DNA of 64,000 nt from Candidatus Freyarchaeum deiterrae (GTDB taxonomy: Archaea > Asgardarchaeota > Jordiarchaeia > Jordiarchaeales > Jordiarchaeaceae): positions 32,001 through 96,000 of the forward strand of contig CP147778.1 in the NCBI GenBank assembly GCA_037305845.1, written 5' to 3'. Both the position numbers and the translations under genes were made by a program. Position 1 is the first letter of the stretch. Every line of letters starts with the position of its first letter. Positions 1 through 64,000 of this stretch are shown here, one piece after another. The notes below the pieces were generated by a model. That model searched no databases, was not told the origin of the DNA, and saw only the letters and a list, made by a program, of their open reading frames with translations.

Positions 1-15
1 GTGAAGTTACTTGTT

Positions 16-866
16 CTTGCAAAAGCAGTTCCTCAGTAACGAGGATTGAAAGATACTAAAACTGTAAATAAAACAACCATATTCCTAGTATCTTGCAAAA
101 GCAGTTCCTCAGTAACGAGGATTGAAAGAAATCAGGTACGCCGCCTTAACCACTTCCCAGGATCTTGCAAAAGCAGTTCCTCAGTAACGAGGATTGAAAG
201 CATCAGTGGATCCACTGAACAAGTCGTTGGTTATAGCTTGCAAAAGCAGTTCCTCAGTAACGAGGATTGAAAGCTACAGAAAATACTGGAGTACTTCCCC
301 GAGATCATGAACTTGCAAAAGCAGTTCCTCAGTAACGAGGATTGAAAGAGTATCACCAGAACTCTAAGCGTTACTGCGAAGTGGCTTGCAAAAGCAGTTC
401 CTCAGTAACGAGGATTGAAAGTTTCATAAGGGTGAGGTTTTCGATGCTTTGTACATTTCTTGCAAAAGCAGTTCCTCAGTAACGAGGATTGAAAGCGAAC
501 TCCAAGGCGTTTGATGTCGGCTCAAGCCTCGGACTTGCAAAAGCAGTTCCTCAGTAACGAGGATTGAAAGCAAGAATCCGCAGAATCAAGCCAAACATCC
601 CTCGGAACTTGCAAAAGCAGTTCCTCAGTAACGAGGATTGAAAGTTAATATCATCAATCTTATCAACAATTTTAATTTTACTTGCAAAAGCAGTTCCTCA
701 GTAACGAGGATTGAAAGAAATAATTAATACTAGGTATAGGATTATTATTTAATGCTTGCAAAAGCAGTTCCTCAGTAACGAGGATTGAAAGGTACTGCAC
801 CACTGTAATTCCATGCCGATGTAGTAGACCTTGCAAAAGCAGTTCCGCAGTAACGAGGATTGAAAG
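16..866 (+). CRISPR. CRISPR array 1 (12 repeats in window, left end truncated)
   Basis: 37-bp repeat CTTGCAAAAGCAGTTCCTCAGTAACGAGGATTGAAAG at 16, 92, 164, 237, 312, 385, 459, 534, 608, 681, 755, 830; 35-39 nt spacers; last repeat has a T>G variant (trailer end); 3' ATTGAAAG handle gives + orientation. Confidence 0.98.
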
Positions 867-1154
867 TCGAATCAAATAACCACTTTATATCAGCTTTGTA
901 CAAGTCTACTAATTGAAAATAAAATAAATAATGTGAAAATTATATTAAATGTGAAATAAAATTGTCTTTATATCTGAGAATAATTCTTTTAGTATATGCT
1001 TTTGAAGTCTCAACTTTACAAAAAGGATTATTGCGATGAGATTATGTTCATGCTACGTTTGAATCCTCGAATCAACCTAATACAGCTTGTATTACTGTTT
1101 TGGTCTTTTGTGGATTATGTTTGTACCTGTGGATGAATCTTTGGAGAAAGTTAA

Positions 1155-3179
1155 ATGCAATCCAGCATCACCCCTGAACACATAATTCTTGGTGCTTTCC
1201 TTCATGATTTAGGCAAGGTAATCACTAATTACCTTAATGAGCATCCTCATTTTAAAGAGATTATAAATAGGTATAGTGGGGTAAAATATAAGCACGCGCT
1301 CATAGGTGCAGACCTTTTAAGAGAGTATGGTTTTCCAGATTCCGTAATTTCTGTTGTAGTTAATCATCATGAAATTATTGATCAGCATTTAGCTTTACCT
1401 AATGAAATATGCAACGTTATTAAAGCAGCAGATCATCTTGATGCTAGTCACAGAGAGAGAATTGAATCTGATACTATTAAGGGGCGACTAATAAGTAGCG
1501 CTGAAGCAATAAATATGAGTATAGTGACTGTGCATAACCGCGATGTTATGGAGTTTTTAGATAAGATGCTTAGGGAATTAGGAGAAGTTTTAAAGAGTAA
1601 TTTCGATAAAAGCATTAGCCTTGTTGATGCTATGATGAGAGAGATAGCTATTCATCTAAGATCTGATCAATCTGATCCATACATATCACTTTATGCTCAT
1701 TCAAAATTTGTAGCAGCTTTAACGAGCTTAAAAATCCAAGACTCGAACTGTGTTCCGTATTTGGTACTGGTGAAAACTAGAATAGAAGATATGGTTAATT
1801 ATGCTACAATCGATGTCTTTGAATATCTTGCTGGACTTTCTTTATATTCCTATTTTGGATTACTTGGAGTCATGTCTTTAATTCTAAGAAGGAACCATTT
1901 GCATCCTGATATTCATATAGTTTCAGAGTCTTCCACAGAGCTTATGGCTATTATTCCAAAAAATATTTTAAAAGAATTTTTAGAAGAATTACAAAAATTA
2001 GCGAACGATTTAAACTGTAATATAGATATAGAAATGGGAGCTATAGATCAGGGTAAATACAAGTCAGAAATTGTGGATACTCTTAAACCACAATACAAGG
2101 TGATGTTACTAGCAAATACTTCTACATGCAATATTTGTCACACTCCGATAAGCGATACAAGATTAATTACTGAATTAAAACGAGGTTTTAAAAAACTAAT
2201 AGTATGCGAATATTGCATTCGAATAATTAACATAAATAGATTGTTAGCGAAAGGTAAAATGTATAGTCTAGTTGAAGGCTGTGAAGGGCTAATACTATAT
2301 CCCAAATTAAACATATGCGTTATAAATCACAATAATCAGGGGTACGCTTTAGTTACAAGAACATTCAATCCTAATTTGGTAGACACTTTAGATGCGCCTA
2401 TAATTGATATATATGTTAACGATTTTAGAAAAGATATTAGATTAATTGGTGCGATCTCTTTTGCAAAGTGTGTGAATAGTATTAAAGAGCAGGAGAAATT
2501 ACATGAACTTTTATCATTCTATCAATTTGCGCCATACTTTCTTTCTAAGATTTTAAATGAATCAGATACGCATTCATTAGAAGTAACTTCAAGTTATGGA
2601 GTTTTCCAGACTAAGTATCTTAGTGAAGTATCTAAGTTACTTAGTAAAATCTATACCGATGAACTAAATCAAACAACATTAAGTATAGTTAAAATGGGAA
2701 CCCCAGGACTTTCTTATCAAAAATTGAAAACACTTGTCTCCAAGGTTGATAGAATTCCAAACGCGGTTTTGGCTATTCATAATGATCTTAATGTATTAAC
2801 ATTAGGCGATATAGAGGTTATCTCTATGGTAAAGTCTAGGTTGGGTTATTATGATGTGAAAGAACTTTGTAGAAGGCTATTACGAACAAGAGAATTTATT
2901 GAAGGCTATCTTAACGCAATTGAAACCGGAGATATCGTTGAAAAATATTATTTAAAATCAGAGATACTTCTTAAAATTAGTGAGATGTGTGTTGAAGAAA
3001 AAGAAGGCTCAAAGGAGAACATGGATTGGATATTTGATATCAAAGTATATCCTGCAGAAGAGGTCAATGGTTCTATAAATATGGATACTCTCTCTGAGTT
3101 ATTCGAAGATGTAACTGTCATTAAAGCCATAGTTAAAATGTTATATCTTGAAGATTTTATAATGGGTGTCCTAGCATGA
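1155..3179 (+). CDS. cas10: Short divergent Cas10 (HD nuclease intact, Palm GGDD absent), type III-F-like
   Basis: LHDLGK, H, HH and AADHL HD motifs; ISLYAHSK motif; CNIC...CEYC Zn finger; no GGDD; heads a RAMP operon. Confidence 0.85.
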   Translation: MQSSITPEHIILGAFLHDLGKVITNYLNEHPHFKEIINRYSGVKYKHALIGADLLREYGFPDSVISVVVNHHEIIDQHLALPNEICNVIKAADHLDASHRERIESDTIKGRLISSAEAINMSIVTVHNRDVMEFLDKMLRELGEVLKSNFDKSISLVDAMMREIAIHLRSDQSDPYISLYAHSKFVAALTSLKIQDSNCVPYLVLVKTRIEDMVNYATIDVFEYLAGLSLYSYFGLLGVMSLILRRNHLHPDIHIVSESSTELMAIIPKNILKEFLEELQKLANDLNCNIDIEMGAIDQGKYKSEIVDTLKPQYKVMLLANTSTCNICHTPISDTRLITELKRGFKKLIVCEYCIRIININRLLAKGKMYSLVEGCEGLILYPKLNICVINHNNQGYALVTRTFNPNLVDTLDAPIIDIYVNDFRKDIRLIGAISFAKCVNSIKEQEKLHELLSFYQFAPYFLSKILNESDTHSLEVTSSYGVFQTKYLSEVSKLLSKIYTDELNQTTLSIVKMGTPGLSYQKLKTLVSKVDRIPNAVLAIHNDLNVLTLGDIEVISMVKSRLGYYDVKELCRRLLRTREFIEGYLNAIETGDIVEKYYLKSEILLKISEMCVEEKEGSKENMDWIFDIKVYPAEEVNGSINMDTLSELFEDVTVIKAIVKMLYLEDFIMGVLA

Positions 3180-3538
3180 ACCAGAATTTTCCCTCTTTAG
3201 TTAATTTTTGCGAATTCGTAAGAAAGTTGGAACTTGATAAAGCAGCTGAAATTGTTGAAAAGGCAGCAAAAGAACTAAACAGAATCCAAGGTGTAACTCC
3301 CGCATCGTTATCGAAATTAGGAGTATTAATGAACAGAGAGGTACATGATAAAGTAGATATTGCTTTATTAAAAAGCGAGATAATGGACTTGAACCTATCT
3401 ATGATCTCAAAGGCTCTTGCTGAGGCAATGGAACAAGCTGGCTTTGAACCACAACTTATAAATAAACTTAGGAGGCTTGTTCAAGCCTTAGTAAACTTTT
3501 ATAAATATTATATTGGAGATAAAGAAGGGGTGATATGA
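3176..3538 (+). CDS. csm2: Type III small subunit (Csm2/Cas11-like)
   Basis: 120 aa helical protein between cas10 and csm3; C-terminal LVQALVNFYKYY resembles the Csm2 tail; ATGA overlap with cas10. Confidence 0.7.
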   Translation: MNQNFPSLVNFCEFVRKLELDKAAEIVEKAAKELNRIQGVTPASLSKLGVLMNREVHDKVDIALLKSEIMDLNLSMISKALAEAMEQAGFEPQLINKLRRLVQALVNFYKYYIGDKEGVI

Positions 3539-4465
3539 ATGGGATTTCTCTTATTAGTAGTATCGGGGAAAACCAATGTTGATGGAATAACGATAGGATC
3601 TACAAGAGGAGATCCTCAGGCTCGCTTAGATTTAAAGACAGCGTTTAAGCCACATCCGAAAGTTCAGGGGATTCGCAAGGAAATACCTTACATCCCTGCA
3701 TCTTCATGGATCGGTGTTATGAGACATTTACTCGAAAAATATTATAATTTACCAGCGCAAACGCCACGAATCAGTAGAAGGCCAAACGATACAATCGTTG
3801 CACCAATTCATGAATGTGAAACTAAAGATGAGGTTTTAAAATGTCCTGTCTGTAAAATCTTTGTGAGACGTGAAGTTGTTGCATGGTTTGGTGATATGGA
3901 ACCCTTTGGTTCCTCATATATGGTTAACAAAGGAGCTATGGGCGGCGAGTACATAATAGACTCTGAAACCAACAAAGAAATCGTAAAGGTATTCATTAAA
4001 GATGAGGTAATTATACCACGAGATGCTGAAAGCGTCAGTATACCTAAGCAAATCGCAAAATCTAAACTAGCGTTAACTAGCAGTGGCAATGAAGTAAAAG
4101 GAGAAGAACTTGTGAAAAAAGGTTTCAAATTAGAGCCGATACCCCGACAGGTTCAAGTTGTAAGTGGTATATTCAAGTTTGATACAAAATTTGCTATGGA
4201 TAAACTTCTCTTCGATGATCTTAAGACCTTCTTCATAGGATTAGGTCTCGTAGAGGATCGTTTTGTGGGTCGCAGAGGATCCCGTGGATATGGAAGGATA
4301 GAGTTTGATGATCTTACATTTAAGTTGCGAACAAAAGAATTCTATGAGGGCAAAGGAGAAGAAATAACAATAAAAATACCTCACAAGAAACCTAGGGATA
4401 TAATCGCTAACTGGAAAAATATTGGGGAAACCTATGAGCAAGCTATTCCTAGTGCCTCAGAGTGA
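3539..4465 (+). CDS. csm3: Cas7-group RAMP, Csm3-like
   Basis: ITIG...LD (catalytic Asp position), PYIPASSWIG, HEC...CPVC, G-loop GRRGSRGYG. Confidence 0.9.
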   Translation: MGFLLLVVSGKTNVDGITIGSTRGDPQARLDLKTAFKPHPKVQGIRKEIPYIPASSWIGVMRHLLEKYYNLPAQTPRISRRPNDTIVAPIHECETKDEVLKCPVCKIFVRREVVAWFGDMEPFGSSYMVNKGAMGGEYIIDSETNKEIVKVFIKDEVIIPRDAESVSIPKQIAKSKLALTSSGNEVKGEELVKKGFKLEPIPRQVQVVSGIFKFDTKFAMDKLLFDDLKTFFIGLGLVEDRFVGRRGSRGYGRIEFDDLTFKLRTKEFYEGKGEEITIKIPHKKPRDIIANWKNIGETYEQAIPSASE

Positions 4466-4484
4466 AGTAAATAATATAAAATGA

Positions 4485-5306
4485 GTGGTAATAGATATGT
4501 CGGTACCTCAAAATGTACTAGTAGAACTTGAGTTTACTTCACCGGTGTTTTTTCAAAGAAGTTGGCATGAAAGACCTTGGCGTATTCCTAGTGACTATAT
4601 TGTAAGAGCATTAGTATATTCATATGCATTATTACATAATGAGCCCAAGGAATTTTTGGATACCATTAATAAAGATTTAATTAGAATATCCTCTCTTTTA
4701 ATATTTCATAAGAACAACTTGTATGTTCCAATTTCTGGAATACGTGGATACAGACCGATTGATGGTAGTGATGTTATAGATTCGATGGATATTATGGGAA
4801 CTATCTCTAAAGTTCGTATCCCAAGAATTGAAGAAGCTGAACCTACTCCCTACGAAGAATATGTACTAGAAACATCAAAATACAAATGGGGTTTAATAAT
4901 TTCTTCCATGGATAACAAGCTTACAGAAAAGATTCTTCCAACTCTTAAAGTACTTGGAGACCTAGGAATTGGTGCAAAAAAGACCAAGGGAGGAGGAAGA
5001 TTTGACTTGCTATCTGTCCGACCACTTAAAGATTTTAATTTAGATGTCCACTGGAATGGATCAGGCATACTTATCTCGAGATACATACCATCAGTAAGTA
5101 AGAACTTACCCACTAAAATAAAAACCTTATATCAAGAAAGAGTTCAAATACGTTACAGTGAAAAAATTGTATATGAGTTCATGTCTATAGCCGAAGGCTC
5201 TGAATTAGAAATAGCAGACACAGGAAAGGTAGAGATCGTAAAAAATGACTTGGAATATGATACTCCATTATATTTCAGACCCTTATTATTGAGTTATGAG
5301 ACTTAA
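4485..5306 (+). CDS. csm4: Cas5-group RAMP, Csm4-like
   Basis: IPSD motif, LIRISSL, G-loop GIGAKKTKGGGRF, EGS motif. Confidence 0.8.
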   Translation: MVIDMSVPQNVLVELEFTSPVFFQRSWHERPWRIPSDYIVRALVYSYALLHNEPKEFLDTINKDLIRISSLLIFHKNNLYVPISGIRGYRPIDGSDVIDSMDIMGTISKVRIPRIEEAEPTPYEEYVLETSKYKWGLIISSMDNKLTEKILPTLKVLGDLGIGAKKTKGGGRFDLLSVRPLKDFNLDVHWNGSGILISRYIPSVSKNLPTKIKTLYQERVQIRYSEKIVYEFMSIAEGSELEIADTGKVEIVKNDLEYDTPLYFRPLLLSYET

Positions 5307-5320
5307 TTACACATTGAATG

Positions 5321-5511
5321 TTTTTGGAAAGAATCTCATCAGTAAGAGTACTGAAAGATATCGGAAATGTAGGTAGTGTAGCTTACTGAAACGTTTCTTG
5401 TAAAAGCAGTTCTCCAGTAACGAGGATTGAAAGTAATGAAATACTAAGATCGTGAAACCTAAATCCCAAAAAATCTTGCAAAAGAAGTTCCGCAGTAACG
5501 CGGATTGAAAG
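5321..5511 (+). CRISPR. Degenerate mini-array (3 repeats)
   Basis: Repeats at 5321 (very degenerate), 5397 and 5475 with 39 and 41 nt spacers. Confidence 0.85.
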
Positions 5512-5654
5512 TTAATTTTTTTGTCTGTTTTTGGAGTCACCTTAATGAAGTGTTAGCTTAAGTAGTCCTTAGCGGTAGGAATGTAACGACTAAGCTTTTT
5601 TAGAAATTATAGTAAGAGGAGATTTTTGTGTGGTTGGGCTTAGGTGGCTTTGAG

Positions 5655-6092
5655 TTACTGGTCGGTTTTTTCGTAGAATTTTTTTATGAATCTTTGGCTT
5701 GGGTTGTGGACGCTTTTCGCGTTTTCTAGGGCTTCTTTGGCGTCTTTTTCGTCGAAGAGTTCGCTTGCCGGTTTTCCGTCTTTTTCGATGCCGTAGACGC
5801 TGGGTATTCTTTTTAGTGAGAGTTCTCTTGAAATCTGCCTTATTTTTGGTATCTCTTTTTTGAACCATTCGGGGAAACTGTTGCTATAGTATTCCAGGAT
5901 GTCGCCTACGTCGTGTACTTTGGGATATTCCACTCCTAGTACTCTTAGACACGCTTTTAGGGATAGTTCCACACATTCTTGGGAGTATCTTACAGTGTCG
6001 GGGTAGTCGCCTCTTCCGAGTGCGGACTCGGCATCAGTGAGTCTGCTTTTCGCCCGCCGGAGGAAGTCTATGGCTATGCTGTCGGTTCTCAG
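5655..6092 (-). CDS. HEPN domain protein (partner of upstream MNT), probable CTG start
   Basis: Frame extends upstream of the ORF track as RTDSIAIDFLRRAKSRLTDAESALGRGDYPDTVRYSQECVELSLKA; HDV and RIPSVY motifs; CTGA overlaps the MNT stop. Confidence 0.85.
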   Translation of the reverse strand: MRTDSIAIDFLRRAKSRLTDAESALGRGDYPDTVRYSQECVELSLKACLRVLGVEYPKVHDVGDILEYYSNSFPEWFKKEIPKIRQISRELSLKRIPSVYGIEKDGKPASELFDEKDAKEALENAKSVHNPSQRFIKKFYEKTDQ

Positions 6093-6829
6093 AGCTCGAT
6101 CACCTCACCTTCTTTCACATGGTCTTTGAGCTGCCAGTACCAGTCTCCTTTTGGGGTGATGCTTTTTTTGGCCCCCATCTCCTCCAGTTTTTTCTTTAGC
6201 TCTGAGAGCACGTTTTTCATAAAATTGTTTCTGTCGAATATTATCAAGGAGTCTGTGACCATGTCGAGGTAGAATGGTTGGTTCACACGGGCTTCCTCGG
6301 GCGTTAGTAAAACTGTATTTACGTTGGGGAACGCCCCGCTACTTTTCCATAGGGAGAGCTTAGTGGCGGTCAGCTCCTCGAAGAGGCATGAGGCATCTCT
6401 GACTCGTTCACTGTAGCTTTCGGGTAAGCCTTTTACCACTGTAAGGAAGTCTAGGTCGCTGTTCTTTCCGGCTTCACCGCGCGCAACCGAGCCGAAGAGC
6501 ACAACGGAGAAGACCCGACCATTGTACTTCTTGAAAAACTCGCTTACGAATCGCCGAATAAGGGGAATATACTCCCTCTGCCTTATCCGGCTCATCCAAC
6601 TATCGTCCACTACGCCGAGAACAATCATCATAGGATCCAACGCGCTGTATACCCCTCTGCCCCTCCTTTCGATATAACCTGCCTTGTGGAGTCGGGAGAG
6701 TAGAACTCTCAAATTTTGCCCCTCAAGGTTTAGCTCCTCTTTGAGCTTCTCTATAGTAAAGGGTTCGCTGCCGTAGTTGAGATATATCTTCGAGTAAAAC
6801 TGGCCGAGCCACGCAGGAACCCACATCAT
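6089..6829 (-). CDS. wHTH-fused minimal nucleotidyltransferase (MNT)
   Basis: N-terminal wHTH (LLSRLHKAGYIERRGRGVY); LFGSVARGE...SDLD motif. Confidence 0.9.
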   Translation of the reverse strand: MMWVPAWLGQFYSKIYLNYGSEPFTIEKLKEELNLEGQNLRVLLSRLHKAGYIERRGRGVYSALDPMMIVLGVVDDSWMSRIRQREYIPLIRRFVSEFFKKYNGRVFSVVLFGSVARGEAGKNSDLDFLTVVKGLPESYSERVRDASCLFEELTATKLSLWKSSGAFPNVNTVLLTPEEARVNQPFYLDMVTDSLIIFDRNNFMKNVLSELKKKLEEMGAKKSITPKGDWYWQLKDHVKEGEVIEL

Positions 6830-7174
6830 ATAATCACCTACTTATTAATAATTACCAAATAGTACACTAATTTAAAAGCCTTGCTCCAAAGTGACAAAAT
6901 AACGTAAAGTAGAATGATTCAACCAAGAAACACATGGCTATCTCTAAGCCCGGCCAGCTTAGTTACATCTAGTTAATTTCAACGTTTGTGGTTCAACATA
7001 TTTATCACAATCGAGCAGTTTTAAGGATACGCGTCTAATACTCTGGAATTTTAAGGGATAAACAAGAAAAAATAAAAACAAGAACGATGCCAAAATAAGA
7101 GAGAAGATATTCCTACAACTAGTTTTACGATACATTATGGAGGGAGAAGGAACATAATCGACCTCTGGATAGAA

Positions 7175-7987
7175 ATGGTCGCCACAGACTCCGGAAGAGT
7201 GAACCCCTTCACCGGACACCTCGTAAGAGGAGCCCTGCTGAACCTAATCAAAAACGCCGACCCCGACCTAGCCCAAAAACTCCACGAACCCCACCAGCAG
7301 AGACCCTACAGCGTCACACCCGCCGCACCCGTAGCCCACCAAAGAAACATACGCGAAAACCTCTGGTGGATACAGCCCGGAGAACACGTAAGATTCCACG
7401 CCGGATTCCTACAAGACCACATAGGAGAAAAAGCCTTCCAAAAAATCCTAGAAGGCAGGCCGGAAATAAAACTCGCAGAAACCCCCTTCACACCCGTGAG
7501 AATAGAACTCAAGAGGACAACGTACGAAGAACTGATGAAAACCGCCCAACCAGAACCCGTAATAACCATTAGGTTCCACTCACCCACCCAGCTCCCAATA
7601 ATAGGAAGAGACTTCCCCCTATTATTCCCAGACCCAAGATACGTGTACGGAAACCTAGCCCGACTATGGAACCAAAACGCACCACCACAAGTACAGGTAG
7701 ACACCCAGCAGCTACACGACTGGATAGAAAAAAACGTCTACATACGCAAATACCAACTACAAACCAGAGAGATAGACGTAGGAAAACAGGTAAAACTCGC
7801 AGGATTCACAGGAACCCTAGAATACCACCTAAACAGCACAGATGAATACGCACCTTGGATAAACATACTCACACGGTACGCAACCACAGCCAACACCGGA
7901 GCCAAAAGAACCACCGGAATGGGAGCCACACAAAAAATAGAACACACCAAACAAAACCAAAAACAAACACCAAAAGAAAATTCCTAA
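7175..7987 (+). CDS. cas6: CRISPR pre-crRNA endoribonuclease Cas6
   Basis: LHE...RPYSV, F-SPT, FPDP, GFTG and C-terminal TGAKRTTGMG G-loop; frame stays open a few codons upstream (possible ATA start at 7154). Confidence 0.92.
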   Translation: MVATDSGRVNPFTGHLVRGALLNLIKNADPDLAQKLHEPHQQRPYSVTPAAPVAHQRNIRENLWWIQPGEHVRFHAGFLQDHIGEKAFQKILEGRPEIKLAETPFTPVRIELKRTTYEELMKTAQPEPVITIRFHSPTQLPIIGRDFPLLFPDPRYVYGNLARLWNQNAPPQVQVDTQQLHDWIEKNVYIRKYQLQTREIDVGKQVKLAGFTGTLEYHLNSTDEYAPWINILTRYATTANTGAKRTTGMGATQKIEHTKQNQKQTPKENS

Positions 7988-8053
7988 ACGTCAAACCAAA
8001 CTACAAAGAGACCAGAACAAAATGGCCAAGCAAAACAAGAAGAACTATTTAAA

Positions 8054-8126
8054 ATGTTCGAGTGAACCCTCTCAAAAGAAGCCTTTATGAGACTCCAAAA
8101 CAAAAAATAGATAATAAAATATAACC
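8054..8126 (+). promoter_or_regulatory. CRISPR leader (homologous to main-array leader)
   Basis: TGTTCGAGTGAA..CAAAAGAAGC.TTTAT...AATATAACC matches 46712-46784. Confidence 0.85.
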
Positions 8127-8238
8127 CTTGCAAAAGAAGTTCCTCAGTAACGAGGATTGAAAGTAGCGTATTGCTCAGTTGTCGGGATCCAAATTGTCGA
8201 ACTTGCAAAAGAAGTTCCTCAGTAACGAGGATTGAAAG
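8127..8238 (+). CRISPR. Mini-array, 2 perfect repeats and 1 spacer
   Basis: Exact A-variant repeats at 8127 and 8202 with a 38-nt spacer. Confidence 0.95.
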
Positions 8239-8312
8239 TGTAAATATGCGACAAATCCATGATGTAATTATATTATAATTTAATAATATTATAAAATTTT
8301 GGATTGAGTCAT

Positions 8313-8750
8313 TTATTCTAAAAATTCTTGAGGAGTAGAAAGATTGAGTTCTGGTATTCTTTCAAAGTGTTTTTTATTTTTAGTTATTAAAATAAGTTTT
8401 GTTATTCTCGCCTGTGCACCTATGAAAACATCTCTTATCTCTAAGGGCGACCCTTTCTTTTCCAACTGTACGTAAATCTCTGATGCCTCAATTGCTGTTT
8501 GTTCATCAAAAGAAAGTATTTGTGTGTGACTGAAAAGAGTGTTTGCTTCGCTCATCGCTTTTTCGGGTTGAGGGCTTAACCTAGTTCCGCGATAAATCTC
8601 AAAAACCGTTACAGCACTCACGTAAGCCGCATATTGTCGTTCATCTATCTTGTTGAATATTTTAACGGCTTCGGGTTGGGGTTTGCGCTTAAGATAATCA
8701 ATAATAACATCTGTATCAAGCATTATTTTTTGGGTTTCCATGTTTTCCAC
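8313..8750 (-). CDS. vapC: VapC/PIN toxin
   Basis: LDTDVIIDYL, TVFEI, RDVFIG, TKNKKHFERI. Confidence 0.92.
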   Translation of the reverse strand: MENMETQKIMLDTDVIIDYLKRKPQPEAVKIFNKIDERQYAAYVSAVTVFEIYRGTRLSPQPEKAMSEANTLFSHTQILSFDEQTAIEASEIYVQLEKKGSPLEIRDVFIGAQARITKLILITKNKKHFERIPELNLSTPQEFLE

Positions 8751-8959
8751 ATCCGTCTAGCATCATCCATAAAGTCCTCTGTACTTTCTATATGCTCCCA
8801 TGCTCCAGCAAGCTCCTTGAGGGAGGGGGATTTGATAAAAACAATTTTACCCTCCTCTTCCTTAACTATCAATTCGTCACCAATTTTCACATCTATCTTT
8901 TTTCGAATCTCTAGAGGAATAGTGATCTGAAATTTTCTTGTTACTTTAACCTTCAACAC
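8723..8959 (-). CDS. AbrB/MazE-family antitoxin
   Basis: VTRKFQITIPLEIRKK...GDEL; overlaps vapC. Confidence 0.9.
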   Translation of the reverse strand: MLKVKVTRKFQITIPLEIRKKIDVKIGDELIVKEEEGKIVFIKSPSLKELAGAWEHIESTEDFMDDARRMWKTWKPKK

Positions 8960-8967
8960 GAGACCTC

Positions 8968-8988
8968 CGTACTACATATAGTAGTACG
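8968..8988. promoter_or_regulatory. Palindromic operator of the vapBC operon
   Basis: Perfect inverted repeat CGTACTAC-N5-GTAGTACG between the TATA-like tract and the antitoxin start. Confidence 0.7.
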
Positions 8989-9192
8989 AATATATAAAAA
9001 CCTGCTTATCAACCCCTACCTAGAAGTCTTAACCATATCTAGCACCCCCAATAAGCTTCAACTTGTAACTACTTTTTCAGTATGAATTTCTTACACTTTG
9101 TTTTCGTTTATTTTGAAAATTTTTGAGCCAGTGTTTAGAGTTATTGCTGTTTTCCATTTATTCATAACTGAACACCACCATTTTTTATTTTA

Positions 9193-9298
9193 TCTGCAAA
9201 AGAAGTTCCTCAGTAACGAGGATTGAGAGAGCGTGAGGAACAAAAATCATGTTAAATATGGCATTCTCAGACTTGTAAAAGTAGTTTCTCAGTAAGAG
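9193..9298 (+). CRISPR. Degenerate mini-array (2 repeats)
   Basis: Near-consensus repeat 9193-9229, 42-nt spacer, truncated repeat from 9272. Confidence 0.85.
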
Positions 9299-9302
9299 GT
9301 GG

Positions 9303-9460
9303 CCATGTTATATTTGAGAGTGGAGTTAGATACTCTCGTGTTCTTCCAAAGCTCACTGAACAGAATCTTACCACCTGCATGAGCCAAACATTCCAAAACA
9401 GACCTCCTACTCCTCCTTCTAAGAACGAGTCTAAAGAGTATACAGAACGCTTTTTGAAGT
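9303..9460 (-). pseudogene. wHTH fragment, paralog of the N-terminus at 17080-17239
   Basis: Translates RRSVLECLAHAGGKILFSELWKNTRVSNSTLKYN versus LRAVLGELALAGGETRFSELWKSTEIS.STLDYN. Confidence 0.7.
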
Positions 9461-9535
9461 GGTTGTGCAGTTCGTGATATGGAAGCTTATCTATATTTTT
9501 ATATGTCTTTGATATATCTTAATATTGGTGTTAGT

Positions 9536-9856
9536 ATGGATGTTACGATAAATCAGATTATGGAAATTCTTTCTGAAGGACCGAAAACTCCTGACGAAAT
9601 TGCTAAAAGGTTAGGGGTTTCATGGGCTACTGCAAATGGTAAGCTTCACCGATTGGTCGGAAGTGGAAAGGCCGACTATATCAGAAAAGGTAGGGTAAAT
9701 GTTTTTTATCTCAAATCGCCTCAGAGCATTAGATTCAATGTACCTCCATGGGTTAACCCCAAAAGCCTTAGCGAATTGGCAGAAGAGCTTGAGGAGTATT
9801 TTGAGGAAGGGATAACCGCAGAAGAAGCTGTTAGAAGGGAGCGTAGAAAATATTGA
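9536..9856 (+). CDS. wHTH antitoxin
   Basis: GPKTPDEIAKRLGVSWATA HTH; overlaps the PIN gene. Confidence 0.8.
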   Translation: MDVTINQIMEILSEGPKTPDEIAKRLGVSWATANGKLHRLVGSGKADYIRKGRVNVFYLKSPQSIRFNVPPWVNPKSLSELAEELEEYFEEGITAEEAVRRERRKY

Positions 9857-10332
9857 AAATCGCGCTTGATACGGGAGTGCTTGTTGTCTCCATTAAGAGG
9901 ATAGGCGAGAAATATCATCAAGAAGCTGTTCAAATCGCAGACCGCATTAAAAATTTTAAAAGCAACTGCGTATCTTCCTCTCTCGTACTTATCGAACTTC
10001 CCGGTGCTCTGGCTTCCTCCACCACAATGCCAATTGAGAAAATATACACAGCAGAAGCCTCAATACAGGAAAACTTTAATCTAGTAATCCTGCCCTTCCA
10101 CCCATATGTTGACACGACTGTGAACCTGATACTTGAATTCCGCGAATTAAAGCGAAGACTAGGTATCGAAGCAGCGGACTTTCACCACTTAGCCACAGCT
10201 ATAGATGAAAGGTGCGAAGCCTTTGTAACGGTGGATGACCACCACCTACTAAAAGGAGAGACAAAAGAAGCCCTAAACAAATACATCAAAATACTAAACC
10301 CGAAGGAAGCCCTCGAAATTTTCAAACAATAA
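9853..10332 (+). CDS. PIN domain toxin
   Basis: IALDTGVLV, LIEL, ADFHHLATA, FVTVD. Confidence 0.88.
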   Translation: MKIALDTGVLVVSIKRIGEKYHQEAVQIADRIKNFKSNCVSSSLVLIELPGALASSTTMPIEKIYTAEASIQENFNLVILPFHPYVDTTVNLILEFRELKRRLGIEAADFHHLATAIDERCEAFVTVDDHHLLKGETKEALNKYIKILNPKEALEIFKQ

Positions 10333-10537
10333 TCCTTCCGTTCTCCCGAATCATAACCCAAAAATGTTTAAAGATTATTCAGCATGTTGAATTTTTACAC
10401 TTGAGATAGGGAGAAAACTGGATCACAGAGACAGAGCCAAAACAAGTTGACAGAGAGCGAGGATTTTCTGTCCAACACCGTTAAACACAGCAAAGCAACC
10501 ATCTTTATCCAAGAAGCGAATCTAAAGTTTTTATGGT

Positions 10538-10763
10538 AGGGAGGACATTCAAAGCTTATGCATGCCAAGAAGAGATTATGAACCAGTAAACTTTGACGGA
10601 GAAACGCTCACGCTCAAGGCTAAAAACGAAAACGCCCTTACCACCAGGTACGCTCTAGCCAATATACTAAGCAGACTGCTGTACAGCAAGGGAGTGCTCG
10701 TCCTGAAGTTCAAACCACTGAAAGGCCAGAACGAAACCCTAACCAACGAGATAGAGCTCCTCA
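10538..10763 (+). pseudogene. Fragment of unknown multi-copy 'gene X', fused to a CRISPR half-repeat
   Basis: Paralog of 14688-15086 up to NEIE.L, then continues as repeat sequence. Confidence 0.8.
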
Positions 10764-10849
10764 GCAACGAGGATTGAAAGCCTAATACTTGGTTCAAGTT
10801 CTAATTGTTGTCTTGCAAAAGCGGGTCCTCAAATAACGAGGATTGAAAG
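10755..10849 (+). CRISPR. Half-repeat, 31-nt spacer and degenerate repeat
   Basis: AGCTCCTCAGCAACGAGGATTGAAAG (to 10780) and a repeat at 10812-10849. Confidence 0.85.
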
Positions 10850-10961
10850 TCAGCAACAATAAATACTTAACTACATAAAGGATGTGTGTAGAGAAGGGGG
10901 TAGAATGAGCTATCACTCGAAAAAAACAAAGCAGTAGCGCAAAAGCCCACTGAGATTCTTC

Positions 10962-11327
10962 ATGGAGGAGATATGGATAAACTCCATGAGCTTTTCTTCA
11001 CCGGATTTTGTTTCACATTTTTCGGGAATCTCTCCTATGAACCATGAGCAGTATATTGAGTTCAACAGAGCGGTTATGGCAGCGTTTCCCGATTTTAGGC
11101 AAACGGTTAAGGATATGATTGTTGAGAGAGATAAAGTTATGCTTTGCATGGTAGGTAGGGATACGCGTACAGGAAATTTTCAGGATATTCCGCCTACTGG
11201 GAAACGGTTTGAAATTACGGGGATGGCTATACGCCGAATAGTAGGTGGCAAAATCATTGAAGAGTGGGCGAATCCTGATCAACTAGGTTTGATGCAGCAA
11301 ATTGGAGCAATTCCGAAACGGCGATAG
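10962..11327 (+). CDS. SnoaL-like ester cyclase (N-terminus apparently disrupted)
   Basis: AFPD, GNFQDIPPTGK, GKIIEEW...DQLGLMQQIG; the expected SLEKNKAVA start lies out of frame near 10912. Confidence 0.75.
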   Translation: MEEIWINSMSFSSPDFVSHFSGISPMNHEQYIEFNRAVMAAFPDFRQTVKDMIVERDKVMLCMVGRDTRTGNFQDIPPTGKRFEITGMAIRRIVGGKIIEEWANPDQLGLMQQIGAIPKRR

Positions 11328-11562
11328 AATATTTAGAGCTTGGTGTTGAAAGGTAGGGTGTTTATTTTTTATTTTTTTAATCTTTGAGGAAATAAGTGTG
11401 TATTCCGATTCGTCTGTTTTGGGGAGAAGTTTTTATACTTCTTTGTGTAACTTTTAGTATGTTTTTAGTGTCTGGCAGGCAAGCTGCGATTCGGGTTAGC
11501 TGTTTCGACTGTTTTAGGGTTTAGTAGTGTCGGCTTCTGTTTTTGGAGCAGTGGTCGTGTTG

Positions 11563-11955
11563 ATGAATATTATTGATAGTGTCAAAGAGCGTTTGGAAAA
11601 GAATGATAATGTTGTCTTCGCCTATGTGTATGGATCCTACGCTAGGGGAAAAGCTACTAGGTTTAGCGACTTGGATATTGCTGTTTTTTTAAGGGACACT
11701 GGTCATGAGGGGTTTAGGGAGCTGCTAGCCGAGTTGCCTGTGGATGCGGATGTTGAGTTCGATGTTAGAGTGTTGAATGATGCTCCTCCGCTCTTCAGAT
11801 ACAATGTTGTCAGGGAGGGAAAACTGTTGTTCGTCAAGGATAAAGGGATTCACGAGACCTTTGTTTACGACACTCTTGTCTCGGCGCTAGAGTTGAGAGA
11901 GGCTCTAACCAGCATGAGGGAGGAGAGGTTGAGGAGGGTTCTTGATGCTCTTTGA
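11563..11955 (+). CDS. MNT antitoxin
   Basis: YVYGSYARG...SDLDIAV. Confidence 0.9.
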   Translation: MNIIDSVKERLEKNDNVVFAYVYGSYARGKATRFSDLDIAVFLRDTGHEGFRELLAELPVDADVEFDVRVLNDAPPLFRYNVVREGKLLFVKDKGIHETFVYDTLVSALELREALTSMREERLRRVLDAL

Positions 11956-12364
11956 AACTGTTGCCGACGCTGTTAAGGTCTTGGAAGAACTCAGGGAGAA
12001 GAGCCTAGAGGAGATAGCTGGAGACACCGTTTTGCTCGGAAGCGTTCTGTGGTATCTTTACGTGACTGTGCAGGGCTGCATAGACATAGCCCTCAAAACA
12101 ATCTCAAAGCTTACTCTCAGAGCACCTGAAAGTTACGGTGACGCGTTCAAAGTTCTCAGAGAAGGAGAACTGATATCGGAAGAGCTAGCCAAAAGCCTTA
12201 TCGCAATGGCCCGTTTTAGACACGTTTTAGCTCATGTATACACCAAGCTTGACTTGGATCTGATATACGATATGTTGCACCACGACATTGAAGAGGTCAA
12301 AGAATTCTTGAAGACTTTAGCCGCGAATCTCCGAGAAAGAAACATAGAGTTAAGCGAATTCTAA
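11942..12364 (+). CDS. HEPN (DUF86) RNase toxin
   Basis: PESYGDAF and the FRHVLAH Rx4H motif. Confidence 0.9.
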   Translation: MMLFETVADAVKVLEELREKSLEEIAGDTVLLGSVLWYLYVTVQGCIDIALKTISKLTLRAPESYGDAFKVLREGELISEELAKSLIAMARFRHVLAHVYTKLDLDLIYDMLHHDIEEVKEFLKTLAANLRERNIELSEF

Positions 12365-12456
12365 CCAGCCAAAACACAGCCGTATATCTTGATCTAAACT
12401 TATTACCGCGATCTAAAAACATAATTATTATGTTTGCGCTGTTTTCGATATCATTG

Positions 12457-12568
12457 TCTGCAAAAGAAGTTCCTAAGCAGCGAGGATTGAAAGTCCAGAA
12501 TCTCGGCTACGCTGCAACTGCGGATCGTTTACTTGTAAAAGAAGTTCCTCAGTAAAGAGAATTGCATC
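12457..12568 (+). CRISPR. Degenerate mini-array (2 repeats)
   Basis: Repeats at 12457 and 12532 with a 38-nt spacer. Confidence 0.85.
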
Positions 12569-12674
12569 AGTATGGTTTACGCGTCCATCGTGCGGATACA
12601 TGAATTCTACCTGATAATATTTTTATGCAGATATGATGTTATTTACTCAGATGCGATTTTGGAGCGTGGTGTAA

Positions 12675-12911
12675 GTGCAGAAACTTGTTTTTACCGTGGT
12701 TGTTGAGAGGGATGAGGACGGCTACCTCGTAGCTTCAGTTCCAGAGTTGCCCGGTTGCCATACCCAAGCAAGAACCCTAGACGAATTAATGCTGAGAGCA
12801 AAAGAGGCCATAGAACTCTACATTGAGGTAGAAAGTAAAATAGTTGAGGAAATTAAAAAGAGAGAACTGGTTGGAATCCAGTTTGTCGTGGTTACTGAAA
12901 ATGAGCCTTAA
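12675..12911 (+). CDS. hicB: HicB-family antitoxin
   Basis: DEDGYLVASVPELPGCHTQARTLDE..AKEAIELY. Confidence 0.92.
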   Translation: MQKLVFTVVVERDEDGYLVASVPELPGCHTQARTLDELMLRAKEAIELYIEVESKIVEEIKKRELVGIQFVVVTENEP

Positions 12912-13128
12912 ACCCCTACCCGCCGAAAAGATAATCCGCGTCCTTAAAAAAGTGGGATTCGAAATCGTAAGGCAGAAGGGAAGCCATGTTATTCTCAAAA
13001 ACCCAGAAGGAAGAATCACTGTTGTCCCCCTCCACAAGGGTGAAGAAATAGGCAGAGGACTCCTACTTAAAATTATTAAAGACGCTGGCTTAAAAAAAGA
13101 AGAATTCCTAGACCTCATCAGAAAATAG
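12901..13128 (+). CDS. hicA: HicA-family toxin
   Basis: GF...RQKGSHV, VVPLH, GLLLKIIKDAG. Confidence 0.92.
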   Translation: MSLKPLPAEKIIRVLKKVGFEIVRQKGSHVILKNPEGRITVVPLHKGEEIGRGLLLKIIKDAGLKKEEFLDLIRK

Positions 13129-13204
13129 CTACCACACTTCTACTAACAAAGAGAAGAAGCAAAAAAAGATAAAAATTTGGAAACTAAACAAAAGGGTGCA
13201 TAGA

Positions 13205-13387
13205 ATTGATAATTGACCTCATCTTTTTCAAATAATTTTAATTCGGACTAATCGATTTAGTTTTCTTCATTGGTGTGGTTTTGGGACTTTCGATTTTATT
13301 AGTCAGGTCTGTTAATTTAATGCTACCTCTTTCAGCTAGTATTTTAAGTATATCCAAATTTAACCTGTCAAGGTCCATCGGGAGCAT
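13205..13387 (-). pseudogene. Decayed wHTH regulator fragment
   Basis: LDRLNLDILKILAERGSIKLTDLTNKIESPKTT, then frameshifted KLNRLVRIKII. Confidence 0.5.
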
Positions 13388-13673
13388 GATATCTAAAGAG
13401 GTTCTATTATGACTAAGGGCAGAAAACTAGCGGAAGCGATATCACATCACACGATTATTATCTGAACGCATTTTTCTTTCACGAAAGGCAATACGGGATA
13501 TTCCAGCAATGCCTTTAAAAGAAGCAATAATAGGGCTTCTTTCTCCTAAGAAAAGGCCCCAAAAAATAGGCAAAAACCGAGCAATTCTGCACCGCCCAAT
13601 CAACTGCAAAAATCTTATTTAGGAACGCTGCCTTTATCTCTTTTTCAAAATAGAACCCGGAACCCCGTTGGAG

Positions 13674-14096
13674 CTATGGAATTGGTTTATATTTCTCCAG
13701 AAACTCTTCTGGTGTGAGTACTTCTATTTCGTTCTCTACCGTTCTGAAATCCCTCTTATTTCTCGTTACAAGCACTTCGTACGAGGGTTTCGCGGAGTAA
13801 AACTGTATTGAATCCTCAAAATCTCTCATTCTTTTTTCATCAAATGAGCGTGAAACTATTTCCTCGGAGAGCGGCACAATTTGGAATCCCTCTATGATCT
13901 TTTTCGCATCTTTCTTTGCTTCCTCTTCGCTGGAAATTCTGGCTCTTAAAAAATACAGAATCGGAGGAGTCAGGGCGGAAATGTAGCCTTCAGCCCTACC
14001 CGCCCTCACAAGCCGTACCATAGCAATAGAGGCCTTCCAACCATCTCTTCTCTCCAGTACATCAACAAAAATATTTACGTCCAAAAAAACCTTCAT
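13674..14096 (-). CDS. PIN domain toxin
   Basis: VFLDVNIFVD, DFEDSIQ, VTRNKRDF. Confidence 0.9.
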   Translation of the reverse strand: MKVFLDVNIFVDVLERRDGWKASIAMVRLVRAGRAEGYISALTPPILYFLRARISSEEEAKKDAKKIIEGFQIVPLSEEIVSRSFDEKRMRDFEDSIQFYSAKPSYEVLVTRNKRDFRTVENEIEVLTPEEFLEKYKPIP

Positions 14097-14356
14097 TTAA
14101 TCAACCATTCCACGGCCTCTCTGATAACTTCCCGATCCTCCTCGAAGGGATTGTACGGAAGCTTACCCACAAGCTCAAGCAACTCGTCGTCAAAATCCAG
14201 CGAAGGAAACTCCTGCTTCAGCTCATTCCTAATTTCCTCAACCTTAGAATACACTGAAAATTGCCTCTCAATCCTTCTAAGTCTTTGCTCAACTCTAACA
14301 AGCTCTCTTCTAAGCTCTAGAATCTCATTCCTTATATTCTCCATCGGCGCTTCCAT
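14093..14356 (-). CDS. Putative antitoxin (coiled-coil)
   Basis: 87 aa gene with ATGA overlap upstream of PIN. Confidence 0.7.
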   Translation of the reverse strand: MEAPMENIRNEILELRRELVRVEQRLRRIERQFSVYSKVEEIRNELKQEFPSLDFDDELLELVGKLPYNPFEEDREVIREAVEWLIK

Positions 14357-14687
14357 ACCCTTTAATTTGCATTTCCAACTTAAATATTTTTATACAACCG
14401 TTCCATCCCATACCCAAAAACCGCGAGAACAATTCACTTCAACCAAAAAACCCTCAATAACCTCCTAAAACCCACCCTACGATAATATTTCCTGAGAAAA
14501 TTTTTTAGAGAATCCTAGTAATAGTTTAGTAAAGAATTCTTTTGAGGTTAAAACAGATAAGCGGAAATTCTTAAGAAAAAACAACATTCACGGATTAATT
14601 GCAAAACAAGTCAAAACTTCCACTCAATTATTGTGAAGACAAAAATGTACCCGGTATCCCTCAACTAAGGACATGTAATAGAAGCGG

Positions 14688-15086
14688 TTGAATGATATGA
14701 CCAGAAAGCATTTTAAAAAAATGGAGGAAGCACAATTTTCTAGCACAACAACGCTGGACTCCCTTGAATCAGTGTTCCAGAGAGAGAAAAATTGGAAACC
14801 GGTGCAAGAGGATATTCAGAGTCTATGCATACCAAGCAGCGACTACGAAATCGAAAGCTTCGACGGAGAAACCCTCACACTAAAAGCTAAAACCGAACAA
14901 GCTATCACCACCAGGTACGCCCTAGCCAATATTCTCGGCAGACTGTTGTACAGCAAGGGAGTGCTTGTCCTGAAGTTCAAACCTCTGGAAGGACTAAACG
15001 AAACCCTAACCAACGAGATAGAGTTCCTCATAAAGTATCCCAGCGAAATCGCCTCCGGAAAAATAAAAATAATAAAAGGCTGGTAA
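14688..15086 (+). CDS. Hypothetical 'gene X' (longest of four copies)
   Basis: 132 aa ORF with paralogous fragments at about 10538, 25298 and 37692. Confidence 0.55.
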   Translation: MNDMTRKHFKKMEEAQFSSTTTLDSLESVFQREKNWKPVQEDIQSLCIPSSDYEIESFDGETLTLKAKTEQAITTRYALANILGRLLYSKGVLVLKFKPLEGLNETLTNEIEFLIKYPSEIASGKIKIIKGW

Positions 15087-15315
15087 ACGATCCCCCTTTA
15101 GAATTGAGAAGATGATTCTAAAATAGTGAAGAGGGGCTTTTTAGTAACGCTTTTCTTTTTCTACGTTCTTGCTAGGTGATACTCACCAATCTTAATTAAC
15201 AAGAAGCGTTTTTAGAAAATTAGACGCTAAGCATTCAATAGCGCAGCTTTTCTATTTTTTTATTGCCTAGGAAAACCCAATGAGTTTATACTTTCACTTA
15301 CCTATGTGGATCGGT

Positions 15316-15352
15316 GTTTCGATTCCTGTCGCCGAGGAACTGCTTTTGCAAT
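15316..15352 (-). repeat. Solitary degenerate CRISPR repeat
   Basis: Reverse complement reads ATTGCAAAAGCAGTTCCTCGGCGACAGGAATCGAAAC. Confidence 0.8.
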
Positions 15353-15470
15353 TTGGAATCTGATTAACGGAACCCGAGTGAAAATTTCAAATTCTTTCCC
15401 ACAGTAGGTTACTTAAACATCAACAAAATCGGTACTGATTCAATTTTACGTATAGTTGTTTGTCTGTGAG

Positions 15471-15866
15471 CTATAGGTTTTCAGTATCCACATCTACGAG
15501 TTTGAGGCCTAATCCTTCAAGTCTCTTGAAATGTTTTTTGTTCAACGTCCAGAGTGGTGCAGCTTTTGAAATACAGATGGCTCCTGTCAGTAGGTCTCTT
15601 TCTTCTAAGAGTTCTCCTCTGCCGCTTAGCTCAGCCCAAATCTTGCTTGCTGTGCTTATACTCTCGTTACCTAGGGGTAGCACTTCGAATGCGTTCTCAA
15701 CAGTTCTTTTAGACTCTTCCGGGTTTACCCCTGCCCTAATTTCTCCTCTGACGTACTCGTACTCGGTTATTGCGGTTATGCAGGCATCGTAGACTTCAAC
15801 AAACTTTTCAAGTTTCCCGATTTTCTCCAAAGTAATTAAGGCATCCGTCTCAACCACAATCCTCAT
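15471..15866 (-). CDS. vapC: VapC/PIN toxin
   Basis: VVETDALI, TEYEY, RDLLTGA, TLNKKHF. Confidence 0.88.
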   Translation of the reverse strand: MRIVVETDALITLEKIGKLEKFVEVYDACITAITEYEYVRGEIRAGVNPEESKRTVENAFEVLPLGNESISTASKIWAELSGRGELLEERDLLTGAICISKAAPLWTLNKKHFKRLEGLGLKLVDVDTENL

Positions 15867-15888
15867 GGGGCACCCTCCAGTGGCTCTG

Positions 15889-16155
15889 CTAGAGTGTTTC
15901 TTCTTTTTCTGAATCTTTTAGCTTGAGGTTTTTTCTGAGGGTGCTGTGGGACTCTGAAACGTGGCTCTCAACAGTGTTAAATCTCTTCTGTAGGCTTCTC
16001 GCGGCCAACTTTCTTCGCAACCTTCTGTTTTCTTCCACAAGCTCGGCTAGAAACTTACTCCACTCTTTTCCTCCTCTTATCTTATCAAGATCTTCCTTAA
16101 CCTTAACTAAAACTGGGATTGTAGTGTATTTTCTGTCAGAACTCAAGCGGGTCAC
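15889..16155 (-). CDS. Putative VapB-type (RHH-like) antitoxin
   Basis: YTTIPV..VKEDL...WSKFL; directly upstream of vapC. Confidence 0.75.
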   Translation of the reverse strand: MTRLSSDRKYTTIPVLVKVKEDLDKIRGGKEWSKFLAELVEENRRLRRKLAARSLQKRFNTVESHVSESHSTLRKNLKLKDSEKEETL

Positions 16156-16375
16156 CGTCTAAAAATAAATTTCCATAATGATGTAATTATATTATAACTT
16201 AACAATATTATAAAATTTTGGATTGAATTTGATGTAGGACCTTTTACTTTAATACTTGGTTCCTTAACCATTTTTAGCTATCTGCGAGCATCCCACGTAA
16301 ACTTGTGCTGAACTTGAAGCGCCAAAGATTCGAAGACCAGATGTTCTCCGTGGGAAGCCTTCAAAGATCTATGAA

Positions 16376-16411
16376 CTTGCAAAAGAAGCCCCTCAGCAAC
16401 GAGATTGAAAG
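16376..16411 (+). repeat. Solitary degenerate CRISPR repeat
   Basis: CTTGCAAAAGAAGCCCCTCAGCAACGAGATTGAAAG. Confidence 0.85.
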
Positions 16412-16537
16412 CTCTCAGAATTCAAACTCATTCCTTAGGATAGCATCATCCCGCATAAACAATTCTTTAGTGCCCGAAGATTCACCAATGGACATTAATT
16501 AACACAAATGGTAAAAATTGAAAGCAACTACTTACCC

Positions 16538-17239
16538 TTAGATATCTCCCATTAATTTTTTAAGCAGATCTTCTTTTGATACGATCCACGTGAGTTCCCT
16601 CTTCTTCTCGTACACGTAAACCAAGGGAACATGGTAGTTAACTGCTAATTTGTAGTAAGCTATGGTTGCAGGTTTGGTCGCAGAGGTACAATCCATTACT
16701 AAAACATAATTCCTTATCAGGTCAAAGAGATTCGCTTCGACTCTCGATTCTATGATTTCAACACTGCTTATCTCCTCATCCTCAAGCAAGCACCAACTAA
16801 CATTACTAGGAGCTACACCCTTCCATTCCGCAGCACATCCGTATGTCGTAACAACTGTAACACTACTGAACGAGAAGCCCGCCCCTGCAAGAAGGTTTAA
16901 AGCGGTTCCAGTTTCAGACTCACTCCTACCACCCCTCTCACCCAAAAGACCGAGATAAGCGTAAGAAATTCTAGGAGAATCAAAAACATAACACAAAGGA
17001 GTCTTATACTCCAACCTAATCAATCCCCCCCTCACGAGAAACAATACCTTTACCTGCAAGAACGGTCAAATTGTAATCTAGAGTAGACTTGATATTTCAG
17101 TGCTTTTCCAAAGCTCGCTGAAACGGGTCTCTCCACCAGCAAGTGCTAACTCTCCTAAAACCGCCCTCAAATTTTTTCTCTCAAGAGCAGATTTATAATC
17201 TGTATATCTTACAGCTTGTATCCCTCTAATTCTTTTAAT
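16538..17239 (-). pseudogene. wHTH-CARF protein, frameshifted
   Basis: C-terminal part has the CARF-like VMDCTSATKPAT and LVYV motifs; N-terminal wHTH is interrupted by a -1 shift near 17088 and a +1 shift in the G7 run near 17028. Confidence 0.7.
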
Positions 17240-17670
17240 TTAAACCCTCCATAAATGTAAAACCTTTACTAAGTTCCAAAAAATGGATATTTTTTAAACT
17301 TTGTTCGAAACCGCTTAATATATTCTACCGTGCGGTTTCCTCTTAAACAAGACTAAATGTTTACGTGTGGAATTGGTTTCAATTTTTGGGGCTCTGAAAA
17401 CTCTAATTTCATCTCACAACTTCTTTAAAACATTTAACTTTATAAGGATGAAGAACAAATTAAGAATATATTTTCCAATGCGAAACGGGATTGTATCTCA
17501 AGAGTAGTATAACCCGCTTATACAAAATAAAAAGCCAAGAGGTCAAGGAAACAAAAGTTAGGCGGGTTTTTCAGGAATGAGCAAAATACTATTTCCTATT
17601 CGAATTCGGTTGTGGAGGAAAATAAGTTTAGTATGCTCATAGGAAACAAGCGAACACAAAAGAAAAGTGT

Positions 17671-18939
17671 TTGAGGCTGGATGAAGTGATTCTTGATATT
17701 AAAACTCCAATATGGACTGGTGACATTGACTCAAAAAGCAATTCGCTTAAATCTACAGGGATTATGGGTTCTATTCGCTGGTGGGTTGAAGCAATCTTGA
17801 GAGGAATGTATAATTTTGCTTGCGATCCCATAGATGACAATCCCCAAAGCCTAACAAAACGTTGCCCAACAACAAAAGAAAATAATCGAGAAATTTCTCA
17901 GTATTGTTCCGCTTGCCTCATTTTCGGAGCAACGGGAATGAGAAAGCTGTTTAGATTGCATATTGAGGGAGGACATGAGATATTTAATGACAGACCAATC
18001 AAGATAATGCCAAAAGGTAGAACTGGAGGATGGTACTTGGGAAGTGGACTTGGTGGAGAAATAAACCTAGATATTATTTCCTTAGACAAGGATTTCGATA
18101 AAAGTCTAATTTCTGTTCCTCTAACTATTACAGCCAAATTGGGTGCAATAGGGGCGAGAACCCAAAATGGCTATGGTATAGTAGAACTCAAGGAATTTCC
18201 AGAAATAAAAATTGAGGATTTCAAAAATTCGGTGGGTAAAATTACAGATACCACAAGACTTGCTAAATTGAAGATTGATGTAAGAAAAGAAGTAAGACAA
18301 GAAAACTGTATATCTTTACCGAATATAAAAGAGATGTTTTTTGCCAAAATCCAATTTGAGGCAGATAATGATTGGTGGAAGGAAGTAGATGGAATAGAGG
18401 AAAGAGGGCAAACGGGAGATAGAGATTATTATGAAGGGTGCGCTAATGATGCAAGAATGCATAAGTGGATAGATTCTGGTTCCGTTCCTATTGTTCCGGC
18501 GATAAAGAATTGGTTAAGGTATGGTTATGGAAAAAGCCTCTGGCAAACGGGAGATCGAAATAAAGACAGAATAATAGATAAATGGCTATTTGGAACTATT
18601 AGAAATGATAAAACCGCCTCTAAAGTCATCATCTCCTGCGCGTACCTTGTGAGTAATAACATATGGGAATTTCGTATCTGGGGATGGATTCCTGAAAATA
18701 GCTTACCAGATGAATTTGATAGAGAAAATTTTTTGGACAGCTTGAATAAAAGTTTAGACGGAAAGGGTTCAGCAAAACTTCCGTGGAAAAATATTTTTGG
18801 TAACGGTACCAAAGAACATAGACTTTCAGTTTGGCGAGAATATAATTCATCGAGAGATACTGTTAAGTCAGGTGAGGAAGGTATTGATAACTATCTTGGA
18901 AGCCTTTTAAGTGGCGGGAGGAAATTCAATGAATCATAA
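17671..18939 (+). CDS. cmr1: Type III-C RAMP Cmr1
   Basis: TPIWTG, GIMGSIRWW, C..CLIFGAT, GAIGARTQNGYG. Confidence 0.92.
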   Translation: MRLDEVILDIKTPIWTGDIDSKSNSLKSTGIMGSIRWWVEAILRGMYNFACDPIDDNPQSLTKRCPTTKENNREISQYCSACLIFGATGMRKLFRLHIEGGHEIFNDRPIKIMPKGRTGGWYLGSGLGGEINLDIISLDKDFDKSLISVPLTITAKLGAIGARTQNGYGIVELKEFPEIKIEDFKNSVGKITDTTRLAKLKIDVRKEVRQENCISLPNIKEMFFAKIQFEADNDWWKEVDGIEERGQTGDRDYYEGCANDARMHKWIDSGSVPIVPAIKNWLRYGYGKSLWQTGDRNKDRIIDKWLFGTIRNDKTASKVIISCAYLVSNNIWEFRIWGWIPENSLPDEFDRENFLDSLNKSLDGKGSAKLPWKNIFGNGTKEHRLSVWREYNSSRDTVKSGEEGIDNYLGSLLSGGRKFNES

Positions 18940-20074
18940 ATACGACTTTTATGCAGCTTTTTATATCAAGGAAAAAGAGGATGTCGATAATCTAACTAAC
19001 GGTTCTGGAAGGTATGATGAACTACGTGATATTTTATCAAGAATAATGATTTTGAGTACAGCGCTAGGGGTAAAAGAAAAGTTCGATGACCGTAAGGGTA
19101 GACCAAACGAAATTAATCCTAAAGATTATGCGAGGGTAGGTGAGGGTAATCATGTCTCAGGTTTAAAGGCTCTTACCCATACTAATGGAAACTTCAATGA
19201 GTATATAGCTTGCAAATTATCTGAACTTGCTCTTTTAGGTATTAATGCACCAATTAACGTTTCTATTCTGCCAATAGGAAGTTGGGTTTTAGAGTTTCCA
19301 ATTACTCTTACTAAGCCTTTCATTTCAAAGGATGACGTTCCATTATATATCATAGATAATCCTATAAAGAAAGACAAGGTCTTTGGTGTACCCTTTACCT
19401 CAGCGATGGCATGGAAGGGGAACCTAAGATGGACTATGATGAAATTTCATTTAGAATCTCATATAAACGAGCCTAATAAATTTGCTGAAATACGCCTCAA
19501 GCATACACTTTTGTTCGGAACAGAAAAAGGAACAGAAGATGTACCAAAGGGATGGGCGAAATATCTAGATAAACTTTGTCCCAATGCAAGGGAAAACTAT
19601 CAAGATAAACTCAAGAAAAAATTTGGAAGGGACGATATACCCAATCTTGCAGGAATGCTTCACTTTTATCCTACTTTTTGGGACAGAATTGATATGGAAG
19701 TTATTAATCCACATGATAGAAAAACCAAAACTGGCAAGAACCCTATATACTTTGAAGCCGTGCCAGAGGGTTCAAAAGGCCTCTTTAGGCTTCTCTATAT
19801 TCCTTTACACTGGACTAATCTGCGAGATGACGAGTTTAAGAAAATGATTTTACAGGATTTAAGAGATGTCGTAGCTGGGCTTAAAGAGATGTTACTTTTC
19901 TATGGCTTTTCAGCAAAGAAGTCCATAGGATATGGAGTAATTGAAGACAGCTTTGACAAAGAGGTAAGTACGCTTGCGTTGAAGGATTTTATCAGAGGTA
20001 CTGAAAAATTTGGGAACCTTGAAGAATTGGAGAACAAAATTGAGAGCTTCGTTAGAGGAAGAGACTATGAGTGA
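18929..20074 (+). CDS. cmr6: Type III-C RAMP Cmr6
   Basis: P..SAMAWKGNLR, VINPHD, NPIYFE, GFSAKKSIGYG. Confidence 0.88.
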   Translation: MNHKYDFYAAFYIKEKEDVDNLTNGSGRYDELRDILSRIMILSTALGVKEKFDDRKGRPNEINPKDYARVGEGNHVSGLKALTHTNGNFNEYIACKLSELALLGINAPINVSILPIGSWVLEFPITLTKPFISKDDVPLYIIDNPIKKDKVFGVPFTSAMAWKGNLRWTMMKFHLESHINEPNKFAEIRLKHTLLFGTEKGTEDVPKGWAKYLDKLCPNARENYQDKLKKKFGRDDIPNLAGMLHFYPTFWDRIDMEVINPHDRKTKTGKNPIYFEAVPEGSKGLFRLLYIPLHWTNLRDDEFKKMILQDLRDVVAGLKEMLLFYGFSAKKSIGYGVIEDSFDKEVSTLALKDFIRGTEKFGNLEELENKIESFVRGRDYE

Positions 20075-22817
20075 AGAAGAACTTCTTAAAAAGTTGGAAG
20101 ATGGCAGGCCTTTTATCTTATTAGCTGAGATTGGTGCATACTTACATGATTTAGGTAAGGTAAGAAAGGAGTTTGTTATCGAGGGCAAAAGTAAGGGTCA
20201 TAACTTTCGTTCTGTACTTCCACAAGACCTACAGGATACTCTGATTAAAATTGAGGTAGATGTTTGTGGAGAACGTACAACTCTAATGGATTTTATAGAA
20301 AAGCACCATCCAGAACAGGAAATCGGCGGAAAACAAAACGATTGTGATATTCCTCCCATTATAAGACTTTTATATGCTGGATGGAACGGCTACGATGGAA
20401 TAGATTCAGGATTAGATAAGGGAGCTACAGAAAAACAAAATGAAAATAATGTTTACATCGCTACGGCCTTTGGTTATGAGCCCGATGAAAATAAAGTGGA
20501 AGATGTTGCTGCATTAAAAAAAGAGTTATACAATATTGTGAAAGGGGCACTAAGTAGTTACGAAACTGACAATGATGTTGTAAAACTTAGGAAGGCAATT
20601 ATAAAGGACACTAAAAATTATTATCTTAAACTTTTAGGTGAGACTCGTCGTCCTGCAAATGACGTTACGCTTTGGGATCATTCATATTCTGTGGCCACTC
20701 TTTTTAAATGTGTAGTTGCAAAGAATGTCGTTGATTGTTCTAGCGCTTCGTTCGATCCTTTGGATTTTAACTGGAGAATTCTATCTATTAATATGGATAT
20801 ATTGGGTATACTCGCCAAAGGCATTAAAGTAGGTGATATGTTAGGCTATAAAGCAGAGATAGATAATGTATTGGATAGTGTCAAGATACTTATTGAAGAG
20901 ATATATCCTCTTGGGAACGAGTTATATAGGGATGCAAGTGGTATTTATTTTTTAATTCCCGACATAAATTTTAAAACAGTAATTTTAAATTGGTTAAAAG
21001 ATATTGAACCTGAACTTATGCCAGCAATTATTGTTGAAGAAATGCCCGTAACCAATTTACCATCTTCTAACTATCGATTTGATTGCCCAAATCAGCAAGG
21101 GAATATCCCTCAAAACATACAGTTTATTAGAGAGCATATAGAAAAAAATAAAAAAGAGTTTATAAAAAAACTCCTTCCTGAAGCAAGACGAGCGGCTATC
21201 CAAGAAATGTCTTATCCTACATCATCTGATAGATTTTTCTCAGATAAATTTGAAGGAGACTGGAACACTAAAGAGATTTGCTCTATTTGTATGCTTAGAC
21301 CCGTGGAGGAGAATTCAGAAGGATGCGAACATTGTCTAAAAAGAAGGAGAAGCACAGCGATAAATTGGATCAAGAATCCAGAGAGAACAATCTGGCTTGA
21401 TGAAGTTTCCGACCATAATGATAGAGCTGCACTTCTAGTAGGATGCTTTGTTATGGATGATTGGTTAGATGGGCTATTTATCAAAACAATGACTTTAAAA
21501 ACGAATCCACATACTACAAAAAACGCGTCTCCTGCTCGCATTAGGCGAGTTTGGGAAACTACTCTAAAATTTATAAAAGAATCTATTTTTGCTAATATAT
21601 TAGCAAAGTTTTCTTATTCGGAAATAATAAACGATTTAGAACTTAGAAGAAAAAGGATTAATTTTAGAATTATACCAAACCCCGATATACCCCAACTTGC
21701 AACTTTAGATTTGAATTTAAAGGGTGTCACATTTAGTCCAGTATGCGTAGATAAAAACAATGATACTTTTGTTACTACTATAAACCTCCAAATTTTAGGA
21801 AGATGGGGTAAAACACCAGAAGAGATTGCGTCTTATATGAATGATAAAAAGATAAAGATTAAAGTAGATGGATCTCGGAAGGATGCAAAAATATCAGAAT
21901 GCAAGGTTTGCGATGATAAGTTTCAGAACTATGCACCTTTTATTCAAATATATGATTCTCCCGATCAGTTTATGGCGCTTGTGCCCGCCTACCATGCGCT
22001 GGACATTGCAGAGAAAATAGTTGAAGAGTATAAGATCCAGTTCTCAAAGGTTAGAGATAGACTACCATTTCATATTGGAATAATAGCATTTCACAGAAAA
22101 ACACCTCTTTATGTGACAATGGATGCAGGAAGGAGACTTGTTGAAGCCTTTAAAAGAGAAGGTAAGACGATAAACGCAAGGATTGACTATATTCAGGATG
22201 TTATGGATCAGAGATTTGGATACAAAGTAAAAGAACTGACACTTCAAGTTGATCCTTCTTTCTCTTATGTTCCCTATAAGCGGAAGATCTCTTACTCTAC
22301 AGGAGACCCAAATCAGGAGGATGAATGGTACACCTATTTTAGGATTAAGGGTGCCAACCCTAATAGAGGAAATTACTCTTTTGATTATACTGGCAATGGT
22401 AATTATGTTGTTCATGTGAAGGGATTACTTGTTAATGATTGTGTAAACATTGAAAGCTCGCATTTCAATTTATTTTACATTGAGAATGCCGCGGATCGGT
22501 TTAAAGTTGATGAAAATTTGAGACCACTAGATGATATACACCGATTAAATGAAATATGGGAAAAAATCAAGGAAAAGATGAGTTCAAAAAAATGGAGCAT
22601 CTCCCAAGTTTTCTCATTCTGGCAAGAGGTAAAAAAACGATATGAGGAATATGGTAGTGATGCAGTTTGGGAGAGTTTCACTAAATCCGCCTTGAGAAAT
22701 ATACTAAAAATTGTTCCAGAATCAGACGAAGAAAAGGAATTACTCCAAGCAGCAAAGGATGGTATATTATACCTTTGTTTAAACTGGCATCTGCAAGTCA
22801 GAAAAATCAAACCATAA
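20067..22817 (+). CDS. cas10: Type III-C Cas10 (Csx11), HD intact, Palm inactive
   Basis: LHDLGK; ETRRPANDVTLWDHS; CSIC..CEHC; SPARIRRVWET; SPDQ in place of GGDD. Confidence 0.92.
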   Translation: MSEEELLKKLEDGRPFILLAEIGAYLHDLGKVRKEFVIEGKSKGHNFRSVLPQDLQDTLIKIEVDVCGERTTLMDFIEKHHPEQEIGGKQNDCDIPPIIRLLYAGWNGYDGIDSGLDKGATEKQNENNVYIATAFGYEPDENKVEDVAALKKELYNIVKGALSSYETDNDVVKLRKAIIKDTKNYYLKLLGETRRPANDVTLWDHSYSVATLFKCVVAKNVVDCSSASFDPLDFNWRILSINMDILGILAKGIKVGDMLGYKAEIDNVLDSVKILIEEIYPLGNELYRDASGIYFLIPDINFKTVILNWLKDIEPELMPAIIVEEMPVTNLPSSNYRFDCPNQQGNIPQNIQFIREHIEKNKKEFIKKLLPEARRAAIQEMSYPTSSDRFFSDKFEGDWNTKEICSICMLRPVEENSEGCEHCLKRRRSTAINWIKNPERTIWLDEVSDHNDRAALLVGCFVMDDWLDGLFIKTMTLKTNPHTTKNASPARIRRVWETTLKFIKESIFANILAKFSYSEIINDLELRRKRINFRIIPNPDIPQLATLDLNLKGVTFSPVCVDKNNDTFVTTINLQILGRWGKTPEEIASYMNDKKIKIKVDGSRKDAKISECKVCDDKFQNYAPFIQIYDSPDQFMALVPAYHALDIAEKIVEEYKIQFSKVRDRLPFHIGIIAFHRKTPLYVTMDAGRRLVEAFKREGKTINARIDYIQDVMDQRFGYKVKELTLQVDPSFSYVPYKRKISYSTGDPNQEDEWYTYFRIKGANPNRGNYSFDYTGNGNYVVHVKGLLVNDCVNIESSHFNLFYIENAADRFKVDENLRPLDDIHRLNEIWEKIKEKMSSKKWSISQVFSFWQEVKKRYEEYGSDAVWESFTKSALRNILKIVPESDEEKELLQAAKDGILYLCLNWHLQVRKIKP

Positions 22818-22834
22818 AAGTTGGGGGTGAAAAT

Positions 22835-23806
22835 ATGAATGAAAATATGCCTAAAACAAAAACCTATTATTTGTTAACCCTTGATCCAGTCCATATTGGA
22901 ATTGGAGGGGCAAGATTAGGAAGGGTAGATTTACCTATAGTTAGAGAACCAGGAACAAATCTGCCAAAAATTCCTGGTACAAGCTTAAGCGGGCCCGCAA
23001 GAGCATATACTGCCATGGCAAGAAATAAATACAAGTGGAAAGATGAAAATGGTGAAGAGTATTACTGCGCAGGTCGTGGTGGTGAGGGAGGCGAAAACCA
23101 CTGTGGCAAAACTAATCCAGCTTGCCCTGTTTGTATTCCTTATGGTTTCTCAAAAGGCTCTGGAAACAGTATGCAGGGATTGGCTCAGCTCTTCGATGCA
23201 CTAATTCTTTTCTTTCCAGTAGCGTCAATGATCGGACCAGTGTGGGTGACCTCGCCTATGGCAATGGGAGGCCTTCTAAATGACAAATTTCAGGCACCTG
23301 AAGACGGTTTCTACCCTTTAGATGAAAATCTCAAAATCAAAAGCAGTTTAAACTTTGGATGGATTATGTTAAAAAAAGTAGAGAGGAATGTGAATAATCC
23401 TACTTTCGAGCTGGACAGCAAAATTCCTGAGATGGTTAGACAGCGTTCCGTTCTAGTTTCTGATAAACTTTTTTCATTTATTGTAAATAGCAACCTTGAG
23501 GTCAGGACTTCTGTAAGTATTGACCCAGCTACTGGAGCTGCAGAAAGCGGAGCACTTTTTACTTATGAGGCGATTCCGAGAGGCGCTATCTTGCGATTTG
23601 AAATAATTTACAGTTCAGGAAAAATTTTCAAAATTGGAGAGCAGGAACTAAAAACAGAGGAGAATGGTGATGTTGACCCTGCGTGGGTTAGAACACAAGT
23701 GGAAAAGGGATTGGCCCTTTTTGAAACATTAGGGATAGGCGGAATGAACACTCGTGGTATGGGAAGAATAAAAGTGCTTAATCTCGAAGAACAAGGAGGT
23801 GCTTAA
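22835..23806 (+). CDS. cmr4: RAMP Cmr4
   Basis: PVHIG...VDLPIVRE, PKIPGTSLSG, GALFTYEAIP, GIGGMNTRGMG. Confidence 0.95.
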   Translation: MNENMPKTKTYYLLTLDPVHIGIGGARLGRVDLPIVREPGTNLPKIPGTSLSGPARAYTAMARNKYKWKDENGEEYYCAGRGGEGGENHCGKTNPACPVCIPYGFSKGSGNSMQGLAQLFDALILFFPVASMIGPVWVTSPMAMGGLLNDKFQAPEDGFYPLDENLKIKSSLNFGWIMLKKVERNVNNPTFELDSKIPEMVRQRSVLVSDKLFSFIVNSNLEVRTSVSIDPATGAAESGALFTYEAIPRGAILRFEIIYSSGKIFKIGEQELKTEENGDVDPAWVRTQVEKGLALFETLGIGGMNTRGMGRIKVLNLEEQGGA

Positions 23807-24221
23807 TATGGGAAAAAATTTGGACAAGCTTTGCGCAGACTTCGGGAATAAGTTAGCTTGTGGGGTTTTCAAAGCATTTAACAATGACGCAGATAAGGCT
23901 GAAAATTTAATTTTAAAAGCATTAGATGTGCTTCAGGAGCAGGGAATTTATGCATTTACACTCTTTTGTGAATCTAGAGGAGACTCCGAAAAGAAAGGGG
24001 CGCAAATATTGGAATCAATTGCAGAAGAACTCCTTAGAGATAAGCTCTCATTTATCGGTAATGGTGATTTGTTGGAAGAAATCAGAAAAGATGGTGGTTT
24101 AGCTTCAGACATTGAAAATATTATTTTTGCTATTCAAGTGTTGGAGAAAACTCTTGTTTATGGTCGTTATCATGCAAAGGCAATGAAAAAACCTAAAATT
24201 ATTGGAGAAAAAACGATATGA
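23799..24221 (+). CDS. cmr5: Small subunit Cmr5/Cas11
   Basis: 140 aa helical protein, LQEQGIYAF, position in the cmr1-6-10-4-5-3 order. Confidence 0.8.
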   Translation: MLNMGKNLDKLCADFGNKLACGVFKAFNNDADKAENLILKALDVLQEQGIYAFTLFCESRGDSEKKGAQILESIAEELLRDKLSFIGNGDLLEEIRKDGGLASDIENIIFAIQVLEKTLVYGRYHAKAMKKPKIIGEKTI

Positions 24222-25114
24222 TTTGGCACTTTTATTCGTGGACATTCCAATTAAAATCACCTCTTCATATTGGCTACCATAAAATAATGCATTTATTTAG
24301 AACAAGACCTTATGTTCCTGGAAGACTCCTCTGGGGCGCTCTAACATCAAAACTAACACCCATACTTGAACTGGATAGTTACCAAAAGATAGGAAACTTT
24401 TTGAAAAAAACGATGCGATTTGGCTATCTTTATATCTATGCCGATAATCAGCTTTTCTTACCCTTTTATAGCGAAAGTGGGCTAAAGTTCGGCAATCTAT
24501 CTAAGAACGAATTTGATAAACGCTTTATTAGTTCTATAGCGTCTGCTCCTATAGATTCAGAATCATTAACTGCCGAAGAAGGTATGCTCCATGAAGTTGA
24601 ATTTATAAATCGGTATACAATCGACAGCGGAAATCCTGTTTTTTTGAAGGGAGTATTCTGGGTAAGAGAGTATCAAGATGGTAATTTGAGTATCACCAAA
24701 GAGGGCGATAGTCTGTTTGTTAGATACAACAGTACCAAGATCGATTTGGATATGCTGGCAAACAGTTTTCAAGTTGGTGGCGAAAGAAAATACGGATTTG
24801 GGTTATTAGAATTAAAGAAACCTGACGAATCTAAAGAAAAAGAATTAAAGAATTTCCCAGGGGAATGGAGCGAAAAAGCTGCAGAGCTATATTTAAAGTT
24901 GAAGAAAAACGATCCAGTTTGGTCTCATGTTTTATACACAAACAACATTGATATTAAAGGTAATATAGAACCGTTGGTAGGCAGAGATTGGGATACAAAA
25001 AAGGGCCCCGGCAAACAGTTAAATACATTCGGCCTATTTTGGTCTCCTGGTTCTATTCTTAACGAAGATAAAATTTTTAAAATCGATGAATCCGGCTTAT
25101 GGGAAGCAATATAG
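24218..25114 (+). CDS. cmr3: Cas5-group RAMP Cmr3-like
   Basis: SPLHIG, YVPGRLLWGAL, VGGERKYGFG, PGS. Confidence 0.8.
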   Translation: MIWHFYSWTFQLKSPLHIGYHKIMHLFRTRPYVPGRLLWGALTSKLTPILELDSYQKIGNFLKKTMRFGYLYIYADNQLFLPFYSESGLKFGNLSKNEFDKRFISSIASAPIDSESLTAEEGMLHEVEFINRYTIDSGNPVFLKGVFWVREYQDGNLSITKEGDSLFVRYNSTKIDLDMLANSFQVGGERKYGFGLLELKKPDESKEKELKNFPGEWSEKAAELYLKLKKNDPVWSHVLYTNNIDIKGNIEPLVGRDWDTKKGPGKQLNTFGLFWSPGSILNEDKIFKIDESGLWEAI

Positions 25115-25297
25115 GTATAATCTTCTCCTTTTCGCGGATAACTACCTTAACCACGTATTGGTAAAAAGATCCGAGTTAAGCAAAAATTTGAACACATTTT
25201 CTAAATTTTATTAATGGGAACAACAATATGAAAATTCCAGAGATGCAAGTGGTATAGAATTGTGCGGCCTTCTCAGAAATTACGGCTACCAGATTTA

Positions 25298-25494
25298 CAC
25301 TCAAAGCTAAAAACAAGCACTCAACACCAGACACGCACTAGCCAATATACTCAGCAGACTGCTGTACAGCAAGGGAGTGCTCGCCCTGAAGTTCAAACCA
25401 TTGGAAGGACTAAACGAAACCCTAACCAACAGAATAGAGTTCATCATAAAGTACCCCAGTGAAACCGCCTCAGGAAAAATAATAAAAGATTGAT
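25298..25494 (+). pseudogene. Decayed 'gene X' fragment
   Basis: DNA homologous to about 14877-15086 with indels. Confidence 0.8.
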
Positions 25495-25739
25495 AATTCT
25501 CTCTACTTTTAGGTGAACACATCTCAGCCATTGGCTCTGGTAACGATATAAAACTCCTTGTGTTTTTACTCCTTTTTCCATCAGGTTAAAATGCTTAAGA
25601 ATTTTTAATATTGGATTGAGGGTGTTTGTTTGGTTTGAGTATGTTTGTTGAGAGGGGTTATAAGATTCGTAGATTCAAAACAAGGAGAAAAATGGTATTT
25701 CAAGATAGTAATTCGGTATACCTTCTTTATTTGAATTAG

Positions 25740-26648
25740 TCAAATTACTAGTTTTTTTAATTGTGCATTAATATAGGGGTGTTCAACATTGATTTTCCAC
25801 AAATTTTTCCTTACACTTGGTGCACCCGGACCCTTATATTCCTTGAAGTACACCAGCTTGGTGGCGTACAGCCTGTTCAAGGAATAATCTATTTCCTCGT
25901 ACCTTCTTGCTTTCGCTTTTTCGCTCAATTTCTTTTGTATCTTATTTCTAGTCAAATAACCCGTGCTTTCTGATCCTTTACCAAGAATTGATTCTCTACT
26001 TTCTTTTGCGTATTCCTCTATCAGTAATTCTAAAATTTCTATGTCGCAATCGTTTAGATTTGCGATTTCATCGATACCTTCAATGGGAGCTATTCTTGTT
26101 TTCTTCAAGTGTTGTCTCATAAAGGAGGAGATAGTGGGTATCTGTCTTGTTGTGAACTCTTTCACTAGTTTAGTCCAAATGTTCACGGGAAGCTTTGGCA
26201 TTTCTTCTTCCAGTAGTAGGGCGGTTTCTTTGAATTTTTCCTCGATTTTGAGTAGGCTTGAAAAATGTTTGAACCAGGTTTGAAGCCCTTTTCGGGGAAG
26301 CAATGCATCTGAATAACCTTGTGTGGCTATAATTTTTGGATTCATGGTAATCAATACCGCTCGGAAGAATTTTTGAATCGACTCTGAATCATGGTCACTG
26401 AGCTTGTTAATTAAGTGTTTGAAGTTTGTCAGTAGATGGCTAAGTCCGAATGTTAAATCCGTCACAAATGAAATATTATTTCTCAAATATTTTCTTGAGA
26501 TGCGGTACTTTCGTTCTTGAAGTTTGGGTGTTAACGCTACGGTTCCTTTCTTGGTAAAAGCTATCATGTCGCTTTTTTCGCGTCCGAAAATTCTGATGAA
26601 ACACCAAAGGAGGGGAGCAGTGACACTGTCAAAGGTATTTTTCTCCAC
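25740..26648 (-). CDS. Hypothetical protein with C-terminal wHTH, downstream of cas3
   Basis: 302 aa ORF starting 20 bp after the cas3 stop; DIEILELL...LTRNKIQKKL...IDYSLNRLY. Confidence 0.7.
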   Translation of the reverse strand: MEKNTFDSVTAPLLWCFIRIFGREKSDMIAFTKKGTVALTPKLQERKYRISRKYLRNNISFVTDLTFGLSHLLTNFKHLINKLSDHDSESIQKFFRAVLITMNPKIIATQGYSDALLPRKGLQTWFKHFSSLLKIEEKFKETALLLEEEMPKLPVNIWTKLVKEFTTRQIPTISSFMRQHLKKTRIAPIEGIDEIANLNDCDIEILELLIEEYAKESRESILGKGSESTGYLTRNKIQKKLSEKAKARRYEEIDYSLNRLYATKLVYFKEYKGPGAPSVRKNLWKINVEHPYINAQLKKLVI

Positions 26649-26667
26649 AAAAATTTACATATTGACA

Positions 26668-29142
26668 TCACTTTTGATCCACTTCAAATCCTGTATCGGG
26701 CTGATACCACTTGGATATTTCTTCCTTAGGAATATATGTGAAAGCTCCTATTTTTTTAAAAGTTGGAGAATGGATTATTTTTTCTTTCATCTTATTGCTT
26801 TCTATTGAAAGAGTATATTGGTTTATATCCTTTTTTATTTTCATTAAGTTTCTTCTTTTTTCGTATCCTTTACTTTGTTCTACTGTTTTTTCAATTTCTT
26901 TTATAGTACGCTCTGCCTCTTCATCAATTTCAACAAATATAGATATGGAGTCTGATTTTTCTTTTATTAACTTGAATTCGTTTATATCATAAAAATTTAA
27001 ATTTCTTAGACATTCTACAATTCGTCTAGAGTCTTCTTCGCTTGTTCTTTCTGAAATTAGTTTATAATATTCATCTGCTGATTTTAAAACAAAATCTTTT
27101 TCCGATACTTTGTTTCCGAATTTTTTGATTATTTCTTTTGTAGCATCTACTAGTACCGAATCGTATATATATGAAAGAAAAGGCCTTTTATGTTTTTCAT
27201 CCTTTAACAATATTATATTGACCAAACCTTTTTTTTCTTTATTTTCCCTATTACATCTCCCCGCAGTCTGAATTAAGCAATCTAGTGGAGCCATATCTCT
27301 ATAAATAATATCTACACTTATATCTACACCAGCTTCAATTAATTGTGTACTCACAATAATCTTTCTTTTATTATCTAATTTTATTTTTTCGATCCTATTT
27401 AAACGGTATTTTGGCAAAATATGAGTTGACAAATTGATAAGTTCTAAGTCAGGAAAAATACAAATCCCATCTTTATCAAGACATTTTTTGGAATCCACGT
27501 GATAGTGGTCAGAAAATTTATTTTTTAGATAAGTATACAGCTCCTTGCAAGAGTTGATAGTATTCAATACTATCATAAAATCCTTATCTTTATTATTTAA
27601 AAGTTCATTAAAGATCTCGTCTTTAAATTTGTTGAAATCTTTTTCATTGAGATCGAAGTTATACTCAACTCTATCGAATAATCTGAAATATTCTTCTCTA
27701 TTTTTTGCAAGTTCTCTTGTCTCTCTCTCTCCTTCAAAAATAAGTGGTTTTGTGGCTGTCATTAATATAATCCAACAATTGAAATTATCTGCCATATACT
27801 TTAATGCTTCTTTAACCAGAAGCCAATAACAATGAGGTATAGACTGTATTTCATCTAAAATTATTATCGAGTTTGTCATATTGTGAAATTTTCTCGCCGC
27901 TCTATTTTTATTTGTAATTAGGCTGTGAAAAAGTTGGACAAATGTTGTGATTATTATTTCAGAATGCCAACCTTCTGTAAGTAACAAAGAGTTATTTATG
28001 TCTTCAATGATATTTAACTCGTTATCTTCTGTCTTTTTTTCTCTGTATTCTACATCCGCCAGATGATGATGCTTTAATAATAGATTGGAGGGAATTTCCT
28101 TATACTCCTCGCTCTCTCTAAAAACTTTCTCGATTACTTCACTATTTTGGTCTATAATGCTTAAAAATGGTAGGGCGTATATTATTTTAGGAGTAAATCC
28201 AAAGTTTGCTGCAATTCTTTCTCTTAGATTTAATGCTAAAGAAAAACCTGTTAATGTTTTTCCCATTCCAGTTGGAAGATTTATGGATAAAATTCGTTCA
28301 CTGGTTATATCCAAACTTTGTAAGGAATTATTCACCTCGTTATACGCCCTTTCCCTAATGCTATCGATAAAGGTTTTACTTGCACCGAATTTAATTACTT
28401 TGTAATCGTTTACTATATTACTTCTAATCGTCTTAATTCTATCAGGAATCCTTGTTTCTGAAGCATCCAGTTTATCTGAATCCAAAAGGACAGAATAGAA
28501 AAAAAGAATAGAATAATAGTAGTCCATATTTTTTTCTTTACATAGTTTCTTTGCTTGAGTACGTATTTCTTCTGTAAATTTGGTAAGACTTTCACAATTA
28601 ACAAATATATTAAAAAACCCTTGAATTTCGAAATCTTCTAGAAGTTCACTATATATCCTCTTTATTTCATCCATATTATTATTAACAATATCGTCTATTT
28701 GTTTTTTAGCAGTTTTTATTTCACCTTCATCTTTTAACTTGTCAATTTCTCCATCTGTTCCTCTTATATTTCCAAGACTTCCATGATGCTTGTTTATAAT
28801 AATCCATGCTATTATCGGCATATACCAAAATTTTTCCAACTCGTTAATTTTGTTAAGATAAATTTTTGTGGTATAATATCCAAATAACGAAGACAAAAAA
28901 CCATGTTTGGCATATTTAGTTCTTTCTTTAGTGATCAAGTAATCTTGAAAGGCCTTGGTTGCCTTGCCAAAGTCGTGAGAAATTCCAATTATATAAGCTA
29001 CCTTAGAAAAAATTTCTTTATTTTGTATTCGTTTTGAACTCACTATATCTTCAGATAATTTACCAACATTTTTAAGATGGTTTCTTAACAATTTATCTGG
29101 ATGCGATTTTAGATTAAAGGAAAACAATATTTTCTTCTCCAA
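26668..29142 (-). CDS. cas3: Cas3 HD nuclease-helicase
   Basis: SHDFGK, PTGMGKT, DEIQ, MTAT, QTAGRCNR. Confidence 0.97.
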   Translation of the reverse strand: MEKKILFSFNLKSHPDKLLRNHLKNVGKLSEDIVSSKRIQNKEIFSKVAYIIGISHDFGKATKAFQDYLITKERTKYAKHGFLSSLFGYYTTKIYLNKINELEKFWYMPIIAWIIINKHHGSLGNIRGTDGEIDKLKDEGEIKTAKKQIDDIVNNNMDEIKRIYSELLEDFEIQGFFNIFVNCESLTKFTEEIRTQAKKLCKEKNMDYYYSILFFYSVLLDSDKLDASETRIPDRIKTIRSNIVNDYKVIKFGASKTFIDSIRERAYNEVNNSLQSLDITSERILSINLPTGMGKTLTGFSLALNLRERIAANFGFTPKIIYALPFLSIIDQNSEVIEKVFRESEEYKEIPSNLLLKHHHLADVEYREKKTEDNELNIIEDINNSLLLTEGWHSEIIITTFVQLFHSLITNKNRAARKFHNMTNSIIILDEIQSIPHCYWLLVKEALKYMADNFNCWIILMTATKPLIFEGERETRELAKNREEYFRLFDRVEYNFDLNEKDFNKFKDEIFNELLNNKDKDFMIVLNTINSCKELYTYLKNKFSDHYHVDSKKCLDKDGICIFPDLELINLSTHILPKYRLNRIEKIKLDNKRKIIVSTQLIEAGVDISVDIIYRDMAPLDCLIQTAGRCNRENKEKKGLVNIILLKDEKHKRPFLSYIYDSVLVDATKEIIKKFGNKVSEKDFVLKSADEYYKLISERTSEEDSRRIVECLRNLNFYDINEFKLIKEKSDSISIFVEIDEEAERTIKEIEKTVEQSKGYEKRRNLMKIKKDINQYTLSIESNKMKEKIIHSPTFKKIGAFTYIPKEEISKWYQPDTGFEVDQK

Positions 29143-29839
29143 CTTTGTAGAATTCTCCTTCTTTGATTTTCAATTCCCTTGCATTCATTTCGTACAGAAT
29201 ATCAACATATTCTTGAACTACCCTATCTTTGTTCATGACCATGGGTATTCTTTCTAGTCCATATATACCATCTTCTACCACTATTTCCATCCTGTCTCTT
29301 CTTATAACAGAATGAATTTTTTCCTCTTTACTAGTCTTTTTTAAAACAATATTCTTAAATTCTCCAATAAAACTAAAATTGGCTATTAATCCACTAATGC
29401 CTAAATAAGGTGTATAGAAAGTTTTGTGATTCTCCAAGAATTCTTTTAATTCATCATAAAGTTTTCCGTTTTTTAACCAAACATATATCCTATATTCGGG
29501 ATTTTTCACAAATTCAAATGGTATAAGTGTACGTGGATTTTCTTTAATGTCCCAAAGATAAAATCCTCGGCTGGTGTCTATTAAGCTTAAATTTATTCTT
29601 ACCTTTTTAATTGGTTGTAAGATTCTTATTGCAAATTTAGCATTCTCTTTAGAAAAAAATTCATAATACGAATCCCTCTCTAGTCCAACCACTGCCGATA
29701 CTATTCCTGATAATGCTGTTACTGTGGGTATTGAGTAGGTTAATGGAGATGTTGTTGTTTCAATTCTTCTGAAATGTGCATAATCTCCCCAAATGTCAAA
29801 TACTAATACTTTATTTACTTGCGGCATAGTTGTCATCAA
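29114..29839 (-). CDS. cas5: Type I-B Cas5
   Basis: GDYAHFR, TYSIPT..ALSG, YTPYLG. Confidence 0.95.
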   Translation of the reverse strand: MMTTMPQVNKVLVFDIWGDYAHFRRIETTTSPLTYSIPTVTALSGIVSAVVGLERDSYYEFFSKENAKFAIRILQPIKKVRINLSLIDTSRGFYLWDIKENPRTLIPFEFVKNPEYRIYVWLKNGKLYDELKEFLENHKTFYTPYLGISGLIANFSFIGEFKNIVLKKTSKEEKIHSVIRRDRMEIVVEDGIYGLERIPMVMNKDRVVQEYVDILYEMNARELKIKEGEFYKVGEENIVFL

Positions 29840-29857
29840 ACTTTTTGTGTTTGTAGA

Positions 29858-30859
29858 TTACATATTTAGGTTCAGAGGACTCGCTTGAAATCCCTCTTTT
29901 TTCAGATTTTCTTCTATTTCAGAACCTTTTATCTCAACGCCTTCCACAAAAAATACGACATCTTCGTTTACCTCGTATTCTATTTTCTCAATTTTTTCCT
30001 TATTTATTTTAAGTGTGTTTATAAGATCTGTAATGTCCAACTTTACTTCTGAAATATCTCTAATTTCTTTTTCATCTTTATCAGTTATTAGTCTGATTTT
30101 TTTGTCTATATAACCGATATGATAATTTTTTTCTTTGTAAATAACTCTTAAGAGTAATCTTGGAAGTTGACCTATTTTAGATCTTGTAATAAGATTTTTG
30201 GTCCCGTTCCAAATTCCATCCAAAAGTAAATTTACATCGTCTTCGGTGAGTTCGGTTGTTTTTGCAGCATTTTCATTTATTATTCCATAAAAACATATTA
30301 AGGAATATGGAAGAATATATTCGTCCCTAAAAGTCTTTTGCGCCTTTTCCTTTTCCGAAGCAAAAGCACCTGTACCTTTTATGTGGACTACTTCTACTTT
30401 ATGCAAAGACCTTCCGAACCTAAACTGTACAGGTCCAATCAAAGTTATGGAAGACTTTTCTTTTTCTGTTTTCTCGACTGGAATTGTTGCACCAAATAGT
30501 CTTACATCAATACAATTTTTTATTACATTTTCTCTCATCGTTTTCTTCATTTCTCCTAGAGGAAGATCTTTTTTGTCTTTTTTTTCTCCTTTCTCGTCTA
30601 CTAAGAAGTCTTCGATTCTCATTTTAGCATCTTGGATTTTTCCAGGCTCATACTCAATTGTTCTTACAAAAATTTCCTTCTCTTTAAAATTATGTAGATA
30701 GTCTCTAATTGTCCTTTTCAATCTAACATCGGTCACAATATTTATTTCTGTTTCTTCGTCTATTCTGGGTTTGTTTTCATCCATAGGGTCTCCATTTGGA
30801 TTTGCGTCTTTTATGTCGTACAGAAATACAATTTCAGATCTATTTTTTATTTCACTCAT
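29858..30859 (-). CDS. cas7: Type I-B Cas7 (Csh2)
   Basis: NPNGDP...PRID, TDVRLKRTIRDY, DVRLFGA, GPVQF. Confidence 0.96.
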   Translation of the reverse strand: MSEIKNRSEIVFLYDIKDANPNGDPMDENKPRIDEETEINIVTDVRLKRTIRDYLHNFKEKEIFVRTIEYEPGKIQDAKMRIEDFLVDEKGEKKDKKDLPLGEMKKTMRENVIKNCIDVRLFGATIPVEKTEKEKSSITLIGPVQFRFGRSLHKVEVVHIKGTGAFASEKEKAQKTFRDEYILPYSLICFYGIINENAAKTTELTEDDVNLLLDGIWNGTKNLITRSKIGQLPRLLLRVIYKEKNYHIGYIDKKIRLITDKDEKEIRDISEVKLDITDLINTLKINKEKIEKIEYEVNEDVVFFVEGVEIKGSEIEENLKKEGFQASPLNLNM

Positions 30860-32696
30860 TTTCTTCACCTTCTCTCTCCTTGAAAATTCTTCCTAAATTT
30901 AAACCTAAAGCAAAATAATAACTTATTTCATCCTTTGATAAACTCCAACCATTATTCTCTGTTTCCATCAAATATTTAGAAATTGATTCTGCTAACCAGG
31001 AATATCCAACCTTATATTCCCTAAGTTTTTCTATAATTTCTGGAAACAATTTTTTAATTTTCTTCTCATCAAGCTTTAATCCATACAATCTCGATCTAAA
31101 TGGCGTCGAACCACGACTTGCGAATTGAACATCCAGAAGAAATTTTGCTAAAACACCTGTTAAAAATACGGCTTTTTTATCTGGAACGTTAAAAGCATTC
31201 GCAAAATCCGCAAAAAACTTTTCCATTTCTTCACTCTCTTTAGCCGTCTTTAAATTTAATTCTTTCTTCTCAGCTCTTTCACCCATTTTATAACCTCCTT
31301 TAATCAATCCCAACTCGTTAATAAAGGTGAACAAGAATAAAGATTTCAATGAATATAAAGCCTCGTTCCAGTCTTGGTTAACATGTTTATTCCTAATTTC
31401 TCGTATAAAAGCATTGACAATAAAATTCTTGCTGATAGGCCTTTGCGCCAAAATGTCTCCAACCACATCTATGAAATATTTATCATAAATTCCAGTTATT
31501 TTTGAGCCGGGGAAAAAAACCCTAATCATTCCTGCCATATCTCTATTCTTCAATTTCTTACCATCCCAGCTAGCTTTTATAAAGTCTTCAGACCATTTCT
31601 TTCCAAACAATTTTTTCAAATATTCTTCCTTAAAAATAGATTTACTGTTGTTAATTTTTTCAAAGGCATCAAACAATTTCTTTATCCAAGTAGGAGGCAC
31701 ATCTTCAACATACCGAACTATGTCAAAATAATCTCCTTGTTTGGGTTCAAAAAATACGAAAATTAAATTTAGTATATTCCCCTTTTCTTTCACCAGATAA
31801 CAAATGTCGTCCTCTACGCCCAACAAACTTTCCCTATACTTCATCTTATTTTGGTCTATAATGTCTTCTATGACCCCTTCTTGAATTTCTCCAAAAGTGA
31901 AATTAGGTATCACATAAAACAGATACCCATAAAACTTTTTTTTGAGATAATTATCTAAAAACTCTTTACCTGCAACTAAATGAATTGCACAGTGTTCACA
32001 TACTGGTAGTTGCTTCCAAGAATTTTCACGTAGAAATTCTGGTGCAAACCCTTTTTTATCTACTGTAAAAACAGAAAATGGTGATGCAAAGCCTAAAACT
32101 TCTCCCTCTTTTTTACAGAGAGAGCATATACCATCTCCTTTTGAGGAAACACCATGCTTATAGTAAAATTTCTCTTTGGCTCCTTCTTTCAAAATGTCTC
32201 TAAATATATTAAAATCACCAATAAATTTTTCTCTTCCTTCCTCTCTTATTTTGATGGTAAGTATTAGGTTTCTTCTCTCTTCTTTGCTTAACTCCTCATA
32301 TTTTTCAGATACTTTTTTGAATATTTCCTCTTTTTTTGTTTGGATCTCCTCGCTGAGTGATTTAATAATTGGGTTTGTTTTATATTGTTTGGAATATTCT
32401 CCAAACCATAGATCCCATCGTTCCTCAACTTTTTCTAGCGATGCAATCTTAGCGGTGGGTGTCACATCATATCTGCCATGACTGAAAGTTCTGTACAAAT
32501 ATCTTTCTGATTCTGCTTGCTCATAATCCTCTATATGGACATGATCAAAAACAATACTACTATTCTTTTGTTCAAAAACAACGCATATGACCTTTTTTGT
32601 ATTTGTTAATTTGGATTTTTGTACAAGAATCTCCACATCATTTAATTCTCGCTTTTTAATATTGTATTCTCCTAATCTTTTTACGGCATCTAACAT
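30852..32696 (-). CDS. cas8b: Type I-B large subunit Cas8b (Csh1/TM1802-like)
   Basis: CSLC...FTVDKKGF...PVCEHC; C-terminal FLTGVL..LL.VQ and YYFALG. Confidence 0.92.
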   Translation of the reverse strand: MLDAVKRLGEYNIKKRELNDVEILVQKSKLTNTKKVICVVFEQKNSSIVFDHVHIEDYEQAESERYLYRTFSHGRYDVTPTAKIASLEKVEERWDLWFGEYSKQYKTNPIIKSLSEEIQTKKEEIFKKVSEKYEELSKEERRNLILTIKIREEGREKFIGDFNIFRDILKEGAKEKFYYKHGVSSKGDGICSLCKKEGEVLGFASPFSVFTVDKKGFAPEFLRENSWKQLPVCEHCAIHLVAGKEFLDNYLKKKFYGYLFYVIPNFTFGEIQEGVIEDIIDQNKMKYRESLLGVEDDICYLVKEKGNILNLIFVFFEPKQGDYFDIVRYVEDVPPTWIKKLFDAFEKINNSKSIFKEEYLKKLFGKKWSEDFIKASWDGKKLKNRDMAGMIRVFFPGSKITGIYDKYFIDVVGDILAQRPISKNFIVNAFIREIRNKHVNQDWNEALYSLKSLFLFTFINELGLIKGGYKMGERAEKKELNLKTAKESEEMEKFFADFANAFNVPDKKAVFLTGVLAKFLLDVQFASRGSTPFRSRLYGLKLDEKKIKKLFPEIIEKLREYKVGYSWLAESISKYLMETENNGWSLSKDEISYYFALGLNLGRIFKEREGEENE

Positions 32697-32897
32697 TTTT
32701 CTTTTCCTTCTCTTCCATCCACCAATTACTTTAATTTTTATCTTAAACCTTCAGATTCTTTAAGATTAATTTCGGAAATCTTCTTCTTTAATTATTTTCT
32801 ACTCTACTTATTTAATTTTTTCTATTTACTTTTATATAAATCTAGTTTTAATAAGAAAAGTTTGCAACTTCTAGAATCACTTCTAAATCTTCTATTT

Positions 32898-33500
32898 CTA
32901 GCTTCGTCTACAGATTTTCCAGTATTCGCAATCCGTGCATTTTCCGGAGTTGGGTGTTGGCGGCGGCATTGTTTCTTCTTCCACCATTTTTCTCATCTGA
33001 GTTAGGATTCTGAGTACTGTAAGTTTTGCTTGCGTTGTGATTTCGACTTTTCTTTCTTCATCCGCATCAGTATATCGTATCACTGCGTATCTAACAATAA
33101 CTCCGAAACATACCTCAATTAGCAGTGACTGAGCCACTATCTGAAGATAATGTCCTAGATGTAACTTTTCTGATGCTTCCTTCCCGGTCTTCACATCTAC
33201 TGGAACTATGGTTTCCCCGTCGTACTGGAAGTAGTCCGTTAGAGCGGATAATCCTAACGACTCGGATAGTAAGTAAAAATTATAGTATCGGGTTACATTC
33301 TCTTGTCTTTCGGTCTTTTTTGCTCTGCACTCAACCTCGTGAATTTGTGTGCCTCTATTCATTTTCACCGTAGGGTATACACGTGCTTTGAGTACATATC
33401 TGAAGTAGGGTATTCTTTTGCAATACGCATATTGCCTTATGTCCTCAGCAGTGAAAACCTGTTTCTGTCTTGCTGCTTCCCACGTTTCTATTTGAGTCAT
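32898..33500 (-). CDS. cas4: Cas4
   Basis: YAYCKR, D...PVDVKTG, Q...Q, CTDCEYWKIC. Confidence 0.93.
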   Translation of the reverse strand: MTQIETWEAARQKQVFTAEDIRQYAYCKRIPYFRYVLKARVYPTVKMNRGTQIHEVECRAKKTERQENVTRYYNFYLLSESLGLSALTDYFQYDGETIVPVDVKTGKEASEKLHLGHYLQIVAQSLLIEVCFGVIVRYAVIRYTDADEERKVEITTQAKLTVLRILTQMRKMVEEETMPPPTPNSGKCTDCEYWKICRRS

Positions 33501-33778
33501 TATACCAATACTACCTCCTTTTCCTCTATGTTGTAAAGTTCGGAAACTATAATTTGGTTTTCAATACACCTCTCACACACTGGAAATATTCGTATATCTG
33601 CAAGTTCTCCTCCCACCATGTCTTCCAGTTCTAATGAGAGCATTTCGGCTTTGTTTCTGCTCATTTCTCCTATGAAGACACTTTTCTGTAGGCGTCTTAG
33701 TCCGTATCCGAAGAGTCTGGCTGCTATCTTGGTTCGGAGTCTGTCGTCGGGTACGTCGTAGGTTACTATGTTAATCAT
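33500..33778 (-). CDS. cas2: Cas2
   Basis: VTYDVPDDRLR, RLQKSVF. Confidence 0.96.
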   Translation of the reverse strand: MINIVTYDVPDDRLRTKIAARLFGYGLRRLQKSVFIGEMSRNKAEMLSLELEDMVGGELADIRIFPVCERCIENQIIVSELYNIEEKEVVLV

Positions 33779-34832
33779 TCTGGTTGTCTCCTCCTCCGCC
33801 TGTGGTTCCCCACCATTCGAAGGTGTAGGGGGTGTAGCTCTGAGCTTTTCCTAGGAGGTAGCGTGCGATTTCTCTTGCCTGGTGGAATATCATGTTTTCG
33901 AGGGGTGCTTTTCCTTCGTCTGGTTTCGCCTCGCTTTCCAGTCGGCTGAGTATGGCTTCTATGTACTTTTTCTTAGCATCATCACTGAACAACAGTCTTC
34001 CTTCGGTGTGTTCAAAGTCTTTTGGGGTTAGTGTTCCCTGTGTGAACATGCTTACGGCGGTTCTGTCTACGAGTGGTTGTCTGAATTCTTCTGAGAGGTC
34101 TAGTACTAGGGATGCTTTTCCTGAGCGGTCTGCGTGTAGGAATCCGGCGAATGGTTCCAGTCCGCATGCGGTTACCGCTGCGAGTACTCTGGAGTTGAGT
34201 ATGGTGTATCCTAGGCTGAGTGCTGAGTTGAAGGGGTCTCTGGGTGGTCTTTTCTCTCTTCTCTGGAATCTTATTTCTTCGGGTAGGATTAGTCTTAGGG
34301 CTTGGTAGTATATGCGGGTGGCTTCTGCTTCTAGTCCCATTATCTCGTATCGTTTTTCGGTGATCAGTCCATTATTTATTTCGCTGAGTTTTTCTTGTAC
34401 TCTTTTTATTTCTTGGGTGGCTGCTTCTAGGTGGTCTGCTAGTGTGGGGTCGGTGCGTTTTCTGCTGTTTGCGAAGTAGTTGATTAGTCGGTGCTTGTTG
34501 GTCATTCCGGCGTCCACGAATGTTTTGGCTAGGTGGGTTCCCCTGTGGTCGCCGTAGGCGGTTATCTGTTCTCTGCGTGTGAGTACTGTGCCGTGCATGA
34601 AGAAGCCGTGGAGGAGGGCTATGGGTTTGCCGCCTCCCATGAAGAGTACTGGTACGCCGTTTTCTGCTAGGAGTTTGACGGCTTCGGAGGAGATGCTGGC
34701 GGAGGCGGATACTATGATTTCGGAGAGCTTGACCACGGGTACCTCTTGGAGTTTTTCGCCTCTGCAGGTGATTTTGATGGCTTGCCCCTTTTTTCCTATG
34801 AAGGTTCCGTGGCTGCTTATTTCGATTAGCAT
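33771..34832 (-). CDS. cas1: Cas1
   Basis: MGLEAEA..YY, RPPRDPFNSALSLGY, GFLH, LVLDLSEEFR..VD. Confidence 0.97.
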   Translation of the reverse strand: MLIEISSHGTFIGKKGQAIKITCRGEKLQEVPVVKLSEIIVSASASISSEAVKLLAENGVPVLFMGGGKPIALLHGFFMHGTVLTRREQITAYGDHRGTHLAKTFVDAGMTNKHRLINYFANSRKRTDPTLADHLEAATQEIKRVQEKLSEINNGLITEKRYEIMGLEAEATRIYYQALRLILPEEIRFQRREKRPPRDPFNSALSLGYTILNSRVLAAVTACGLEPFAGFLHADRSGKASLVLDLSEEFRQPLVDRTAVSMFTQGTLTPKDFEHTEGRLLFSDDAKKKYIEAILSRLESEAKPDEGKAPLENMIFHQAREIARYLLGKAQSYTPYTFEWWGTTGGGGDNQND

Positions 34833-34838
34833 TTTTTA

Positions 34839-35738
34839 TTAGTCCTCCTCGCAGATTATCCCTCTCCCCCTCGCAGAGTGAAGGTCGTGGGCAATAAGTT
34901 GGCCGTTAGATTGAAAGTATAGGATGTTTCCTCTCACGTAGACTACTCTTCCGAGCAGGTCTTCGATCTGCCAGGCGTTCACATCTACCGGGAGTTCTGG
35001 ATGTACACCGTAAACTTGGCTTAGGTCGAGTGTGCATACTTCGTGTAGGTCGAATTTTTTTGTGGTTTCTTGGCTTAGCTTTTTTAGCTCTTCGATTTTT
35101 GGGCCTTTTGGGTGGGCGAATTCTTCGGCTTTGTATTCGAATCTTACTCTGGTTTCGAGTCCTAGGGAATCTGCTATGAGTTGTTCTGTTTCTTGGGCGG
35201 TGGTGAGGTTTAGGTTTCCTCTGAGGACTGTGGCGCAGTCTGCTCCCTGTTCTATTAGTCGGTACTTATAACCGTCGGGGGTGCTCCATCTTTCCGCCCG
35301 GGTTACTCCCACTTTGAAGAGTTCTCCGAAGCCCGCTAGATATACTACGTGTTCGTCTCCGCAGTATTGGGCGGCCCAGGGTGAGTCGCATGGTGGGTTG
35401 CTGGGGTTGCAGTGTTGATTGTATGGTGTGCCTGCGCCTTTTGTTACGCATTCAAATCTCTGCACGTTGACGAGACTTGCGCACTCGTCGCAGTACTGAG
35501 CATCTCCAATTGTGGGGTTGAGGCATTCTAGGCAGTATTGTTCTCTGGTGAGCATGAGGGCGTGTTCTCCGAAGAGTGGAGCGCTTCCCAGTCCTAGGGG
35601 TGATAGGATGTCTATGTGCGGTAGGTAGAATCCTAGGAAGGGTCGCCAGCTGTATCCTCTCATTACGAATTGGATATCCTCTTGGAGGATTATTTCTTTA
35701 GTTTGGGGAAATACTATTTGTTGTGAGATTGCTACCAT
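34839..35738 (-). CDS. DUF2797-family Zn-finger protein (GIY-YIG-like core)
   Basis: CLEC..CDEC; HVVYLA...KVGVTR...RLIEQGA. Confidence 0.8.
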   Translation of the reverse strand: MVAISQQIVFPQTKEIILQEDIQFVMRGYSWRPFLGFYLPHIDILSPLGLGSAPLFGEHALMLTREQYCLECLNPTIGDAQYCDECASLVNVQRFECVTKGAGTPYNQHCNPSNPPCDSPWAAQYCGDEHVVYLAGFGELFKVGVTRAERWSTPDGYKYRLIEQGADCATVLRGNLNLTTAQETEQLIADSLGLETRVRFEYKAEEFAHPKGPKIEELKKLSQETTKKFDLHEVCTLDLSQVYGVHPELPVDVNAWQIEDLLGRVVYVRGNILYFQSNGQLIAHDLHSARGRGIICEED

Positions 35739-36027
35739 CTACTTTTTTCCTCCATTTTTTCTCTCGCAAGGACCTTTCTGTCTATATAATCTCTTTGGAA
35801 ACATATAAACATTTTGGAAATATATTTCTATAATTCACTTATAATTCTAAAAATAACCAAAAAAACAGCTTAACAAAAAGAAAAATGAAACACACCACAA
35901 AACACCCACCCCAAACCTTCCCAAAAAATCCCTTCGATGATATATTTCCATTCTAAGGGTTCATTGGGATGATTACAGGGCAGGTTCTAGCTCCATAACG
36001 TTTTTAAATTTCCAATACAATTGCCAT

Positions 36028-36306
36028 TTGGTGGCTTACTTGGTGATACTGGATAAGTCTGGTAGGGTACTACTCCCTAAAGAGATTAGGGACAAGCTGG
36101 GTCTTAGTGAGGGGACACCTCTAGAGGTAACCGTCAGAGGTAGCGAGATTGTGATTAGGCCCTATGATAAGGGACTGGAGGAGCGGGTTGAAGAAGCGGT
36201 AAAATTTCTGTCTGAGAACGCTCCTAGAGCCTTTGTGACGCAGGAAGAGGGAGATAAGTGGTTCTCAAGAGAGTACTGCCTGAGAAAGATAGGGTTGAAG
36301 GAATAG
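36028..36306 (+). CDS. AbrB-family antitoxin
   Basis: LDKSGRVLLPKEIRDKLGL..G. Confidence 0.9.
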   Translation: MVAYLVILDKSGRVLLPKEIRDKLGLSEGTPLEVTVRGSEIVIRPYDKGLEERVEEAVKFLSENAPRAFVTQEEGDKWFSREYCLRKIGLKE

Positions 36307-36758
36307 TTGATGTTGGGGTGCTTGTTATTGCCCACTTCGAAAACCCTGCTAATAAACAAGCACTAAAATTCATTGGGGACGTTCTACTCTGGAAGCGGAG
36401 GTGTCTAGTTCCGACTTCAACTCTCCTAGGTGCATACCATATCCTCACAAGCTACCTAGGTGTTGAAAGAGACTTGGCTTGTAACGCTCTTTCCAAAACG
36501 TTAAAAACACTTTCTCCAGCTTTCTACGAAGATATCACCATAGAACTAGCCTCTGAAGCAATAATAAATGCCACGAGTTACAAGATAGCCTCTTGGGACG
36601 GATACATTATAAGCCTCGCAAGAAGGTATAACGCCCCAATAATATATACTATCGATAGTAAGCTAGCTAGCAAAGTAAAGGACATTCAGATTATTAATCC
36701 AATCCCGGAAGAAACTTTCAAAAAATATAACGAGTGGCTGGAAAGTAAATTAACGTAA
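36258..36758 (+). CDS. PIN domain toxin (start uncertain)
   Basis: IVDVGVLV, SWDGYII, IYTID. Confidence 0.8.
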   Translation: MVLKRVLPEKDRVEGIVDVGVLVIAHFENPANKQALKFIGDVLLWKRRCLVPTSTLLGAYHILTSYLGVERDLACNALSKTLKTLSPAFYEDITIELASEAIINATSYKIASWDGYIISLARRYNAPIIYTIDSKLASKVKDIQIINPIPEETFKKYNEWLESKLT

Positions 36759-36893
36759 AAGAACACCTGCTAACGCTGAATAGCAGACTAACCCAAAAGA
36801 AGAACCACATGGAAACCTACATCGCTTCATTCGATTGACGCGAAATCTTTATTTGTTTCGATGTGTACGGGTTTTATTCGGTGATTCTGGCAT

Positions 36894-37127
36894 ATGGTTG
36901 TAAGTCGAGTGGGTTCGAAGGGAGAACTTTTCCTCCCAAAGGATGTAAGGGAGAAACTTGGGCTTAAACCTAACATGAGGGTGCTTTATAAAGTTGAAGG
37001 GGGAAGATTGTTGGTGGAGCCGGTTCCAAGCCTTGAAGAAGTATTTGAGGAACCTCAGCCTGTTGAGTTAACCTTGGAAGAGTTTCACGAATTTAGAAGA
37101 AAGCTTTCTCGAGAGTCTGAGACTTGA
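36894..37127 (+). CDS. AbrB-family antitoxin
   Basis: VGSKGELFLPKDVREKLGL. Confidence 0.9.
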   Translation: MVVSRVGSKGELFLPKDVREKLGLKPNMRVLYKVEGGRLLVEPVPSLEEVFEEPQPVELTLEEFHEFRRKLSRESET

Positions 37128-37597
37128 GACTTCTGCTTGACACAACTTATTTCCTTCCCGCTATAGGGATCTCTATTAAGAGTTTGGTAGGGAATGCGGT
37201 AATTAAACTGATTTCAGAAGGACAACGGATTCTGATGAGTGAGGTAACCATCTTTGAACTATCCGCTAAGGGAGGCAAGCAAGTAGCCACTAGGAATCTT
37301 GAAGCTGAGAGAGTGGTGAAAGGAATAAGAGCTATTATATATGATGGGCGTATTGAGAGGATTCCTGTACATGATGCATCAATTCTGCTAACTGCGTTCA
37401 AGCTTAGAGAGGTATTAGATGATTTTATTGACTGCATAATCCTTTCATCGGGCATTAACTAAGCTGACGTGCTGATAACTGAGGATAAGGACATCCAAAA
37501 CCTGATGGAGGGAGGAGGGTTTCAAGAGCTCATAGCGGCAATAAATCCTACATTCACAATCAAACCATTAGCAAATGTACTAAAGCCTCATACATAA
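37124..37597 (+). pseudogene. PIN toxin with premature stop
   Basis: LLDTTYFLP...DFIDCII; TAA at 37460, after which the frame continues ADVLITED to 37597. Confidence 0.8.
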
Positions 37598-37691
37598 CGA
37601 ACCAGCTTACAGCGAAGAGCGGAATTGGAAGTTATTACTGGCTTATTTGTCGCATTTCCTTCTTATGGTTACCCAATAGGTCTACGATAAT

Positions 37692-37823
37692 CAACATTCT
37701 CGGTAGACTGCTCTACAGCAAATGAGTACTCGTCCCAAAATTCAAACCACTGGAAAACCAGAACGAAAACCTAACCAACGAGATAGAGTTTCTAATAAAA
37801 TACCCCAGAGAAACCGCATCAGG
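37692..37823 (+). pseudogene. Decayed 'gene X' fragment
   Basis: NILGRLLYSK*VLVPKFKPLENQNENLTNEIEFLIKYP. Confidence 0.75.
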
Positions 37824-38009
37824 CAGGACAGGAATCACGGGTGAAAAATGTTTCGTAGCCAGTGCTTTAATAATTCACATCAAACATGGTATCACTAAAC
37901 ACGCTAAATTACAAAACCCTTCCCCAGATCGTATGATTCTCCATTGGTCAAAAATAATATTGTAAAACTTAATAATGTTGGAAAACTATAGTGATTCTGG
38001 TAAATTGAA

Positions 38010-38255
38010 ATGTCTGAAGAAGTTTCAATTGTTGGAAAAAAATTCATTGTTGTAATACCGAAGAATATTCGGAAGACGCTAGGTATCAAGGAAGGTCAGA
38101 AGATAAGATTCAAAGTTGAGCAAGGCAAAATACACTTAGAACCAATAATTGACCCCTTCGAACTGGCCATTAAAGGATCAAAATTCGCTGAAATAACAGT
38201 TGAAGAATTTGAATCCGAATCCGAGGAAATGCAGAATGAATTCTTCAAGGATTAA
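38010..38255 (+). CDS. AbrB-family antitoxin
   Basis: VGKKFIVVIPKNIRKTLGIKEG. Confidence 0.9.
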   Translation: MSEEVSIVGKKFIVVIPKNIRKTLGIKEGQKIRFKVEQGKIHLEPIIDPFELAIKGSKFAEITVEEFESESEEMQNEFFKD

Positions 38256-38688
38256 AGTACTTCTCGACACCACGTATCTGCTACTTTTTTTGGGCGTGAG
38301 TTAAAGGAAGTCGAAAGTGTTTTAGAAAAGCTTAATCCTTTACCAAGGCGGTAAGATTGAGCCGAACTACTCGCCGTTCAGCCTACTTGAAGCCTTAGGC
38401 AAAATGTCAAAAACACAATTTGACGAAGAAAAACTCAAAAACGGATTAATTTCAATTCTCGAATCAAAAGCATTCGCAGAAGTCTTACCAACATACGACG
38501 GCTACCTAAAAGCCCTAAAACTAAAAGCAGAAGGATTCAAAGACTTTGTCAATCTCTTACTAAACGAAATAGCTACCACAAGAGGCTTAAGGTTGCTAAC
38601 AAGAGACCGTGAAATCATAAAATTCGTACAACCGATGGGATATGGGTTGCTTTTTATCTTTCTATTTCTTCTTTCAGCTTGTTTATAA
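38236..38688 (+). pseudogene. PIN toxin, frameshifted
   Basis: KVLLDTTYLL followed by a stop; downstream fragment ends LLTRD. Confidence 0.75.
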
Positions 38689-39043
38689 TTTCTTCTGCTG
38701 CTTCCAGCATTTCTTCCACTTCTTCTTTTGAGTGGGGGGTAATGGGTCCTGGAGGATAACGCTCGTCATAATAGAATACATTTAGTTTTCTGCCTAGATC
38801 AAGATATTTTTGAAAGGCAACATCAAAATTTGTAGCCTTGGTTATGAGTGATTCTAGGTCGTGTATCTTCTTTAATTTCCAGCCCTTATGGATAAGATAA
38901 GCCTTTAGGTATTTCTCAATGGCTTGATGGATATGAAAAACCGCTACATCAAAATACTTGCTGTCCCTTAGAATTTTTGCGGCGTCTAGGTCATGTTTTC
39001 CTCTTTCCATCCATTCCTTAACTATCTGCTCCTTCGCTTTCAT
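38654..39043 (-). CDS. HEPN domain protein
   Basis: FHIHQAIEKYLKA, KIHDL, ERYP. Confidence 0.9.
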   Translation of the reverse strand: MKAKEQIVKEWMERGKHDLDAAKILRDSKYFDVAVFHIHQAIEKYLKAYLIHKGWKLKKIHDLESLITKATNFDVAFQKYLDLGRKLNVFYYDERYPPGPITPHSKEEVEEMLEAAEEIINKLKEEIER

Positions 39044-39359
39044 ATAGGACTACCCCCTTTTGGATTATCTCCTCTACGAAATCGTCTCCTATTCTGAGGC
39101 GTTCCTCCAGTTCCTCAGGAGTATACACTAAGGGGGATACAGGTATTTCGCGGTTAGGATTGTAAATTATCCTTTTAACGTGTACGACTCTGTCCACTCT
39201 TCTCTCATTAGTTTTTTTCAAAATCAAAAGGTCTATGTCGCTATCTTCTTTAGGATTGCCGTAAGCGTAGGAGCCGAATAGAATAATTTTCAGGGGCTTG
39301 TATTCGTTTTTCAGCTTTTCAACAATCTCGGATAGTATTGCTTTTATCTCTACTTCCAT
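39018..39359 (-). CDS. MNT nucleotidyltransferase
   Basis: ILFGSYAYG...DSDIDLL. Confidence 0.92.
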   Translation of the reverse strand: MEVEIKAILSEIVEKLKNEYKPLKIILFGSYAYGNPKEDSDIDLLILKKTNERRVDRVVHVKRIIYNPNREIPVSPLVYTPEELEERLRIGDDFVEEIIQKGVVLYESEGADS

Positions 39360-39479
39360 CTTTTACCTTCCTCTAGCTTGTATTCTCTATATATTTATAC
39401 GCTTTTAAATTATAAACACTCTCTAATAATATTAATTACAGGAGATTAACGGGTGTAGGTAAAACTCTGGAAGCAGATA

Positions 39480-39513
39480 CTTTCAACCCTCGTTACTGAG
39501 GAGCTTCTTTTGA
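39480..39513 (-). repeat. Solitary CRISPR repeat
   Basis: Reverse complement reads TCAAAAGAAGCTCCTCAGTAACGAGGGTTGAAAG. Confidence 0.88.
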
Positions 39514-39548
39514 CTCATAGATGCCAATTCCTTGATAGGTTAAGAGTA

Positions 39549-39810
39549 CTACGTCAAAATCTTTAAACCAAACTCTGAAAAACCTTTCAAAATGCTTTAA
39601 ATAAAGTGTGTAGAATTAGGTCTTTTGCGATTGCAATTGATGCGATTAGAAAATTTGCGTCTTCAATAGGTTCACCTTTTCTTTTAACGTGTTGTAAAGC
39701 TTACAATAAACCAATAGGAATATTGTGCAAAGGTAGCTATTTCCTAATAACTCAAGCTTTTTGGTTCTTGAGTATTCCACAAGAACGGAGGTGTCAACAA
39801 GTACTCTCTC
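39549..39810 (-). pseudogene. VapC/PIN pseudogene
   Basis: RVLVDTSVLV...LYNTLKEK / GEPIEDA..IASIAI / KHFERF in shifting frames. Confidence 0.75.
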
Positions 39811-39994
39811 TGAACTTGAAGGACTTCCTGAAGCTTTCGGCTTCCTTTTTGAGCTCATCCCAATCGACGCCCTCCACCAGCTCATAGAATTCTTTAAACT
39901 TCTTCTTTTTCTTTAGGTAATTCCGAATTAGCTCCTTAATCTCTTCTTCGGTAACAACATCCGGAACATCAATAACAATTTTTATCCGATTCAC
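39794..39994 (-). CDS. Putative antitoxin
   Basis: 66 aa gene overlapping the PIN remnant. Confidence 0.65.
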   Translation of the reverse strand: MNRIKIVIDVPDVVTEEEIKELIRNYLKKKKKFKEFYELVEGVDWDELKKEAESFRKSFKFRESTC

Positions 39995-40011
39995 ACTCGT
40001 CTAGGAAACTT

Positions 40012-40638
40012 TTATTTCTCCAGTTTCAGCCATATTTCCTCATCTGGGTTATAGCTCCAATTTTTGTAAATGTCCTTCTTGAAGACTTTTAACAGTAGAG
40101 CGATTCCTGCACTGTCGAAGAGAACATCATATCCTTCCAGAATTCCAAAAATTAGGGAGGATTCCAAGTTAAGCATGGCAATGAATCCTTTGAGGGTAAT
40201 GGAATTTATCTCAAAGGCTACCCCATACTTTATGGAAATTTGGTATTCGTCGTCGGCAAGACTCAACGGATTTTCAGAAATAACTAGGAGATCTACATCG
40301 CTTTCCTCATGTGTTTTTCCTTTGGCTACGCTTCCGTAAAGCAGGACGCCTAAGACTTCGGGGTGTTTTTCCACGATTTCATAAGCCGCTATCCAAGCGA
40401 TTTCCTTTAAAGAGGCTACCAGAATACTACGTAACTTATCCCGGTCAATCTGATAGCCGTTGCCACTGATCCTTACTACGCCTAGTCGAAGGAGCTGTTT
40501 TAGTTTTATCGATAGCCATCTCTCGCTTAGACCCGTTTCTCTAAATAGTTCTGAGAAGGACTTTTCTCCATTCGATAAAGCGTGTATAATTCTTCCTTCG
40601 GGTGTGAGTGTGAATAGCTTAAGCACTTGCTTTCTCAT
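40012..40638 (-). CDS. wHTH-fused MNT nucleotidyltransferase
   Basis: KSFSELFRETGLSERWL HTH; LYGSVAKG...SDVDLL. Confidence 0.88.
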   Translation of the reverse strand: MRKQVLKLFTLTPEGRIIHALSNGEKSFSELFRETGLSERWLSIKLKQLLRLGVVRISGNGYQIDRDKLRSILVASLKEIAWIAAYEIVEKHPEVLGVLLYGSVAKGKTHEESDVDLLVISENPLSLADDEYQISIKYGVAFEINSITLKGFIAMLNLESSLIFGILEGYDVLFDSAGIALLLKVFKKDIYKNWSYNPDEEIWLKLEK

Positions 40639-41129
40639 AGTATATCAATTACGAGATTTTGGATTTTAAATTTACTAAGTATAGAAACTTTATCAAGTAC
40701 ATATAATCTTTCAACCAATAAAGGATAGTCAGAATACTGTCACAAGAGTGGAAGCAGTCCATCTAGGGTTGCTAAGGAAGTTGAAGACGCCACCCACCTC
40801 AGCACCTCTAACATCACTAGGCGGCCTAGAGTCCACATACACCTTTTCCAGCTCTTGGAGGTGATGTACACCAAGAGGAGGGGGAGAACAAACTTGAGGA
40901 CTCTTCTTGTGCTTTAGTTGATGGTGGTAGGGTTTCTGCTTACTGTTTCCTTAGGGGGGAGGTGTTAACTTTCCTCAAGTCGAGGATGGAAGTCCTCCAC
41001 GCATAAAGCATACCCTTCCCATAAACCAAAAAACATACATATTACATTGCGCCGTCGATTGTCGATTTACTGTTTTCTGTGCGTTAGGTTTTTTAGTTTA
41101 GGTGGAGAAGTATAGTTACGGTGGCTTTT

Positions 41130-41285
41130 ATGGAGGAGCTTGAGCGTCTGCTCAAGGAGAAAATGAAGATTCTTAAACCCAACGAGTGCGCCGTAATTTA
41201 CGACGACGAGAGAGGACTTCTTATCAGTGTTTGTAATGAGGAAGGGAAGATAAAAATAGTTTCAAAAAAGGTAGATGAACTTTAA
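41130..41285 (+). CDS. Small hypothetical protein (51 aa, not in ORF track)
   Basis: MEELERLLKEKMKILKPNECAVIYDDERGLLISVCNEEGKIKIVSKKVDEL; TAATG overlap with the next ORF. Confidence 0.55.
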   Translation: MEELERLLKEKMKILKPNECAVIYDDERGLLISVCNEEGKIKIVSKKVDEL

Positions 41286-41698
41286 TGATCCTCATTTCCT
41301 CAACCAGACCTAACTACTTTTACTCAGCTAAAAGACACATACTGATAGTAGTCTCGAATCCAACAAGCTTAGAGAGCAGAGTCTTAGGTATTAGAGAACT
41401 CTTAAATTTTGAGGACAGGGAGCTAGCTGAGGCGGCTAGAAGGGTTCTTGAAGCCGCCCTAGAGAAAATAGTTGAACTCGGGGTTCCCTTCATTCTGAGA
41501 GAGATTGGAGTGGAGGTAGATTTTGAGGATCCTTTATGGAGCTACACAGTGTTAACACTGGAAGTGTTTGTTGGGGAGGATCTGTTTGAAACTTTGAGAG
41601 AGAGCGCTGTGAATGCTGCTTACTCTGGTTTAGAGCCTGAAAAAGCTTCGCGGGTGCTGCTGGATGTTCGGCCCTATAGAGTTTCTGAAACCGGCTGA
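41285..41698 (+). CDS. Hypothetical protein, putative HEPN partner
   Basis: Acidic ORF overlapping the HEPN gene; start uncertain. Confidence 0.55.
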   Translation: MILISSTRPNYFYSAKRHILIVVSNPTSLESRVLGIRELLNFEDRELAEAARRVLEAALEKIVELGVPFILREIGVEVDFEDPLWSYTVLTLEVFVGEDLFETLRESAVNAAYSGLEPEKASRVLLDVRPYRVSETG

Positions 41699-41975
41699 AA
41701 AACTGTTAACGTATGACGAGGCAAAAATCAGAACCGCTATTAGTAGGTCTTATTATGCTTCCTTCCTCTACGTGAGGGAAGTTGCTGGTTTAGGAGGATT
41801 AAAGATGCCAAGAGTCCGCAGAGAAGCGGTCCGATTTCTCTATGGGAGGAGACCGTTTGCCGAAAACACCCTCCACCTACTAAGGCAGCGTAGAAACGAT
41901 GCAGACTACGATTTAAAATGTGTATTTTCCATATCCGAAGCAAAGCTATCAGTCAACTACGCGAAAAAATTATAG
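41664..41975 (+). CDS. HEPN (UPF0332-like) protein
   Basis: RTAISRSYYASF, LRQRRNDADY. Confidence 0.82.
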   Translation: MFGPIEFLKPAEKLLTYDEAKIRTAISRSYYASFLYVREVAGLGGLKMPRVRREAVRFLYGRRPFAENTLHLLRQRRNDADYDLKCVFSISEAKLSVNYAKKL

Positions 41976-42138
41976 GCAGCATATAATTCATCGAGTTAAT
42001 TGGAACTTTTACGAGGGGAAAGGATTCGAAAGGAGTGAAATTAGTTTTGGCTCATAATTTATTGGTGGAGAGTCGAGTTTGCTACAAAAATGTGGGCCTT
42101 TTTACTCGTGGTGGTTTCAGCCGGGTTTTCACAAAGAG

Positions 42139-42564
42139 TTACGGGCAGTGGTTTTCCACGAATTCGTTTAGCTTAGCAACTTTCAATTCGTTCACGTTTT
42201 TCCACTCTTTTTCGTACTGTTTCTCTCCTCCAGTAACCAGAACATCCGACTCTGTGGCGATGGCTGTTGAAAGGATTACGGCATCGGCTAGAGAGAAGCG
42301 GTACTTGGTCTTTAGGAGACCGGCTTTGAAGGCTACTCCTAACGTTAAGGGATTCTGTATCAGAGGGACGCTGTTTATGTAGGCAAACTGAATGCGAGCT
42401 TCTTTATCTCCGTAAAGCCGGCTTATTACGTTAACTAGTTCAGCCATCGTAATAACACTTATATGGGTTTCAAAAAGAGTTTTTGCGGCTTCAAGAACCC
42501 TTTCAGCATAGTTGTTCTCTTTATACTTCTCCACCAAAACCCATGTGTCTAGAAAAACTCTCAC
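42139..42564 (-). CDS. vapC: PIN toxin
   Basis: VFLDTWVL, TMAEL, FSLADAVILSTA, LVTG. Confidence 0.9.
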   Translation of the reverse strand: MRVFLDTWVLVEKYKENNYAERVLEAAKTLFETHISVITMAELVNVISRLYGDKEARIQFAYINSVPLIQNPLTLGVAFKAGLLKTKYRFSLADAVILSTAIATESDVLVTGGEKQYEKEWKNVNELKVAKLNEFVENHCP

Positions 42565-42818
42565 TGTGACAACTCCTTGGAAAAGCCTTCGGCACGCTTC
42601 TCTTCTTTTCTTCTCTCTTCTTCCAGTAGCCCTTCCAATCTTTCGGCTCTCGGCAGTCTCATAGCTTTAACAACATCATCGGGAAGGGGGATAACAAGGA
42701 TTGTGCCGTCTGGTAAGGCTTCAACTCTTAGGCGCTGCCCTACTTTTAATCCAAGCTTCTCCCTTACTCCCTTGGGGATTATCATCTGCCCCTTAGAGGA
42801 AAGCACTACATCAGTCAT
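42561..42818 (-). CDS. AbrB-family antitoxin
   Basis: LSSKGQMIIPKGVREKLGL; inverted repeat TTCTTAC..GTAAGAA at its start. Confidence 0.9.
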   Translation of the reverse strand: MTDVVLSSKGQMIIPKGVREKLGLKVGQRLRVEALPDGTILVIPLPDDVVKAMRLPRAERLEGLLEEERRKEEKRAEGFSKELSQ

Positions 42819-43114
42819 TCTTACCATCAACAAAAATGTAAGAAAAAAAGAATATAAGTCTTTCCAACCCACTTTTTCCCAGAATTGTGAACTTTTTGAT
42901 ATTTAGGGGTTCAACTGGGTGGACAGAATCAGTCGATAACGCCTCTTTTTTAGGGCTTCAAAGCGCGAAAAAAACTATACGAACGCTTCTTTTCGATACT
43001 CGTCAAAACTATTCTTCACCACTCCGCACAGCTTACCATAATAACTCGAAAATAACCATAAAAGAAACAAACTGTCCAAAACTGAATGAGGTAGTCGAAG
43101 AAGAAGGTAAAGCG

Positions 43115-43150
43115 TTTTCAGTTTTCATTACGGGGGACTTCTTTTGCAGT
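43115..43150 (-). repeat. Solitary degenerate CRISPR repeat
   Basis: Reverse complement reads ACTGCAAAAGAAGTCCCCCGTAATGAAAACTGAAAA. Confidence 0.7.
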
Positions 43151-43229
43151 CACCTTGACCTGTTTTTAACTATTTTTTGGAATAAAGGTGTGCTGGTGGG
43201 TTCCGTGGAGTGTATTTTTCTTCTTTACT

Positions 43230-44792
43230 TTAATAGATGAGCTTTGTTCCCGTTCCTCCGTGTTGTGTGCGTCTAATTCTTATTTCGGTCACTATGGGGT
43301 GCTGGGTAGCTACTCCTGAGGCTATGGCTATACCGTTGGGCAGAAGCGGTATACGTCCAATGTCATCCGTACTTGAATAGTCGAGGTAGGGTTTGAGGTA
43401 TTCCAGGTCGTAGTTTCCTTCTATGCGTAGTATTATTTTTGTTCCACACTGGCTTAAAATGTCTTTGTCCAATCCAGCGATTCTCTGACTGGTGATACAC
43501 AGTCCTAATCCGAACTTTCTTCCCTCGCGGGCTATTTTGCGCATCTGTCTCCTGCTGTAAGTGTTAGTTTCCTGGGGTGCGAAGCGGTGGCTCTCCTCCA
43601 CCACCACTAGTGCGGGCGGAATGGTGCCTCTTTTTCGGGCTTGGAAGACTTTTTGGAGCGCGACGCCTGCAATTATTCTTCTTACCCTCTCGTCCATGTC
43701 TTCGCTCAAATCGATTATGCTTAGAACCCCGGGTTTGACGATGTCGCTAGTGTTGAAGCCTTCTCCAAATATGCCCAGCTCTCTCAGAACCATTATCCTC
43801 CTCACTGTTGAGAGGACTGTGTTTTTCTGAAATTTCCACTCTTCAGCCGCATCCTCCACTGCCTCAGTTAGAGTTTCGGGGTCGTAGGATTGCTTATCCA
43901 CACTCAGCCTCTTCATTGCTAGGAAGAGGAGGTCGGACTGGACATCACTCATTCCGCAGATTTCGCTTATGGCGTAGGCGTCCAAATCACTCATATTTAT
44001 GGTGAGTTCGCTTCCACCGTTTTTGCCCAAGCCTTTGGGAAAATAGCTGACCGCCCTGTAGCCCTTGGGGGTAATCCCAAACTCTGGGGAGCGTTCAATC
44101 TCCTCCGGATTCTTGTTCGGCTGCCTGAATGTGTTGTACTCTCCGTGGGGGTCGATAACCAGTACTGGAAGATTCTTCTCCAAGAGTTCCTCTATGAGCA
44201 CTCCCACCGCGTAGGATTTTCCGCTTCCAGTGGCTCCCAAAACGGCTACATGGTGTCTCACCAGCTTATCGGGATCCAACAATACCTTTATAGCGTTGTT
44301 TCCCCTCATCAAACCGATGTAGAGTCCGTCGCTGGGCAATCCCAAAAAGCGGTTGAGCAGTTTGGTATCCGCTCGGTAAACGATGTTGCCAGGCTCTGGA
44401 GCGTCCTCCGGGGGAAGTATTCTCTCGTTCTTAACTAGTCCCACCACTTTGACTCGTGCCACTCTCCATCTGCTGGACCTCGTGGGGAATCTTGAGTCTA
44501 CTGTTATTCCGCGGGTAATGTGATACTTAACAAATTCGGGATCCGTGTAGTACTCGTTGTAAGCTTGAATGGTGGAAACTCGGCCTACGAGTACACTGAG
44601 CCCCAGGGGCACCTCAACGTATTCCCCTACCTTTACTTCGGATTCCTCCGCTATTTGAAAATTAAAATTCAGGTGATTAGGAGTGTTTCCCTCACAGATG
44701 ATGACTCCCAAATCCGACTTGTTTTCCCCCTTAGGGGTATGGTTTTCATTTTCACTACTCTTTCTTTGCATCCTCTTTTTTCCTCCCTGCAC
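43230..44792 (-). CDS. herA: HerA-family ATPase/translocase with HAS barrel
   Basis: VGEYV HAS barrel; HVAVLGATGSGKS; DPHGEY; VEESHRF; AREGRKFG; SQR. Confidence 0.92.
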   Translation of the reverse strand: MQGGKKRMQRKSSENENHTPKGENKSDLGVIICEGNTPNHLNFNFQIAEESEVKVGEYVEVPLGLSVLVGRVSTIQAYNEYYTDPEFVKYHITRGITVDSRFPTRSSRWRVARVKVVGLVKNERILPPEDAPEPGNIVYRADTKLLNRFLGLPSDGLYIGLMRGNNAIKVLLDPDKLVRHHVAVLGATGSGKSYAVGVLIEELLEKNLPVLVIDPHGEYNTFRQPNKNPEEIERSPEFGITPKGYRAVSYFPKGLGKNGGSELTINMSDLDAYAISEICGMSDVQSDLLFLAMKRLSVDKQSYDPETLTEAVEDAAEEWKFQKNTVLSTVRRIMVLRELGIFGEGFNTSDIVKPGVLSIIDLSEDMDERVRRIIAGVALQKVFQARKRGTIPPALVVVEESHRFAPQETNTYSRRQMRKIAREGRKFGLGLCITSQRIAGLDKDILSQCGTKIILRIEGNYDLEYLKPYLDYSSTDDIGRIPLLPNGIAIASGVATQHPIVTEIRIRRTQHGGTGTKLIY

Positions 44793-46230
44793 GCTTTAGG
44801 CGTCTTAGGTCTCGTGTTCTTTGAAGCTCGTCCCACATGCCCATCAGTCCTGCTTTAAGCGAACCCTTAACCGCTCTCATTAGCTGCTCCAGATTAACCA
44901 CAGCCACATTTTTCGCCGAGGAAACCACGCTAGGACCCCCCTCGAATCGGGTTCTCAGTGGAATGGATGAGAGGCTGAAGGCTAGGTCTGCAATCTGTTT
45001 CTGATCCTCAAGCGGGTTCTTCGAAACGAACTCGTACTTGGTGACCAAAGGTTTCTTCATAACGTAGAACTCGTAATTGTCCTCAGTAGGGGGCTTATCC
45101 TTCTCGTGTCCCCTATCTATCAGGCAGGTGGTGTCTCCGTCCTCCAAAACCATGGAGAGGAAATTCAGGTCGTTGGTTGAACCTATCTCCTGCCCCAAGA
45201 CTCTACGGACTATTTTGAAGAAAAAGTTATCCATAGATATGGGCACCACACCCACCGGGATTACTCCACTATTTTTCGCGGTTTCAAGAAATTTGTAGTA
45301 TAGCTCGTGGCACCGGTCTCTCAAACGCACCAACTCTTTTGAGTAAACCATAAATCCGTGCGGGGCTAGTGAACCCAGTTTGAAGTAGACCCGGAACTTG
45401 TCACTGTGCTCCTCAATCATCTCCATTGCCAACCTATAGTGCTGAATCTCCCTCAGGTAACGGGCGGCGATACTCCTACCAGCTTCCAAAAGCTCCGGAA
45501 AATCAGTCGACATCTCAAAGAACGGCTCCCCCTCCACGAACGGCTCAAACCCCCCATAAGAGTGAAGATCTGGAATGTAGTGGGACAGAGACTTGCTCTG
45601 ATCCAAGATGTTTTTGTCAAAAAAACCCAGATACGCGCCACTACTCAGAGCAACCACAGAGAGCAGGGAAAAATCGAGAAGCGCCCAGTGCTCCAATCTA
45701 TGAGCGGAAGCCGAGCCGCAAACAAAAACATTGTCCAAAACTAGGTCCCGCGCATACTTTGACAAAACTAGAGTTTCACCAAGCAAACGATCCGCATACT
45801 CCGTGTCCTCCACCCTAACCCCAGACAGCCTCTCCCTAACCTCGCCCCCCAGTATCTTGGGAAAATCGAGTTTTTCCAGAAGCCGGCGAACCTTATCCGA
45901 AACCGAAATCAGCTCCGCCTGAGCAGCAATATCCTGACCCACAAAGTCCTCGACTAGCACGGCGGACTTGGGTTCAAAGAGCAGCTCGCTCGTCACATCG
46001 TCGATTCTGCTGGTATTCACCCGATACCTTCCCGCTCCCTCATAGGCTAGAACATCTAGGTTTGAGAGGTCGTCCAGATAATCTTTAACCGAGCGCTCGG
46101 TTAGATCCACTTTATCAGCCAAGGAGGCTACATTCACCACTCCCTGCTCCGTGAATACTTCCAAGCAGGCGTTTAGAATGAGCGTCAGTCTCGCACGGTA
46201 GGTTGACCCGGTCCGCCCCATCTTAATCAC
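44755..46230 (-). CDS. wHTH fused to NurA-like domain with substituted catalytic residues
   Basis: N-terminal wHTH; NurA-like motif order CGSAS / KLGSL / GVVP / DLNFL..L.DG / FYV / GGP...AK; overlaps herA. Confidence 0.75.
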   Translation of the reverse strand: MIKMGRTGSTYRARLTLILNACLEVFTEQGVVNVASLADKVDLTERSVKDYLDDLSNLDVLAYEGAGRYRVNTSRIDDVTSELLFEPKSAVLVEDFVGQDIAAQAELISVSDKVRRLLEKLDFPKILGGEVRERLSGVRVEDTEYADRLLGETLVLSKYARDLVLDNVFVCGSASAHRLEHWALLDFSLLSVVALSSGAYLGFFDKNILDQSKSLSHYIPDLHSYGGFEPFVEGEPFFEMSTDFPELLEAGRSIAARYLREIQHYRLAMEMIEEHSDKFRVYFKLGSLAPHGFMVYSKELVRLRDRCHELYYKFLETAKNSGVIPVGVVPISMDNFFFKIVRRVLGQEIGSTNDLNFLSMVLEDGDTTCLIDRGHEKDKPPTEDNYEFYVMKKPLVTKYEFVSKNPLEDQKQIADLAFSLSSIPLRTRFEGGPSVVSSAKNVAVVNLEQLMRAVKGSLKAGLMGMWDELQRTRDLRRLKRAGRKKEDAKKE

Positions 46231-46675
46231 TTCACTCTATATCCAAATCCGAAGTATATTTCAAATCTGTATAATTATATCCACAAAAACAATATAAACA
46301 CACCGACAACACAAAACAAACCTTCAAAAAACAAAAAAAACAGCAAACAAAAAACCCTAAACCACTATAAAAACAGCAGCAACTAAAAAATTAAATGAAA
46401 AACTGAAAAAATAAAACCTGAACACCATATCACTTCCACCAGAAATTAAGGGGAACCTAAAACAGTGAAAAAGCCGCAAAACACCCCGAAAAACTAAAAA
46501 ACCACGCAAAACATCCAAAAAATCCGCTAAGAAAAAAAATAGAATAGAAAAACGAAAACCAAAACTATCAAAATCCAGAAAGCAGAAACCAGATTTCCCA
46601 AAGTCTAAACAACATAAAGGAGATATACTACATACTCAGAAAAGCCGAAGAAGGCATAACAAACCCTTTCGATTA

Positions 46676-46784
46676 CTCGAACACATTTATAAAGAGCATG
46701 CATTTTTCCTAGTGTTCGAGTGAAACCTCCCAAAAGAAGCTTTTATAAGCCTATAAACCCAAAAATAAGTAATATAATATAACC
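46676..46784 (+). promoter_or_regulatory. Main CRISPR leader
   Basis: AT-rich; BRE/TATA-like CAAAAGAAGCTTTTATAA about 45 bp before repeat 1; 9-bp inverted repeat CTCGAACAC/GTGTTCGAG. Confidence 0.85.
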
Positions 46785-49700
46785 CTTGCAAAAGAAGTTC
46801 CTCAGTAACGAGGATTGAAAGTACCACGTATTCGGAGCATAGTTAGCATTATAACCGCTTGCAAAAGAAGTTCCTCAGTAACGAGGATTGAAAGAAAAAT
46901 TGGATGAAGTGCTAGTCGAAATTGAATTAATACTTGCAAAAGAAGTTCCTCAGTAACGAGGATTGAAAGTAATATCCTTCTACAGCACCATAAGGTGTGA
47001 TATTTCCTTGCAAAAGAAGTTCCTCAGTAACGAGGATTGAAAGATGACTGAGTAGTAGAGCAACTGCATCTCGTTGTTACTTGCAAAAGAAGTTCCTCAG
47101 TAACGAGGATTGAAAGGAACCTCTCCGCTCCAAACCCAAAAAGTAGCTGAAACCACTTGCAAAAGAAGTTCCTCAGTAACGAGGATTGAAAGAAGGATAA
47201 AACTGCAATAAAAGAGGAAATGATTAACTTGCAAAAGAAGTTCCTCAGTAACGAGGATTGAAAGAACAAAAGAAAAGATACATATTCGTTAAAGGCAGCA
47301 ACTTGCAAAAGAAGTTCCTCAGTAACGAGGATTGAAAGTTCCCCGACGATGCGACTGAAAGCCGAACATTAACACATCTTGCAAAAGAAGTTCCTCAGTA
47401 ACGAGGATTGAAAGCAAGAAACAGACCTTGTAGATTCATGGATACTTATCCCTTGCAAAAGAAGTTCCTCAGTAACGAGGATTGAAAGTATTTTAAGGTT
47501 CGAACGCAGGGACCGGAGCGTGTTCCTCTTGCAAAAGAAGTTCCTCAGTAACGAGGATTGAAAGGTCAAGGTAAGTTCTAGGATTCTTACTGGTGAAAAG
47601 CTTGCAAAAGAAGTTCCTCAGTAACGAGGATTGAAAGACAGAAAAAAAAGAGATTATTTTATGAACTCCTAAAACTTGCAAAAGAAGTTCCTCAGTAACG
47701 AGGATTGAAAGGACCTAAAAGGTAGGTCTAAAATCTTGATCAAAAACGTCTTGCAAAAGAAGTTCCTCAGTAACGAGGATTGAAAGTATTATTCTACATA
47801 TATATGACCTAACGTAATACAGCTTGCAAAAGAAGTTCCTCAGTAACGAGGATTGAAAGTTTACGATATTCAAACTAAACGATTTAGGAAATCCAACTTG
47901 CAAAAGAAGTTCCTCAGTAACGAGGATTGAAAGTATCTTTTCTAAATCTTCCCTCTTAAAAAAGGGCTTAAACCTTGCAAAAGAAGTTCCTCAGTAACGA
48001 GGATTGAAAGGATCCCAGCCCGCGCTGAAAAGCACTAAATAGAATATTACTTGCAAAAGAAGTTCCTCAGTAACGAGGATTGAAAGTAATAGACTTTGAT
48101 TAGGAATTAGATTATTTAAGCTAGGACTTGCAAAAGAAGTTCCTCAGTAACGAGGATTGAAAGCCTTTCAGGAGATTAGACCCAACCGAAAGCATTGAGC
48201 GGGGCTTGCAAAAGAAGTTCCTCAGTAACGAGGATTGAAAGGAATAGAGCGGTTAGGACTCCGCCTGCAATTCCCAGCTTGCAAAAGAAGTTCCTCAGTA
48301 ACGAGGATTGAAAGTAGCCCCGATACCGCAGGTGAGACCGCAAGAGTCGAACTTGCAAAAGAAGTTCCTCAGTAACGAGGATTGAAAGTCAACGTTTTCT
48401 TACAATTCAAACCTTCTCTATCACAACTTGCAAAAGAAGTTCCTCAGTAACGAGGATTGAAAGTTCCGAGTAACACCACCAGTTATCGCAAAATGATTCT
48501 TGTCTTGCAAAAGAAGTTCCTCAGTAACGAGGATTGAAAGAACTTTAACTCGATTAGAGATCCAAGGGACCCAGTTCCTTGCAAAAGAAGTTCCTCAGTA
48601 ACGAGGATTGAAAGTGGTGGCGACAAGTCTCACCGCAGAAACTGTTCGGAAACTTGCAAAAGAAGTTCCTCAGTAACGAGGATTGAAAGTATCTAATGCG
48701 TCAAATCCACCTAAAACAAATTCTAACTTGCAAAAGAAGTTCCTCAGTAACGAGGATTGAAAGTCTCAGCCGAATGCGTGGGATTTAATAACGAAGAAGA
48801 AACTTGCAAAAGAAGTTCCTCAGTAACGAGGATTGAAAGATTTAACAGAAACGATGAAGCAAAAGCGTACATTAACTTGCAAAAGAAGTTCCTCAGTAAC
48901 GAGGATTGAAAGTCATCGGTTAGTGAGATTACTAGTTATTTAGATTTTGCTTGCAAAAGAAGTTCCTCAGTAACGAGGATTGAAAGGAGAAGTCTTTATG
49001 CTTCCTGATCCAAACTACTTTTTACTTGCAAAAGAAGTTCCTCAGTAACGAGGATTGAAAGTCTTCTCCAGCTTCAGCGCAAACGCGGTTTTATGGAGCA
49101 CTTGCAAAAGAAGTTCCTCAGTAACGAGGATTGAAAGACGAATAATAGGAGATGAGAAACGTGAGCAGAATAGCTTGCAAAAGAAGTTCCTCAGTAACGA
49201 GGATTGAAAGTCATCTCGATAAGCTCCTTTAATGAATTGATACTTCACTTGCAAAAGAAGTTCCTCAGTAACGAGGATTGAAAGTTAGAGGATGTAGCAA
49301 TCAAGAAGACCCTCAGTAAACTTGCAAAAGAAGTTCCTCAGTAACGAGGATTGAAAGCAAAAAATGCGATAATAATGAAGCTGTTTCTAAAACTCTTGCA
49401 AAAGAAGTTCCTCAGTAACGAGGATTGAAAGAATTATTAGAATTAGGAGCAAAAACAACCTGTCCCGACTTGCAAAAGAAGTTCCTCAGTAACGAGGATT
49501 GAAAGGTAATGAGACAATAAACTTGGAGATTTACGATAAAGCTTGCAAAAGAAGTTCCTCAGTAACGAGGATTGAAAGTCACATCCTCCTCACCCTCATC
49601 CGCCCCACAGTACCCGCCTTGCAAAAGAAGTTCCTCAGTAACGAGGATTGAAAGTAAAAACAGAGGAACTTTTGAAGCCTCTGCTTGTTGAAACTTGCAA

Positions 49701-52630
49701 AAGAAGTTCCTCAGTAACGAGGATTGAAAGTTTATGTTGGGAATATTCACTCGTAAACCTAAAAGAAACTTGCAAAAGAAGTTCCTCAGTAACGAGGATT
49801 GAAAGACATGTCACCGGAACAGTACGCCGGAAAAGAGAGCGCTTGCAAAAGAAGTTCCTCAGTAACGAGGATTGAAAGTCCTTCTCCTTTTCTGGGTCCT
49901 TGTACATTTTCTTGCTTGCAAAAGAAGTTCCTCAGTAACGAGGATTGAAAGGGTATGATTGTGGAGCGGGTTATGGATGAGCGGGGACTTGCAAAAGAAG
50001 TTCCTCAGTAACGAGGATTGAAAGCTGTATAGAAGTAGCTTGTATATTGCGCCACATACCTGAACTTGCAAAAGAAGTTCCTCAGTAACGAGGATTGAAA
50101 GCAAAATAGGCGCCCTAAAATCACAACTCAGTTTTTAACTTGCAAAAGAAGTTCCTCAGTAACGAGGATTGAAAGTTAATTCGCTTAGTTGACAGATATA
50201 GACGTGTTTATCTTGCAAAAGAAGTTCCTCAGTAACGAGGATTGAAAGGGTATTCCAACCGCATATACTATCTCCGTTAAGTTCACTTGCAAAAGAAGTT
50301 CCTCAGTAACGAGGATTGAAAGTAACCAAGAATGTTCCGGTGAGTGATATTCAATCATTCTTGCAAAAGAAGTTCCTCAGTAACGAGGATTGAAAGTACA
50401 CGTACCAAGTGGAACCCAGAAACAGGAGCAGAAGCTTGCAAAAGAAGTTCCTCAGTAACGAGGATTGAAAGGGATTAGCTCCGCTAAGAGTATCTGAGTA
50501 TTACACACCACTTGCAAAAGAAGTTCCTCAGTAACGAGGATTGAAAGTGTTCCATTAAAATCACCAAGAATAAAAGAACAAATAGCTTGCAAAAGAAGTT
50601 CCTCAGTAACGAGGATTGAAAGTAATTTCTTTCATATTTTTCACCATTTTCTTTTTTTAACTTGCAAAAGAAGTTCCTCAGTAACGAGGATTGAAAGAGA
50701 AACGAGTTGAACAGATCGCAACTAGAAGCCCTCACTTGCAAAAGAAGTTCCTCAGTAACGAGGATTGAAAGTTCTTTTTGAAAAATATCCCACGAATCTT
50801 TATCTGATGCTTGCAAAAGAAGTTCCTCAGTAACGAGGATTGAAAGTGTTGTTTCTCTAAGTATTCTATACGGTTTTTTAATCTTGCAAAAGAAGTTCCT
50901 CAGTAACGAGGATTGAAAGTGTTATGCTGATTTCCTTTATATGGCAACAAAAATAGCTTGCAAAAGAAGTTCCTCAGTAACGAGGATTGAAAGAATAGGT
51001 CATGGGTACACCTTAAATAAAGGTGTACTCTTCTTGCAAAAGAAGTTCCTCAGTAACGAGGATTGAAAGACTACTAGACCACGAAATAATCTACAAGGAC
51101 AAACAACTTGCAAAAGAAGTTCCTCAGTAACGAGGATTGAAAGAAAGAAATTGATGTGAAGGAAAGAATCAAGGAATGCACTTGCAAAAGAAGTTCCTCA
51201 GTAACGAGGATTGAAAGGTTTGGGGGCTGATTAATACCGCAACATTTCTAGTGGGCTTGCAAAAGAAGTTCCTCAGTAACGAGGATTGAAAGGATTCTTG
51301 GACATTCCAAGCGGGATGGAACATGACAAGCTCTTGCAAAAGAAGTTCCTCAGTAACGAGGATTGAAAGATGCCTATAATTACGAAGACTAAAATAAGAC
51401 TTAAGATACTTGCAAAAGAAGTTCCTCAGTAACGAGGATTGAAAGATTTACTTCTGGTTCTTTGTAGTAGGTTACAGAGTTGTACTTGCAAAAGCAGTTC
51501 CTCAGTAACGAGGATTGAAAGTAGTAAATTGGTTTTTTCTCAATCTCATTATATTTCAACTTGCAAAAGAAGTTCCTCAGTAACGAGGATTGAAAGACTC
51601 CGTGCCCTATTCCCCACGGTGGATCCGTTGCACAACTTGCAAAAGAAGTTCCTCAGTAACGAGGATTGAAAGACGGTGAACGGTCACAGTCCCTCGACCG
51701 CTGTTCAGGTCTTGCAAAAGAAGTTCCTCAGTAACGAGGATTGAAAGCATAAGACTACCCATAAGATTCTCGCTAACACTAGACACTTGCAAAAGAAGTT
51801 CCTCAGTAACGAGGATTGAAAGTAATGGACCAATCTGTTCTTTGAGAGAATTTAGTAACTTGCAAAAGAAGTTCCTCAGTAACGAGGATTGAAAGCTTTT
51901 CTTTCACGAAACGTACTTGATTCTACGTAATAGCTTGCAAAAGAAGTTCCTCAGTAACGAGGATTGAAAGTTGCGCTTTTAATGCAGGATAAAAGGGATT
52001 TGACTACTTGCAAAAGAAGTTCCTCAGTAACGAGGATTGAAAGGATCCTCCGTGACTATGTGTTTGAATTTTTCTTTCTGCCTTGCAAAAGAAGTTCCTC
52101 AGTAACGAGGATTGAAAGGTTAAATGCTCTTGACGATTCATCGTGGGGTGCTTGGGCTTGCAAAAGAAGTTCCTCAGTAACGAGGATTGAAAGTCAAGTC
52201 AATCTTGGAGCTTCAAGGATTTGAATTACTCTTGCAAAAGAAGTTCCTCAGTAACGAGGATTGAAAGTCAGGGTTATCGAACTGAAGGTCCTTGCAGACC
52301 TCCTTGCAAAAGAAGTTCCTCAGTAACGAGGATTGAAAGTCCAACTGCGGCAGCTTGTTCGTGGCCATAATTATTTCTTGCAAAAGAAGTTCCTCAGTAA
52401 CGAGGATTGAAAGATTTTCTTCGTTATGCAGTTGAAGAACATGGAGTGAGTCTTGCAAAAGAAGTTCCTCAGTAACGAGGATTGAAAGTGTACCTATTAC
52501 GCGTGGGAGGGATGCTTTTTGGGACTTGCAAAAGAAGTTCCTCAGTAACGAGGATTGAAAGTATATTTTCATCCTCCTATTCGGTTCTTAAATATTCGCA
52601 CTTGCAAAAGAAGTTCCTCAGAAACGAGGA
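46785..52630 (+). CRISPR. CRISPR array 2 (about 79 repeats, 78 spacers)
   Basis: CTTGCAAAAGAAGTTCCTCAGTAACGAGGATTGAAAG with about 74-bp period; terminal repeat at 52601 is degenerate. Confidence 0.99.
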
Positions 52631-52647
52631 AGTTGATAATATCGAAG

Positions 52648-53123
52648 TTACAGAACTTCATCAAGACTTTCAACTGGAGAATAGAATCCCATTTTTATCA
52701 TTTCTGATAGTAAATGATTCCCCTGTTCCTTCGTAACAATTTTTTTGTCTACCGCTAAAACCAGTATACCGATTGTACCCGATACGGGGACACTAAGTTT
52801 TTGGGCGTGTCTTCTTGCGTCCCAATCATCGGTGAGTATTTTGAAGCCTCTGGTTTTTGCAACAGCTATGCAGGATGCTTCTCCTTTTCCTAATTTTTCA
52901 GCAAGTTTGTAGAAAAGCTCTGTTTCTTCTGAATTCATTTCTAAAATGTTTATTCGGCCCCATTCTGCGTCTGGGGTAACGCCTCTTTCTATTCCAAATT
53001 TTATTTCTTCGACTACTTCGCGAGTAGTGTATAGAGATTTACCACGGCTTTTTGAAGTATGTTCAATCTTTTGGTAAGTAGAAAATTTGAAATAACAGTA
53101 GTGTTTGCAATCACTTTTCCCAT
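52648..53123 (-). pseudogene. PIN/DUF3368-like toxin, frameshifted
   Basis: MGKVIANTTVISNF... shifts near 53030 into LGKGEASCI, LTDD..AR, GTIGIL. Confidence 0.8.
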
Positions 53124-53404
53124 AGTTTCGCTGCCTCTGCTTCAGCCATGGCATCCTCTTTTGATGATGCTCTGATTGGTACCCCTTTTTCTCTCAGCTC
53201 TTTCTGGAGTTCGATTCTGGTTACTCCAAGTAATTCGGCAGCCTTGCTCAGGTTTATCTTCCCGTCAACGTAGGCTCCAATGATTATCGATTTGTATACT
53301 TCGGGGTTACTTCTCCGAAGTTCGCTGAGAAGCTTGTTTATAACTTCGGGCTGAACTTCACCGATTTTTTTTAACTCATCTAACATCCAAGTCATACGTC
53401 TCAA
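53111..53404 (-). CDS. UPF0175-family antitoxin
   Basis: YVDGKINLSKAAELLGV..IEL. Confidence 0.85.
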   Translation of the reverse strand: MRRMTWMLDELKKIGEVQPEVINKLLSELRRSNPEVYKSIIIGAYVDGKINLSKAAELLGVTRIELQKELREKGVPIRASSKEDAMAEAEAAKLWEK

Positions 53405-53547
53405 CTCGTAATCATTCTATGGTAATAGATTCGTTACATTTAAGGTTTCGTTTATTATGAAAAATTTTTGAGTGGAGCTCGTTTAGGGTGGGTTATGGTG
53501 GTTTTAGTATTTTCTGTGCTTTCTTCTCCATTAGTTTTTTGGCGTTG

Positions 53548-53612
53548 ATGACTGTTATTAATCGAGTTAAAGAGCGTTTGGAAGAGAATGATAATGTTGT
53601 CTTTGCCTATAG
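53548..53612 (+). pseudogene. 5' fragment of an MNT paralog of 11563-11955
   Basis: AAAGAGCGTTTGGAA.AGAATGATAATGTTGTCTT.GCCTAT shared with the 11563 gene. Confidence 0.7.
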
Positions 53613-53768
53613 CGTTCTCTTCAAACATGGGCAGGAACCTTTGGGAAAATGGACACGAGAAGCGTAGAAAAGGACGAATGCTTTATCTCTACGTTTTGTT
53701 TCATCGATAAGAGTATCTTTTTCTTTCCTTTTCGACTCGTGCTTTTCAGCTTTGCTCATGAGCATTTC
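53607..53768 (-). pseudogene. Thioredoxin-like fragment
   Basis: KAFVLFYAS followed out of frame by CPFSQRFLPMFEE. Confidence 0.4.
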
Positions 53769-53801
53769 ATCTTATTCTTCGTATACCAGTATTTGCAGTA
53801 G

Positions 53802-54016
53802 CTGACATACTCCCCTCCTTGAAAGGTTGGGGGTTCTGCACTTCTATGTTAGTGTTGTTAGAAGTGTGGGGTGTGTCACCGCCCGGTTAACGGCTTCCGC
53901 ACCCTCCTTCTTCTTTTTCGGGTGAGCAAGCCTTATTATTTTCTTTCCTCTTTTTTCGGTATTTAAATTCCCCGCAATTCATTCCTGCCCTTAAAGGGCC
54001 CGGGGCTTTCTTGCTA
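53802..54016 (-). mobile_element. Non-autonomous IS200/IS605-family mini-element
   Basis: Left-end-like GCAAGAAAGCCCCG..CCCTTTAAGGGCAGGAATGAATTGC and right-end-like GAACCCCAACCTTTCAAGGAGGGGAGTATGTCA hairpins; no ORF. Confidence 0.7.
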
Positions 54017-54050
54017 ATCATCTTTCTGTAATGGCGAGATCCAATATCGA

Positions 54051-54491
54051 TTATGTTATTCCAAGCTGTTTCATCATTCCGACTACATCGTAGAAAAGGC
54101 GTTCTTCCGTAATTTCACCGTTTTTCCAAGTGGCAACGGTGCAGAACTCAAGCTTAGCCGTTTTGTGGGTAGGCTGAACGACTCTTCCATCAGGTATTTT
54201 CATTGGTCCTATCATTGTGGCTGTCCAGTCAGCGACAGAACATGTGTAATTGCCATCGCCGAAAAGAATCTTGTAAGGATTATTAACGAGTTTATTATCG
54301 AAGGTTTTGAAGAATTCAACAGATTCTTTGTAATGTGCCTCTCGACCTCTTGTTGGCTCCGGCTGACCTGGCCAATAAACAGCAACGTTTGCCGCATAGC
54401 GTTTCTTGAATGTCTCCCAATCCTGATTGTTCCAAGCATCATCCAAAGTCATCATCAATTTCATGTTTCTCTTCACACTCATCCAAATCAC
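54051..54491 (-). CDS. SnoaL-like ester cyclase/NTF2 protein
   Basis: AWNNQDW, GPMK.PDG...PTHK, WKNGEITEE..YD..GMMKQLG. Confidence 0.88.
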   Translation of the reverse strand: MIWMSVKRNMKLMMTLDDAWNNQDWETFKKRYAANVAVYWPGQPEPTRGREAHYKESVEFFKTFDNKLVNNPYKILFGDGNYTCSVADWTATMIGPMKIPDGRVVQPTHKTAKLEFCTVATWKNGEITEERLFYDVVGMMKQLGIT

Positions 54492-54554
54492 CTTAACTTA
54501 GTTTGGGGCTACCTAGGGTAATAAGTTCTGCGAGGACTGCTGCTTCAATCTCAA

Positions 54555-54591
54555 CTTGCAAAAGAAGTTCCTCAGAAACGAGGATTGCATC
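54555..54591 (+). repeat. Solitary CRISPR repeat with conserved trailer
   Basis: CTTGCAAAAGAAGTTCCTCAGAAACGAGGATTGCATC; trailer is duplicated after 12532. Confidence 0.9.
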
Positions 54592-54692
54592 ATTATGGTT
54601 TACATGTCCATAGTGCGGATACATGAAGTCTATGAGATAATATTTTTATGCAGATATAAAGGTATGAAAATTCCTAGAGATATGATATGGTT

Positions 54693-55024
54693 TTATTGCT
54701 CCAGTATTTCCACTAGTTTACGGATGACTTCATTTGTTTTATCCGGCTTTAGGTGTCCTGCTCGATAAAGGGCGATACTGCGGTCAGCGGTGAAGATTCG
54801 ATTTGGTCGAATGTTGCTTTTCCTCTTGAGAGACCTGTTTCAAAATCTTGATTATTAATTGGGATCGCGTATTGATCACTCATGTTTTGACTGGTAATTT
54901 GACAGAGAATAAGGTCGTCTCCCGTCAATGTTGCCAGAATAAGAGCGGGGCGTCGTTTCGCCTGCGTCAAATCTGAGAAGGGGAAGGGAATAACAACTAC
55001 GTCACCTTTCACAAATTCTGCCAA
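54693..55024 (-). pseudogene. mazF: MazF/PemK toxin, frameshifted
   Basis: KGDVVVIPFPFSD...KRRPAL, CQITS; -1 shift near 54833, then SNIRPNRIFTAD. Confidence 0.85.
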
Positions 55025-55203
55025 GCTTCGTCCTCCTCTGGTAGAAGCCAGTCCTTCTTCAAAGAGGATTCACTCAGGATGGCGGCTTCAAATTTCTCAT
55101 GGGCTTTCTTATTTCTTAGGAATCTGATGAAGTCCAGTATTTCTTCCAGAAGAGCGTCTGGCATCTGTTCTATTTCTCTTTTGATCATTTCCTTGCTGTC
55201 CAT
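55009..55203 (-). CDS. DUF2281-like antitoxin
   Basis: LEEILDFIRFL, SESSLKKDWLLPEEDEAW. Confidence 0.85.
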   Translation of the reverse strand: MDSKEMIKREIEQMPDALLEEILDFIRFLRNKKAHEKFEAAILSESSLKKDWLLPEEDEAWQNL

Positions 55204-55375
55204 GTTTTAACCTTCCTTACCGATAGGACCTGATTCTTGTTCCCAAAATATGTGGTCCTATTAAGTTCTATACAATAAATCTTACTCAGGGAGTCGTGTC
55301 TTACCAAATCTTTTATCACGTCACAGGTATAAATTCCTATTGCAAGTTTTAGTGAAACTATAATTTTTGTAGGAA

Positions 55376-55548
55376 CTCGTAAAAACAGTTCATCAGAAAC
55401 AAATATTGGAAGTTTTGTGTATTTTATACAAACATTTAAATATTAATTTCTTACTAAAGGAGTTCCTCAGAAACGAGGATTGAAAGTTCTATATTGTCCT
55501 CTTAACTTTTTTTGAGCCTTAATTGCAAAAGAAGTTTCTCAGCAACTA
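55376..55548 (+). CRISPR. Degenerate mini-array (3 repeats)
   Basis: Repeats at 55376 (weak), 55450 and 55522 (partial) with 72-74 bp spacing. Confidence 0.75.
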
Positions 55549-55618
55549 GTTAAATATCAACCATTTTGCTCTCTTTTTAGCTCTAAGACATTAGAGTCTA
55601 ACAGAACTTGCTTTATCT

Positions 55619-55837
55619 CTAATCTTTTTTGGATGCAAATTCCTCGCCCGCCTTCTCAAGCTCATCGACGCTCTAGGGAATTTTAACTGAGCCCTTAAGT
55701 TTTAACGGGTCTGGGGGAGGGATCAACCTAATGGAGTCCTCTTTGAGAATAACGAAGAATTTAGTAGCTTTAATCTTAGACCTAATCTCAGCTGGAAGCG
55801 TTAGCCTTCCCCTTGAGCTTAACGTTACAATTGTCAT
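55619..55837 (-). pseudogene. Orphan AbrB antitoxin with internal TAG
   Basis: MTIVTLSSRGRLTLPAEIRSK...KIP*SVDELE. Confidence 0.75.
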
Positions 55838-56022
55838 ATGCCTCAAGAATTATGGGGTACAACCCCGAGATACATACAAGAGAAGTCGTTCTAACCCCTA
55901 GCGACGAACAAGCTCTGAGAAAGAAACGCAACTAATTTTGTCCCAATGGCGGGAAAGGTTTAACTATTATAGGTTTTTCTGTAGTAGACATAGGATAAAA
56001 CATGTTAGGTGGAGGTAGAAAA

Positions 56023-57138
56023 ATGTTGAAAATAGGTACAGTGGGTCCCACTTTTCCTCCTATAGAGCGTATCCCGGAGCAGGCTAAGAGACTTGAGGAG
56101 AGTGGATATGACTCCATATGGTTCCCAGACCATCTCATGGGATGGTATCCTCAGAGCATTTGGACTCCCGAAAATGCCGGTGCTTTAGCCAATTTAAGCC
56201 CCCATGTCTTCTTTGAAACAACTCTATCAATTGCTCTCGCCGCCTCAACAACGAGCAAACTCCTCATTGGTTCCAGTGTAACCGAGTCGATTAGGCATCC
56301 CCCCGCAATGCTCGCTCAGAGTTTTGCAACCCTGGAGCATATCACCAAGGGCAGATGCATACTTGGAATAGGGGCTGGAGAAAAAGAGAACGTAGAGCCC
56401 TACGGTTTAAAATATGAGAAGATAGTCAGCAGGCTTGAGGAGGCTTTACAGATTATCCGCCTCTGCTGGAACGCGGAAAGAGACGAACTCCTAAACTTTG
56501 ACGGAAAATTCTGGACTCTAAAAGACGCAGTGTTTGAACTACCACCATTTAAAAGCCGACCCCCGATATACATCGGTGGTGCGAGGCCGAGGATGGCTAA
56601 GCTTGTAGGAACATATGCCGACGGTTGGATACCCTTTAATATCAGCTTGGACGATTACAAAAATCGAATCTCGATAATCAAAGAAGCTGCAAAAAAGGCA
56701 GGCAGAAAATACGATAACATCACAAAGGGTATGTTTAAGAGCATAATAATCGACGACAGCGAAGACGAATGCATAAGGATAATGCAAACGCCACTAATCA
56801 AAGCCCGAACGCTTCTCGAACCCTCAGAAACATTCGAAAAGTGCGGCTACGAGCACCCGCTCGGAAAGAAATACTACGGTCTAACAGACTTCGTACCCTC
56901 AAGACTATCAAAAAAGGAAGCTCTAGACGCAATTGAAAAAGTCCCCCTAGAAGTTGTCCAAGAGAGTTATCTCTGGGGAACCCCCGAAGAGGTCATCGAG
57001 AAACTGAACCAGTATATCAAGTTAGGAATGAGCCACTGGATAGTGTGGAACGAAACATACTTCGGAGACGCAAGCAAAGTAAAAAGCTCCTACACATGTA
57101 TAGGAAAAGTGATGAAATACTTCAAAGAATCCCAATAA
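56023..57138 (+). CDS. LLM-class (luciferase-like) flavin/F420-dependent oxidoreductase
   Basis: GYDSIWFPDH, RHPP..LAQ..ATL, GR.ILGIGAG, PPIYIG, YADGW. Confidence 0.93.
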   Translation: MLKIGTVGPTFPPIERIPEQAKRLEESGYDSIWFPDHLMGWYPQSIWTPENAGALANLSPHVFFETTLSIALAASTTSKLLIGSSVTESIRHPPAMLAQSFATLEHITKGRCILGIGAGEKENVEPYGLKYEKIVSRLEEALQIIRLCWNAERDELLNFDGKFWTLKDAVFELPPFKSRPPIYIGGARPRMAKLVGTYADGWIPFNISLDDYKNRISIIKEAAKKAGRKYDNITKGMFKSIIIDDSEDECIRIMQTPLIKARTLLEPSETFEKCGYEHPLGKKYYGLTDFVPSRLSKKEALDAIEKVPLEVVQESYLWGTPEEVIEKLNQYIKLGMSHWIVWNETYFGDASKVKSSYTCIGKVMKYFKESQ

Positions 57139-57208
57139 AGAAAGACTCGCACTCCCTCTTTTTTAATTAAGGCAGATTCACAAAAGACCGTTTAATGGGA
57201 GGGATGTA

Positions 57209-57661
57209 ATGAAGACTCTCATCATTTATGAATCATACCATCATGGTAACACTAAAAAAGTGGCAGAAGCCATAGCCGGAATGCTAGATGCAAAGCTAGC
57301 AACCCCCAGTGAGGTGGATGTCAATGCTCTCGGAGAGTACGACCTCATCGGCTTCGGGTCGGGAATATATTATGGACGTTACCACGAAAATGTGCTTGCG
57401 CTCATCGACCGTTTGCCTTCAATGAATAAAAAAGCATTTCTATTCTGTACATGCGGTTTGGAGAGGGGCGAGCGCTATACGACGGGGATAAGCAATAAGC
57501 TGGAGAAGAAAGGATTTACTATCGTTGGAAAATTCTCGTGCGCCGGCTGGGATACCAGCCCCGCAGTGGCGTGGATGGGCGGCATTAAAAAAGGACGCCC
57601 CAACGAAGCCGACCTTGAAAAGGCGAAAGATTTCGCAAAAGGCCTGAAAGGCCAAACATAG
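57209..57661 (+). CDS. Flavodoxin family protein
   Basis: YESYHHGNTKKVA, IGFGSGIYYG, GRPN..DL..A. Confidence 0.93.
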   Translation: MKTLIIYESYHHGNTKKVAEAIAGMLDAKLATPSEVDVNALGEYDLIGFGSGIYYGRYHENVLALIDRLPSMNKKAFLFCTCGLERGERYTTGISNKLEKKGFTIVGKFSCAGWDTSPAVAWMGGIKKGRPNEADLEKAKDFAKGLKGQT

Positions 57662-57728
57662 GTTAAACCTTTTTTATCGTAAGTTAGGTTTTCTAGGCTG
57701 AGTGAGTCTAGTTGGGCATCCAACTATT

Positions 57729-57916
57729 AAGGCAAAAGAAGTTCCTCAGAAACGAGGATTGAAAGGTATTCACCAAAACTTATTTTGAGAGAACAAATGA
57801 CGCCTTGCAAAAGAAGTCCCGCATTAATGAGGATTGAAAGAAATTAGTGATTGAAGTCTTCCCCTTCACAATGTAATGTCTTGCTAAAGAAGTTCTCATG
57901 TAATGGAGGTTGAAAG
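57729..57916 (+). CRISPR. Degenerate mini-array (3 repeats)
   Basis: Repeats at 57729, 57804 and 57880 with 38-39 nt spacers. Confidence 0.88.
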
Positions 57917-58105
57917 GCGTTTTTCTTTGTGTTTGGTTTAATTCTTTACCCTTATCGCAAAAGTTACACGAAAACTCCTTTACTGTTATGGAACCGAGGA
58001 AATGGTAGAAGAATATTTAAGAAAAAGAGTTGAATGAGATTCCTGAGAGTCTATGAGTGGGAAATAGAAAGCTTCAAGAAATGAGGTAGAAGAGAAGGGT
58101 AAATC

Positions 58106-58414
58106 ATGGATAGAAAATTGGATCTTGACGGGATATTAAAGACTTTGAGGCGGGTTATGCCGACTTTAAGGGAAAAATATAAAGTCAAATCTATAGGTGT
58201 TTTTGGTTCCTATGTAAGGAAAAAGCAGAGAGAGAGCAGCGATCTGGATATTTTGGTGGAGTTTGAGGAAGGGGCAAAGTTAAGCTTACTGGATGTTGTC
58301 GGTTTGGAGATTGAGCTGAGCGACCTGCTGGGTGTTAAAGTTGATTTAGTGGAAAAGAAGAACCTAAAACCGCATATTGGACAGCACATATTGGGGGAGG
58401 TTGTCTATGTATGA
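58106..58414 (+). CDS. MNT antitoxin
   Basis: GVFGSYVR...SDLDILVEF. Confidence 0.93.
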   Translation: MDRKLDLDGILKTLRRVMPTLREKYKVKSIGVFGSYVRKKQRESSDLDILVEFEEGAKLSLLDVVGLEIELSDLLGVKVDLVEKKNLKPHIGQHILGEVVYV

Positions 58415-58755
58415 AAGAGGGAAGAGACTACCGAGACTTTCTCGTGGATATTTTGAATGCTATAGGAGACATTGACAATTTCGTCGAGGACTTGGATTTT
58501 GAATCTTTCGTAGACAATAAGGAAAAGCTTTATGCAACTGTTTATTGCTTGCAAATCATAGGCGAAGCTGTAAAGAATATCCCCGAGGAGATAAAGAAAA
58601 AATATAAAAAGATACCCTGGCGGGAAATAGCAGGGATGAGAGATAAGCTCACTCACGGATACTTTGTCGTTGATTTCGAAAGAGTTTGGGAAACCGTAAA
58701 ACGAGATTTGCCGCCTTTAAAGGAGATCATAAATAAGATTTCAAAAGAGATATGA
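58411..58755 (+). CDS. HEPN (DUF86) toxin
   Basis: IIGEA, IPW..IAGMRDKLTHGYF. Confidence 0.93.
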   Translation: MKEGRDYRDFLVDILNAIGDIDNFVEDLDFESFVDNKEKLYATVYCLQIIGEAVKNIPEEIKKKYKKIPWREIAGMRDKLTHGYFVVDFERVWETVKRDLPPLKEIINKISKEI

Positions 58756-58933
58756 ACTATGATCAAATTCGAGTAGGAAACTGACTCAAAAATTTTTTAG
58801 AAAAACAGAAAAAGAAATTATTAAACTTCTAGAAGCTGAAAACAGGTTTCCCAAAGTGTATCGTCTTTGAAAAATTTTAATACCTTTCTGACATGTTTCT
58901 AATTTACAGTTTTAAAGGTCGTTTGAATACCTT

Positions 58934-59299
58934 TTAACCATACCAATCTTCATCTACCGAAAACCGATAAAGGTCGTCCGATATTCCGGGAATTCTGTGT
59001 CTTTGACTCTGCGAAAGAGGGATTTTTCCCTCTTTAATTCTAACCTTCAAAGTCGGACCCGCCCTTTCAACTTCGATATGATAGTCGAAAATAGTGGTGA
59101 TTTCGGTTTCCGATTTGGGTGGTTCGGTAAACGACTTCAAATCATCAGGATTTTCAACTTCAATTTTTTTTAGGCTTCCGTAAAAACTGAGGATACTATA
59201 ATTTTTTGCTGGCTCAGATGGGTGGCTTAACCTAATATATAACGTGGCGTGAATTACTCCACGGTCTTTGCTCCAAATCAATCGATGCCCTTTGTCCAT
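58934..59299 (-). CDS. Hypothetical protein
   Basis: 121 aa ORF preceded by a GGTGAGGTGA SD-like sequence. Confidence 0.55.
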   Translation of the reverse strand: MDKGHRLIWSKDRGVIHATLYIRLSHPSEPAKNYSILSFYGSLKKIEVENPDDLKSFTEPPKSETEITTIFDYHIEVERAGPTLKVRIKEGKIPLSQSQRHRIPGISDDLYRFSVDEDWYG

Positions 59300-59576
59300 T
59301 TTATATTTTCACCTCACCTTTTCAATTCCTCTTTTATCGGGATTAGTGGTAAATTCAAAGATGCCAAAATCAAATATCAGTATAGCCCGACAATAATTTG
59401 TGAATCACCAGTAGATTATCATTCTCCTGTTTACTGGGTCTATTTGCTTTAAACTTTTTATTGTCTTCAACCTGCCGTTTTTTGACATGGCAACATAATT
59501 TTCCAAAAATTTAAGTATTACTAAGGTACTATAAAATTATCACAAAAATCAAAATTTTTTGAAGGGAAGGAGTTTT

Positions 59577-61130
59577 ATGAGCAAAATTATTGAACCTAAA
59601 AAAAAGATTGATGTATTAGAGGAAGCGGATGTTGTAGTTGTTGGTGGTGGACCTGCGGGCATAGGAGCCGCTTTAGCCTCTGGGCGAACCGGAGCCAAAA
59701 CTGTTCTAATAGAGCGGTTTGGTAGCTTGGGTGGGTTGCAAACGCAGGGCAATAATCCGATTTTCACGTTTGTTGATCCCGAGTTGCACGGTGGGATTAT
59801 ACAAGAAATTCTTACCCGTCTTGAGAATGGTGGAGCATTAAAAAATTTGGATGATTTGACTGGGCATGAGAGGGCCTTTCTTAAACCGGCTTTAATGTCT
59901 TTAGTCGGTGCAAAGAATTTGCCGAAACGTCTTGTTGATACAGATTGTGGCTATTGGGGGTGCTGGGGGTTAACCTTTGATATGGAGTACTACAAGTTTC
60001 TACTTGAGAATATGATGGAAGAAGCCGGCGTTAAGATACTATACCATGCTTTTGCAGCTGGTGCTATAAGGGAAGAGAATTCGCTTAAGGGTGTCATCCT
60101 TGAATCCAAGGAGGGTAGGAAGGCAGTTTTGGGGAAGGCTGTAATAGACTGTACTGGTGAGGGTGACATAGCGTGGAAATCTGGAGCTCCTTGCATGGGT
60201 GATGAGGGAGTCCCTATAGGGCCGCATAAAGGTTCCCCTGGCGGTAATCTGAATTCATTCTTTATTGGCGGAGTTGATATAGACAAATTTAATGAATTCA
60301 GGGAAACGGATCCCGAAGAATGGGGTCAAATGTATGTCGCCAGAAAGCTGATTAAGAAGTCGAAGGAGGAAGGAGCCTACATCAAAGGCGAAGCCGTTAT
60401 TCTTTCTTCAATCCAAGATGTCTATAATGCTGGTAGGATATATGTGATGAACGCAATTCACAAAGTGGCGGACGATAAAAAGAGCTGGATGACCGAAGAA
60501 ATAACCGACTGCGAAATAGATCTCAGGAAGCAAATGTGGGCCGTCTTCAAGATGCTCAAGGAAAACGTTCCAGGCTTTGAGAACTCCTTCATTGAGAGAA
60601 CGCCAAACAGTTATTGTGTCGGGATTGGACACCGAATTATAGGTGAATACGTCCTGAACGTAGGAGATATGCGTGCGGGCAGAGCTTTTGATGACTCTGT
60701 TGCCATAAACAACATGCCGCCGGACCTCTATGAAGCGGTTGGTAGGTTTTCCTTTGATGTACTTCCTCACGACATTCCGTATCGTTCTTTGATATCCAAA
60801 GAAATTGATAACCTTCTAGCTGCTGGTACGACAATGTCGTCCGGAGCCTTCGCTATCAGTGGGTTAAGGTACTGCACACCCAGCATCTGTGAGGGTCAAG
60901 CAGCGGGCACGGCAGCCGCTCTGGCCGCTGTAAACGATGTGAGCCCGAAAAAGCTGGACGTAAAATTATTACAGGATACTCTTCGTGAGCAAGGCGTGCG
61001 TGTTACCGTCAAAGAGGTATCAGAAGAAGCCCTCGAGCCCTATCGAGCAATAAAAAAGATGGGTCTTACATTTAAGAGAGGCGATGCGTCAACAATGGCT
61101 GCAACTGAAGAAGAAATAGGGAAGAATTAA
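59577..61130 (+). CDS. FAD-dependent oxidoreductase
   Basis: VVGGGPAG, IDCTGEGD, IPYRSL...NLLAAG, GQAAGTAAA. Confidence 0.92.
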   Translation: MSKIIEPKKKIDVLEEADVVVVGGGPAGIGAALASGRTGAKTVLIERFGSLGGLQTQGNNPIFTFVDPELHGGIIQEILTRLENGGALKNLDDLTGHERAFLKPALMSLVGAKNLPKRLVDTDCGYWGCWGLTFDMEYYKFLLENMMEEAGVKILYHAFAAGAIREENSLKGVILESKEGRKAVLGKAVIDCTGEGDIAWKSGAPCMGDEGVPIGPHKGSPGGNLNSFFIGGVDIDKFNEFRETDPEEWGQMYVARKLIKKSKEEGAYIKGEAVILSSIQDVYNAGRIYVMNAIHKVADDKKSWMTEEITDCEIDLRKQMWAVFKMLKENVPGFENSFIERTPNSYCVGIGHRIIGEYVLNVGDMRAGRAFDDSVAINNMPPDLYEAVGRFSFDVLPHDIPYRSLISKEIDNLLAAGTTMSSGAFAISGLRYCTPSICEGQAAGTAAALAAVNDVSPKKLDVKLLQDTLREQGVRVTVKEVSEEALEPYRAIKKMGLTFKRGDASTMAATEEEIGKN

Positions 61131-61256
61131 GCGAAGTAAATTTCCTCCACACGTCTCTAATACTTTTTCCCAAAAATTTCTTAAGATTATGCAATGCAGG
61201 AACAGATTCTGATCAGATTCTCAGGGATGAATGCTGTGCCCTTTCGAGGGCTGGAT

Positions 61257-63143
61257 TCACTTTCGTTTTATGCCTGTTTTTTCTTCGATTGTTCGCAAAG
61301 CTTCTTCCGCCGTCTTTTTAACGATTCCCTCTTTATCCTTTAGGGCTCGGCAGAGTGAGTTTAAGGCCCTGCTGTCTCCTATTTCTCCGAGGGCGAGCGC
61401 TGCTCTGAATCTGATTCTCCAGTGTTTGTCTCTTAGTGCCTTTATTAGTGGCTTCACCGATCTCGGGTCTCTTATTTTGCCTAGGGCTATTGCTGCGTAT
61501 TCACGGACTCCTATGTCCTCGCGTTTTAGCGCCTGTACTAGTGGTTCTACTGCTCTTCTGTCTCCTATTTTGCCTAGGGCTATTGCTGCGTATTCACGGA
61601 CTCCTATGCCTCCGCGTTTTAGCGCCTGTATTAATGGCTTCACCGCCCTGAAGTCTCCTATCTCTCCCAGAACTCTTGCTGCTGTCCTTTGAACCTCTGG
61701 GTCTTTGTGATTTAATGCCTGTATTAATGGTTCTACTGCTCTCTTGTCTCTTATCTCTCCGAGTATTCGCGCTGCTTCTGGGACTGCCCGACTTTTGCTG
61801 TTCAGTGTTTGTATTAGTGGTTCTACTGCGGGTTCTCCCTTTTTTACGAGAACTCGTGATATTTCCTTCCTAGTGGTATGTCCCTCTGCACTTAGTGTAT
61901 TTATGAGCGGTTTTATTGTTTTTTCACTCTTCATCTTTCCGAGTGCAAATGCTGCCGCCCATCGAACATTCTCATGTTGGTCCTTTAGTGCGTGTATAAG
62001 TGGCTCGACCGCTCTTTTGTCTCCTATTTCACCCAGAGCTATTGCTGCTTCCTTTCGAACCTGCTGATTTTCATTTTCTAGCTCTTTTTTCGCGATAGCC
62101 CTTATAACTTGTGGTTCTTTTTGTCCTAGTATTTTTATTAGTGGTTTCACCGCTCTTCTGTTGCCTATTCTACCTAGTCCCCGTGCTGCCCCGGCTCGAA
62201 CAGTCTGCTCCTCTAATGCTTGTATAAGTGGCTCCACCGTTCTTTTGTCTCCTATTTCGCCCAGAGCTATTGCGGCTTCCTTTCGAACCTGCTGATTTTC
62301 ATTTTCTAGCTCTCGTATTATTTTAAACAGTTCTTCGTCTCCGATCTCCCTTGCAAGTTCATCTACCGCGCTTATAACCGCCTGGTTCTCTTCTTTTAGT
62401 ACTTGTATTAGAAGTTCCACCGCTCTTTCGTCCCCTATCTGTCCTAGGGCTTTTGCTGCTTCTTCTCGAATCGCCTGCTCCCTCAGCATCTGCGTTAAGA
62501 GATCTAGTTCTTGCTGCGCCAAATCTGCATTCCATTTCTGCACCAAGGCTAATAATGTGGCTTCCTCCAGAGATTTCCTCTGCTTGCCTTTCAGTATTTG
62601 TAAAAGAGGGTTTACTGCTCTTTCATCCCTTATCTCTCCCAGAGCACGTGCCGCCCATAACCGAACTTTCGGGTCTTGGTGTTTTAGTGCTTGCACTAGC
62701 GGCCCCACAGCTCTTGTATCCCCTATTCTTCCAAGTGCATAAGCCGCACCCGCACTCGGCGAATCTTCGTCTTCTAGTGCCTGAACTAGCGGCTCCACGG
62801 CGCTCACGTCTCCTATCTCGCCTAGAGCTCTTGCTGCTTCCTCCCGAACCCCTATGTCTTGGTGTTTTAGTTCTTGCACTAGTGGTCTCACAGCTCTTTT
62901 GTAGCCTATTTTTCCGAGTGCCCATGCCGCCGCCTCTCGAACAGTCAAATCCTCGTCCCTTAGTGCTTGTATAAGGGGCTCCAAGGCCGTTTTTCCCTCT
63001 ATCTCCCCCAAAGCTAGTGCCGCTTTCCGTCGAACATCGCGATTGCCCTCATACTTTAGGGCCCTTATTAAGCCTTCGACATCTCTATCGGCTTCCAACT
63101 CCTTCAAATTCGGCTCGGATGATTCAAACATTTTCATCATCAC
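61257..63143 (-). CDS. HEAT/PBS-lyase repeat protein
   Basis: Many 31-aa VR..AA.ALG.IGD.RAVEPLI.AL repeats. Confidence 0.93.
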   Translation of the reverse strand: MMMKMFESSEPNLKELEADRDVEGLIRALKYEGNRDVRRKAALALGEIEGKTALEPLIQALRDEDLTVREAAAWALGKIGYKRAVRPLVQELKHQDIGVREEAARALGEIGDVSAVEPLVQALEDEDSPSAGAAYALGRIGDTRAVGPLVQALKHQDPKVRLWAARALGEIRDERAVNPLLQILKGKQRKSLEEATLLALVQKWNADLAQQELDLLTQMLREQAIREEAAKALGQIGDERAVELLIQVLKEENQAVISAVDELAREIGDEELFKIIRELENENQQVRKEAAIALGEIGDKRTVEPLIQALEEQTVRAGAARGLGRIGNRRAVKPLIKILGQKEPQVIRAIAKKELENENQQVRKEAAIALGEIGDKRAVEPLIHALKDQHENVRWAAAFALGKMKSEKTIKPLINTLSAEGHTTRKEISRVLVKKGEPAVEPLIQTLNSKSRAVPEAARILGEIRDKRAVEPLIQALNHKDPEVQRTAARVLGEIGDFRAVKPLIQALKRGGIGVREYAAIALGKIGDRRAVEPLVQALKREDIGVREYAAIALGKIRDPRSVKPLIKALRDKHWRIRFRAALALGEIGDSRALNSLCRALKDKEGIVKKTAEEALRTIEEKTGIKRK

Positions 63144-63666
63144 TCCTCCTTCATGCGCTAGTTAACTCGTGAATAACTAGCGGTTTGTTTGGCCCCAACT
63201 GAGTCCAAGCAAGTTAACTCTTGCAGCAGGGGAGGGGAGAAACAAACAGGTTAACTTCCCCACTCTAAACGCTTTGTCTTGTAATTCCTCGCACTCCTTA
63301 ATAAAGGAAATAAATGCCTCTAAATAAGACTTTTGTTATATATTTAGTATAGTCTGCCTAGTTCTTCCTAAAGGGCAGGTATAATTGTTATTCTATTTGT
63401 AAATTAAAATAAACTATTATTTGTTGAAAGGCTTAAAATAGTATTACATGAAAGGCCCCACGCATACATTTTTTTGGGGGGTTAGGTGGGTAACGATAAC
63501 AAAGTTTTACATGCTCTAATTATTCATTCTTAGAGCCTCTTTCAAATAAGTTTAAACGAGGGGAAATTTAATGTATTTTAACATATCTTTTCGTACAGCA
63601 AAATTGGAAAATGTTGACACTCACTAGCTGAGTGTTTTGAAGACCAATAGGGGCTGCGAAGTTAAA

Positions 63667-64000
63667 ATGATATTTGGTTACATTCTTGAAACGGCTAACG
63701 GCTTACTGATTCATAACAAGTTCTTCAAAATTGATCCCTCTGTGGATATGGATCTCGTAGCGTCTATCTTCAACGCTATCTGCTCTTTCACAAAGACAGT
63801 CCTGAACGAGCCGGTTGAGGAGATACTAACGAAGGGAAACCAAATCGTGGTGGCACACAGCGATAAGGTGATGCTCTTACTCATTTCCCAAACAAACACG
63901 GCTATGGCTAAGCAGCTGACAAAAAAATTCGTGAAAATTTTCTCAAACAAGCTCCAAACGGAAAACACTTTCGTGGTTTGCGATGAACTTCTTATTAAGA
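63667..64000 (+). CDS. Longin-like domain protein (partial, runs off the window)
   Basis: Open frame MIFGYILETANGLLIHNKFF..DMDLVASIFNAICSFTKTVLNEPVEEI..; omitted from the ORF track because it has no stop. Confidence 0.6.
   Translation, partial: MIFGYILETANGLLIHNKFFKIDPSVDMDLVASIFNAICSFTKTVLNEPVEEILTKGNQIVVAHSDKVMLLLISQTNTAMAKQLTKKFVKIFSNKLQTENTFVVCDELLIK

Follow-up and report, generated by a model that had tools for sequence, protein, structure and literature searches.

The four genes cas10-cas11-cas7-cas5 found near the beginning of the window (the whole stretch of DNA that was analysed, 64,000 nucleotides) seem, from their sequences, to code for a genuine miniature CRISPR defence complex that is intact and rare, with predicted activities. 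They most probably represent a minimal type III effector of a distinct archaeal lineage, sister to or derived from III-A, with an RNA-targeting mechanism proposed by analogy (probability of about two in three). This reading is based on the gene set, the conservation of the family, the pattern of residues and the closeness of the subunits to Csm1-4. Judging from its gene content, the module is a relative of III-A (Csm) without the alarm-signal enzyme and the capping subunit, and it looks like an unclassified branch which belongs neither to III-F nor to III-H. On balance, we favor a type III subtype or variant outside the present classification, i.e., an offshoot of III-A which would have independently lost Csm5 and cOA signalling and kept the Cas7 RNase and the HD DNase. 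No description of the lineage was found in the searchable literature, and it may have gone unnoticed because automated typers would file the module under III-A.

Organization of the Module and Its Subunits

The module consists of the following genes:

1155..3179, + strand: cas10 (Csm1-like), ORF of 674 aa
3176..3538, + strand: cas11 (Csm2-like small subunit), ORF of 120 aa
3539..4465, + strand: cas7 (Csm3-like), ORF of 308 aa
4485..5306, + strand: cas5 (Csm4-like), ORF of 273 aa

All are located on the + strand, and neighbors overlap or are 0-19 nt apart. The hallmark of type III, i.e., a Cas10 large subunit together with Cas5, Cas7 and Cas11, is present. A sequence-only reading of this DNA had described a Cas10 of 674 aa with the HD set and without GGDD, a small subunit, a single Cas7 with a long insertion and a Cas5, in an operon without csm5, csm6 and cas6; the ORF, the residues, the motif loss and the gene content were all verified. 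In profile searches of the one-contig genome, in which the positive controls scored, neither csm5 (TIGR01899) nor the Csx1 HEPN (PF09455) had a match anywhere, and a RAMP census placed the remaining RAMPs of the genome in III-C and III-D-like operons. Scans for sigma-70 promoters and terminators, with models ill-suited to an archaeon, stayed at chance level.

In Cas10, the HD residues H17, D18, H47, H72, D93, D96 and H182 are invariant across 10 homologues. On the contrary, both Palm catalytic motifs are degenerate: GGDD occurs in none of the 14 family Cas10s and the DxD of Palm2 is also lost. Despite their extensive remodelling, the Palm regions are conserved among the family members. A Zn finger is formed by C325/C328/C351/C354. 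The AF2 model (pLDDT 81) matches Csm1 along its whole length (VIA Z 23.2, rmsd 5.3, 574 aligned), and the C-terminal helical domain is retained, as residues 4-670 of the model align with residues 2-755 of Csm1 and reach the C-terminus.

Cas11 is related to Csm2 of III-A (hhalign probability 94; PADLOC Csm2 E 0.016), and Cas5 scores 54.9 bits against TIGR01903, with a cut-off of 55. The best structural match of Cas7, which carries a Zn site, is Csm3 of Thermococcus onnurineus (Z 19.2, rmsd 3.5, 236 aligned). Its thumb tip comprises 42 residues versus about 5 in Csm3, and the segment spans 21-42 residues in the family. D31 of Cas7 aligns with the Asp of the T. onnurineus Csm3 GGID motif (Ala in PDB 6mur), and this catalytic Asp is invariant in 26 of 26 family Cas7s. 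However, D31 does not prove RNase activity, since the IGG motif preceding it is lost and the column is also Asp in most III-F Cas7s and in both aligned III-H Cas7s, which makes the residue a weak discriminator from III-H.

Conservation and Distribution of the Family

The first contig scan and a scan of viral sequences for relatives gave no matches, and a word search with Cas10 returned only the query itself. The search of representative sequences recovered about 10 full-length relatives of Cas10, and the family of the module includes 29 Cas7 clusters and eight distinct complete archaeal loci with the same four genes. RLE63792.1 and MEM1552878.1 are examples of its proteins. No csm5 follows cas5 in the family loci where flanking sequence is present, and no adaptation genes belonging to the module were found in the family loci. 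The stems of the family in the Cas7, Cas5 and Cas10 trees are long (1.0-1.6 substitutions per site). The initial proposal of a highly diverged or new subtype stands, because the family is conserved and long-stemmed and no csm5 was found elsewhere in the genome. Thus, neither of the outcomes named in the sequence-only reading as refuting it, i.e., clustering within canonical III-A or III-F with an ordinary branch length or a csm5 at another site, was observed.

Phylogenetic Placement and Alternative Affiliations

The profiles of the family were compared with those of III-A, III-F and III-H using hhalign. The III-A profiles gave the best E values for all subunits, i.e., 2e-23 for Cas10 (III-F 3e-5, III-H 1e-7), 7e-29 for Cas7 (III-F 4e-3, III-H 7e-4), 3e-19 for Cas5 (III-F 0.01, III-H 5e-5) and 1e-7 for Cas11 (III-F 0.09; III-H has no separate gene). 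The preference of Cas10 for III-A persisted when the III-A profiles were reduced to two sequences (E 5e-11 to 2e-15). Similarly, among 800 sampled archaeal genomes, the next-best Cas7 match was a III-A csm3 at every inspected locus. In the ML tree of Cas7, the family grouped with III-A (SH-aLRT 100) as a sister to the sampled Csm3, and III-F and III-H grouped together as the positive control.

The placement of Cas10 flips with the alignment, and AU tests gave p values of 0.22-0.58 for every placement option. Grouping with III-F or III-H was mostly not rejected by the AU tests, with the exception of Cas5 with III-H (p 0.03), and the best-scoring tree of Cas5 was the one constrained to III-F. 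The III-H references were two loci, including the type locus of Ca. Argoarchaeum ethanivorans (AEth_01085/01086); those of III-F were a module in genome G089, Methanosarcina lacustris MSLAZ_2079 and relatives, and the T. lettingae prototype was not among them. IV-C sequences were not part of the trees.

III-H was the initial guess, and it was dropped once the type locus was recovered. Homology to the proteins of that locus did not exceed homology to other subtypes. The subtype is described from "various archaea", with an active HD, a dead Palm, a single Cas7 and a single Cas5, a Cas10 whose C-terminal domain is replaced by a diverged Cas11, and a Cas7 in which the catalytic Asp is not conserved (PMC12669027; PMC10910872). 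The first part of this description fits the module, which also shares with III-H the absence of adaptation genes and the order of cas10 followed by cas7-cas5. Furthermore, the family Cas10 matches that of III-H with a probability of 94, one tree joins the two with an aLRT of 100, and in one family locus (L019) a single ORF of 761 aa encodes a Cas10-Cas11 fusion. A divergent III-H branch in the 2025 classification, or a chimera that joins a Cas10 of the III-H type to a III-A Cas11, Cas7 and Cas5, is nevertheless unlikely. The effector of the type locus is encoded by three genes, and cas11 does not occur there as a gene of its own, whereas the module keeps both the C-terminal domain of Cas10 and a separate Csm2-like gene. 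Its Cas7 and Cas5 are near noise level against III-H, and the family HMMs miss the type-locus Cas10 and Cas7 and match its Cas5 weakly (E 1e-3). The pairwise family scores of Cas10 average -0.7 bits for III-H (two loci) versus 4.2 for III-A, and the Cas7 of III-H groups with III-F, as mentioned above.

IV-C systems have a Cas10-Cas11-Cas7-Cas5 core with an active HD and no GGDD, are usually array-less and borrow crRNA; they have been shown to recognise PAM-flanked dsDNA, followed by collateral HD nuclease activity, with a Cas7 of the type IV clade that has lost RNase activity (PMC13676074). The module has the same gene order, active-HD residues and no GGDD, and it would likewise use borrowed crRNAs. 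A switch of the lineage to IV-C-like binding of PAM-flanked dsDNA through a remodelled Cas10, with a collateral HD nuclease and a non-cutting Cas7, would also agree with the remodelled but family-conserved Palm regions, and the nearest Atlas feature matches of Cas7 include two unnamed archaeal clusters. Such a switch seems improbable in view of Cas7, which is Csm3-like and not Csf2-like (PADLOC Csm3 E 1e-20 vs. Csf2 E 2e-4 over 26 residues) and has an invariant D31. Moreover, Cas10IVc carries an FTD motif between the cysteine pairs of its Zn finger, and archaeal IV-C1 is without the C-terminal domain (PMC13676074); the family alignment showed no FTD in the Zn finger of the module's Cas10, which keeps its C-terminal domain. 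No IV-C structures occurred among the fold matches listed for Cas10 and Cas7, which speaks neither for nor against such a switch.

The sequence-only reading had called the module III-F-like, and as kinship this does not hold. The resemblance includes four genes, a single Cas7 and a cyclase-dead Cas10 with HD and of similar size (660-690 aa), and the AU tests do not exclude membership. However, the III-F reference loci have the order cas10-cas5-cas11-cas7, unlike the module. The same order was reportedly given for III-F by Makarova in 2020. Each of the four subunits is much nearer to III-A than to III-F or III-H, and every one of them is very remote from III-F in sequence (hhalign probabilities of 9 for Cas7, 4 for Cas5 and 0.7 for Cas11). 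The III-F HMMs built in the analysis matched no family protein among the matches listed. Membership in III-F is very unlikely.

An ordinary III-A operon in decay or truncation, with csm5 and GGDD recently lost, could be suggested by the Csm1-4 labels of the profile libraries, a recorded III-A system for Freyarchaeia (PMC11529989), the status of this cas10 as the sole HD-bearing Csm1-like gene of the genome and its apparent frameshifts at about 1293 and 1500-1515 in two contigs from the same population, but this highly improbable reading appears largely refuted by the conservation of the family, in which the reduced gene set is kept across Cas10s averaging 30% identity, with long stems and dN/dS near 0.1 (0.09-0.15).

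CRISPR Arrays, cas6 and the Cassette Question

The neighboring elements are the following:

1..866, + strand: trailer end of CRISPR array 1, with 12 of its 65 repeats inside the window (repeat of 37 nt with ATTGAAAG at its end)
830..866, + strand: terminal repeat of array 1, T18G variant
5322..5511, + strand: degenerate mini-array, with a decayed repeat near 5322 and repeats at 5397 and 5475
7175..7987, + strand: cas6, outside the operon, 1.9 kb downstream of the module

Most of the repeats of array 1, as well as its leader, are located to the left of the window, and this array is the probable source of crRNA for the module. The cas6 gene (GC 49% vs. 34% for the module) likely provides the crRNA-processing enzyme in trans.

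As had been noticed from the letters alone, the module is bracketed by array 1 and the mini-array, and the repeats at 830 and 5475 share a variant. This G variant (TTCCGCAG) is found in three of 239 repeats, the third being at 57804, and the copy at 5475 has two further changes absent from the one at 830 and forms a compensated TCCGC/GCGGA stem. The spacers of the mini-array and the trailer had no long match within the genome.

The idea of a repeat-flanked cassette is plausible for the present locus and partly supported: its GC is low, it was not found in 40 relatives, the terminal repeats have a variant in common, and another family locus (L009) is laid out similarly. It is not a trait of the family, as repeats are absent from at least four of the loci that have long flanks. 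No empty insertion site was identified in five draft genomes of the same genus, where the neighboring TA and cas6 are on separate contigs.

Proposed Mechanism

By analogy to III-A, the separate Cas6 would cut the transcripts of the shared array into crRNAs with an 8-nt ATTGAAAG handle, which would be held by Cas5 and Cas10, with copies of Cas7 lining the spacer and Cas11 along the belly. The complex would then bind complementary invader RNA, D31 of Cas7 would slice the bound RNA at 6-nt steps, and binding of the target would switch on the HD ssDNase of Cas10. No cyclic oligoadenylate would be made and therefore a Csm6/Csx1 effector would not be needed. In the absence of Csm5, the 3′ end of the crRNA is probably capped by the terminal Cas7, and the enlarged thumb may, speculatively, be a candidate substitute for Csm5. 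The module may move horizontally and plug into the existing arrays of its hosts.

If so, the module would form an RNA-sensing Csm complex of four proteins, and it raises the questions of whether a Csm complex works without its capping subunit and whether the HD DNase alone provides immunity. It would also be a compact candidate for RNA targeting, free of collateral RNase.

Comparison with Known Systems

The order cas10-csm2-csm3-csm4 of III-A systems, for instance the Csm of T. onnurineus (PDB 6muu) and of T. thermophilus HB8 (pTT27), is common to the module. All four subunits are closest to Csm1-4, and the full-length Csm1 fold, the HD residues, the Csm3 Asp and the Zn site are shared. On the other hand, the module differs from III-A in having neither csm5 nor csm6/csx1, two dead Palm sites, long stem branches and the extended Cas7 thumb, and it falls below the III-A cut-offs of NCBIfam (Csm1 46/170, Csm3 40/90).

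Should the preferred reading, an offshoot of III-A, be correct, the module would be one more convergence on the minimal Cas10(HD)-Cas7-Cas5 design beside III-F, III-H and IV-C. For the proposed reductive routes from type III to types IV and VII, a III-A without csm5 and without cyclase would be a natural intermediate. A named offshoot of III-A that likewise lacks one subunit is III-A2 (Makarova 2025); it is without Cas11 and keeps an active cyclase and NucC, whereas the module is without Csm5 and without a cyclase.

Gene Content and Protein Features of the Module

The module is real, intact, and rare. Its four ORFs, predicted in the sequence-only reading, are all confirmed and form a tightly packed operon. 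Their assignments in Pfam, NCBIfam, and PADLOC are HD/Cas10, Csm2 (weak), Csm3, and Csm4, with all four scores below the curated III-A cut-offs. The CRISPR loci of the genome (one contig, 3,576,204 bp, GC 40.7%) include the following:

Window 1155-5306, + strand: the module, cas10-cas11-cas7-cas5
Window 7175-7987: cas6, GC 49-50%
Window 17671-25114: complete III-C operon (cmr1, cmr6, csx11, cmr4, small subunit, cas5-like)
Window 26668-32696: complete I-B operon
Within the window: cas4 and cas1 (cas1 GC 49-50%)
Genome 2.68-2.69 Mb: III-D-like operon, GGDD-positive

The AF2 model of the 674-aa Cas10 (pLDDT 81) matches Csm1 from end to end, the C-terminal helical domain included (VIA Z 23.2, rmsd 5.3, 574 aligned, 4-670 vs 2-755). 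The HD motif set (H17, D18, H47, H72, D93, D96, and H182) is invariant in 10 homologues. The Palm2 DxD and GGDD columns hold non-acidic residues and the Palm1 Asp is missing too; GGDD occurs in 0/14 members of the family, that is, the module with its archaeal homologues. Both Cas10 features had been read correctly from the sequence, as had the lack of csm5 in the operon. Neither this gene nor a Csx1-type HEPN gene was found anywhere in the one-contig genome, where control profiles matched.

The top structural match of Cas7 is Csm3 of T. onnurineus (Z 19.2, rmsd 3.5, 236 aligned), with the GGID Asp of which (Ala in PDB 6mur) D31 aligns, a residue invariant in 26/26 sequences. Across the family, the Cas7 thumb segment has 21-42 residues vs about 5 in Csm3. 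In two Logan contigs of the same population, cas10 is split by different small deletions, at window 1293 and about 1500-1515 (2 bp in contig L004; 1 bp in the other, inferred from gene coordinates), which are either read errors or inactivating variants.

Distribution of the Family in Archaea

Identity to Cas7 is 43-64% in 28 relatives and then drops sharply. The next-best matches in 800 sampled archaeal genomes are, at the loci inspected, III-A csm3 genes, with csm5 and GGDD present wherever the contig covered them. Named hosts of the family include Bathyarchaeia, Thermoprotei, Desulfurococcaceae, and Archaeoglobaceae MAGs. The order cas10-cas11-cas7-cas5 is complete at eight distinct loci and partial at seven more. 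Where the flank is covered, cas5 is followed by a convergent cas6, an array, or unrelated genes, and by csm5 in no case; no other RAMP genes were seen in the Archaeoglobaceae MAG, itself incomplete.

Single loci show variant layouts. For instance, Cas10 and Cas11 share one 761-aa ORF on a single contig (L019:1736-4021), as a true fusion or through a lost stop codon. In L017 a CRISPR array between cas11 and cas7 (8973-9620) splits the operon and a second lies upstream of cas10, and in L020 (45-2034) an array is immediately 5' of cas7.

Genomic Setting

For the complete Freyarchaeia genome, I-B, III-A, and III-D have been listed (PMC11529989). This III-A is probably the module, since its cas10 is the only HD-bearing Csm1-like gene in the genome. 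The III-C system is absent from that listing. The III-C and I-B effector genes are low in GC (31-37%), unlike cas1 and cas6. The cas6 gene has two very similar copies, one per CRISPR island (the second at genome 2695027-2695842). All arrays have one repeat family in common, and crRNAs can therefore be shared. The GC of the module is 34%, compared with 43% in long ORFs, and none of 40 relatives, five of them of the same genus, was found to carry it, which fits horizontal acquisition.

The cas island also contains unassigned ORFs of 302 aa without a family match (window 25740-26648), 299 aa with DUF2797, adjoining cas1 (34839-35738), and 491 aa, adjoining a HerA-like ATPase (44755-46230).

Repeats Flanking the Module

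The module had been proposed as a possible repeat-flanked cassette. The T18G repeat variant is found in 3/239 repeats (830, 5475, and 57804), each the terminal repeat of its array, a restriction consistent with recombination at a terminal repeat as the route of insertion. The layout of family locus L009 is alike: upstream lies a mini-array, and cas5 is closely followed by a degenerate array end. On the other hand, two more positions set repeat 5475 apart from 830, and no repeats flank the module at family loci L001, L003, L008, and L013. Similar repeat pairs are scattered over the whole CRISPR island. Repeat-mediated insertion at this site is plausible but less likely than not, and repeat flanking is not a defining trait of the family.

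Many degenerate repeat pairs lie in among toxin-antitoxin genes of the NTase-HEPN and PIN types (window 5397-12570 and 54555-57840). The 9 nt directly after the terminal repeat (867-875) recur at 1067-1075, 80 nt upstream of cas10. This 9-mer appears in 0.3% of shuffles of the region, and pairing beyond it is poor; crRNA-like autorepression is a possible role.

Possible Mode of Action

By analogy with III-A, the module is most likely a signalling-free, Csm5-less Csm complex. A separate Cas6 would yield crRNA with the ATTGAAAG handle, the complex would bind an RNA target, Cas7 would slice it, and binding would activate the HD ssDNase of Cas10; cOA would not be made. The catalytic Asp column is filled also in III-H and most III-F Cas7 proteins, so that D31 is weaker evidence for RNase activity. 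Ordinarily, the 3' portion of the crRNA-target duplex is in contact with Csm5, which also brings in PNPase and RNase R to mature the crRNA (PMC10289348). The enlarged Cas7 thumb is a candidate substitute for Csm5, as speculation only, because the segment shrinks in some family members.

The module might instead act in the manner of type IV-C, its closest look-alike in gene layout, which binds PAM-flanked dsDNA and fires a collateral HD nuclease (PMC13676074, 2026). However, its Cas7 is Csm3-like and not Csf2-like, the FTD motif of IV-C is absent from the Zn finger of its Cas10, and the Cas10 C-terminal domain, whose loss marks archaeal IV-C1, is kept. Since the trees covered III-A, III-F, and III-H sequences, this action stays a mechanistic rival. 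A decaying III-A is largely ruled out by the family dN/dS of 0.09-0.15 (wherever dS was estimable), despite a mean Cas10 identity of 30%. The Csm5-less module is an old design under selection.

Relationship to Known Subtypes

The III-F-type reference clade (order cas10-cas5-cas11-cas7) includes Methanosarcina lacustris MSLAZ_2079, without the Thermotoga prototype; we take it to be III-F from the gene order. The III-F-type loci L117, L118, and L123-L125, all of Methanosarcinales, have Cas5 and Cas11 fused. As a statement of kinship, the description of the module as III-F-like is not supported, as its gene order differs and its four profiles are far closer to III-A. Profile-profile E values of the family against III-A, III-F, and III-H are 2e-23, 3e-5, and 1e-7 for Cas10, 7e-29, 4e-3, and 7e-4 for Cas7, and 3e-19, 0.01, and 5e-5 for Cas5; for Cas11 they are 1e-7 and 0.09 against III-A and III-F. 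Cas10 still matches III-A best with depth-matched two-sequence III-A profiles.

In the Cas7 tree the family joins III-A (SH-aLRT 100) as its sister on a 1.4 stem, and III-F groups with III-H, in agreement with Makarova et al. 2025 (PMC12669027), where III-H is an HD-active, Palm-dead, distant relative of III-F. In Cas5 trees the family lies beside or among Csm4. The Cas10 position shifts with the alignment, joining III-H once, and AU tests reject only the Cas5-with-III-H grouping; the III-A link is therefore drawn mainly from profiles, structure, and gene order.

In III-H a diverged Cas11 replaces the Cas10 C-terminal domain (type locus Argoarchaeum AEth_01085; PMC12669027). This locus was recovered (L120:1365-6075, AEth_01085 and AEth_01086) in the order cas6-cas10-cas7-cas5, lacking the separate cas11 that the module has. 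Its Cas7 and that of its Methanogaster relative (L121) keep Asp at the Csm3 catalytic column, even though this residue is not conserved in III-H as described.

No description of the lineage was found in the literature searched; it may stand unnamed in the data files of PMC12669027. On the features tested, the module falls outside canonical III-A, III-F, III-H, and IV-C. The suggestion of a highly diverged or new subtype is supported by the conserved family and its long Cas7 stem. The lineage is a candidate subtype, differing from III-A in that csm5 was not found and GGDD is lost, with all four subunits closest to III-A.

Follow-up and report, generated by a model that had tools for sequence, protein, structure and literature searches.

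Orphan CRISPR repeats as probable array relics and crossover substrates in a hypervariable CRISPR-Cas/toxin-antitoxin island of Candidatus Freyarchaeum deiterrae

Introduction

The orphan CRISPR repeats that lie among toxin-antitoxin (TA) and accessory genes of Candidatus Freyarchaeum deiterrae, an Asgard archaeon with a genome of 3.58 Mb, are, judging from sequence comparison, probably what remains of CRISPR arrays within a hypervariable CRISPR-Cas/TA island, and they probably also serve as one of the crossover substrates by which this island is reshuffled. The island is contained in a window of 64 kb, which is the whole stretch of DNA analyzed here. An earlier note on the window had described a serial alternation of repeats and gene units, and had proposed that the repeats act either as landing sites of an integron-like array or as control points for Cas6 and Cascade.

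Repeat census and assembly

The 37-nt array repeat at 46785-46821 of the window served as query in a gapped scan of the whole genome. CRISPR repeats were found at all 12 sites listed previously, no more than 1-2 nt from the positions given there, the site placed at 10755 being a 3' half-repeat at 10757-10780. The sites hold 22 copies, namely 5322/5397/5475 (site A), 8127/8202 (B), 9193/9272 (C), 10757 (half)/10812 (D), 12457/12532 (E), 15316 (F, minus strand), 16376 (G), 39480 (H, minus), 43114 (I, minus), 54555 (K), 55376/55450/55522 (L) and 57729/57804/57880 (M). Three further copies (g191966, g192041 and g3559147) occur in the rest of the genome, i.e., excluding the island and the three main arrays, and about one match per genome is expected by chance (the reversed and the complemented genome yielded one match each, at a score of 40). 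The two weakest of the 22 copies, 5322 and 43114, score 41; however, the former keeps the register of two good copies of the same site, and the latter has a better-preserved orthologue in contig C390 of the related assembly G002. An Rfam search gave no match, and half-repeats other than those listed were not found elsewhere in the island.

The observation that the repeats avoid intact genes holds without exception: none lies inside one, at a coding fraction of 0.68 (P ~1e-6), and one orphan repeat is fused to a truncated gene. As had also been noted, neither the I-B nor the cmr operon of the window contains an orphan repeat. Relatives differ in this respect, since repeats do fall inside cas gene clusters there (G002 contigs C404 and C324).

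Mis-assembly of the window at the repeats, which had been named as a possible undoing of the pattern, is extremely improbable. Although contigs end at sites B and C, where 31-mers are identical to ones in the arrays, flat-depth Logan contigs of three independent runs pass through A, D, E, F and G (5322, 10812, 12457, 15316 and 16376), and the same layout recurs in other assemblies. The topology of a matching published genome was validated by long reads (PMC11291895).

Organization of the island

The trailer part of CRISPR array 1 (65 repeats, start at g28041) occupies 1-866 on the plus strand, with its last repeat at 830. The four-gene type III block after this array is closed by site A (5322-5511, plus), a putative relic mini-array of three repeats. 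It is followed by a wHTH-MNT and HEPN toxin-antitoxin pair (5655-6829, minus) and by a plus-strand segment (7175-8238) of cas6, a copy of the leader (8055-8126) and site B, a perfect two-repeat array that is either collapsed or young. A vapBC pair of AbrB-type antitoxin and PIN toxin (8313-8959, minus) has upstream of it a 49-bp promoter remnant (8259-8307) of the 15889 module. Site C (9193-9307, plus), a likely relic with two repeats, the second degenerate at its 3' end, precedes a wHTH and PIN pair (9479-10332, plus). Site D (10539-10849, plus) combines a truncated copy of gene 14688, the half-repeat at 10757-10780, a 31-nt spacer and the repeat at 10812. A SnoaL gene and an MNT-HepT pair then follow with no repeat in between (10962-12364, plus).

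Site E (12457-12568, plus), a two-repeat mini-array of the same apparent origin, and site G (16376-16448, plus), a repeat and spacer followed by the degenerate start of a repeat, form the left and right ends of a 3.9-kb block missing in G002. Bounded by the repeats at 12457 and 16376, the interval 12675-16155 contains hicBA, vapBC (13674-14356), gene 14688, the inverted repeat of site F (15316-15352, minus) and a vapBC-like pair (15471-16155). Gene 14688 (132 aa) belongs to no Pfam family and had no usable Atlas match.

Further downstream, a run of about eight TA units (36028-42872) includes a single repeat, the solitary site H (39480-39516, minus), at the 5' edge of which G002 C390 has a rearrangement junction; the decayed solitary repeat of site I (43114-43150, minus) follows herA. 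CRISPR array 2 (46785-52637, plus) has about 79 repeats and ends in a terminal repeat at 52601 with a T22A loop variant. The adjoining minus-strand segment (52648-54491) carries a UPF0175-DUF3368 (PIN-type) pair, an MNT gene fragment, a MITE-like element (53799-54031) and a SnoaL gene. Site K (54555-54591, plus), a solitary repeat with the T22A variant and a duplicated trailer, is followed by an antitoxin and MazF/PemK pair (54749-55203, minus), the three-repeat mini-array of site L (55376-55558, plus), LLM oxidoreductase and flavodoxin genes (56002-57661, plus), a further three-repeat mini-array at site M (57729-57916, plus) and an MNT-HepT pair (58106-58755, plus). The mini-arrays at L and M are likewise read as relics.

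Pfam assignments (PIN, MNT with HEPN/HepT, HicAB, MazF, UPF0175-DUF3368, SnoaL, LLM and flavodoxin) agree with the cargo first described. The unit size of 1-3 kb does not stand, as the measured block span is 0.8-4.5 kb. The alternation itself stands in part: about 12 of 28 unit junctions have a repeat, but it is not strict, with about 16 of the 28 lacking one (8 of 10 between 36 and 43 kb).

Duplicated cassette flanks, another feature of the original description, were recovered at 12531-12642 = 54554-54665 (the second repeat of site E with a 75-bp trailer), 8259-8307 = 16178-16226 and 11559-11625 = 53544-53610. The leader copy at 8055-8126 and gene 14688, present in four copies or fragments, are further duplicates. 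The truncated copy of that gene is joined to the 3' half-repeat by microhomology. Fragments of cas3, cas4 and csx abut repeats in relatives, and in L089 a multi-copy element lies 25 nt ahead of a leaderless array of six repeats.

Origin of the orphan repeats

The mini-arrays keep a register of 72-78 nt, each spacer is unique and the repeats belong to the resident family. Neighboring repeat groups are co-oriented in 23 of 27 cases (14 of 14 in relatives; P = 1.6e-4). The stem variant of the last repeat of array 1 (830) recurs at 5475, and the T22A loop variant is present in five of the eight repeats from 52601 on, whereas the orphans upstream of array 2 all lack it (Fisher P ~0.002). First repeats show a mismatch of 0.25 at positions 1-4 and last repeats one of 0.15 in the 3' tag, compared with about 0.02 in internal repeats; terminal repeats with such decay of the outer edge have been described (PMC8047081). 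These sequence features point to an origin of the orphan repeats in CRISPR arrays, each relic being reduced to 1-3 repeats. Identity between orthologous pairs is 0.68-0.89 for repeats and 0.72-0.89 for flanks, by which measure orphan repeats appear to drift neutrally, at the rate of the flanking DNA. Against the relic reading, half-repeats are scarcer than random breakage would predict.

The proposal that the repeats are 'debris from a fragmented array' is thus half of the answer: the relic origin is retained, but repeats also serve some crossovers. That they are debris and nothing else, i.e., inert scars of illegitimate rearrangement with no role in later shuffling, would agree with their neutral drift, with the formation of TA clusters also without repeats and with breakpoints that overall are not enriched at repeats. 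We consider it improbable, because two cases described below, a two-sided indel and a four-way set of flanks, show homology that stops at repeat boundaries and would hardly arise unless crossovers took place in the repeat.

Block exchange at repeats

The 3.9-kb block between 12457 and 16376 is missing from contig C271 of G002, where a single repeat stands in its place. On one side of this repeat the sequence matches the flank upstream of 12457 (92%), on the other the flank downstream of 16376 (~85%), and the shared sequence reaches about 17 nt into the spacer. It is the only clean two-sided empty site found for the blocks of the window. In a second case, two upstream flanks (HEPN-end and leader) and two downstream flanks (gene-14688 and C379-gene) occur in all four combinations (L100, L091, G002 C324 and G002 C379, from three assemblies), with homology beginning at repeat base 1. 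The contigs of relatives used in both cases belong to MAGs assembled from short reads, which may contain false joins at a repeat of 37 nt. Where repeat pairs share one flank, the other flank differs in 9 of 9 pairs, with identity there near random, and ordinary spacer loss can also produce such one-sided sharing. Because the same 37-mer borders unrelated gene blocks, crossovers there would move whole blocks.

Homology ends fall at repeats in 7 of 56 cases, against 14% expected, so that repeats account for a minority of junctions. The suggestion that repeats act as recombination sites therefore applies to some junctions (the two-sided indel, the four-way flank set and the nine pairs) but not to most, and breakpoints as a whole are not enriched at them. 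Relatives show the same layout with different cargo, including non-TA cargo in L089-L093, and most of the orthologous TA modules of four other species lack a repeat in their vicinity.

Capture at repeats

Sedentary chromosomal integrons and CALINs consist of serial, small, TA-rich units bounded by one repeated sequence, in an order that varies between relatives. The island is alike in all three respects, but it differs in having neither IntI, attC architecture nor one site per cassette, in units with their own promoters and in boundaries that are not fixed. The integron integrase IntI (TIGR02249) had no match in G000 and G002-G005. The only tyrosine recombinase (g3475130), 133 kb away, is nearest to archaeal XerA and falls below the cut-offs for XerA and IntI. 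The punctuating element, judged from the repeat itself, is a 37-nt CRISPR repeat with a 5-bp hairpin and not of attC type, and no fixed crossover point was seen, junctions lying 0-55 nt from the repeat, with truncated cas3, cas4, csx and gene-14688 fragments among them. Four aligned ends of TA modules had no conserved terminal motif or inverted repeat. Together with the homology ends and the mostly repeat-free TA orthologues, these results speak against integron-like landing sites.

A dedicated capture platform, in which an enzyme inserts gene-sized DNA at repeats (a giant spacer taken up by Cas1-Cas2, or the product of an unlinked recombinase), is unlikely. Junctions at most 4 nt from repeat base 1 (39516 vs G002 C390; G002 C49 3614 vs cas3; C96 vs L101; 54555 vs 12532), a cas1 open frame within the window and the gathering in this island of TA modules that are scattered in other species would fit it. 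The remaining junctions have offsets of 13-55 nt, however, and the two-sided case, which shares part of a spacer, is not a clean duplication of the repeat; the position and scores of the sole recombinase, the lack of IntI, the repeat-free junctions and the absence of breakpoint enrichment also count against it. The broader idea is rather unlikely as well: CRISPR repeats across domains would be attachment points of a gene-capture platform, and array ends would gather TA and cas modules as gene-sized spacers, possibly by Cas1-Cas2 acting on long DNA, in an integron-like shuffling without integrase. Repeat-to-repeat excision joints were not found in population contigs of four runs, from which rare variants are dropped. 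Apparent joints in run contigs were rejected, since other copies of the repeat or of duplicated fragments account for them.

Regulatory mini-arrays

Mini-arrays of the CreA/CreR type would be processed by Cas6 and guide Cascade to repress TA or cas promoters, leaving the host addicted to CRISPR-Cas. Sites B, C, D and E do have the form of repeat, spacer and degenerate repeat near cas or TA genes (G weakly so), and most first repeats retain the 3' tag and 3-4 of 4 stem pairs, by which some processing function is possible. In addition, mini-arrays beside TA cargo are known, and mini-arrays occur in about 37% of the composite I-B loci of archaea (10.1101/2023.03.03.530964). Nevertheless, we regard this explanation as quite unlikely. 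Among 23 spacers or tails, the best 5' seed runs measure 7-10, which is within the range of 219 control spacers, and the best match in promoter windows (P 0.07) is mismatched at positions 1-2. Mini-array spacers gave nothing above controls when compared with promoter windows, with the spacers of the main arrays and with the whole genome; as this search used no PAM, very short matches could have escaped it. Orthologous sites differ in partner flank or spacer in 9 of 9 pairs, the only spacer shared being that of G, at flank-level identity. The hairpin is lost in repeat 43114, the repeats drift like their flanks, and TA module orthologues in four species are mostly without repeats. Control by Cas6 or Cascade, and the addiction built on it, are thus unsupported by the spacers.

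The promoter match with P = 0.07, a 13-nt match of the site D spacer to 16250-16262 with mismatches at positions 1-2, was rejected as a target. A sense-strand bias relative to adjacent genes, as for Cas6 sites in mRNA, is not significant: read from the map, 8 of 12 repeats are in sense on their 5' side, and 7 of 12 on their 3' side.

Comparison with known systems

Shmakov et al. 2023 (10.1101/2023.03.03.530964) described standalone repeats and mini-arrays that accompany TA cargo in CRISPR-cas loci. The island shares with them the repeat-spacer-degenerate-repeat form outside arrays, the enrichment in archaeal composite I-B loci, the adjacency to TA genes and the association with gene-shuffling hotspots; that study regarded the units next to type III loci as degraded and without function. 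There, typically one mini-array occupies a conserved position and has a PAM-flanked promoter target, whereas 12 serial sites with changing spacers, exchange of flanks at the repeat and no targets found characterize the present case. CreTA and CrePA are CRISPR-repressed toxins (10.1101/2024.01.05.574328). Like the island, they have degenerate repeat pairs near toxin genes in a type I locus, but a search of the island gave no seed and PAM-type match to a toxin promoter, and its toxins are paired with protein antitoxins. Solitary repeat units and Racr are virus- or plasmid-borne and inhibit host Cas; the sites described here, in contrast, are chromosomal and lie among cas operons, in a window without an integrase.

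Repeat-mediated spacer loss, array collapse and recombination between arrays are on record (PMC8047081; PMC4390879, section 4.4 of the latter). Crossover between direct repeats, polymorphic terminal repeats and collapse to a leader and one repeat resemble the present case, but the intervals lost or swapped here are gene blocks of 0.8-4.5 kb, not spacers. Array disruption by insertions is described as rare in Sulfolobales (PMC4390879). vapBC pairs interspersed in archaeal CRISPR-cas regions are known from Acidianus hospitalis (PMC3119797; PMC4390879, section 8), and the sections concerned agree with our island in many diverse TA pairs, variable regions, cas cassettes and a proposed maintenance role; they differ in making no mention of relic repeats between TA pairs or of recombination there. 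An exchange of gene blocks at CRISPR repeats was not described in the literature searched, the coverage of which was partial.

Proposed mechanism and significance

If the orphan repeats are array relics and crossover substrates, mobile TA, cas and other modules would first enter or join arrays without site specificity, whether through microhomology joints, small mobile elements or insertions that duplicate the target, and the distal array would be cut from its leader. The established mechanism of repeat-to-repeat recombination would then strip the leaderless spacers down to 1-3 repeats, which would drift. As the comparison of relatives shows, crossovers in or beside the 37-mer delete, insert or swap whole blocks, with RadA or replication slippage as candidate agents. 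Blocks between direct repeats would be prone to deletion, and addictive TA and selected cas blocks would persist, which may keep relic repeats apart and enrich TA pairs.

A caution follows for similar loci: an orphan repeat is not automatically a regulatory RNA. The layout of the island resembles an integron yet lacks the integron's enzyme and fixed sites. The finding would give CRISPR repeats a second, DNA-level role, in which recombination between them, after gene blocks have settled there, moves whole defense and addiction modules and not spacers alone, and it offers a concrete route by which the known exchange of cas modules and the build-up of TA pairs in archaeal CRISPR islands may come about.

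Locus and genome features

The genome consists of one contig of 3,576,204 bp with a GC content of 40.7%. For the complete 3.58 Mb Ca. Freyarchaeum genome, which was obtained from wetland soil, long reads confirmed the topology (PMC11291895). The CRISPR content of the window comprises the end of array 1 (to 866), array 2 (46785-52637), a four-gene type III block, cas6 (7123-7969), an I-B module and cas4-cas2-cas1; also present are a Cmr module with Csx11 (17671-25114), herA with a NurA-like neighbor (43230-46230) and approximately 17 toxin-antitoxin (TA) pairs. The large subunit of the Cmr module is of the Csx11 type (TIGR02682), a marker of subtype III-C, whereas the published list of CRISPR types for this genome contains only I-B, III-A and III-D. 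Second copies of cas6 (95%) and of a csx-like block at 16566-17557 (73%) are located near array 3 (genome positions 2.693-2.696 Mb). Most or all relatives share a conserved herA/NurA-like pair and a conserved DUF2797 gene at the head of cas1-cas2-cas4 (34839-35738).

Gene 14688 (14688-15086; fragments at 10539-10763, 25297-25485 and 37692-37823) encodes a product of 132 aa that matched no Pfam family and yielded only 10 database matches, itself among them; two of the matches carry organism names, Freyarchaeota and Jordarchaeum. At every one of five additional loci inspected the gene adjoins cas genes, often immediately behind a repeat, and its product is a candidate lineage-specific CRISPR-linked protein.

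Origin of the orphan repeats

The orphan repeats are relics of CRISPR arrays and show neutral-like drift. All 12 sites claimed in the earlier note (5322-5511, 8055-8238, 9193-9307, 10757-10849, 12457-12568, 15316-15352 (-), 16376, 39480 (-), 43114 (-), 54555, 55376-55558 and 57729-57916) are real and hold 22 copies; the rest of the genome, with the three main arrays left out, holds 3, and the background rate is one marginal match per control genome. The note's statement that repeats almost never fall within intact genes held for every site (0 of 12). Units of 2-3 repeats with array spacing and unique spacers were found at eight of the sites. Of the 12 sites, those beginning at 5322, 10757, 12457, 15316 and 16376 are spanned by independently assembled contigs (three runs) with flat depth. 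The serial alternation of repeats and gene units is present but looser than had been claimed, approximately 16 of 28 unit junctions being without a repeat.

Of 27 pairs of neighboring repeat groups, 23 share one orientation. Array 2 ends in a repeat (52601) with the T22A loop variant; among orphans, this variant occurs only downstream of that array. The terminal repeat of array 1 (830) has a stem change in common with the repeat at 5475. The outer edges of repeat groups show decay, which internal repeats do not; decayed edges are typical of terminal repeats (PMC8047081). In nine flank-sharing pairs, conservation of the repeat is not above that of the flank. The site at 8055-8238 consists of a leader followed by two repeats, both perfect, and the same-genus genome G002 commonly has sites with a leader and a single repeat; both kinds of site look like collapsed arrays.

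In hybrid repeats (5397, 830 and G002 C49:4570) the 5' stem arm matches one genus-wide variant and the 3' arm a different one, a pattern expected from a crossover within the loop, and compensatory stem variants are used by relatives as full arrays. A decayed three-repeat group (L097:5890-6080, genome positions 191890-192077) lies distant from every array; its upstream flank also occurs in G004 C128 (6 repeats) and G005 C167 (3 repeats), where the spacers differ and a leader is absent.

Matching repeats were found in four of the five same-genus genomes (G001-G005). In G002 and in loci L089-L093 of another metagenome, arrays are followed by gene blocks and then by more co-oriented groups of 1-2 repeats, with cargo that includes TA pairs along with csx and cas genes, an operon for membrane proteins and further genes unrelated to TA; the layout is common to the genus. 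On contig C390 of G002 the two halves of the stretch 39516-40581 have exchanged places, and the wHTH-MNT gene is truncated on the 5' side. Orthologs of the window's TA genes (mostly 60-90% identical) are scattered over many contigs of G001, G003, G004 and G005, nearly all without a nearby repeat; the TA module therefore does not include the repeat.

Exchange and entry of gene blocks

In some cases gene blocks have been exchanged with their ends at repeats. A single repeat on G002 C271 joins the upstream flank of 12457 to the downstream flank of 16376, and the 3.9 kb between these repeats are missing. Its spacer resembles that of 16376 over the full length and that of 12457 over the first 15-17 nt (each P < 0.001, the null being random spacer pairs); the event was thus either a deletion in register or an insertion that duplicated approximately 54 bp. 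Two upstream flanks (the end of a HEPN gene or a leader) were each seen with both of two downstream flanks (gene 14688 or another gene), which gives all four combinations (L100, L091, G002 C324 and G002 C379), the homology between L100 and C324 beginning at repeat base 1. The repeat at 54555 is a duplicate of that at 12532 together with a 75 bp trailer, with homology starting at the repeat. In all nine flank-sharing pairs identity on the opposite side is random or nearly so, and ordinary spacer loss can be the source of some of them. Intergenic homology in the island ends within 10 nt of a repeat in 7 of 56 cases, no excess over the expected 14%; this count weighs against a dominant role of repeats in the junctions, although the test is weakened by the inclusion of gene ends from distant relatives.

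Junctions between repeats and foreign DNA lie 0-55 nt from the repeat edge, often with broken genes. A microhomology joint links gene 14688 to a half-repeat, fragments of cas3, cas4 and csx abut repeats in relatives, and a multi-copy element stands ahead of a leaderless six-repeat array. These features point to entry of the gene blocks by non-site-specific events. An element at 40778-41054, whose right end recurs at many G004 contig ends, is found ahead of a leaderless array in L089, and a MITE-like element of approximately 230 bp with hairpin ends (53799-54031) recurs in about 13 more places in the genome. A few junctions fall at repeat base 0-4, from which a Cas1-type joining mechanism may operate at repeats; that the repeats form a capture platform, i.e., attachment points gathering gene blocks, is unlikely, given the variable junctions. 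The island works in part like an integron, as the earlier note had proposed, but is not one: IntI was sought in five genomes and not found, and the sole tyrosine recombinase is far from the island.

Possible regulatory role

A role of the repeats as Cas6/Cascade control points was not borne out. Seed matches of the 23 mini-array spacers/tails were not unusual in the window relative to 219 main-array spacers, nor in promoter windows relative to 120 controls, in searches by seed complementarity alone; guides differ between orthologous sites, and the hairpin is lost in one orphan repeat. Because the tag and stem are kept in most first repeats, one or two sites may, judging from sequence, still have a regulatory role. 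At L028:2118-2154 (G005 C165), the 3' half of a repeat lies a few bases ahead of the start codon of an antitoxin orthologous to window 39794, and the TA module of the latter adjoins a repeat in the window's own genome and in G001 as well. If any TA transcript is linked to Cas6, this module is, on sequence grounds, the likeliest source.

Proposed mechanism and relation to known systems

Arrays would first be split by non-specific insertion; the leaderless part of the array would then collapse, and addictive blocks between direct repeats would survive preferentially. Mini-arrays with shuffled TA cargo are known (10.1101/2023.03.03.530964), as are recombination between repeats and between arrays (PMC8047081; PMC4390879) and vapBC pairs amid archaeal cas genes (PMC3119797; PMC4390879). 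The serial layout of repeats and gene blocks is a variant of known CRISPR-locus plasticity, each ingredient of which is already known. A literature search found no paper on the exchange, at CRISPR repeats, of gene blocks arranged in series.

Follow-up and report, generated by a model that had tools for sequence, protein, structure and literature searches.

How does a protein-coding sequence come to continue directly into the 3′ part of a CRISPR repeat? The question is raised by the DNA at 10538-10849 of the window analyzed here, a stretch of 64,000 nt that corresponds to positions 32001-96000 of its contig (G000:C1). That contig is the entire genome (3,576,204 bp, 40.7% G+C) of an archaeon assigned by GTDB to the genus Jordarchaeum (Freyarchaeia), and among genomes with the same genes, the nearest is that of Ca. 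Jordarchaeum madagascariense EB_bin_7. An earlier note had described the locus as a coding sequence fused to a CRISPR half-repeat at a 9-nt microhomology and had read it as a fossil crossover.

The genome carries a single family of CRISPR repeats, 37 nt long, with the canonical sequence CTTGCAAAAGAAGTTCCTCAGTAACGAGGATTGAAAG and the 3′ end ATTGAAAG, whose members make up three large arrays, with 65, 78, and 79 repeats. Between the first and second of the large arrays sits an island that contains type III cas genes (an HD-Cas10-like gene and RAMPs), a Cas6 encoded at 7175-7987, and many toxin-antitoxin (TA) pairs, both PIN/VapC proteins with AbrB/MazE-type or wHTH partners and MNT/HEPN pairs. 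One-spacer mini-arrays and orphan repeats are scattered through the island, starting at the following positions (forward strand unless marked):

5397, 5475, 8127, 8202, 9193, 9272, 12457, and 12532: orphan or mini-array repeats in the first part of the island
15316 (reverse strand), 16376, 39480 (reverse strand), 52601, 54555, 55450, 55522, 57729, 57804, and 57880: orphan or mini-array repeats in the remainder of the island

When the spacers were compared with their own genome, no self-targets were found, the matches being 12 to 17 nt long, which is the level of chance. The island also contains internal duplications, namely, 8055-8126 and 46713-46784 (a copy of the leader before the 2-repeat array at 8127), 12531-12642 and 54554-54665 (a repeat-plus-trailer unit), and 11559-11625 and 53544-53610 (part of an MNT gene).

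The coding partner in the fusion is a copy of a gene, here called X, that is present in four copies in the genome, all of them inside the window and none in the rest of the genome:

14697-15086, forward strand: gene X, intact, 129 aa from its ATG, the ORF being open from TTG 14688
10538-10763, forward strand: X fragment fused to the repeat, codons 40 to 114 of 129 to 132, with TAG at 10538-10540 closing the frame upstream
25297-25485, forward strand: X fragment, codons 70 to 126, with one stop and the normal X 3′ end kept
37692-37823, forward strand: X fragment, codons about 76 to 128, with one stop and the normal X 3′ end kept

The fused fragment is thus missing the first 39 and the last 18 codons of the gene. 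Between 10541-10763 and 14808-15030, the identity is 83% at the nucleotide level and 80% at the amino acid level, in frame and without stops, and the divergence of the fragment from each of the other copies is 14 to 20%. Its private changes (3/2/6 by codon position, 3 synonymous and 8 nonsynonymous) do not date the fusion, as they are indistinguishable from those of the intact copies. Gene X is confined to Jordarchaeia/Freyarchaeia, with ten proteins, several of them truncated, in 5.8 billion clusters; its product has no sequence match in Pfam, PADLOC, or the PDB, and metagenome scans with the X alignment gave no match. An AlphaFold model of the product of 14697-15086 is of low confidence (pLDDT of 61), and its Foldseek matches are weak (E of 7e-3 or weaker, TM of about 0.3), nearly all of them Pol-beta-type nucleotidyltransferases, including OAS, Pol mu, small alarmone synthetases, and TglT. 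X might on this modeling be a minimal or degenerate MNT-like protein, which we treat as a lead at most and do not rely on. Two side observations concern the surroundings and relatives of the gene. An inverted degenerate repeat, TTGCAAAAGCAGTTCCTCGGCGACAGGAATCGAAAC, lies at 15316-15352 on the reverse strand, 230 bp downstream of intact X, and a 21,487-bp contig of Ca. Jordarchaeum sp. (P0010) encodes a 107-aa X homologue that ends in ...ELNENLTN, five codons short of the junction site, an end that could represent another truncation or junction.

At the junction itself, the following elements can be told apart:

10755-10763, forward strand: junction tract AGCTCCTCA, equivalent to repeat positions 12 to 20 and to X codons E-(F/L)-L and assignable to either parent
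10755-10780, forward strand: 5′-truncated CRISPR repeat, positions 12 to 37 (nhmmer E = 5e-7, profile from island repeats)
10781-10811, forward strand: single spacer; at 31 nt, it is shorter than those in the large arrays and in the other mini-arrays (35 to 41 nt)
10812-10849, forward strand: degenerate terminal repeat of 38 nt, with four substitutions and a 1-nt insertion, stem intact
10562-10777, forward strand: residual 71-codon ORF in the X frame, ending in ...EIELLSNED, its stop being the TGA inside the repeat end ATTGAAAG

The fusion of a coding sequence to a CRISPR half-repeat, as the earlier note had it, is real: homology to X runs to 10763, and repeat positions 12 to 37 occupy 10755-10780. 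Alignment of 10538-10849 with intact X and with the repeat left both parents recognizable and placed the switch between them in the tract that they share. X homology ends at ...GAGCTCCTCA, and from AGCTCCTCA on, the sequence is that of repeat positions 12 to 37; the alignments of all four X copies put the break in homology exactly at the A of CCTCA. The other X copies continue, in both the four-way and the seven-way alignment, as ...GAGTTC(C/A)T(C/T)ATAAAGTA..., and the copy at 10541 reads GAGCTCCTCA and then GCAACGAGGATTGAAAG; through the repeat end at 10780, the fused copy reads GAGATAGAGCTCCTCAGCAACGAGGATTGAAAG.

The truncated repeat is identical to positions 12 to 37 of the repeat consensus at 24 of 26 nucleotides and is not full length, positions 1 to 11 having been replaced by X coding sequence. 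It retains the 5-bp hairpin TCCTC/GAGGA and the 8-nt 3′ handle (the ATTGAAAG end), and its hairpin, at −6.6 kcal/mol, has the same fold and energy as that of the canonical repeat. The second repeat opens with the canonical CTTGCAAAAG and contains no X sequence there. The X piece is cut on its 5′ side too (at codon 40), where no partner can be identified, and this additional cut implies that more than one event shaped the locus. A decayed repeat at GAGGA 10541, which would have made the junction a double one, was considered and rejected, as the alignment score is the genome-wide median for GAGGA sites. Sixty-eight nucleotides upstream of the X fragment, 10434-10470 has an in-register match to the repeat at 20 of 37 positions (CAAAACAAGTT ... 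CGAGGATT blocks); judged on this resemblance, it could be a decayed repeat, a match of this quality not being significant (0.15 expected per 400 nt).

How much sequence did the two parents share? Intact X and the canonical repeat have AGTTCCTCA in common, at 15022-15030 in the gene (where the surrounding sequence is GAGATAGAGTTCCTCA, then TAAAGTA) and at positions 12 to 20 in the repeat, where it spans the 5′ arm of the TCCTC/GAGGA hairpin plus one loop base. The 9-nt microhomology proposed earlier therefore exists between the canonical parents, but in place the tract, AGCTCCTCA, matches each parent at only 8 of 9 positions. In addition, the loop of the truncated repeat is GCAAC, not GTAAC (T22C). 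Both deviations are natural repeat variants, the tract variant AAGCTCCTCAG occurring in the orphan repeat at 39480 on the reverse strand and the GCAAC loop occurring in the orphan repeats at 16376 and at J. madagascariense L019, so the partner was probably an orphan or trailer repeat that had already diverged. On the X side, the full 9-mer is present in two of the six other copies (the intact copy in this genome and one J. madagascariense copy), and the remaining four read TTCATCA, TTCATTA, or TTTCTAA at the tract, which puts the parental microhomology somewhere in the range of 6 to 9 nt. The shared tract at the switch is far from chance. When all X-by-repeat breakpoint pairs were enumerated, an ambiguous tract of at least 9 nt arose under random breakpoints with p = 7e-4, and one of at least 6 nt arose with p = 2.2e-3. 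The switch falls inside this tract, and no filler bases were inserted.

Taken together, these features are probably the mark of a one-sided deletion, by slippage or by microhomology-mediated end joining, that joined an X paralogue to a CRISPR repeat. An X paralogue would formerly have been followed by a CRISPR repeat in the same orientation, which was an orphan or belonged to the trailer end of an array. In a single illegitimate recombination, whether by replication slippage or, after a break, by microhomology-mediated end joining, AG(T/C)TCCTCA in X would have paired with the identical tract at repeat positions 12 to 20, and the DNA between them would have been deleted, including the last 18 X codons, intergenic DNA or a leader, upstream repeats and spacers if there were any, and the first 11 nt of the repeat. 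What remained would have been a dead X fragment, its frame stopped by the TGA in the repeat, followed by a one-spacer remnant array. A normal 3′ end is found in the six other X copies, of which three are from another species, and the fused state is therefore the derived one. Terminal repeats of CRISPR arrays are degenerate, and the degenerate 38-nt second repeat, together with the lack of a leader, suggests that the unit now present was left from the trailer end of an array that had been longer, each repeat of which would have offered the same target.

Such a deletion calls for partners in cis. J. madagascariense contig DXJA01000213 carries an intact X with GAGTTCCTCATAAAG, the 9-mer included, and a co-oriented orphan repeat 314 bp downstream, a layout that is a plausible analogue of the precursor; on two other contigs of that species, X is preceded by a co-oriented repeat at a distance of 36 or 231 bp. 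More generally, all three J. madagascariense loci (L018 to L020, on DXJA01000213, DXJA01000517, and DXJA01000451) have an intact X with a co-oriented orphan repeat 36 to 1,237 bp upstream, and a repeat downstream (at 314 bp) is found only beside the L018 copy. From these arrangements, X appears to behave as a cassette bounded by repeats. The flanks of the fused locus (10380-10537 and 10850-11400) had no match in five other Jordarchaeum genomes, and the upstream HTH/PIN module is the sole part with a homologue in the genus (G001, 86%), in a different context. No undeleted orthologous locus was thus found among these genomes, and the cis geometry is accordingly something that we infer.

The reading of the junction as a fossil crossover at the 5′ arm of the repeat palindrome is borne out as to place, the switch lying in the shared tract at that arm, but not as to process, as a crossover should have a reciprocal product. 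A whole-genome scan (3.58 Mb) for the 5′ half of a repeat running into the 3′ end of X found none, only ordinary degenerate terminal repeats, and in the lack of a reciprocal product the junction fits a one-sided deletion better than it fits reciprocal recombination. In this genome, the junction is unique. Of the 24 further orphan repeats scored in the island, all retain the 5′ half, six being decayed at the 3′ end. The rest of the genome has 17 isolated matches to the 3′ 15-mer (at most 2 mismatches), the level of shuffled-pattern controls (8 to 28), and a metagenome scan for the exact junction pattern gave no match. As a separate observation, the second or terminal repeats at 9272-9308, 12532-12568, 52601-52637, 54555-54591, and 55522-55558 keep the 5′ half and hairpin and have a decayed 3′ end (e.g., ...ATTGCATC), and the first repeats of the island mini-arrays vary instead in their first 2 to 4 nt.

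A search of other genomes for junctions at the same repeat position, as the earlier note had proposed, turned up a single comparable site. Four other Jordarchaeum genomes were examined at 26 orphan-repeat sites, where most repeats are full length or diffusely degenerate; the exception, at G005:C165:2118-2141 on the reverse strand (L037), consists of 13 unrelated bases and then TTCCTCAGTAACGAGGATTGAAAA, a 5′-truncated repeat with nearly the same boundary (position 13/14). It lies directly upstream of a TA cassette 88% identical to 39715-40001 of the present genome, where there is no repeat at the corresponding spot. The broader proposal that CRISPR repeats are recombination substrates goes beyond this evidence, which amounts to one event by way of a 9-mer that X carried by accident.

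Could the adjacency be fortuitous, or could it have arisen in assembly or by the mixing of strains, an X fragment and an array tail having been joined as a chimera? The genome is metagenome derived, and CRISPR regions are difficult to assemble, so the question is a fair one, but we consider either origin very improbable. Chance is hard to square with the shared tract (p = 7e-4), and nine shared bases are too few to mislead an assembler. The 35 21-mers that span the junction occur nowhere else in the genome, 10500-10900 shares at most 31 consecutive nucleotides with another locus, the spacer and second repeat are unique, and the X fragment is diverged from every other copy to the extent given above. 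The whole unit (about 200 bp) would also fit one 150- to 250-bp read. The Freyarchaeia genome, from wetland soil, is described as complete and manually curated and was built from Illumina reads, its overall topology having been validated against independent Nanopore and PacBio assemblies (PMC11291895), and read coverage is reported to be even (PMC11529989). Judged on the sequence, an assembly error is thus unlikely. A genuine event of another kind would be an ectopic crossover or gene conversion between loci, in which an X paralogue recombined with a repeat of a distant array and the array tail was moved beside X. Cassettes and orphan repeats of this mosaic island have been shuffled between species, and three arrays with over 220 repeats would have supplied many targets. 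Nevertheless, the reciprocal product is absent from the genome, nine nucleotides is far below the requirement of homologous recombination, and the layout of X followed by a repeat in cis is present in the sister species, so we regard such an exchange as unlikely.

A third alternative concerns not how the junction arose but why its boundary lies at the base of the hairpin. The retained part (hairpin and 8-nt handle, 31-nt spacer, and second repeat) might be functional as a single-guide ectopic mini-array of the CreA or CreR kind, selection having kept what a mature crRNA needs and so explaining the boundary. The half-repeat does retain the canonical hairpin and the ATTGAAAG end, in mini-arrays elsewhere in the island, the first repeat retains its 3′ part and the second has lost its 3′ end, another 5′-truncated repeat, starting TTCCTC, lies just upstream of the TA cassette in G005, and regulatory ectopic degenerate repeats are known (PMC9458426). 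The decay pattern of the mini-arrays fits, as far as such a comparison goes, the keeping of only those parts needed by a single mature crRNA. Against a function stand a spacer for which no convincing target was found (best matches of 13 to 14 nt, at the genome-wide chance level) that relatives do not conserve, no identifiable promoter or leader, and the absence from the truncated repeat of nucleotides 2 to 8, which are the nucleotides mainly bound by some Cas6 enzymes, e.g., that of P. furiosus (PMC9458426). Spacer positions 3 to 15 do match 13 nt at 16250-16262, inside the island and roughly 100 bp upstream of the PIN operon that occupies 15471-16155 on the reverse strand, at a genome-wide E of about 0.8, which is the level of chance. 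We therefore find a functional remnant improbable, and we hold the same low expectation for the more general idea of a non-neutral truncation, in which the hairpin-plus-handle half of a repeat would be the minimal functional unit of the lineage and the mini-arrays would be CreA- or CreR-like regulators. If that idea were true, the half-repeat could be a Cas6 site that gives a single guide or tags a downstream transcript, boundaries at the hairpin base would recur (as here and in G005:C165) through hairpin-directed breakage or selection on the retained part, and the island mini-arrays would regulate its TA and cas cassettes. The microhomology-mediated deletion that we favor would instead have left a scar that is presumably neutral.

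The scar is real but ordinary, an example of a known process and not a new mechanism or a new system. Its value lies in showing, at base resolution, a CRISPR repeat that has recombined illegitimately with ordinary coding DNA. The locus illustrates one way for the arrays of archaeal defense islands to be reduced to orphan repeats and mini-arrays, and it documents, in a single event, microhomology-mediated rearrangement in an Asgard archaeon, one for which we know of no genetics.

How does the junction compare with known systems? Formation of a neo-CRISPR by off-target spacer integration also places repeat-like sequence next to non-CRISPR DNA, but it leaves a copy of the target site on either side of the new spacer; we considered ectopic integration as an origin for this locus and rejected it, as the canonical 5′ half of the second repeat is not derived from X. 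With the CreA element of CreTA (PMC9458426), the locus shares two diverged repeats around one short spacer-like sequence in a cas/TA island, 10755-10849 lying among type III cas genes, Cas6, and TA pairs, and in both cases, the first repeat is the more altered one. In contrast to CreA, no partial target beside a PAM and no small toxin gene associated with the locus were found, and its first repeat was cleanly truncated by fusion rather than degenerated by point changes. With repeat-mediated spacer loss, it shares the involvement of repeats in a deletion that left an array-tail remnant with a degenerate last repeat and no leader. Ordinary spacer loss, however, is between repeat and repeat and leaves whole repeats, whereas here, a repeat was joined to a coding sequence and was left 5′ truncated. 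With microhomology-mediated deletion (slippage or microhomology-mediated end joining), there are in common two identifiable parents, a switch within a 6- to 9-nt tract, no filler, and no reciprocal product. The event here is read from its scar rather than observed, and what sets it apart from such deletions is the identity of one partner, a CRISPR repeat, and the position of the tract at the 5′ arm of the hairpin of that repeat.

What the first reader, a model, noticed from the sequence alone, without database searches (positions are those of the whole stretch)
32898..35738. DUF2797 Zn-finger/GIY-YIG-like gene leads the cas1-cas2-cas4 operon
Seen: its stop lies 6 bp before the cas1 start on the same strand. 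By eye its base composition resembles cas1, cas6, herA and the NurA-like gene, unlike the AT-rich cas8b-cas3 block. DUF2797 is not a standard cas ancillary gene to my knowledge. Inference: dead NurA, herA, DUF2797, cas1, cas2 and cas4 (all minus strand) may be one adaptation module later split by the 36-43 kb TA cluster, with DUF2797 supplying the nuclease activity NurA lost to make prespacers.
Basis: partly seen in the sequence, partly recalled or inferred. Interest (0 to 1): 0.75.

Follow-up and report, generated by a model that had tools for sequence, protein, structure and literature searches.

The report
Asgard cas1-linked DUF2797 nuclease-like gene
The first gene of this Asgard archaeon's CRISPR spacer-uptake operon encodes an unstudied zinc-binding protein with an apparently intact DNA-cutting core; it sits in front of cas1 across much of the phylum (a link already listed in a 2023 catalogue, never tested), and its tie to the nearby non-cutting NurA-HerA pair looks like a shared gene switch, not a broken-up operon.

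Summary
Observation confirmed: DUF2797 (34839-35738, minus strand) stops 6 nt before cas1 and heads cas1-cas2-cas4. The adjacency is not unique: 35 of 301 Asgard genomes searched (12 families) have it. These copies form their own branch apart from stand-alone DUF2797, and their tree mirrors Cas1's. The model shows a GIY-YIG-type hairpin, Arg helix and Glu helix with invariant Y133, K142, G144, R160, E185. Fold scores are weak (Z 4.1-4.8), but the top four hits are GIY-YIG nucleases. The association is already published as UAS-13/UAS-44 'Acquisition (DUF2797)' (Altae-Tran 2023 supplement), without function. The link is instead a conserved 12-bp palindrome, 7 nt before the adaptation TATA box and about 29 nt after the pseudo-NurA TATA box. 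Best reading: an accessory adaptation nuclease whose operon is probably controlled by wHTH-pseudo-NurA/HerA. No activity is shown. This scan reported the same on other Asgard genomes.

The parts
34839..35738 (-). Cas1-linked DUF2797 protein, 299 aa: beta-rich N/C-terminal part, Cys4 zinc ribbon (C69, C72, C83, C86), second Cys/His cluster (C97, C110, C117, C126, H130), GIY-YIG-like core about 127-244 (Y133, K142, G144, R160, E185)
   Evidence: Pfam; alignments; AF2 pLDDT 88; fold search
33771..34832 (-). cas1, catalytic E168/H233/E248 present; the only cas1 match in the genome, which has three long arrays (65, 78, 79 repeats)
33500..33778 (-). cas2
32898..33500 (-). cas4 with four Fe-S cysteines and RecB-type acidic/Lys motif; 54-58% identical to the cas4 of most congeners but 91% to one, while DUF2797, cas1 and cas2 are 73-89%
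35817..35828 (.). Perfect 12-bp palindrome GAAATATATTTC, ending 7 nt upstream of the TATA-like box: candidate activator-position operator of the adaptation operon
35804..35809 (-). TATA-like box of the DUF2797-cas1-cas2-cas4 promoter (inferred from position and conservation)
44755..46230 (-). wHTH fused to a NurA-fold domain lacking both catalytic-motif aspartates (C171 and L285 in their place): pseudo-NurA, candidate regulator
43230..44792 (-). HerA-family ATPase, Walker A (186) and Walker B (397) motifs intact; ORF overlaps the pseudo-NurA gene
46251..46262 (.). Second copy of the palindrome (1 mismatch), about 29 nt downstream of the TATA-like box at 46293-46298 and just before the pseudo-NurA start: repressor position
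36028..42872 (.). Block of toxin-antitoxin-like genes on both strands (AbrB/PIN pairs, MNT/HEPN, wHTH-MNT) between the two operons
46785..52561 (+). CRISPR array of 78 37-bp repeats; its leader is back-to-back with the pseudo-NurA promoter
26668..32696 (-). Type I-B effector block cas8b-cas7-cas5-cas3, AT-rich, 201 nt after cas4; relatives have I-A- or I-D-type blocks in this slot
7175..7987 (+). cas6 with the same codon signature as cas1 and DUF2797; in five other genomes cas6 directly follows herA

Best explanation
The gene belongs to a CRISPR-dedicated branch of DUF2797 and encodes an accessory nuclease of the Asgard spacer-acquisition machinery. It is co-transcribed and probably translationally coupled with cas1-cas2-cas4. 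Its GIY-YIG-type core (one metal, Tyr general base) most likely cuts branched, flap or frayed DNA ends, as the Slx1/HIGLE nucleases that head the fold list do. It would then help make or trim prespacers for Cas1-Cas2 alongside an intact Cas4, roughly the slot that Csa1 holds in Sulfolobales. It travels with Cas1, not with the effector type or Cas4, so its step is probably PAM-independent. In a subset of lineages, including this one, the operon is wired to a second operon (wHTH-pseudo-NurA, herA, often cas6) by a shared 12-bp palindrome. The wHTH-pseudo-NurA probably binds it, repressing its own promoter and switching the adaptation promoter. SHOWN: gene order, its conservation, separate clade, co-phylogeny with Cas1, invariant catalytic-type residues, loss of NurA aspartates, and the palindrome's position and co-occurrence. 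INFERRED: nuclease activity, substrate, the step in adaptation, the protein that binds the palindrome, and the sign of regulation.
For: Directly upstream of cas1 in 35 of 301 Asgard genomes, 12 families, i.e. 35 of the 62 genomes with a Cas1 match at E<1e-40; also in independent contigs. 29 cas-linked and 30 stand-alone DUF2797 fall on two sides of one branch (SH-aLRT 100, quick tree, long branches present), and several genomes carry both kinds. DUF2797 and Cas1 trees share 13 of 14 and 15 of 16 supported splits, distance rho 0.83, although downstream effectors differ (I-B here, I-D-like L002, I-A-like L004 and L128). Model strands 130-137 and 140-147, helix 157-164, strand 168-176 and helix 178-192 follow the GIY-YIG core order described in PMC3045582 (hairpin, Arg helix, linker strand, Glu helix; YIG Tyr may be Lys). 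Y133, K142, G144, R160 and E185 are invariant in 59 of 59 sequences. The top four of 48,161 chains are At-HIGLE, two Slx1 and I-TevI (Z 4.8-4.1, rmsd 2.8-3.6, 62-86 aligned). Palindrome: only two sites at <=1 mismatch in the 64-kb window, one at each promoter. It is present (<=2 mismatches) before DUF2797 in 12 of 13 genomes that have pseudo-NurA and in 1 (exact) or 2 of 13 without, and before 16 of 19 pseudo-NurA genes. Site plus TATA is found in 8 of 11 genomes of the class, only at this promoter, with 0 control hits. Archaeal activators usually bind upstream of BRE/TATA and repressors within or downstream (PMC5937170).
Against: No activity or expression data. Fold scores are under the Z 8 that the tool calls reliable, Foldseek found nothing, and no Pfam GIY-YIG family matches any member. 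About 27 of 62 Asgard Cas1-bearing genomes show no such gene with this query, so it is not universally needed. The catalytic-type residues are equally conserved in stand-alone DUF2797, so they do not show a CRISPR-specific use. Co-phylogeny of neighbours can follow from shared descent and linkage alone. The palindrome count is dominated by kin (10 of the 12 positives are Jordarchaeia), and the protein that binds it is untested.
Confidence: 0.55

Rival explanations
1. One reading: pseudo-NurA, herA, DUF2797, cas1, cas2 and cas4 were one operon, later split by TA genes, and DUF2797 supplies the nuclease that NurA lost, cutting DNA fed by HerA.
For: All six genes are on one strand here and in G028. 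NurA is dead while HerA's motifs are intact. The shared palindrome implies co-expression. 13 of 20 pseudo-NurA genomes also have cas1-linked DUF2797. CRISPR-linked NurA/HerA were proposed to act in adaptation (PMC3396285).
Against: herA is never adjacent to DUF2797 and is followed by cas6 in G029, G004, G021, G017 and G006. The blocks are divergent in G056, G041 and G288 and convergent in G029. Each block has its own conserved promoter. 22 of 35 DUF2797-cas1 genomes lack a detectable pseudo-NurA, including G037 (99% complete), G127 (97%), G003 (95%) and the single-contig G074. Codon use does not join them. The genome has about five other NurA matches, four of them near a HerA match.
Confidence: 0.12
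2. DUF2797 is not mainly a nuclease but a zinc-bound DNA-binding or scaffold factor that helps Cas1-Cas2 integrate at the leader, the 'host factor' role that archaeal type I systems need.
For: It tracks Cas1 and not Cas4 or the effector. It has two zinc sites and a beta-rich domain besides the core. Sulfolobus Cas1-Cas2 needs host factors for specific integration (PMC5815122 abstract).
Against: Five catalytic-type residues are invariant at 20-40% overall identity, which suggests catalysis.
Confidence: 0.15
3. It acts after integration, or in general DNA repair: a structure-selective nuclease that resolves half-site or repair intermediates, co-expressed with Cas1 to limit damage but not part of prespacer making.
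For: The closest folds are Holliday-junction/flap nucleases. Stand-alone DUF2797 are widespread outside CRISPR loci. In Jordarchaeia the cas-linked copy is the only DUF2797 found. Sulfolobus couples adaptation and repair genes through Csa3a (PMC7480081).
Against: Several genomes keep a stand-alone copy beside the cas-linked one, which suggests specialisation. Nothing here separates this reading from the best one beyond analogy.
Confidence: 0.13
4. Passenger: an ancestral DUF2797 came to lie in front of cas1 and has been carried along without a CRISPR role.
For: Absent from many Asgard cas1 loci; one copy is interrupted by a stop codon (G145).
Against: Fixed first position and 1-90 nt spacing across 12 families at 20-40% identity; a separate clade; an added conserved cysteine (C97 in 27 of 29, gap in stand-alone copies); kept while effectors and flanks change.
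Confidence: 0.05

Closest known systems
UAS-13 'Acquisition (DUF2797)' and UAS-44 'Acquisition (DUF2797 large zinc finger protein)', Altae-Tran et al. 2023 Science, PMC10910872 supplement
   Same: DUF2797 gene linked to the adaptation module. Three short motifs of the published uas13A sequence match exactly in locus L033 (G074), a cas1-adjacent member of the same clade as the window protein.
   Different: The catalogue gives a label and a score only: no fold, mechanism, test or regulon in the passages retrieved, and no true mention in the main text. UAS-44 is a longer protein (about 430 aa) that lacks the K-V-G and R..Q-G motifs as printed and travels with a beta-CASP gene. The window protein is 28% identical to the G074 copy.
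Csa1 of Sulfolobales type I-A (csa1-cas1-cas2-cas4)
   Same: An extra nuclease as first gene of the adaptation operon, working alongside Cas4. Csa1 and Cas4 together set motif recognition, spacer length and orientation (10.1101/486738). The operon is controlled from the first gene's promoter (PMC7480081).
   Different: Csa1 is a Cas4-family PD-(D/E)XK protein. This protein has no PF06023/TIGR01896 match and a GIY-YIG-like core.
GIY-YIG nucleases Slx1, At-HIGLE, I-TevI, UvrC N-terminal domain, Hpy188I
   Same: Order of core elements and residues Tyr / Lys-x-Gly / Arg / Glu; best structural neighbours.
   Different: Weak Z (<=4.8), 10-18% identity, no profile match; embedded between zinc sites and a beta-rich domain with no clear solved relative.
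CRISPR-associated NurA-HerA (Bernick 2012 PMC3396285; Vestergaard 2014 PMC3973734; UAS-26 and UAS-90 in PMC10910872)
   Same: A NurA-fold gene plus herA next to arrays and cas genes.
   Different: The printed uas90A and uas26B keep D-G or D-S/D-G motifs and have no N-terminal wHTH. The Asgard protein has a wHTH, lacks both aspartates and shares a promoter palindrome with the adaptation operon.
Csa3a/Csa3b regulators of adaptation
   Same: wHTH proteins that bind the adaptation promoter and switch acquisition (PMC7480081). One DUF2797-cas1 locus without the palindrome has a divergent Csa3-type gene in that position (L127).
   Different: The sensor domain here would be a pseudo-NurA ring with a HerA motor, not a CARF domain binding cyclic oligoadenylate.

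Membership tests
DUF2797 (PF10977) | Profile match above the curated cut-off | tested here: met
   52.7 bits against a cut-off of 25, residues 61-278; model matches an ESM Atlas DUF2797 cluster at TM 0.72
UAS-13 (DUF2797 acquisition-associated) | DUF2797 gene linked to the cas1-cas2 adaptation module | tested here: met
   6 nt before cas1; conserved in 35 genomes
UAS-13 (DUF2797 acquisition-associated) | Homology to the published uas13A protein | tested here: met
   Three uas13A motifs are exact in L033/G074, which the window protein hits at E 5e-16 and which lies in the cas-linked clade. Whole-sequence comparison not run, because the published sequence has no session reference.
GIY-YIG nuclease superfamily | Beta-hairpin with GIY Tyr and YIG Gly, Arg helix, linker strand, Glu helix, in that order | tested here: met
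   DSSP elements carry Y133, K142/G144, R160 and E185, invariant in 59 of 59; definition from PMC3045582
GIY-YIG nuclease superfamily | Significant structural or profile similarity to solved members | tested here: inconclusive
   Top four VIA hits are GIY-YIG but Z 4.1-4.8; Foldseek, PDB-profile and Pfam searches gave nothing
GIY-YIG nuclease superfamily | Single-metal DNA phosphodiester hydrolysis | not testable with these tools
   needs purified protein
Csa1 / Cas4 family | PD-(D/E)XK RecB-like fold with Fe-S cysteines (PF06023, PF01930) | tested here: not met
   No match for the DUF2797 protein in Pfam or NCBIfam; the analogy is to the operon slot only
Active NurA nuclease (window 44755-46230) | NurA (RNase H-like) fold | tested here: met
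   Z 21.0, rmsd 3.9, 287 aligned to 2ygk; Foldseek E 1.4e-9
Active NurA nuclease (window 44755-46230) | Catalytic Asp in the two D-G motifs | tested here: not met
   C171 and L285 here; no Asp in 16 of 16 homologues, while other NurAs of this genome keep the V-D-G motif; positions mapped by motif register; D-G as active site per PMC13748450
Repair operon herA-nurA-mre11-rad50 | Linkage to mre11 and rad50 | tested here: inconclusive
   Neighbours are an array, TA genes and, in relatives, cas6; no dedicated mre11/rad50 search was run
Csa3-type adaptation regulator (pseudo-NurA) | CARF domain plus wHTH | tested here: not met
   wHTH is present but the partner domain is NurA-fold
Csa3-type adaptation regulator (pseudo-NurA) | Binds the adaptation promoter and changes its transcription | not testable with these tools
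   Only co-occurrence and position of the palindrome

The most novel reading that the evidence does not exclude
Asgard archaea have a sensor-controlled acquisition circuit. A wHTH-pseudo-NurA/HerA complex, derived from the double-strand-break resection machine, detects free DNA ends or invading DNA without cutting them and switches on, through a 12-bp operator, an adaptation operon whose first product is a GIY-YIG-type nuclease that prepares prespacers for Cas1-Cas2-Cas4. This would give both a new nuclease class in adaptation and a new kind of adaptation regulator.
Probability: 0.25. Interest if true: 0.8.

Novelty: new member of a known kind. Interest (0 to 1): 0.5.

Why it matters
How prespacers are produced, and how acquisition is switched on, is still open outside a few model systems. 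This gene heads the cas1 operon in over half of the Asgard genomes with a clear Cas1 in the sample, yet appears in the literature searched only as a catalogue label. The analysis turns the label into a testable claim with named residues (Y133, R160, E185) and a named 12-bp site. If true, it would add a GIY-YIG-type enzyme to the adaptation toolkit and explain a dead NurA-HerA pair as a regulator. The association itself is not new, so the value lies in the mechanism, which is untested.

Tried and rejected
Complex prediction of DUF2797 (16-299) with Cas1 (1-340): no answer, score 0.00, not evidence either way; HerA and Cas4 were not tried (one job only). RNA runs: no RNA holder listed. Foldseek against PDB, PDB profile search, Pfam scan of 45 members and ESM feature search gave no GIY-YIG hit. 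All named cas-linked relatives were Asgard except one protein labelled Korarchaeota whose cluster-mates are Njordarchaeia. The idea that DUF2797 replaces a dead Cas4 was rejected: Cas4 keeps its cysteines and nuclease motif. The Makarova 2020 paper on Asgard CRISPR systems could not be opened, so an earlier mention there is not excluded. A Fisher test printed used slightly wrong counts and related genomes; it is not used. The careful IQ-TREE run did not finish; the quick tree is reported. Spacers had no self-targets beyond matches to other spacers, and no PAM was derived.
Full report
Source and setting. The window lies in a single-contig 3.58-Mb genome. The closest named relatives of the protein come from Candidatus Jordarchaeum and Freyarchaeota, so this is an Asgard archaeon of the Jordarchaeia/Freyarchaeia. 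It may be Ca. Freyarchaeum deiterrae, which is reported to have I-B, III-A and III-D systems (PMC11529989); this identification is an inference. The window holds two type III blocks, a type I-B effector block, one adaptation operon, many toxin-antitoxin genes and two long arrays.

1. The observation. DUF2797 (34839-35738), cas1 (33771-34832), cas2 (33500-33778) and cas4 (32898-33500) are consecutive on the minus strand. Six bases separate the DUF2797 stop from the cas1 ATG; a GGAGGA word in the last DUF2797 codons suggests coupled translation. Cas1 has E168, H233 and E248, and Cas4 keeps its cysteines and nuclease motif. It is the only cas1 match in the genome. The composition claim holds for cas1 and cas6 but only superficially for herA and the NurA-like gene. 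DUF2797 and cas1 correlate in codon use at 0.92 (0.5% of genome ORFs are closer), against 0.63 for herA and 0.37 for the NurA-like gene, both unremarkable. All four are about 50% GC, against 29-32% for cas8b-cas3 and 42% for cas2 and cas4.

2. The adjacency is conserved. Searching 301 Asgard genomes gave 67 with a match. Of the 30 best loci, 29 have cas1 immediately downstream on the same strand; the remaining one ends at a contig edge. Comparing coordinates with the Cas1 search adds six more (G003, G207, G015, G168, G036, G162). That makes 35 genomes in 12 families, out of 62 genomes with a Cas1 match below 1e-40. Independent contigs agree. The weak hits are a different, stand-alone DUF2797: none of 30 such loci has a cas, herA or NurA-like neighbour within about 1.5 kb, and they separate from the 29 cas-linked proteins by one branch with full SH-aLRT support (quick tree, long branches). 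The two sets were chosen by similarity rank, so the split is partly built in, but the cas1 adjacency was scored independently. The DUF2797 and Cas1 trees share 13 of 14 and 15 of 16 well-supported splits. The downstream effector changes (I-B here and in G041, I-D-like in L002, I-A-like in L004 and L128), and cas4 here is only 54-58% identical to most congeners while DUF2797, cas1 and cas2 are 73-89%. The gene therefore stays with cas1, not with the effector or Cas4.

3. What the protein is. The AlphaFold2 model (pLDDT 88) has a beta-rich part formed by both termini, a Cys4 ribbon (C69, C72, C83, C86), a second Cys/His cluster and an alpha/beta core at about 127-244. In that core, strands 130-137 and 140-147, helix 157-164, strand 168-176 and helix 178-192 carry Y133, K142, G144, R160 and E185, invariant in all 59 sequences. 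This is the order and residue set of the GIY-YIG core as defined in PMC3045582, including the Lys in place of the YIG Tyr seen in Hpy188I. In the wide structural search the four best of 48,161 chains are At-HIGLE, two Slx1 and I-TevI, with UvrC eighth, but Z is only 4.8-3.7, and sequence profiles give no support. The assignment is likely, not proven. C97 is found in 27 of 29 cas-linked copies and in no stand-alone copy.

4. The NurA-HerA question. The 491-aa gene (44755-46230) has an N-terminal wHTH and a NurA fold (Z 21). Both D-G motif aspartates are replaced in all 16 homologues. HerA keeps Walker A and B. The genome has about five other NurA matches, most beside a HerA. The pseudo-NurA was found in 20 of 301 genomes; 13 of these have cas1-linked DUF2797, and 22 DUF2797-cas1 genomes have no match, some of them nearly complete. 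Many genomes are incomplete, so these are 'not found' counts. Where both blocks share a contig they are tandem in G000 and G028, divergent in G056, G041 (array between) and G288 (about 470 nt apart), and convergent in G029. herA is never next to DUF2797, and cas6 follows it in five genomes. So there are two operons, not one split operon, and DUF2797 does not depend on a dead NurA.

5. What links them. The palindrome GAAATATATTTC occurs at 35817-35828, ending 7 nt before a TATA-like box, and with one mismatch at 46251-46262, about 29 nt after the TATA-like box of the pseudo-NurA gene. These are the only two sites at one mismatch or fewer in the window. Genome-wide such sites are at chance frequency (35 found, 34 expected), so the evidence is conservation of position. 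The site precedes DUF2797 in 12 of 13 genomes with pseudo-NurA (the exception, G288, has the exact site at the divergent pseudo-NurA start) and in 1 exact case of 13 without; it precedes 16 of 19 pseudo-NurA genes. The offsets recur: 6-10 nt before the TATA-like box in ten adaptation promoters, 28-30 nt after it in eight pseudo-NurA promoters. Site plus TATA is found in 8 of 11 genomes of the class, only at this promoter, with no control hits. Ten of the positives are close kin; the independent support comes from families f15, f16, f21 and f29. By the general rule that archaeal activators bind upstream of BRE/TATA and repressors within or downstream (PMC5937170), the layout fits a factor that represses its own operon and activates adaptation. 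The wHTH-pseudo-NurA is the obvious candidate. This step is inference.

6. Mechanism. Most likely (0.55): an accessory, structure-selective nuclease that helps generate or trim prespacers with Cas4, in a PAM-independent step, expressed under control of the pseudo-NurA/HerA pair in some lineages and of other regulators elsewhere (a Csa3-type gene is divergent in L127).

7. Comparison with what is known. The supplement of Altae-Tran et al. 2023 (PMC10910872) lists UAS-13 'Acquisition (DUF2797)' and UAS-44 'Acquisition (DUF2797 large zinc finger protein)'. Three motifs of the printed uas13A match G074's cas1-adjacent protein exactly, and that protein is in the same clade as the window's. The window gene is thus a new member of a catalogued, uncharacterised association. 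A full-text search for DUF2797 found five papers; the one I opened mentions it only as a Flavobacteria gene with a zinc ribbon, and the other four were judged from title and abstract, none about CRISPR adaptation. One relevant Asgard CRISPR paper could not be read. It works like Csa1 in operon position but is not of the Cas4 family. CRISPR-linked NurA-HerA pairs are known, but the catalogued examples keep acidic motifs and lack the wHTH.

8. Verdict. Real and conserved, already catalogued as an association, function untested. Earlier reports of this scan reached the same reading on other Asgard genomes; they were used as leads only. Interest 0.5.

Noticed in passing
window:39480-39516 (-): A solitary CRISPR repeat copy (6 mismatches of 37) in reverse orientation inside the TA block, about 120 nt upstream of an MNT-HEPN pair.
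   Followed up: partly
window:5320-16420: Mini-arrays and single repeats (5397-5511, 8127-8238, 9193, 12455-12574, 16374) interleaved with TA modules.
   Followed up: no
window:8055-8165 and 46713-46823: An 89% identical 111-nt duplication of the leader end plus first repeat; the copy at 8 kb directly follows cas6, which in relatives follows herA. This suggests a rearrangement that moved cas6 away from the pseudo-NurA-herA operon.
   Followed up: partly
window:25740-26648 (-): 302-aa gene after cas3 with no Pfam or NCBIfam match; homologues lie just upstream of DUF2797 in G237 and G255 (L026, L027), possibly another regulator of the operon.
   Followed up: no
G015:C129, G036:C173, G162:C56, G054:C8: In one family a second DUF2797-like gene lies head-to-head with a weak or partial cas1 match instead of in front of it.
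   Followed up: no
L021 (G145:C113:3874-4695): This genome's cas1-linked DUF2797 is interrupted by an in-frame TAG.
   Followed up: no
window:32898-33500 (-): cas4 is 91% identical to the L006 copy but 54-58% to other congeners, pointing to an exchange between cas2 and cas4.
   Followed up: partly
window:10541-10791, 14808-15058, 25224-25474, 37673-37823: A dispersed 150-220-nt repeat in four copies (61-87% identity), possibly a miniature mobile element.
   Followed up: no
window:61330-63060: Tandem 93-nt (31-codon) repeats in a C-terminally repetitive ORF region.
   Followed up: no
G000:C1:2677292 and 2680640: Two spacers of the third array are near-identical (36/37) in opposite orientation: a flipped re-acquisition of the same protospacer.
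   Followed up: no
L130:5147-7048: A stand-alone DUF2797 lies directly after the topoisomerase VI subunit A gene in another archaeon, a housekeeping DNA-metabolism context.
   Followed up: no

Follow-up and report, generated by a model that had tools for sequence, protein, structure and literature searches.

How does a cell decide when to begin acquiring new spacers? This is an open question: the signal that induces Csa3a has been described as unknown (PMC5587795), and the herA-nurA pairs linked to CRISPR loci have been listed in publications from 2012 onwards with no mechanism assigned. According to a 2026 review, Asgard NurA proteins have their catalytic residues in place and await characterisation (PMC13748450). 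The locus analysed here raises the question of what a NurA protein does beside a CRISPR array when its active site is substituted, a winged helix-turn-helix domain (wHTH) is fused to it and its HerA partner is intact. We use nurA* as shorthand for this wHTH-fused, catalytically substituted gene, which was found in a stretch of 64,000 nucleotides, called the window in the following (G000 C1:32001-96000, G000 being the single-contig 3.58-Mb genome that holds it). A sequence-only reading of the window had interpreted the pair as a repurposed, DNA-targeted translocase, possibly acting in spacer acquisition or defence, with emphasis on the adjacent CRISPR leader.

The CRISPR island

The closest homologues are found in Jordarchaeia/Freyarchaeia Asgard archaea. 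The CRISPR island in the window comprises two cas10-led type III modules (one of them III-C), type I-B genes, a cas4-cas2-cas1 cassette headed by a DUF2797 gene and many toxin-antitoxin pairs, followed by herA, nurA* and an array of 78 repeats (Table 1). As proposed from the letters, nurA* is divergent from the leader of this main array. Dense MazE/AbrB-PIN and nucleotidyltransferase-HEPN toxin-antitoxin pairs (36028-42872 and 52648-53404) flank nurA*-herA together with the array.

The final 160 bp of the intergenic region before the main array are similar to the leader of a second array, which has 79 repeats. An inverted repeat with 10-bp arms is common to both leaders (46670-46725 in the window and about C1 2680750), and the two arrays have no spacer in common. 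A mini-array at 8130 is preceded by a partial leader copy, and degenerate repeats, single or double, are scattered between inserted genes at 5320-16420, which suggests a fragmented array. A 302-aa ORF after cas3 (25740-26648, minus strand) gave no match in PADLOC; a homologue of it sits divergent from DUF2797 in G237.

Table 1. Coordinates of the nurA*-herA locus, the main array and the adaptation operon in the window
Feature	Position	Strand	Description
cas4	32898..33500	-	
cas2 (92 aa)	33500..33778	-	between cas1 and cas4; orthologous position holds Pfam-labelled Cas2 in L057/L058
cas1	33771..34832	-	
DUF2797-family gene	34839..35738	-	head of adaptation operon; Cys-rich, weakly GIY-YIG-like core
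palindromic operator candidate 2	35816..35829	.	6 bp upstream of TATA-like box of adaptation operon, abutting BRE position
herA	43230..44792	-	Walker A/B and Arg finger intact, HAS barrel weak; start probably ATG 44771
nurA*	44755..46230	-	wHTH (about residues 8-87) and substituted NurA domain (about 109-470)
palindromic operator candidate 1	46250..46263	.	28 bp before nurA* start, downstream of TATA-like box
intergenic region	46231..46784	+	nurA* promoter and AT-rich CRISPR leader
main CRISPR array	46785..52561	+	78 repeats of 37 bp

A NurA fold with a substituted active site

The nurA* ORF comprises 491 aa, with Met4 as its probable start (ATG at 46221). Searches with the single sequence against Pfam, PADLOC, NCBIfam and the PDB returned no NurA match, and the NurA identity is visible only by profiles and fold. 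An AlphaFold model built from a 38-row alignment (pLDDT 85) has NurA of S. solfataricus as its best structural match (2ygk; Z 20.9, rmsd 3.8, 276 aligned), followed by four further NurA-family structures with Z 13-14, and the profile alignment (HH-align) of the family with canonical Asgard NurA gave P=99.8. Residues 9-87 resemble IclR/PefI-type wHTHs in the structure search (Z about 10). Both the NurA character and the N-terminal wHTH of the earlier reading are thereby confirmed.

By HH-align, the motif I Asp corresponds to C171, the alpha-A Glu to H264, the motif II Asp to L285, the Lys of the GVVK motif to about P330 and the motif III His to K440, and the position of SsoNurA Y298 is taken by G431/G432. 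The loss of the two Asp and the His had already been noticed from the sequence; the Glu and the Lys are replaced as well. The S. solfataricus equivalents are D58, E116, D133 and K202, single changes of which inactivate the enzyme (PMC3326311). In the family-wide alignment the motif I Asp and the alpha-A Glu are present in 0/38 members each, the motif II Asp in 3/38 and the motif III His in 1/38, the Lys being likewise lost; the loss is thus old and family-wide rather than a local decay. Another set of residues is kept in the family, namely R257, E239, the His of a PHG motif (H291), D334 and D354, and R257, E239, H291 and D334 are predicted to lie near the former active site. In sum, nurA* belongs to the NurA nucleases by its fold and departs from them in the catalytic D/E/D, K202, Y298 and His. 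As far as sequence can tell, this supports a NurA that is not a nuclease.

The product would form a toroidal homodimer that binds HerA; a homodimer co-fold scored 0.00 and was counted neither for nor against a dimer. R46 and Y51 in the recognition helix of the wHTH do not vary in any of the 41 proteins compared, as expected where the DNA target is conserved. The RNA runs yielded a single 250-nt contig within nurA* (44802-45051), too little to indicate transcription or its starts.

The HerA partner and other nurA/herA copies

The herA ORF of 520 aa has a DUF87 core, intact Walker A (186), Walker B (396) and Arg-finger motifs (421), and a HAS barrel whose match is below the Pfam cut-off (E 3e-4). 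These motifs are intact across 31 partner HerAs, one of which is truncated, and herA follows nurA* in every locus of sufficient length. The overlap of the two genes, noted earlier, amounts to 38 nt as ORFs and to 17 nt if herA begins at its likely ATG. In S. solfataricus, HerA together with the nuclease-dead NurA D58A acts as a translocase that loads at DNA ends and unwinds DNA in an ATP-dependent manner (PMC3326311), so that free DNA ends are a likely input for the pair described here.

The earlier statement that mre11/rad50 are not adjacent also holds, as neither gene occurs in the window and nurA*-herA is thus no canonical repair operon. The canonical nurA-herA-mre11-rad50 cluster of the genome is located at C1:3.023-3.033 Mb. 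Including the copy in this cluster, the genome has five further NurA genes with Pfam hits (C1:578409-580334, 895051-896262, 2076561-2077727, 2605207-2606331 and 3022933-3024066), and DNA repair is therefore independent of the nurA* copy. Each of the five adjoins a HerA-like gene, which comes first in one pair, and the 641-aa member appears to carry an internal HTH-like insertion.

Distribution of the family and its linkage to CRISPR loci

The nurA* family has about 40 representatives in several Asgard lineages, Bathyarchaeia and Thermoprotei. Among them are Infirmifilum lucidum, a cultured organism, and Infirmifilum sp. NZ; the pair is present in the complete I. lucidum genome (herA WP_192818788.1). 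Most cas1-bearing Asgard genomes are without the family.

The suggested CRISPR association is reflected in the neighbourhoods. Counting by hand in the retrieved flanks, with 2 ambiguous loci and about 9 that were too short, we found cas genes or repeats beside nurA*-herA in 35 loci and clearly none in two (G070, G111), compared with 0/24 loci of other NurAs. The usual neighbours are cas6 and an adaptation cassette, whose first gene is DUF2797 in Asgard archaea and csa1 in Thermoprotei. Four loci (L085, L142, L143, L153) have the order nurA*-herA-csa1-cas1-cas2-cas4, the cassette coming immediately after herA in the same orientation. The back-to-back placement with a leader is confined to close relatives (G038, L112, L116), with a loose variant, 4 kb away, in L081. 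In other loci the pair mostly sits on the trailer side of the array, as in L062, L065, L067, L071 and L078, judged by repeat orientation.

Another group of NurA proteins, about 500 aa long and probably with an HTH at the N-terminus, was detected (L091:9591-11090, L092, L094, L095, L097, L099). It keeps both motif Asp residues and the Lys, has the PH motif in common with nurA* and has neither herA nor cas neighbours; it is possibly an intermediate state. Clusters of the ESM Atlas with 664-719 aa, mostly cyanobacterial hypothetical proteins, are similar to the model of nurA* with its wHTH (TM about 0.6) and could be a bacterial counterpart.

A palindromic site common to nurA* and the adaptation operon

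The candidate operator upstream of nurA* is a 14-bp palindrome with the consensus GGAAATATATTTCC. In 30/39 loci it lies no more than 70 bp from nurA* (shuffle mean 1.3, maximum 7), 9-33 bp before the start; in bins farther from the gene the number was 3-4. A TATA-like box is located just upstream of the site in 12 loci and just downstream in 2, which is the position of a repressor site. About 8 divergent family members are without it. In one subclade (L077, L081, L120, L121, L142) a half or degenerate site lies about 50 bp before nurA*, upstream of TATA, which suggests a changed autoregulation.

A site matrix was trained solely on nurA* upstream regions. Its best match in the 3.58-Mb genome falls in the promoter of DUF2797-cas1-cas2-cas4; it lies 8.4 kb beyond the herA start and scores 19.9, a level reached by 0-1 matches in shuffled genomes. 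Where nurA* is present, the site precedes the DUF2797-led operon in 13/15 cases, some of them on other contigs; these are 12/12 GTDB genomes with nurA* plus L078, and it is absent in the carriers L069 (score 8.2) and L077. Among genomes without detected nurA* it occurs in 1/9, the exception being G104, a MAG of 90% completeness from the same genus as a nurA* carrier. In five Thermoprotei carriers (L148, L150, L151, L154, G721) the site is found before csa1, compared with 0/30 csa1 operons scoring 12 or more in Thermoprotei without nurA*. It is missing before csa1 where this gene trails herA in one operon (L085, L142, L143, L153), and also before the other csa1 operons of two carriers (G588, G702). 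As the genomes are related, all these counts overstate independence, as do p-values, and represent about 7 Asgard lineages plus the Thermofilaceae. In G070, nurA*-herA is far from any cas gene and has the site at its own promoter; a perfect site also lies before the DUF2797-cas1 operon, which is on a different contig, and this arrangement suggests that the regulator acts in trans.

In the genome studied here, the site is absent from the leaders of the three large arrays (best scores 5.9-7.9), from the majority of the other cas promoters (11.3 at cas8b) and from the promoters of the other nurA/herA paralogues (4.9 or less). The geometry at the adaptation operon differs between lineages. At Asgard promoters the site usually ends 5-9 bp before the TATA-like box, as does the one from which Csa3a activates (PMC4333418), whereas in Thermofilaceae it lies at the csa1 start codon in a repressor-like position. 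The direction of regulation can for this reason only be proposed.

Many Asgard genomes have the DUF2797 gene in place of csa1 ahead of cas1-cas2-cas4, whether they carry nurA* or not. A fold search gave weak matches to GIY-YIG proteins (Slx1, I-TevI, UvrC; Z 3.7-4.8), and the protein is a candidate for an undescribed adaptation nuclease.

Comparison with known systems

Canonical NurA-HerA of S. solfataricus (PMC3326311) and T. kodakarensis (PMC12977600) has the RNase H-like fold, the ATPase motifs and the overlapping genes in common with nurA*-herA. The canonical pair, however, has the catalytic D/E/D, K and H and linked mre11/rad50, where nurA* is substituted and extended by a wHTH. The Cas NurA of Thermoproteales (PMC3396285, PMC3973734, PMC6546367; PADLOC PDLC01055/01056) is likewise paired with herA without mre11/rad50, is located beside CRISPR arrays and cas genes and was proposed to have a role in adaptation. 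Unlike nurA*, it has about 340 aa and no wHTH, and it keeps the motif I Asp, the Glu, the motif II Asp and the GVVK Lys. Neither PDLC01056 nor the nurA* family detects the other (HH-align P=0.5); nurA* agrees with Cas NurA in the CRISPR linkage together with herA, while the model, the size, the active site and the lack of a wHTH all disagree. On these sequence comparisons the nurA* family is distinct from the catalytically intact Thermoproteales Cas-NurA. In a quick HerA tree the partners of the two are united only through a very long branch, and a common origin of both CRISPR-linked families is at most possible. In the part of the NurA/HerA and Asgard CRISPR literature that was covered, we found the nurA* family described nowhere.

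In regulatory design the family resembles Csa3a/Csa3b, in which a wHTH is fused to a non-catalytic domain and a palindrome next to BRE/TATA of csa1-cas1-cas2-cas4 is bound (PMC4333418, PMC5587795). For nurA*, which has the same kind of fusion and a palindrome at the adaptation promoter, such binding is proposed. The sensor domain of Csa3 is a CARF domain and its input cyclic oligoadenylate; in nurA* the corresponding domain is NurA and the predicted input would be DNA ends, delivered by the partner translocase. The palindrome also differs in sequence from the Csa3a/Csa3b site. The combination of CARF and wHTH that defines Csa3 is lacking in nurA*, which Csa3/CasR models match weakly. Csn2, an adaptation accessory of type II-A CRISPR, has a fold unrelated to that of NurA and is not known to have an ATPase partner or an operator. 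It may be regarded as a functional analogue, being a non-catalytic toroid that binds DNA ends (PMC3695520).

Discussion

Since the probable operator of the wHTH is common to nurA* and the cas1 operon, transcription regulation becomes our primary reading of this locus. Of the earlier interpretation, the non-nuclease, the intact translocase and the link to adaptation stand, and the leader emphasis is given up, as adjacency is limited to close relatives and the three leaders lack the site. We consider it rather probable that nurA* is a pseudo-nuclease turned sequence-specific transcription regulator of CRISPR adaptation, with a DNA-end input coupled through HerA. A NurA-like dimer would bind the two-fold palindrome through its wHTHs. 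It would repress its own operon from the site between TATA and start codon, and would control the spacer-acquisition operon, activator-like in Asgard archaea, where the site abuts BRE/TATA, and repressor-like in Thermofilaceae, where it overlaps the start. HerA, which probably senses DNA ends, would load onto free ends and drive DNA into the ring of non-cutting NurA*. By this pumping NurA* would be placed on its operators or released from them, and adaptation would be induced when linear or broken DNA, for example viral ends, appears. More tentatively, and at somewhat under an even chance, a machine for processing DNA ends may have been converted to signalling as such, HerA feeding ends to the dead NurA ring and the wHTHs switching on cas1-cas2-cas4.

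The main rival is a prespacer-supply motor of RecBCD- or Csn2-like type, in which HerA-NurA* would capture and unwind foreign DNA ends without destroying them and pass them to Cas4/Csa1/DUF2797 and Cas1-Cas2, the wHTH merely synchronising expression with cas1. The co-operonic order with csa1-cas1-cas2-cas4 in the four loci named above fits such a motor, dead NurA supports unwinding by HerA (PMC3326311), and HerA-NurA was proposed earlier as a prespacer supplier (PMC3396285, PMC5587795). It is compatible with the regulator but leaves the wHTH and the retention of the site at an adaptation promoter in trans (G070) unexplained; moreover, as the family is missing from most cas1-bearing Asgard genomes, it is dispensable for adaptation. 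We regard this motor as unlikely. A nuclease with a rebuilt His/Asp site is less probable still. It would use H264, which occupies the catalytic Glu position, H291 (37/38), D334 (35/38) and E239 (acidic in 38/38). Yet H264 varies (R, Q, L, K, T), the canonical residues including the Lys are lost in nearly all of the family, and D58A or K202A by itself abolishes the activity of SsoNurA (PMC3326311).

A different regulator might also be what binds the palindrome, acting on nurA*-herA as well as on the cas1 operon, since in Sulfolobus Csa3a directly activates both csa1-cas1 and herA/nurA promoters (PMC5587795, PMC4333418). The occurrence of the site in G104 without detected nurA* would agree with this, but we find it quite improbable: no Csa3 was found in the genome, where matches are confined to the HTH part, the site tracks nurA* across two phyla, the paralogue promoters are without it and no further regulator recurs next to nurA*-herA. 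A local ArsR-HTH-nucleotidyltransferase (40012-40638) was rejected as the protein that binds the site, since its recurrence is limited to close relatives. Finally, the wHTH could bring HerA to the CRISPR leader and aid integration, as the divergent arrangement here and in close relatives might imply. The placement is, however, unconserved among loci, the leaders are without the site and two other large arrays of the genome have no adjoining nurA*; leader binding was rejected on the first two of these grounds, and a targeting of this kind seems hardly credible.

With the regulator as the preferred explanation, the nurA* family provides a named protein, a named candidate operator and named candidate target promoters, and nurA*-herA offers a testable regulatory mechanism for CRISPR adaptation. 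The hypothesis is directly testable because the pair is present in the complete genome of Infirmifilum lucidum. If the more tentative conversion to signalling is true, a motor-driven sensor of linear foreign DNA would trigger adaptation without cyclic oligoadenylate, and such a sensor would be present in Asgard archaea as well as in cultured Thermofilaceae.
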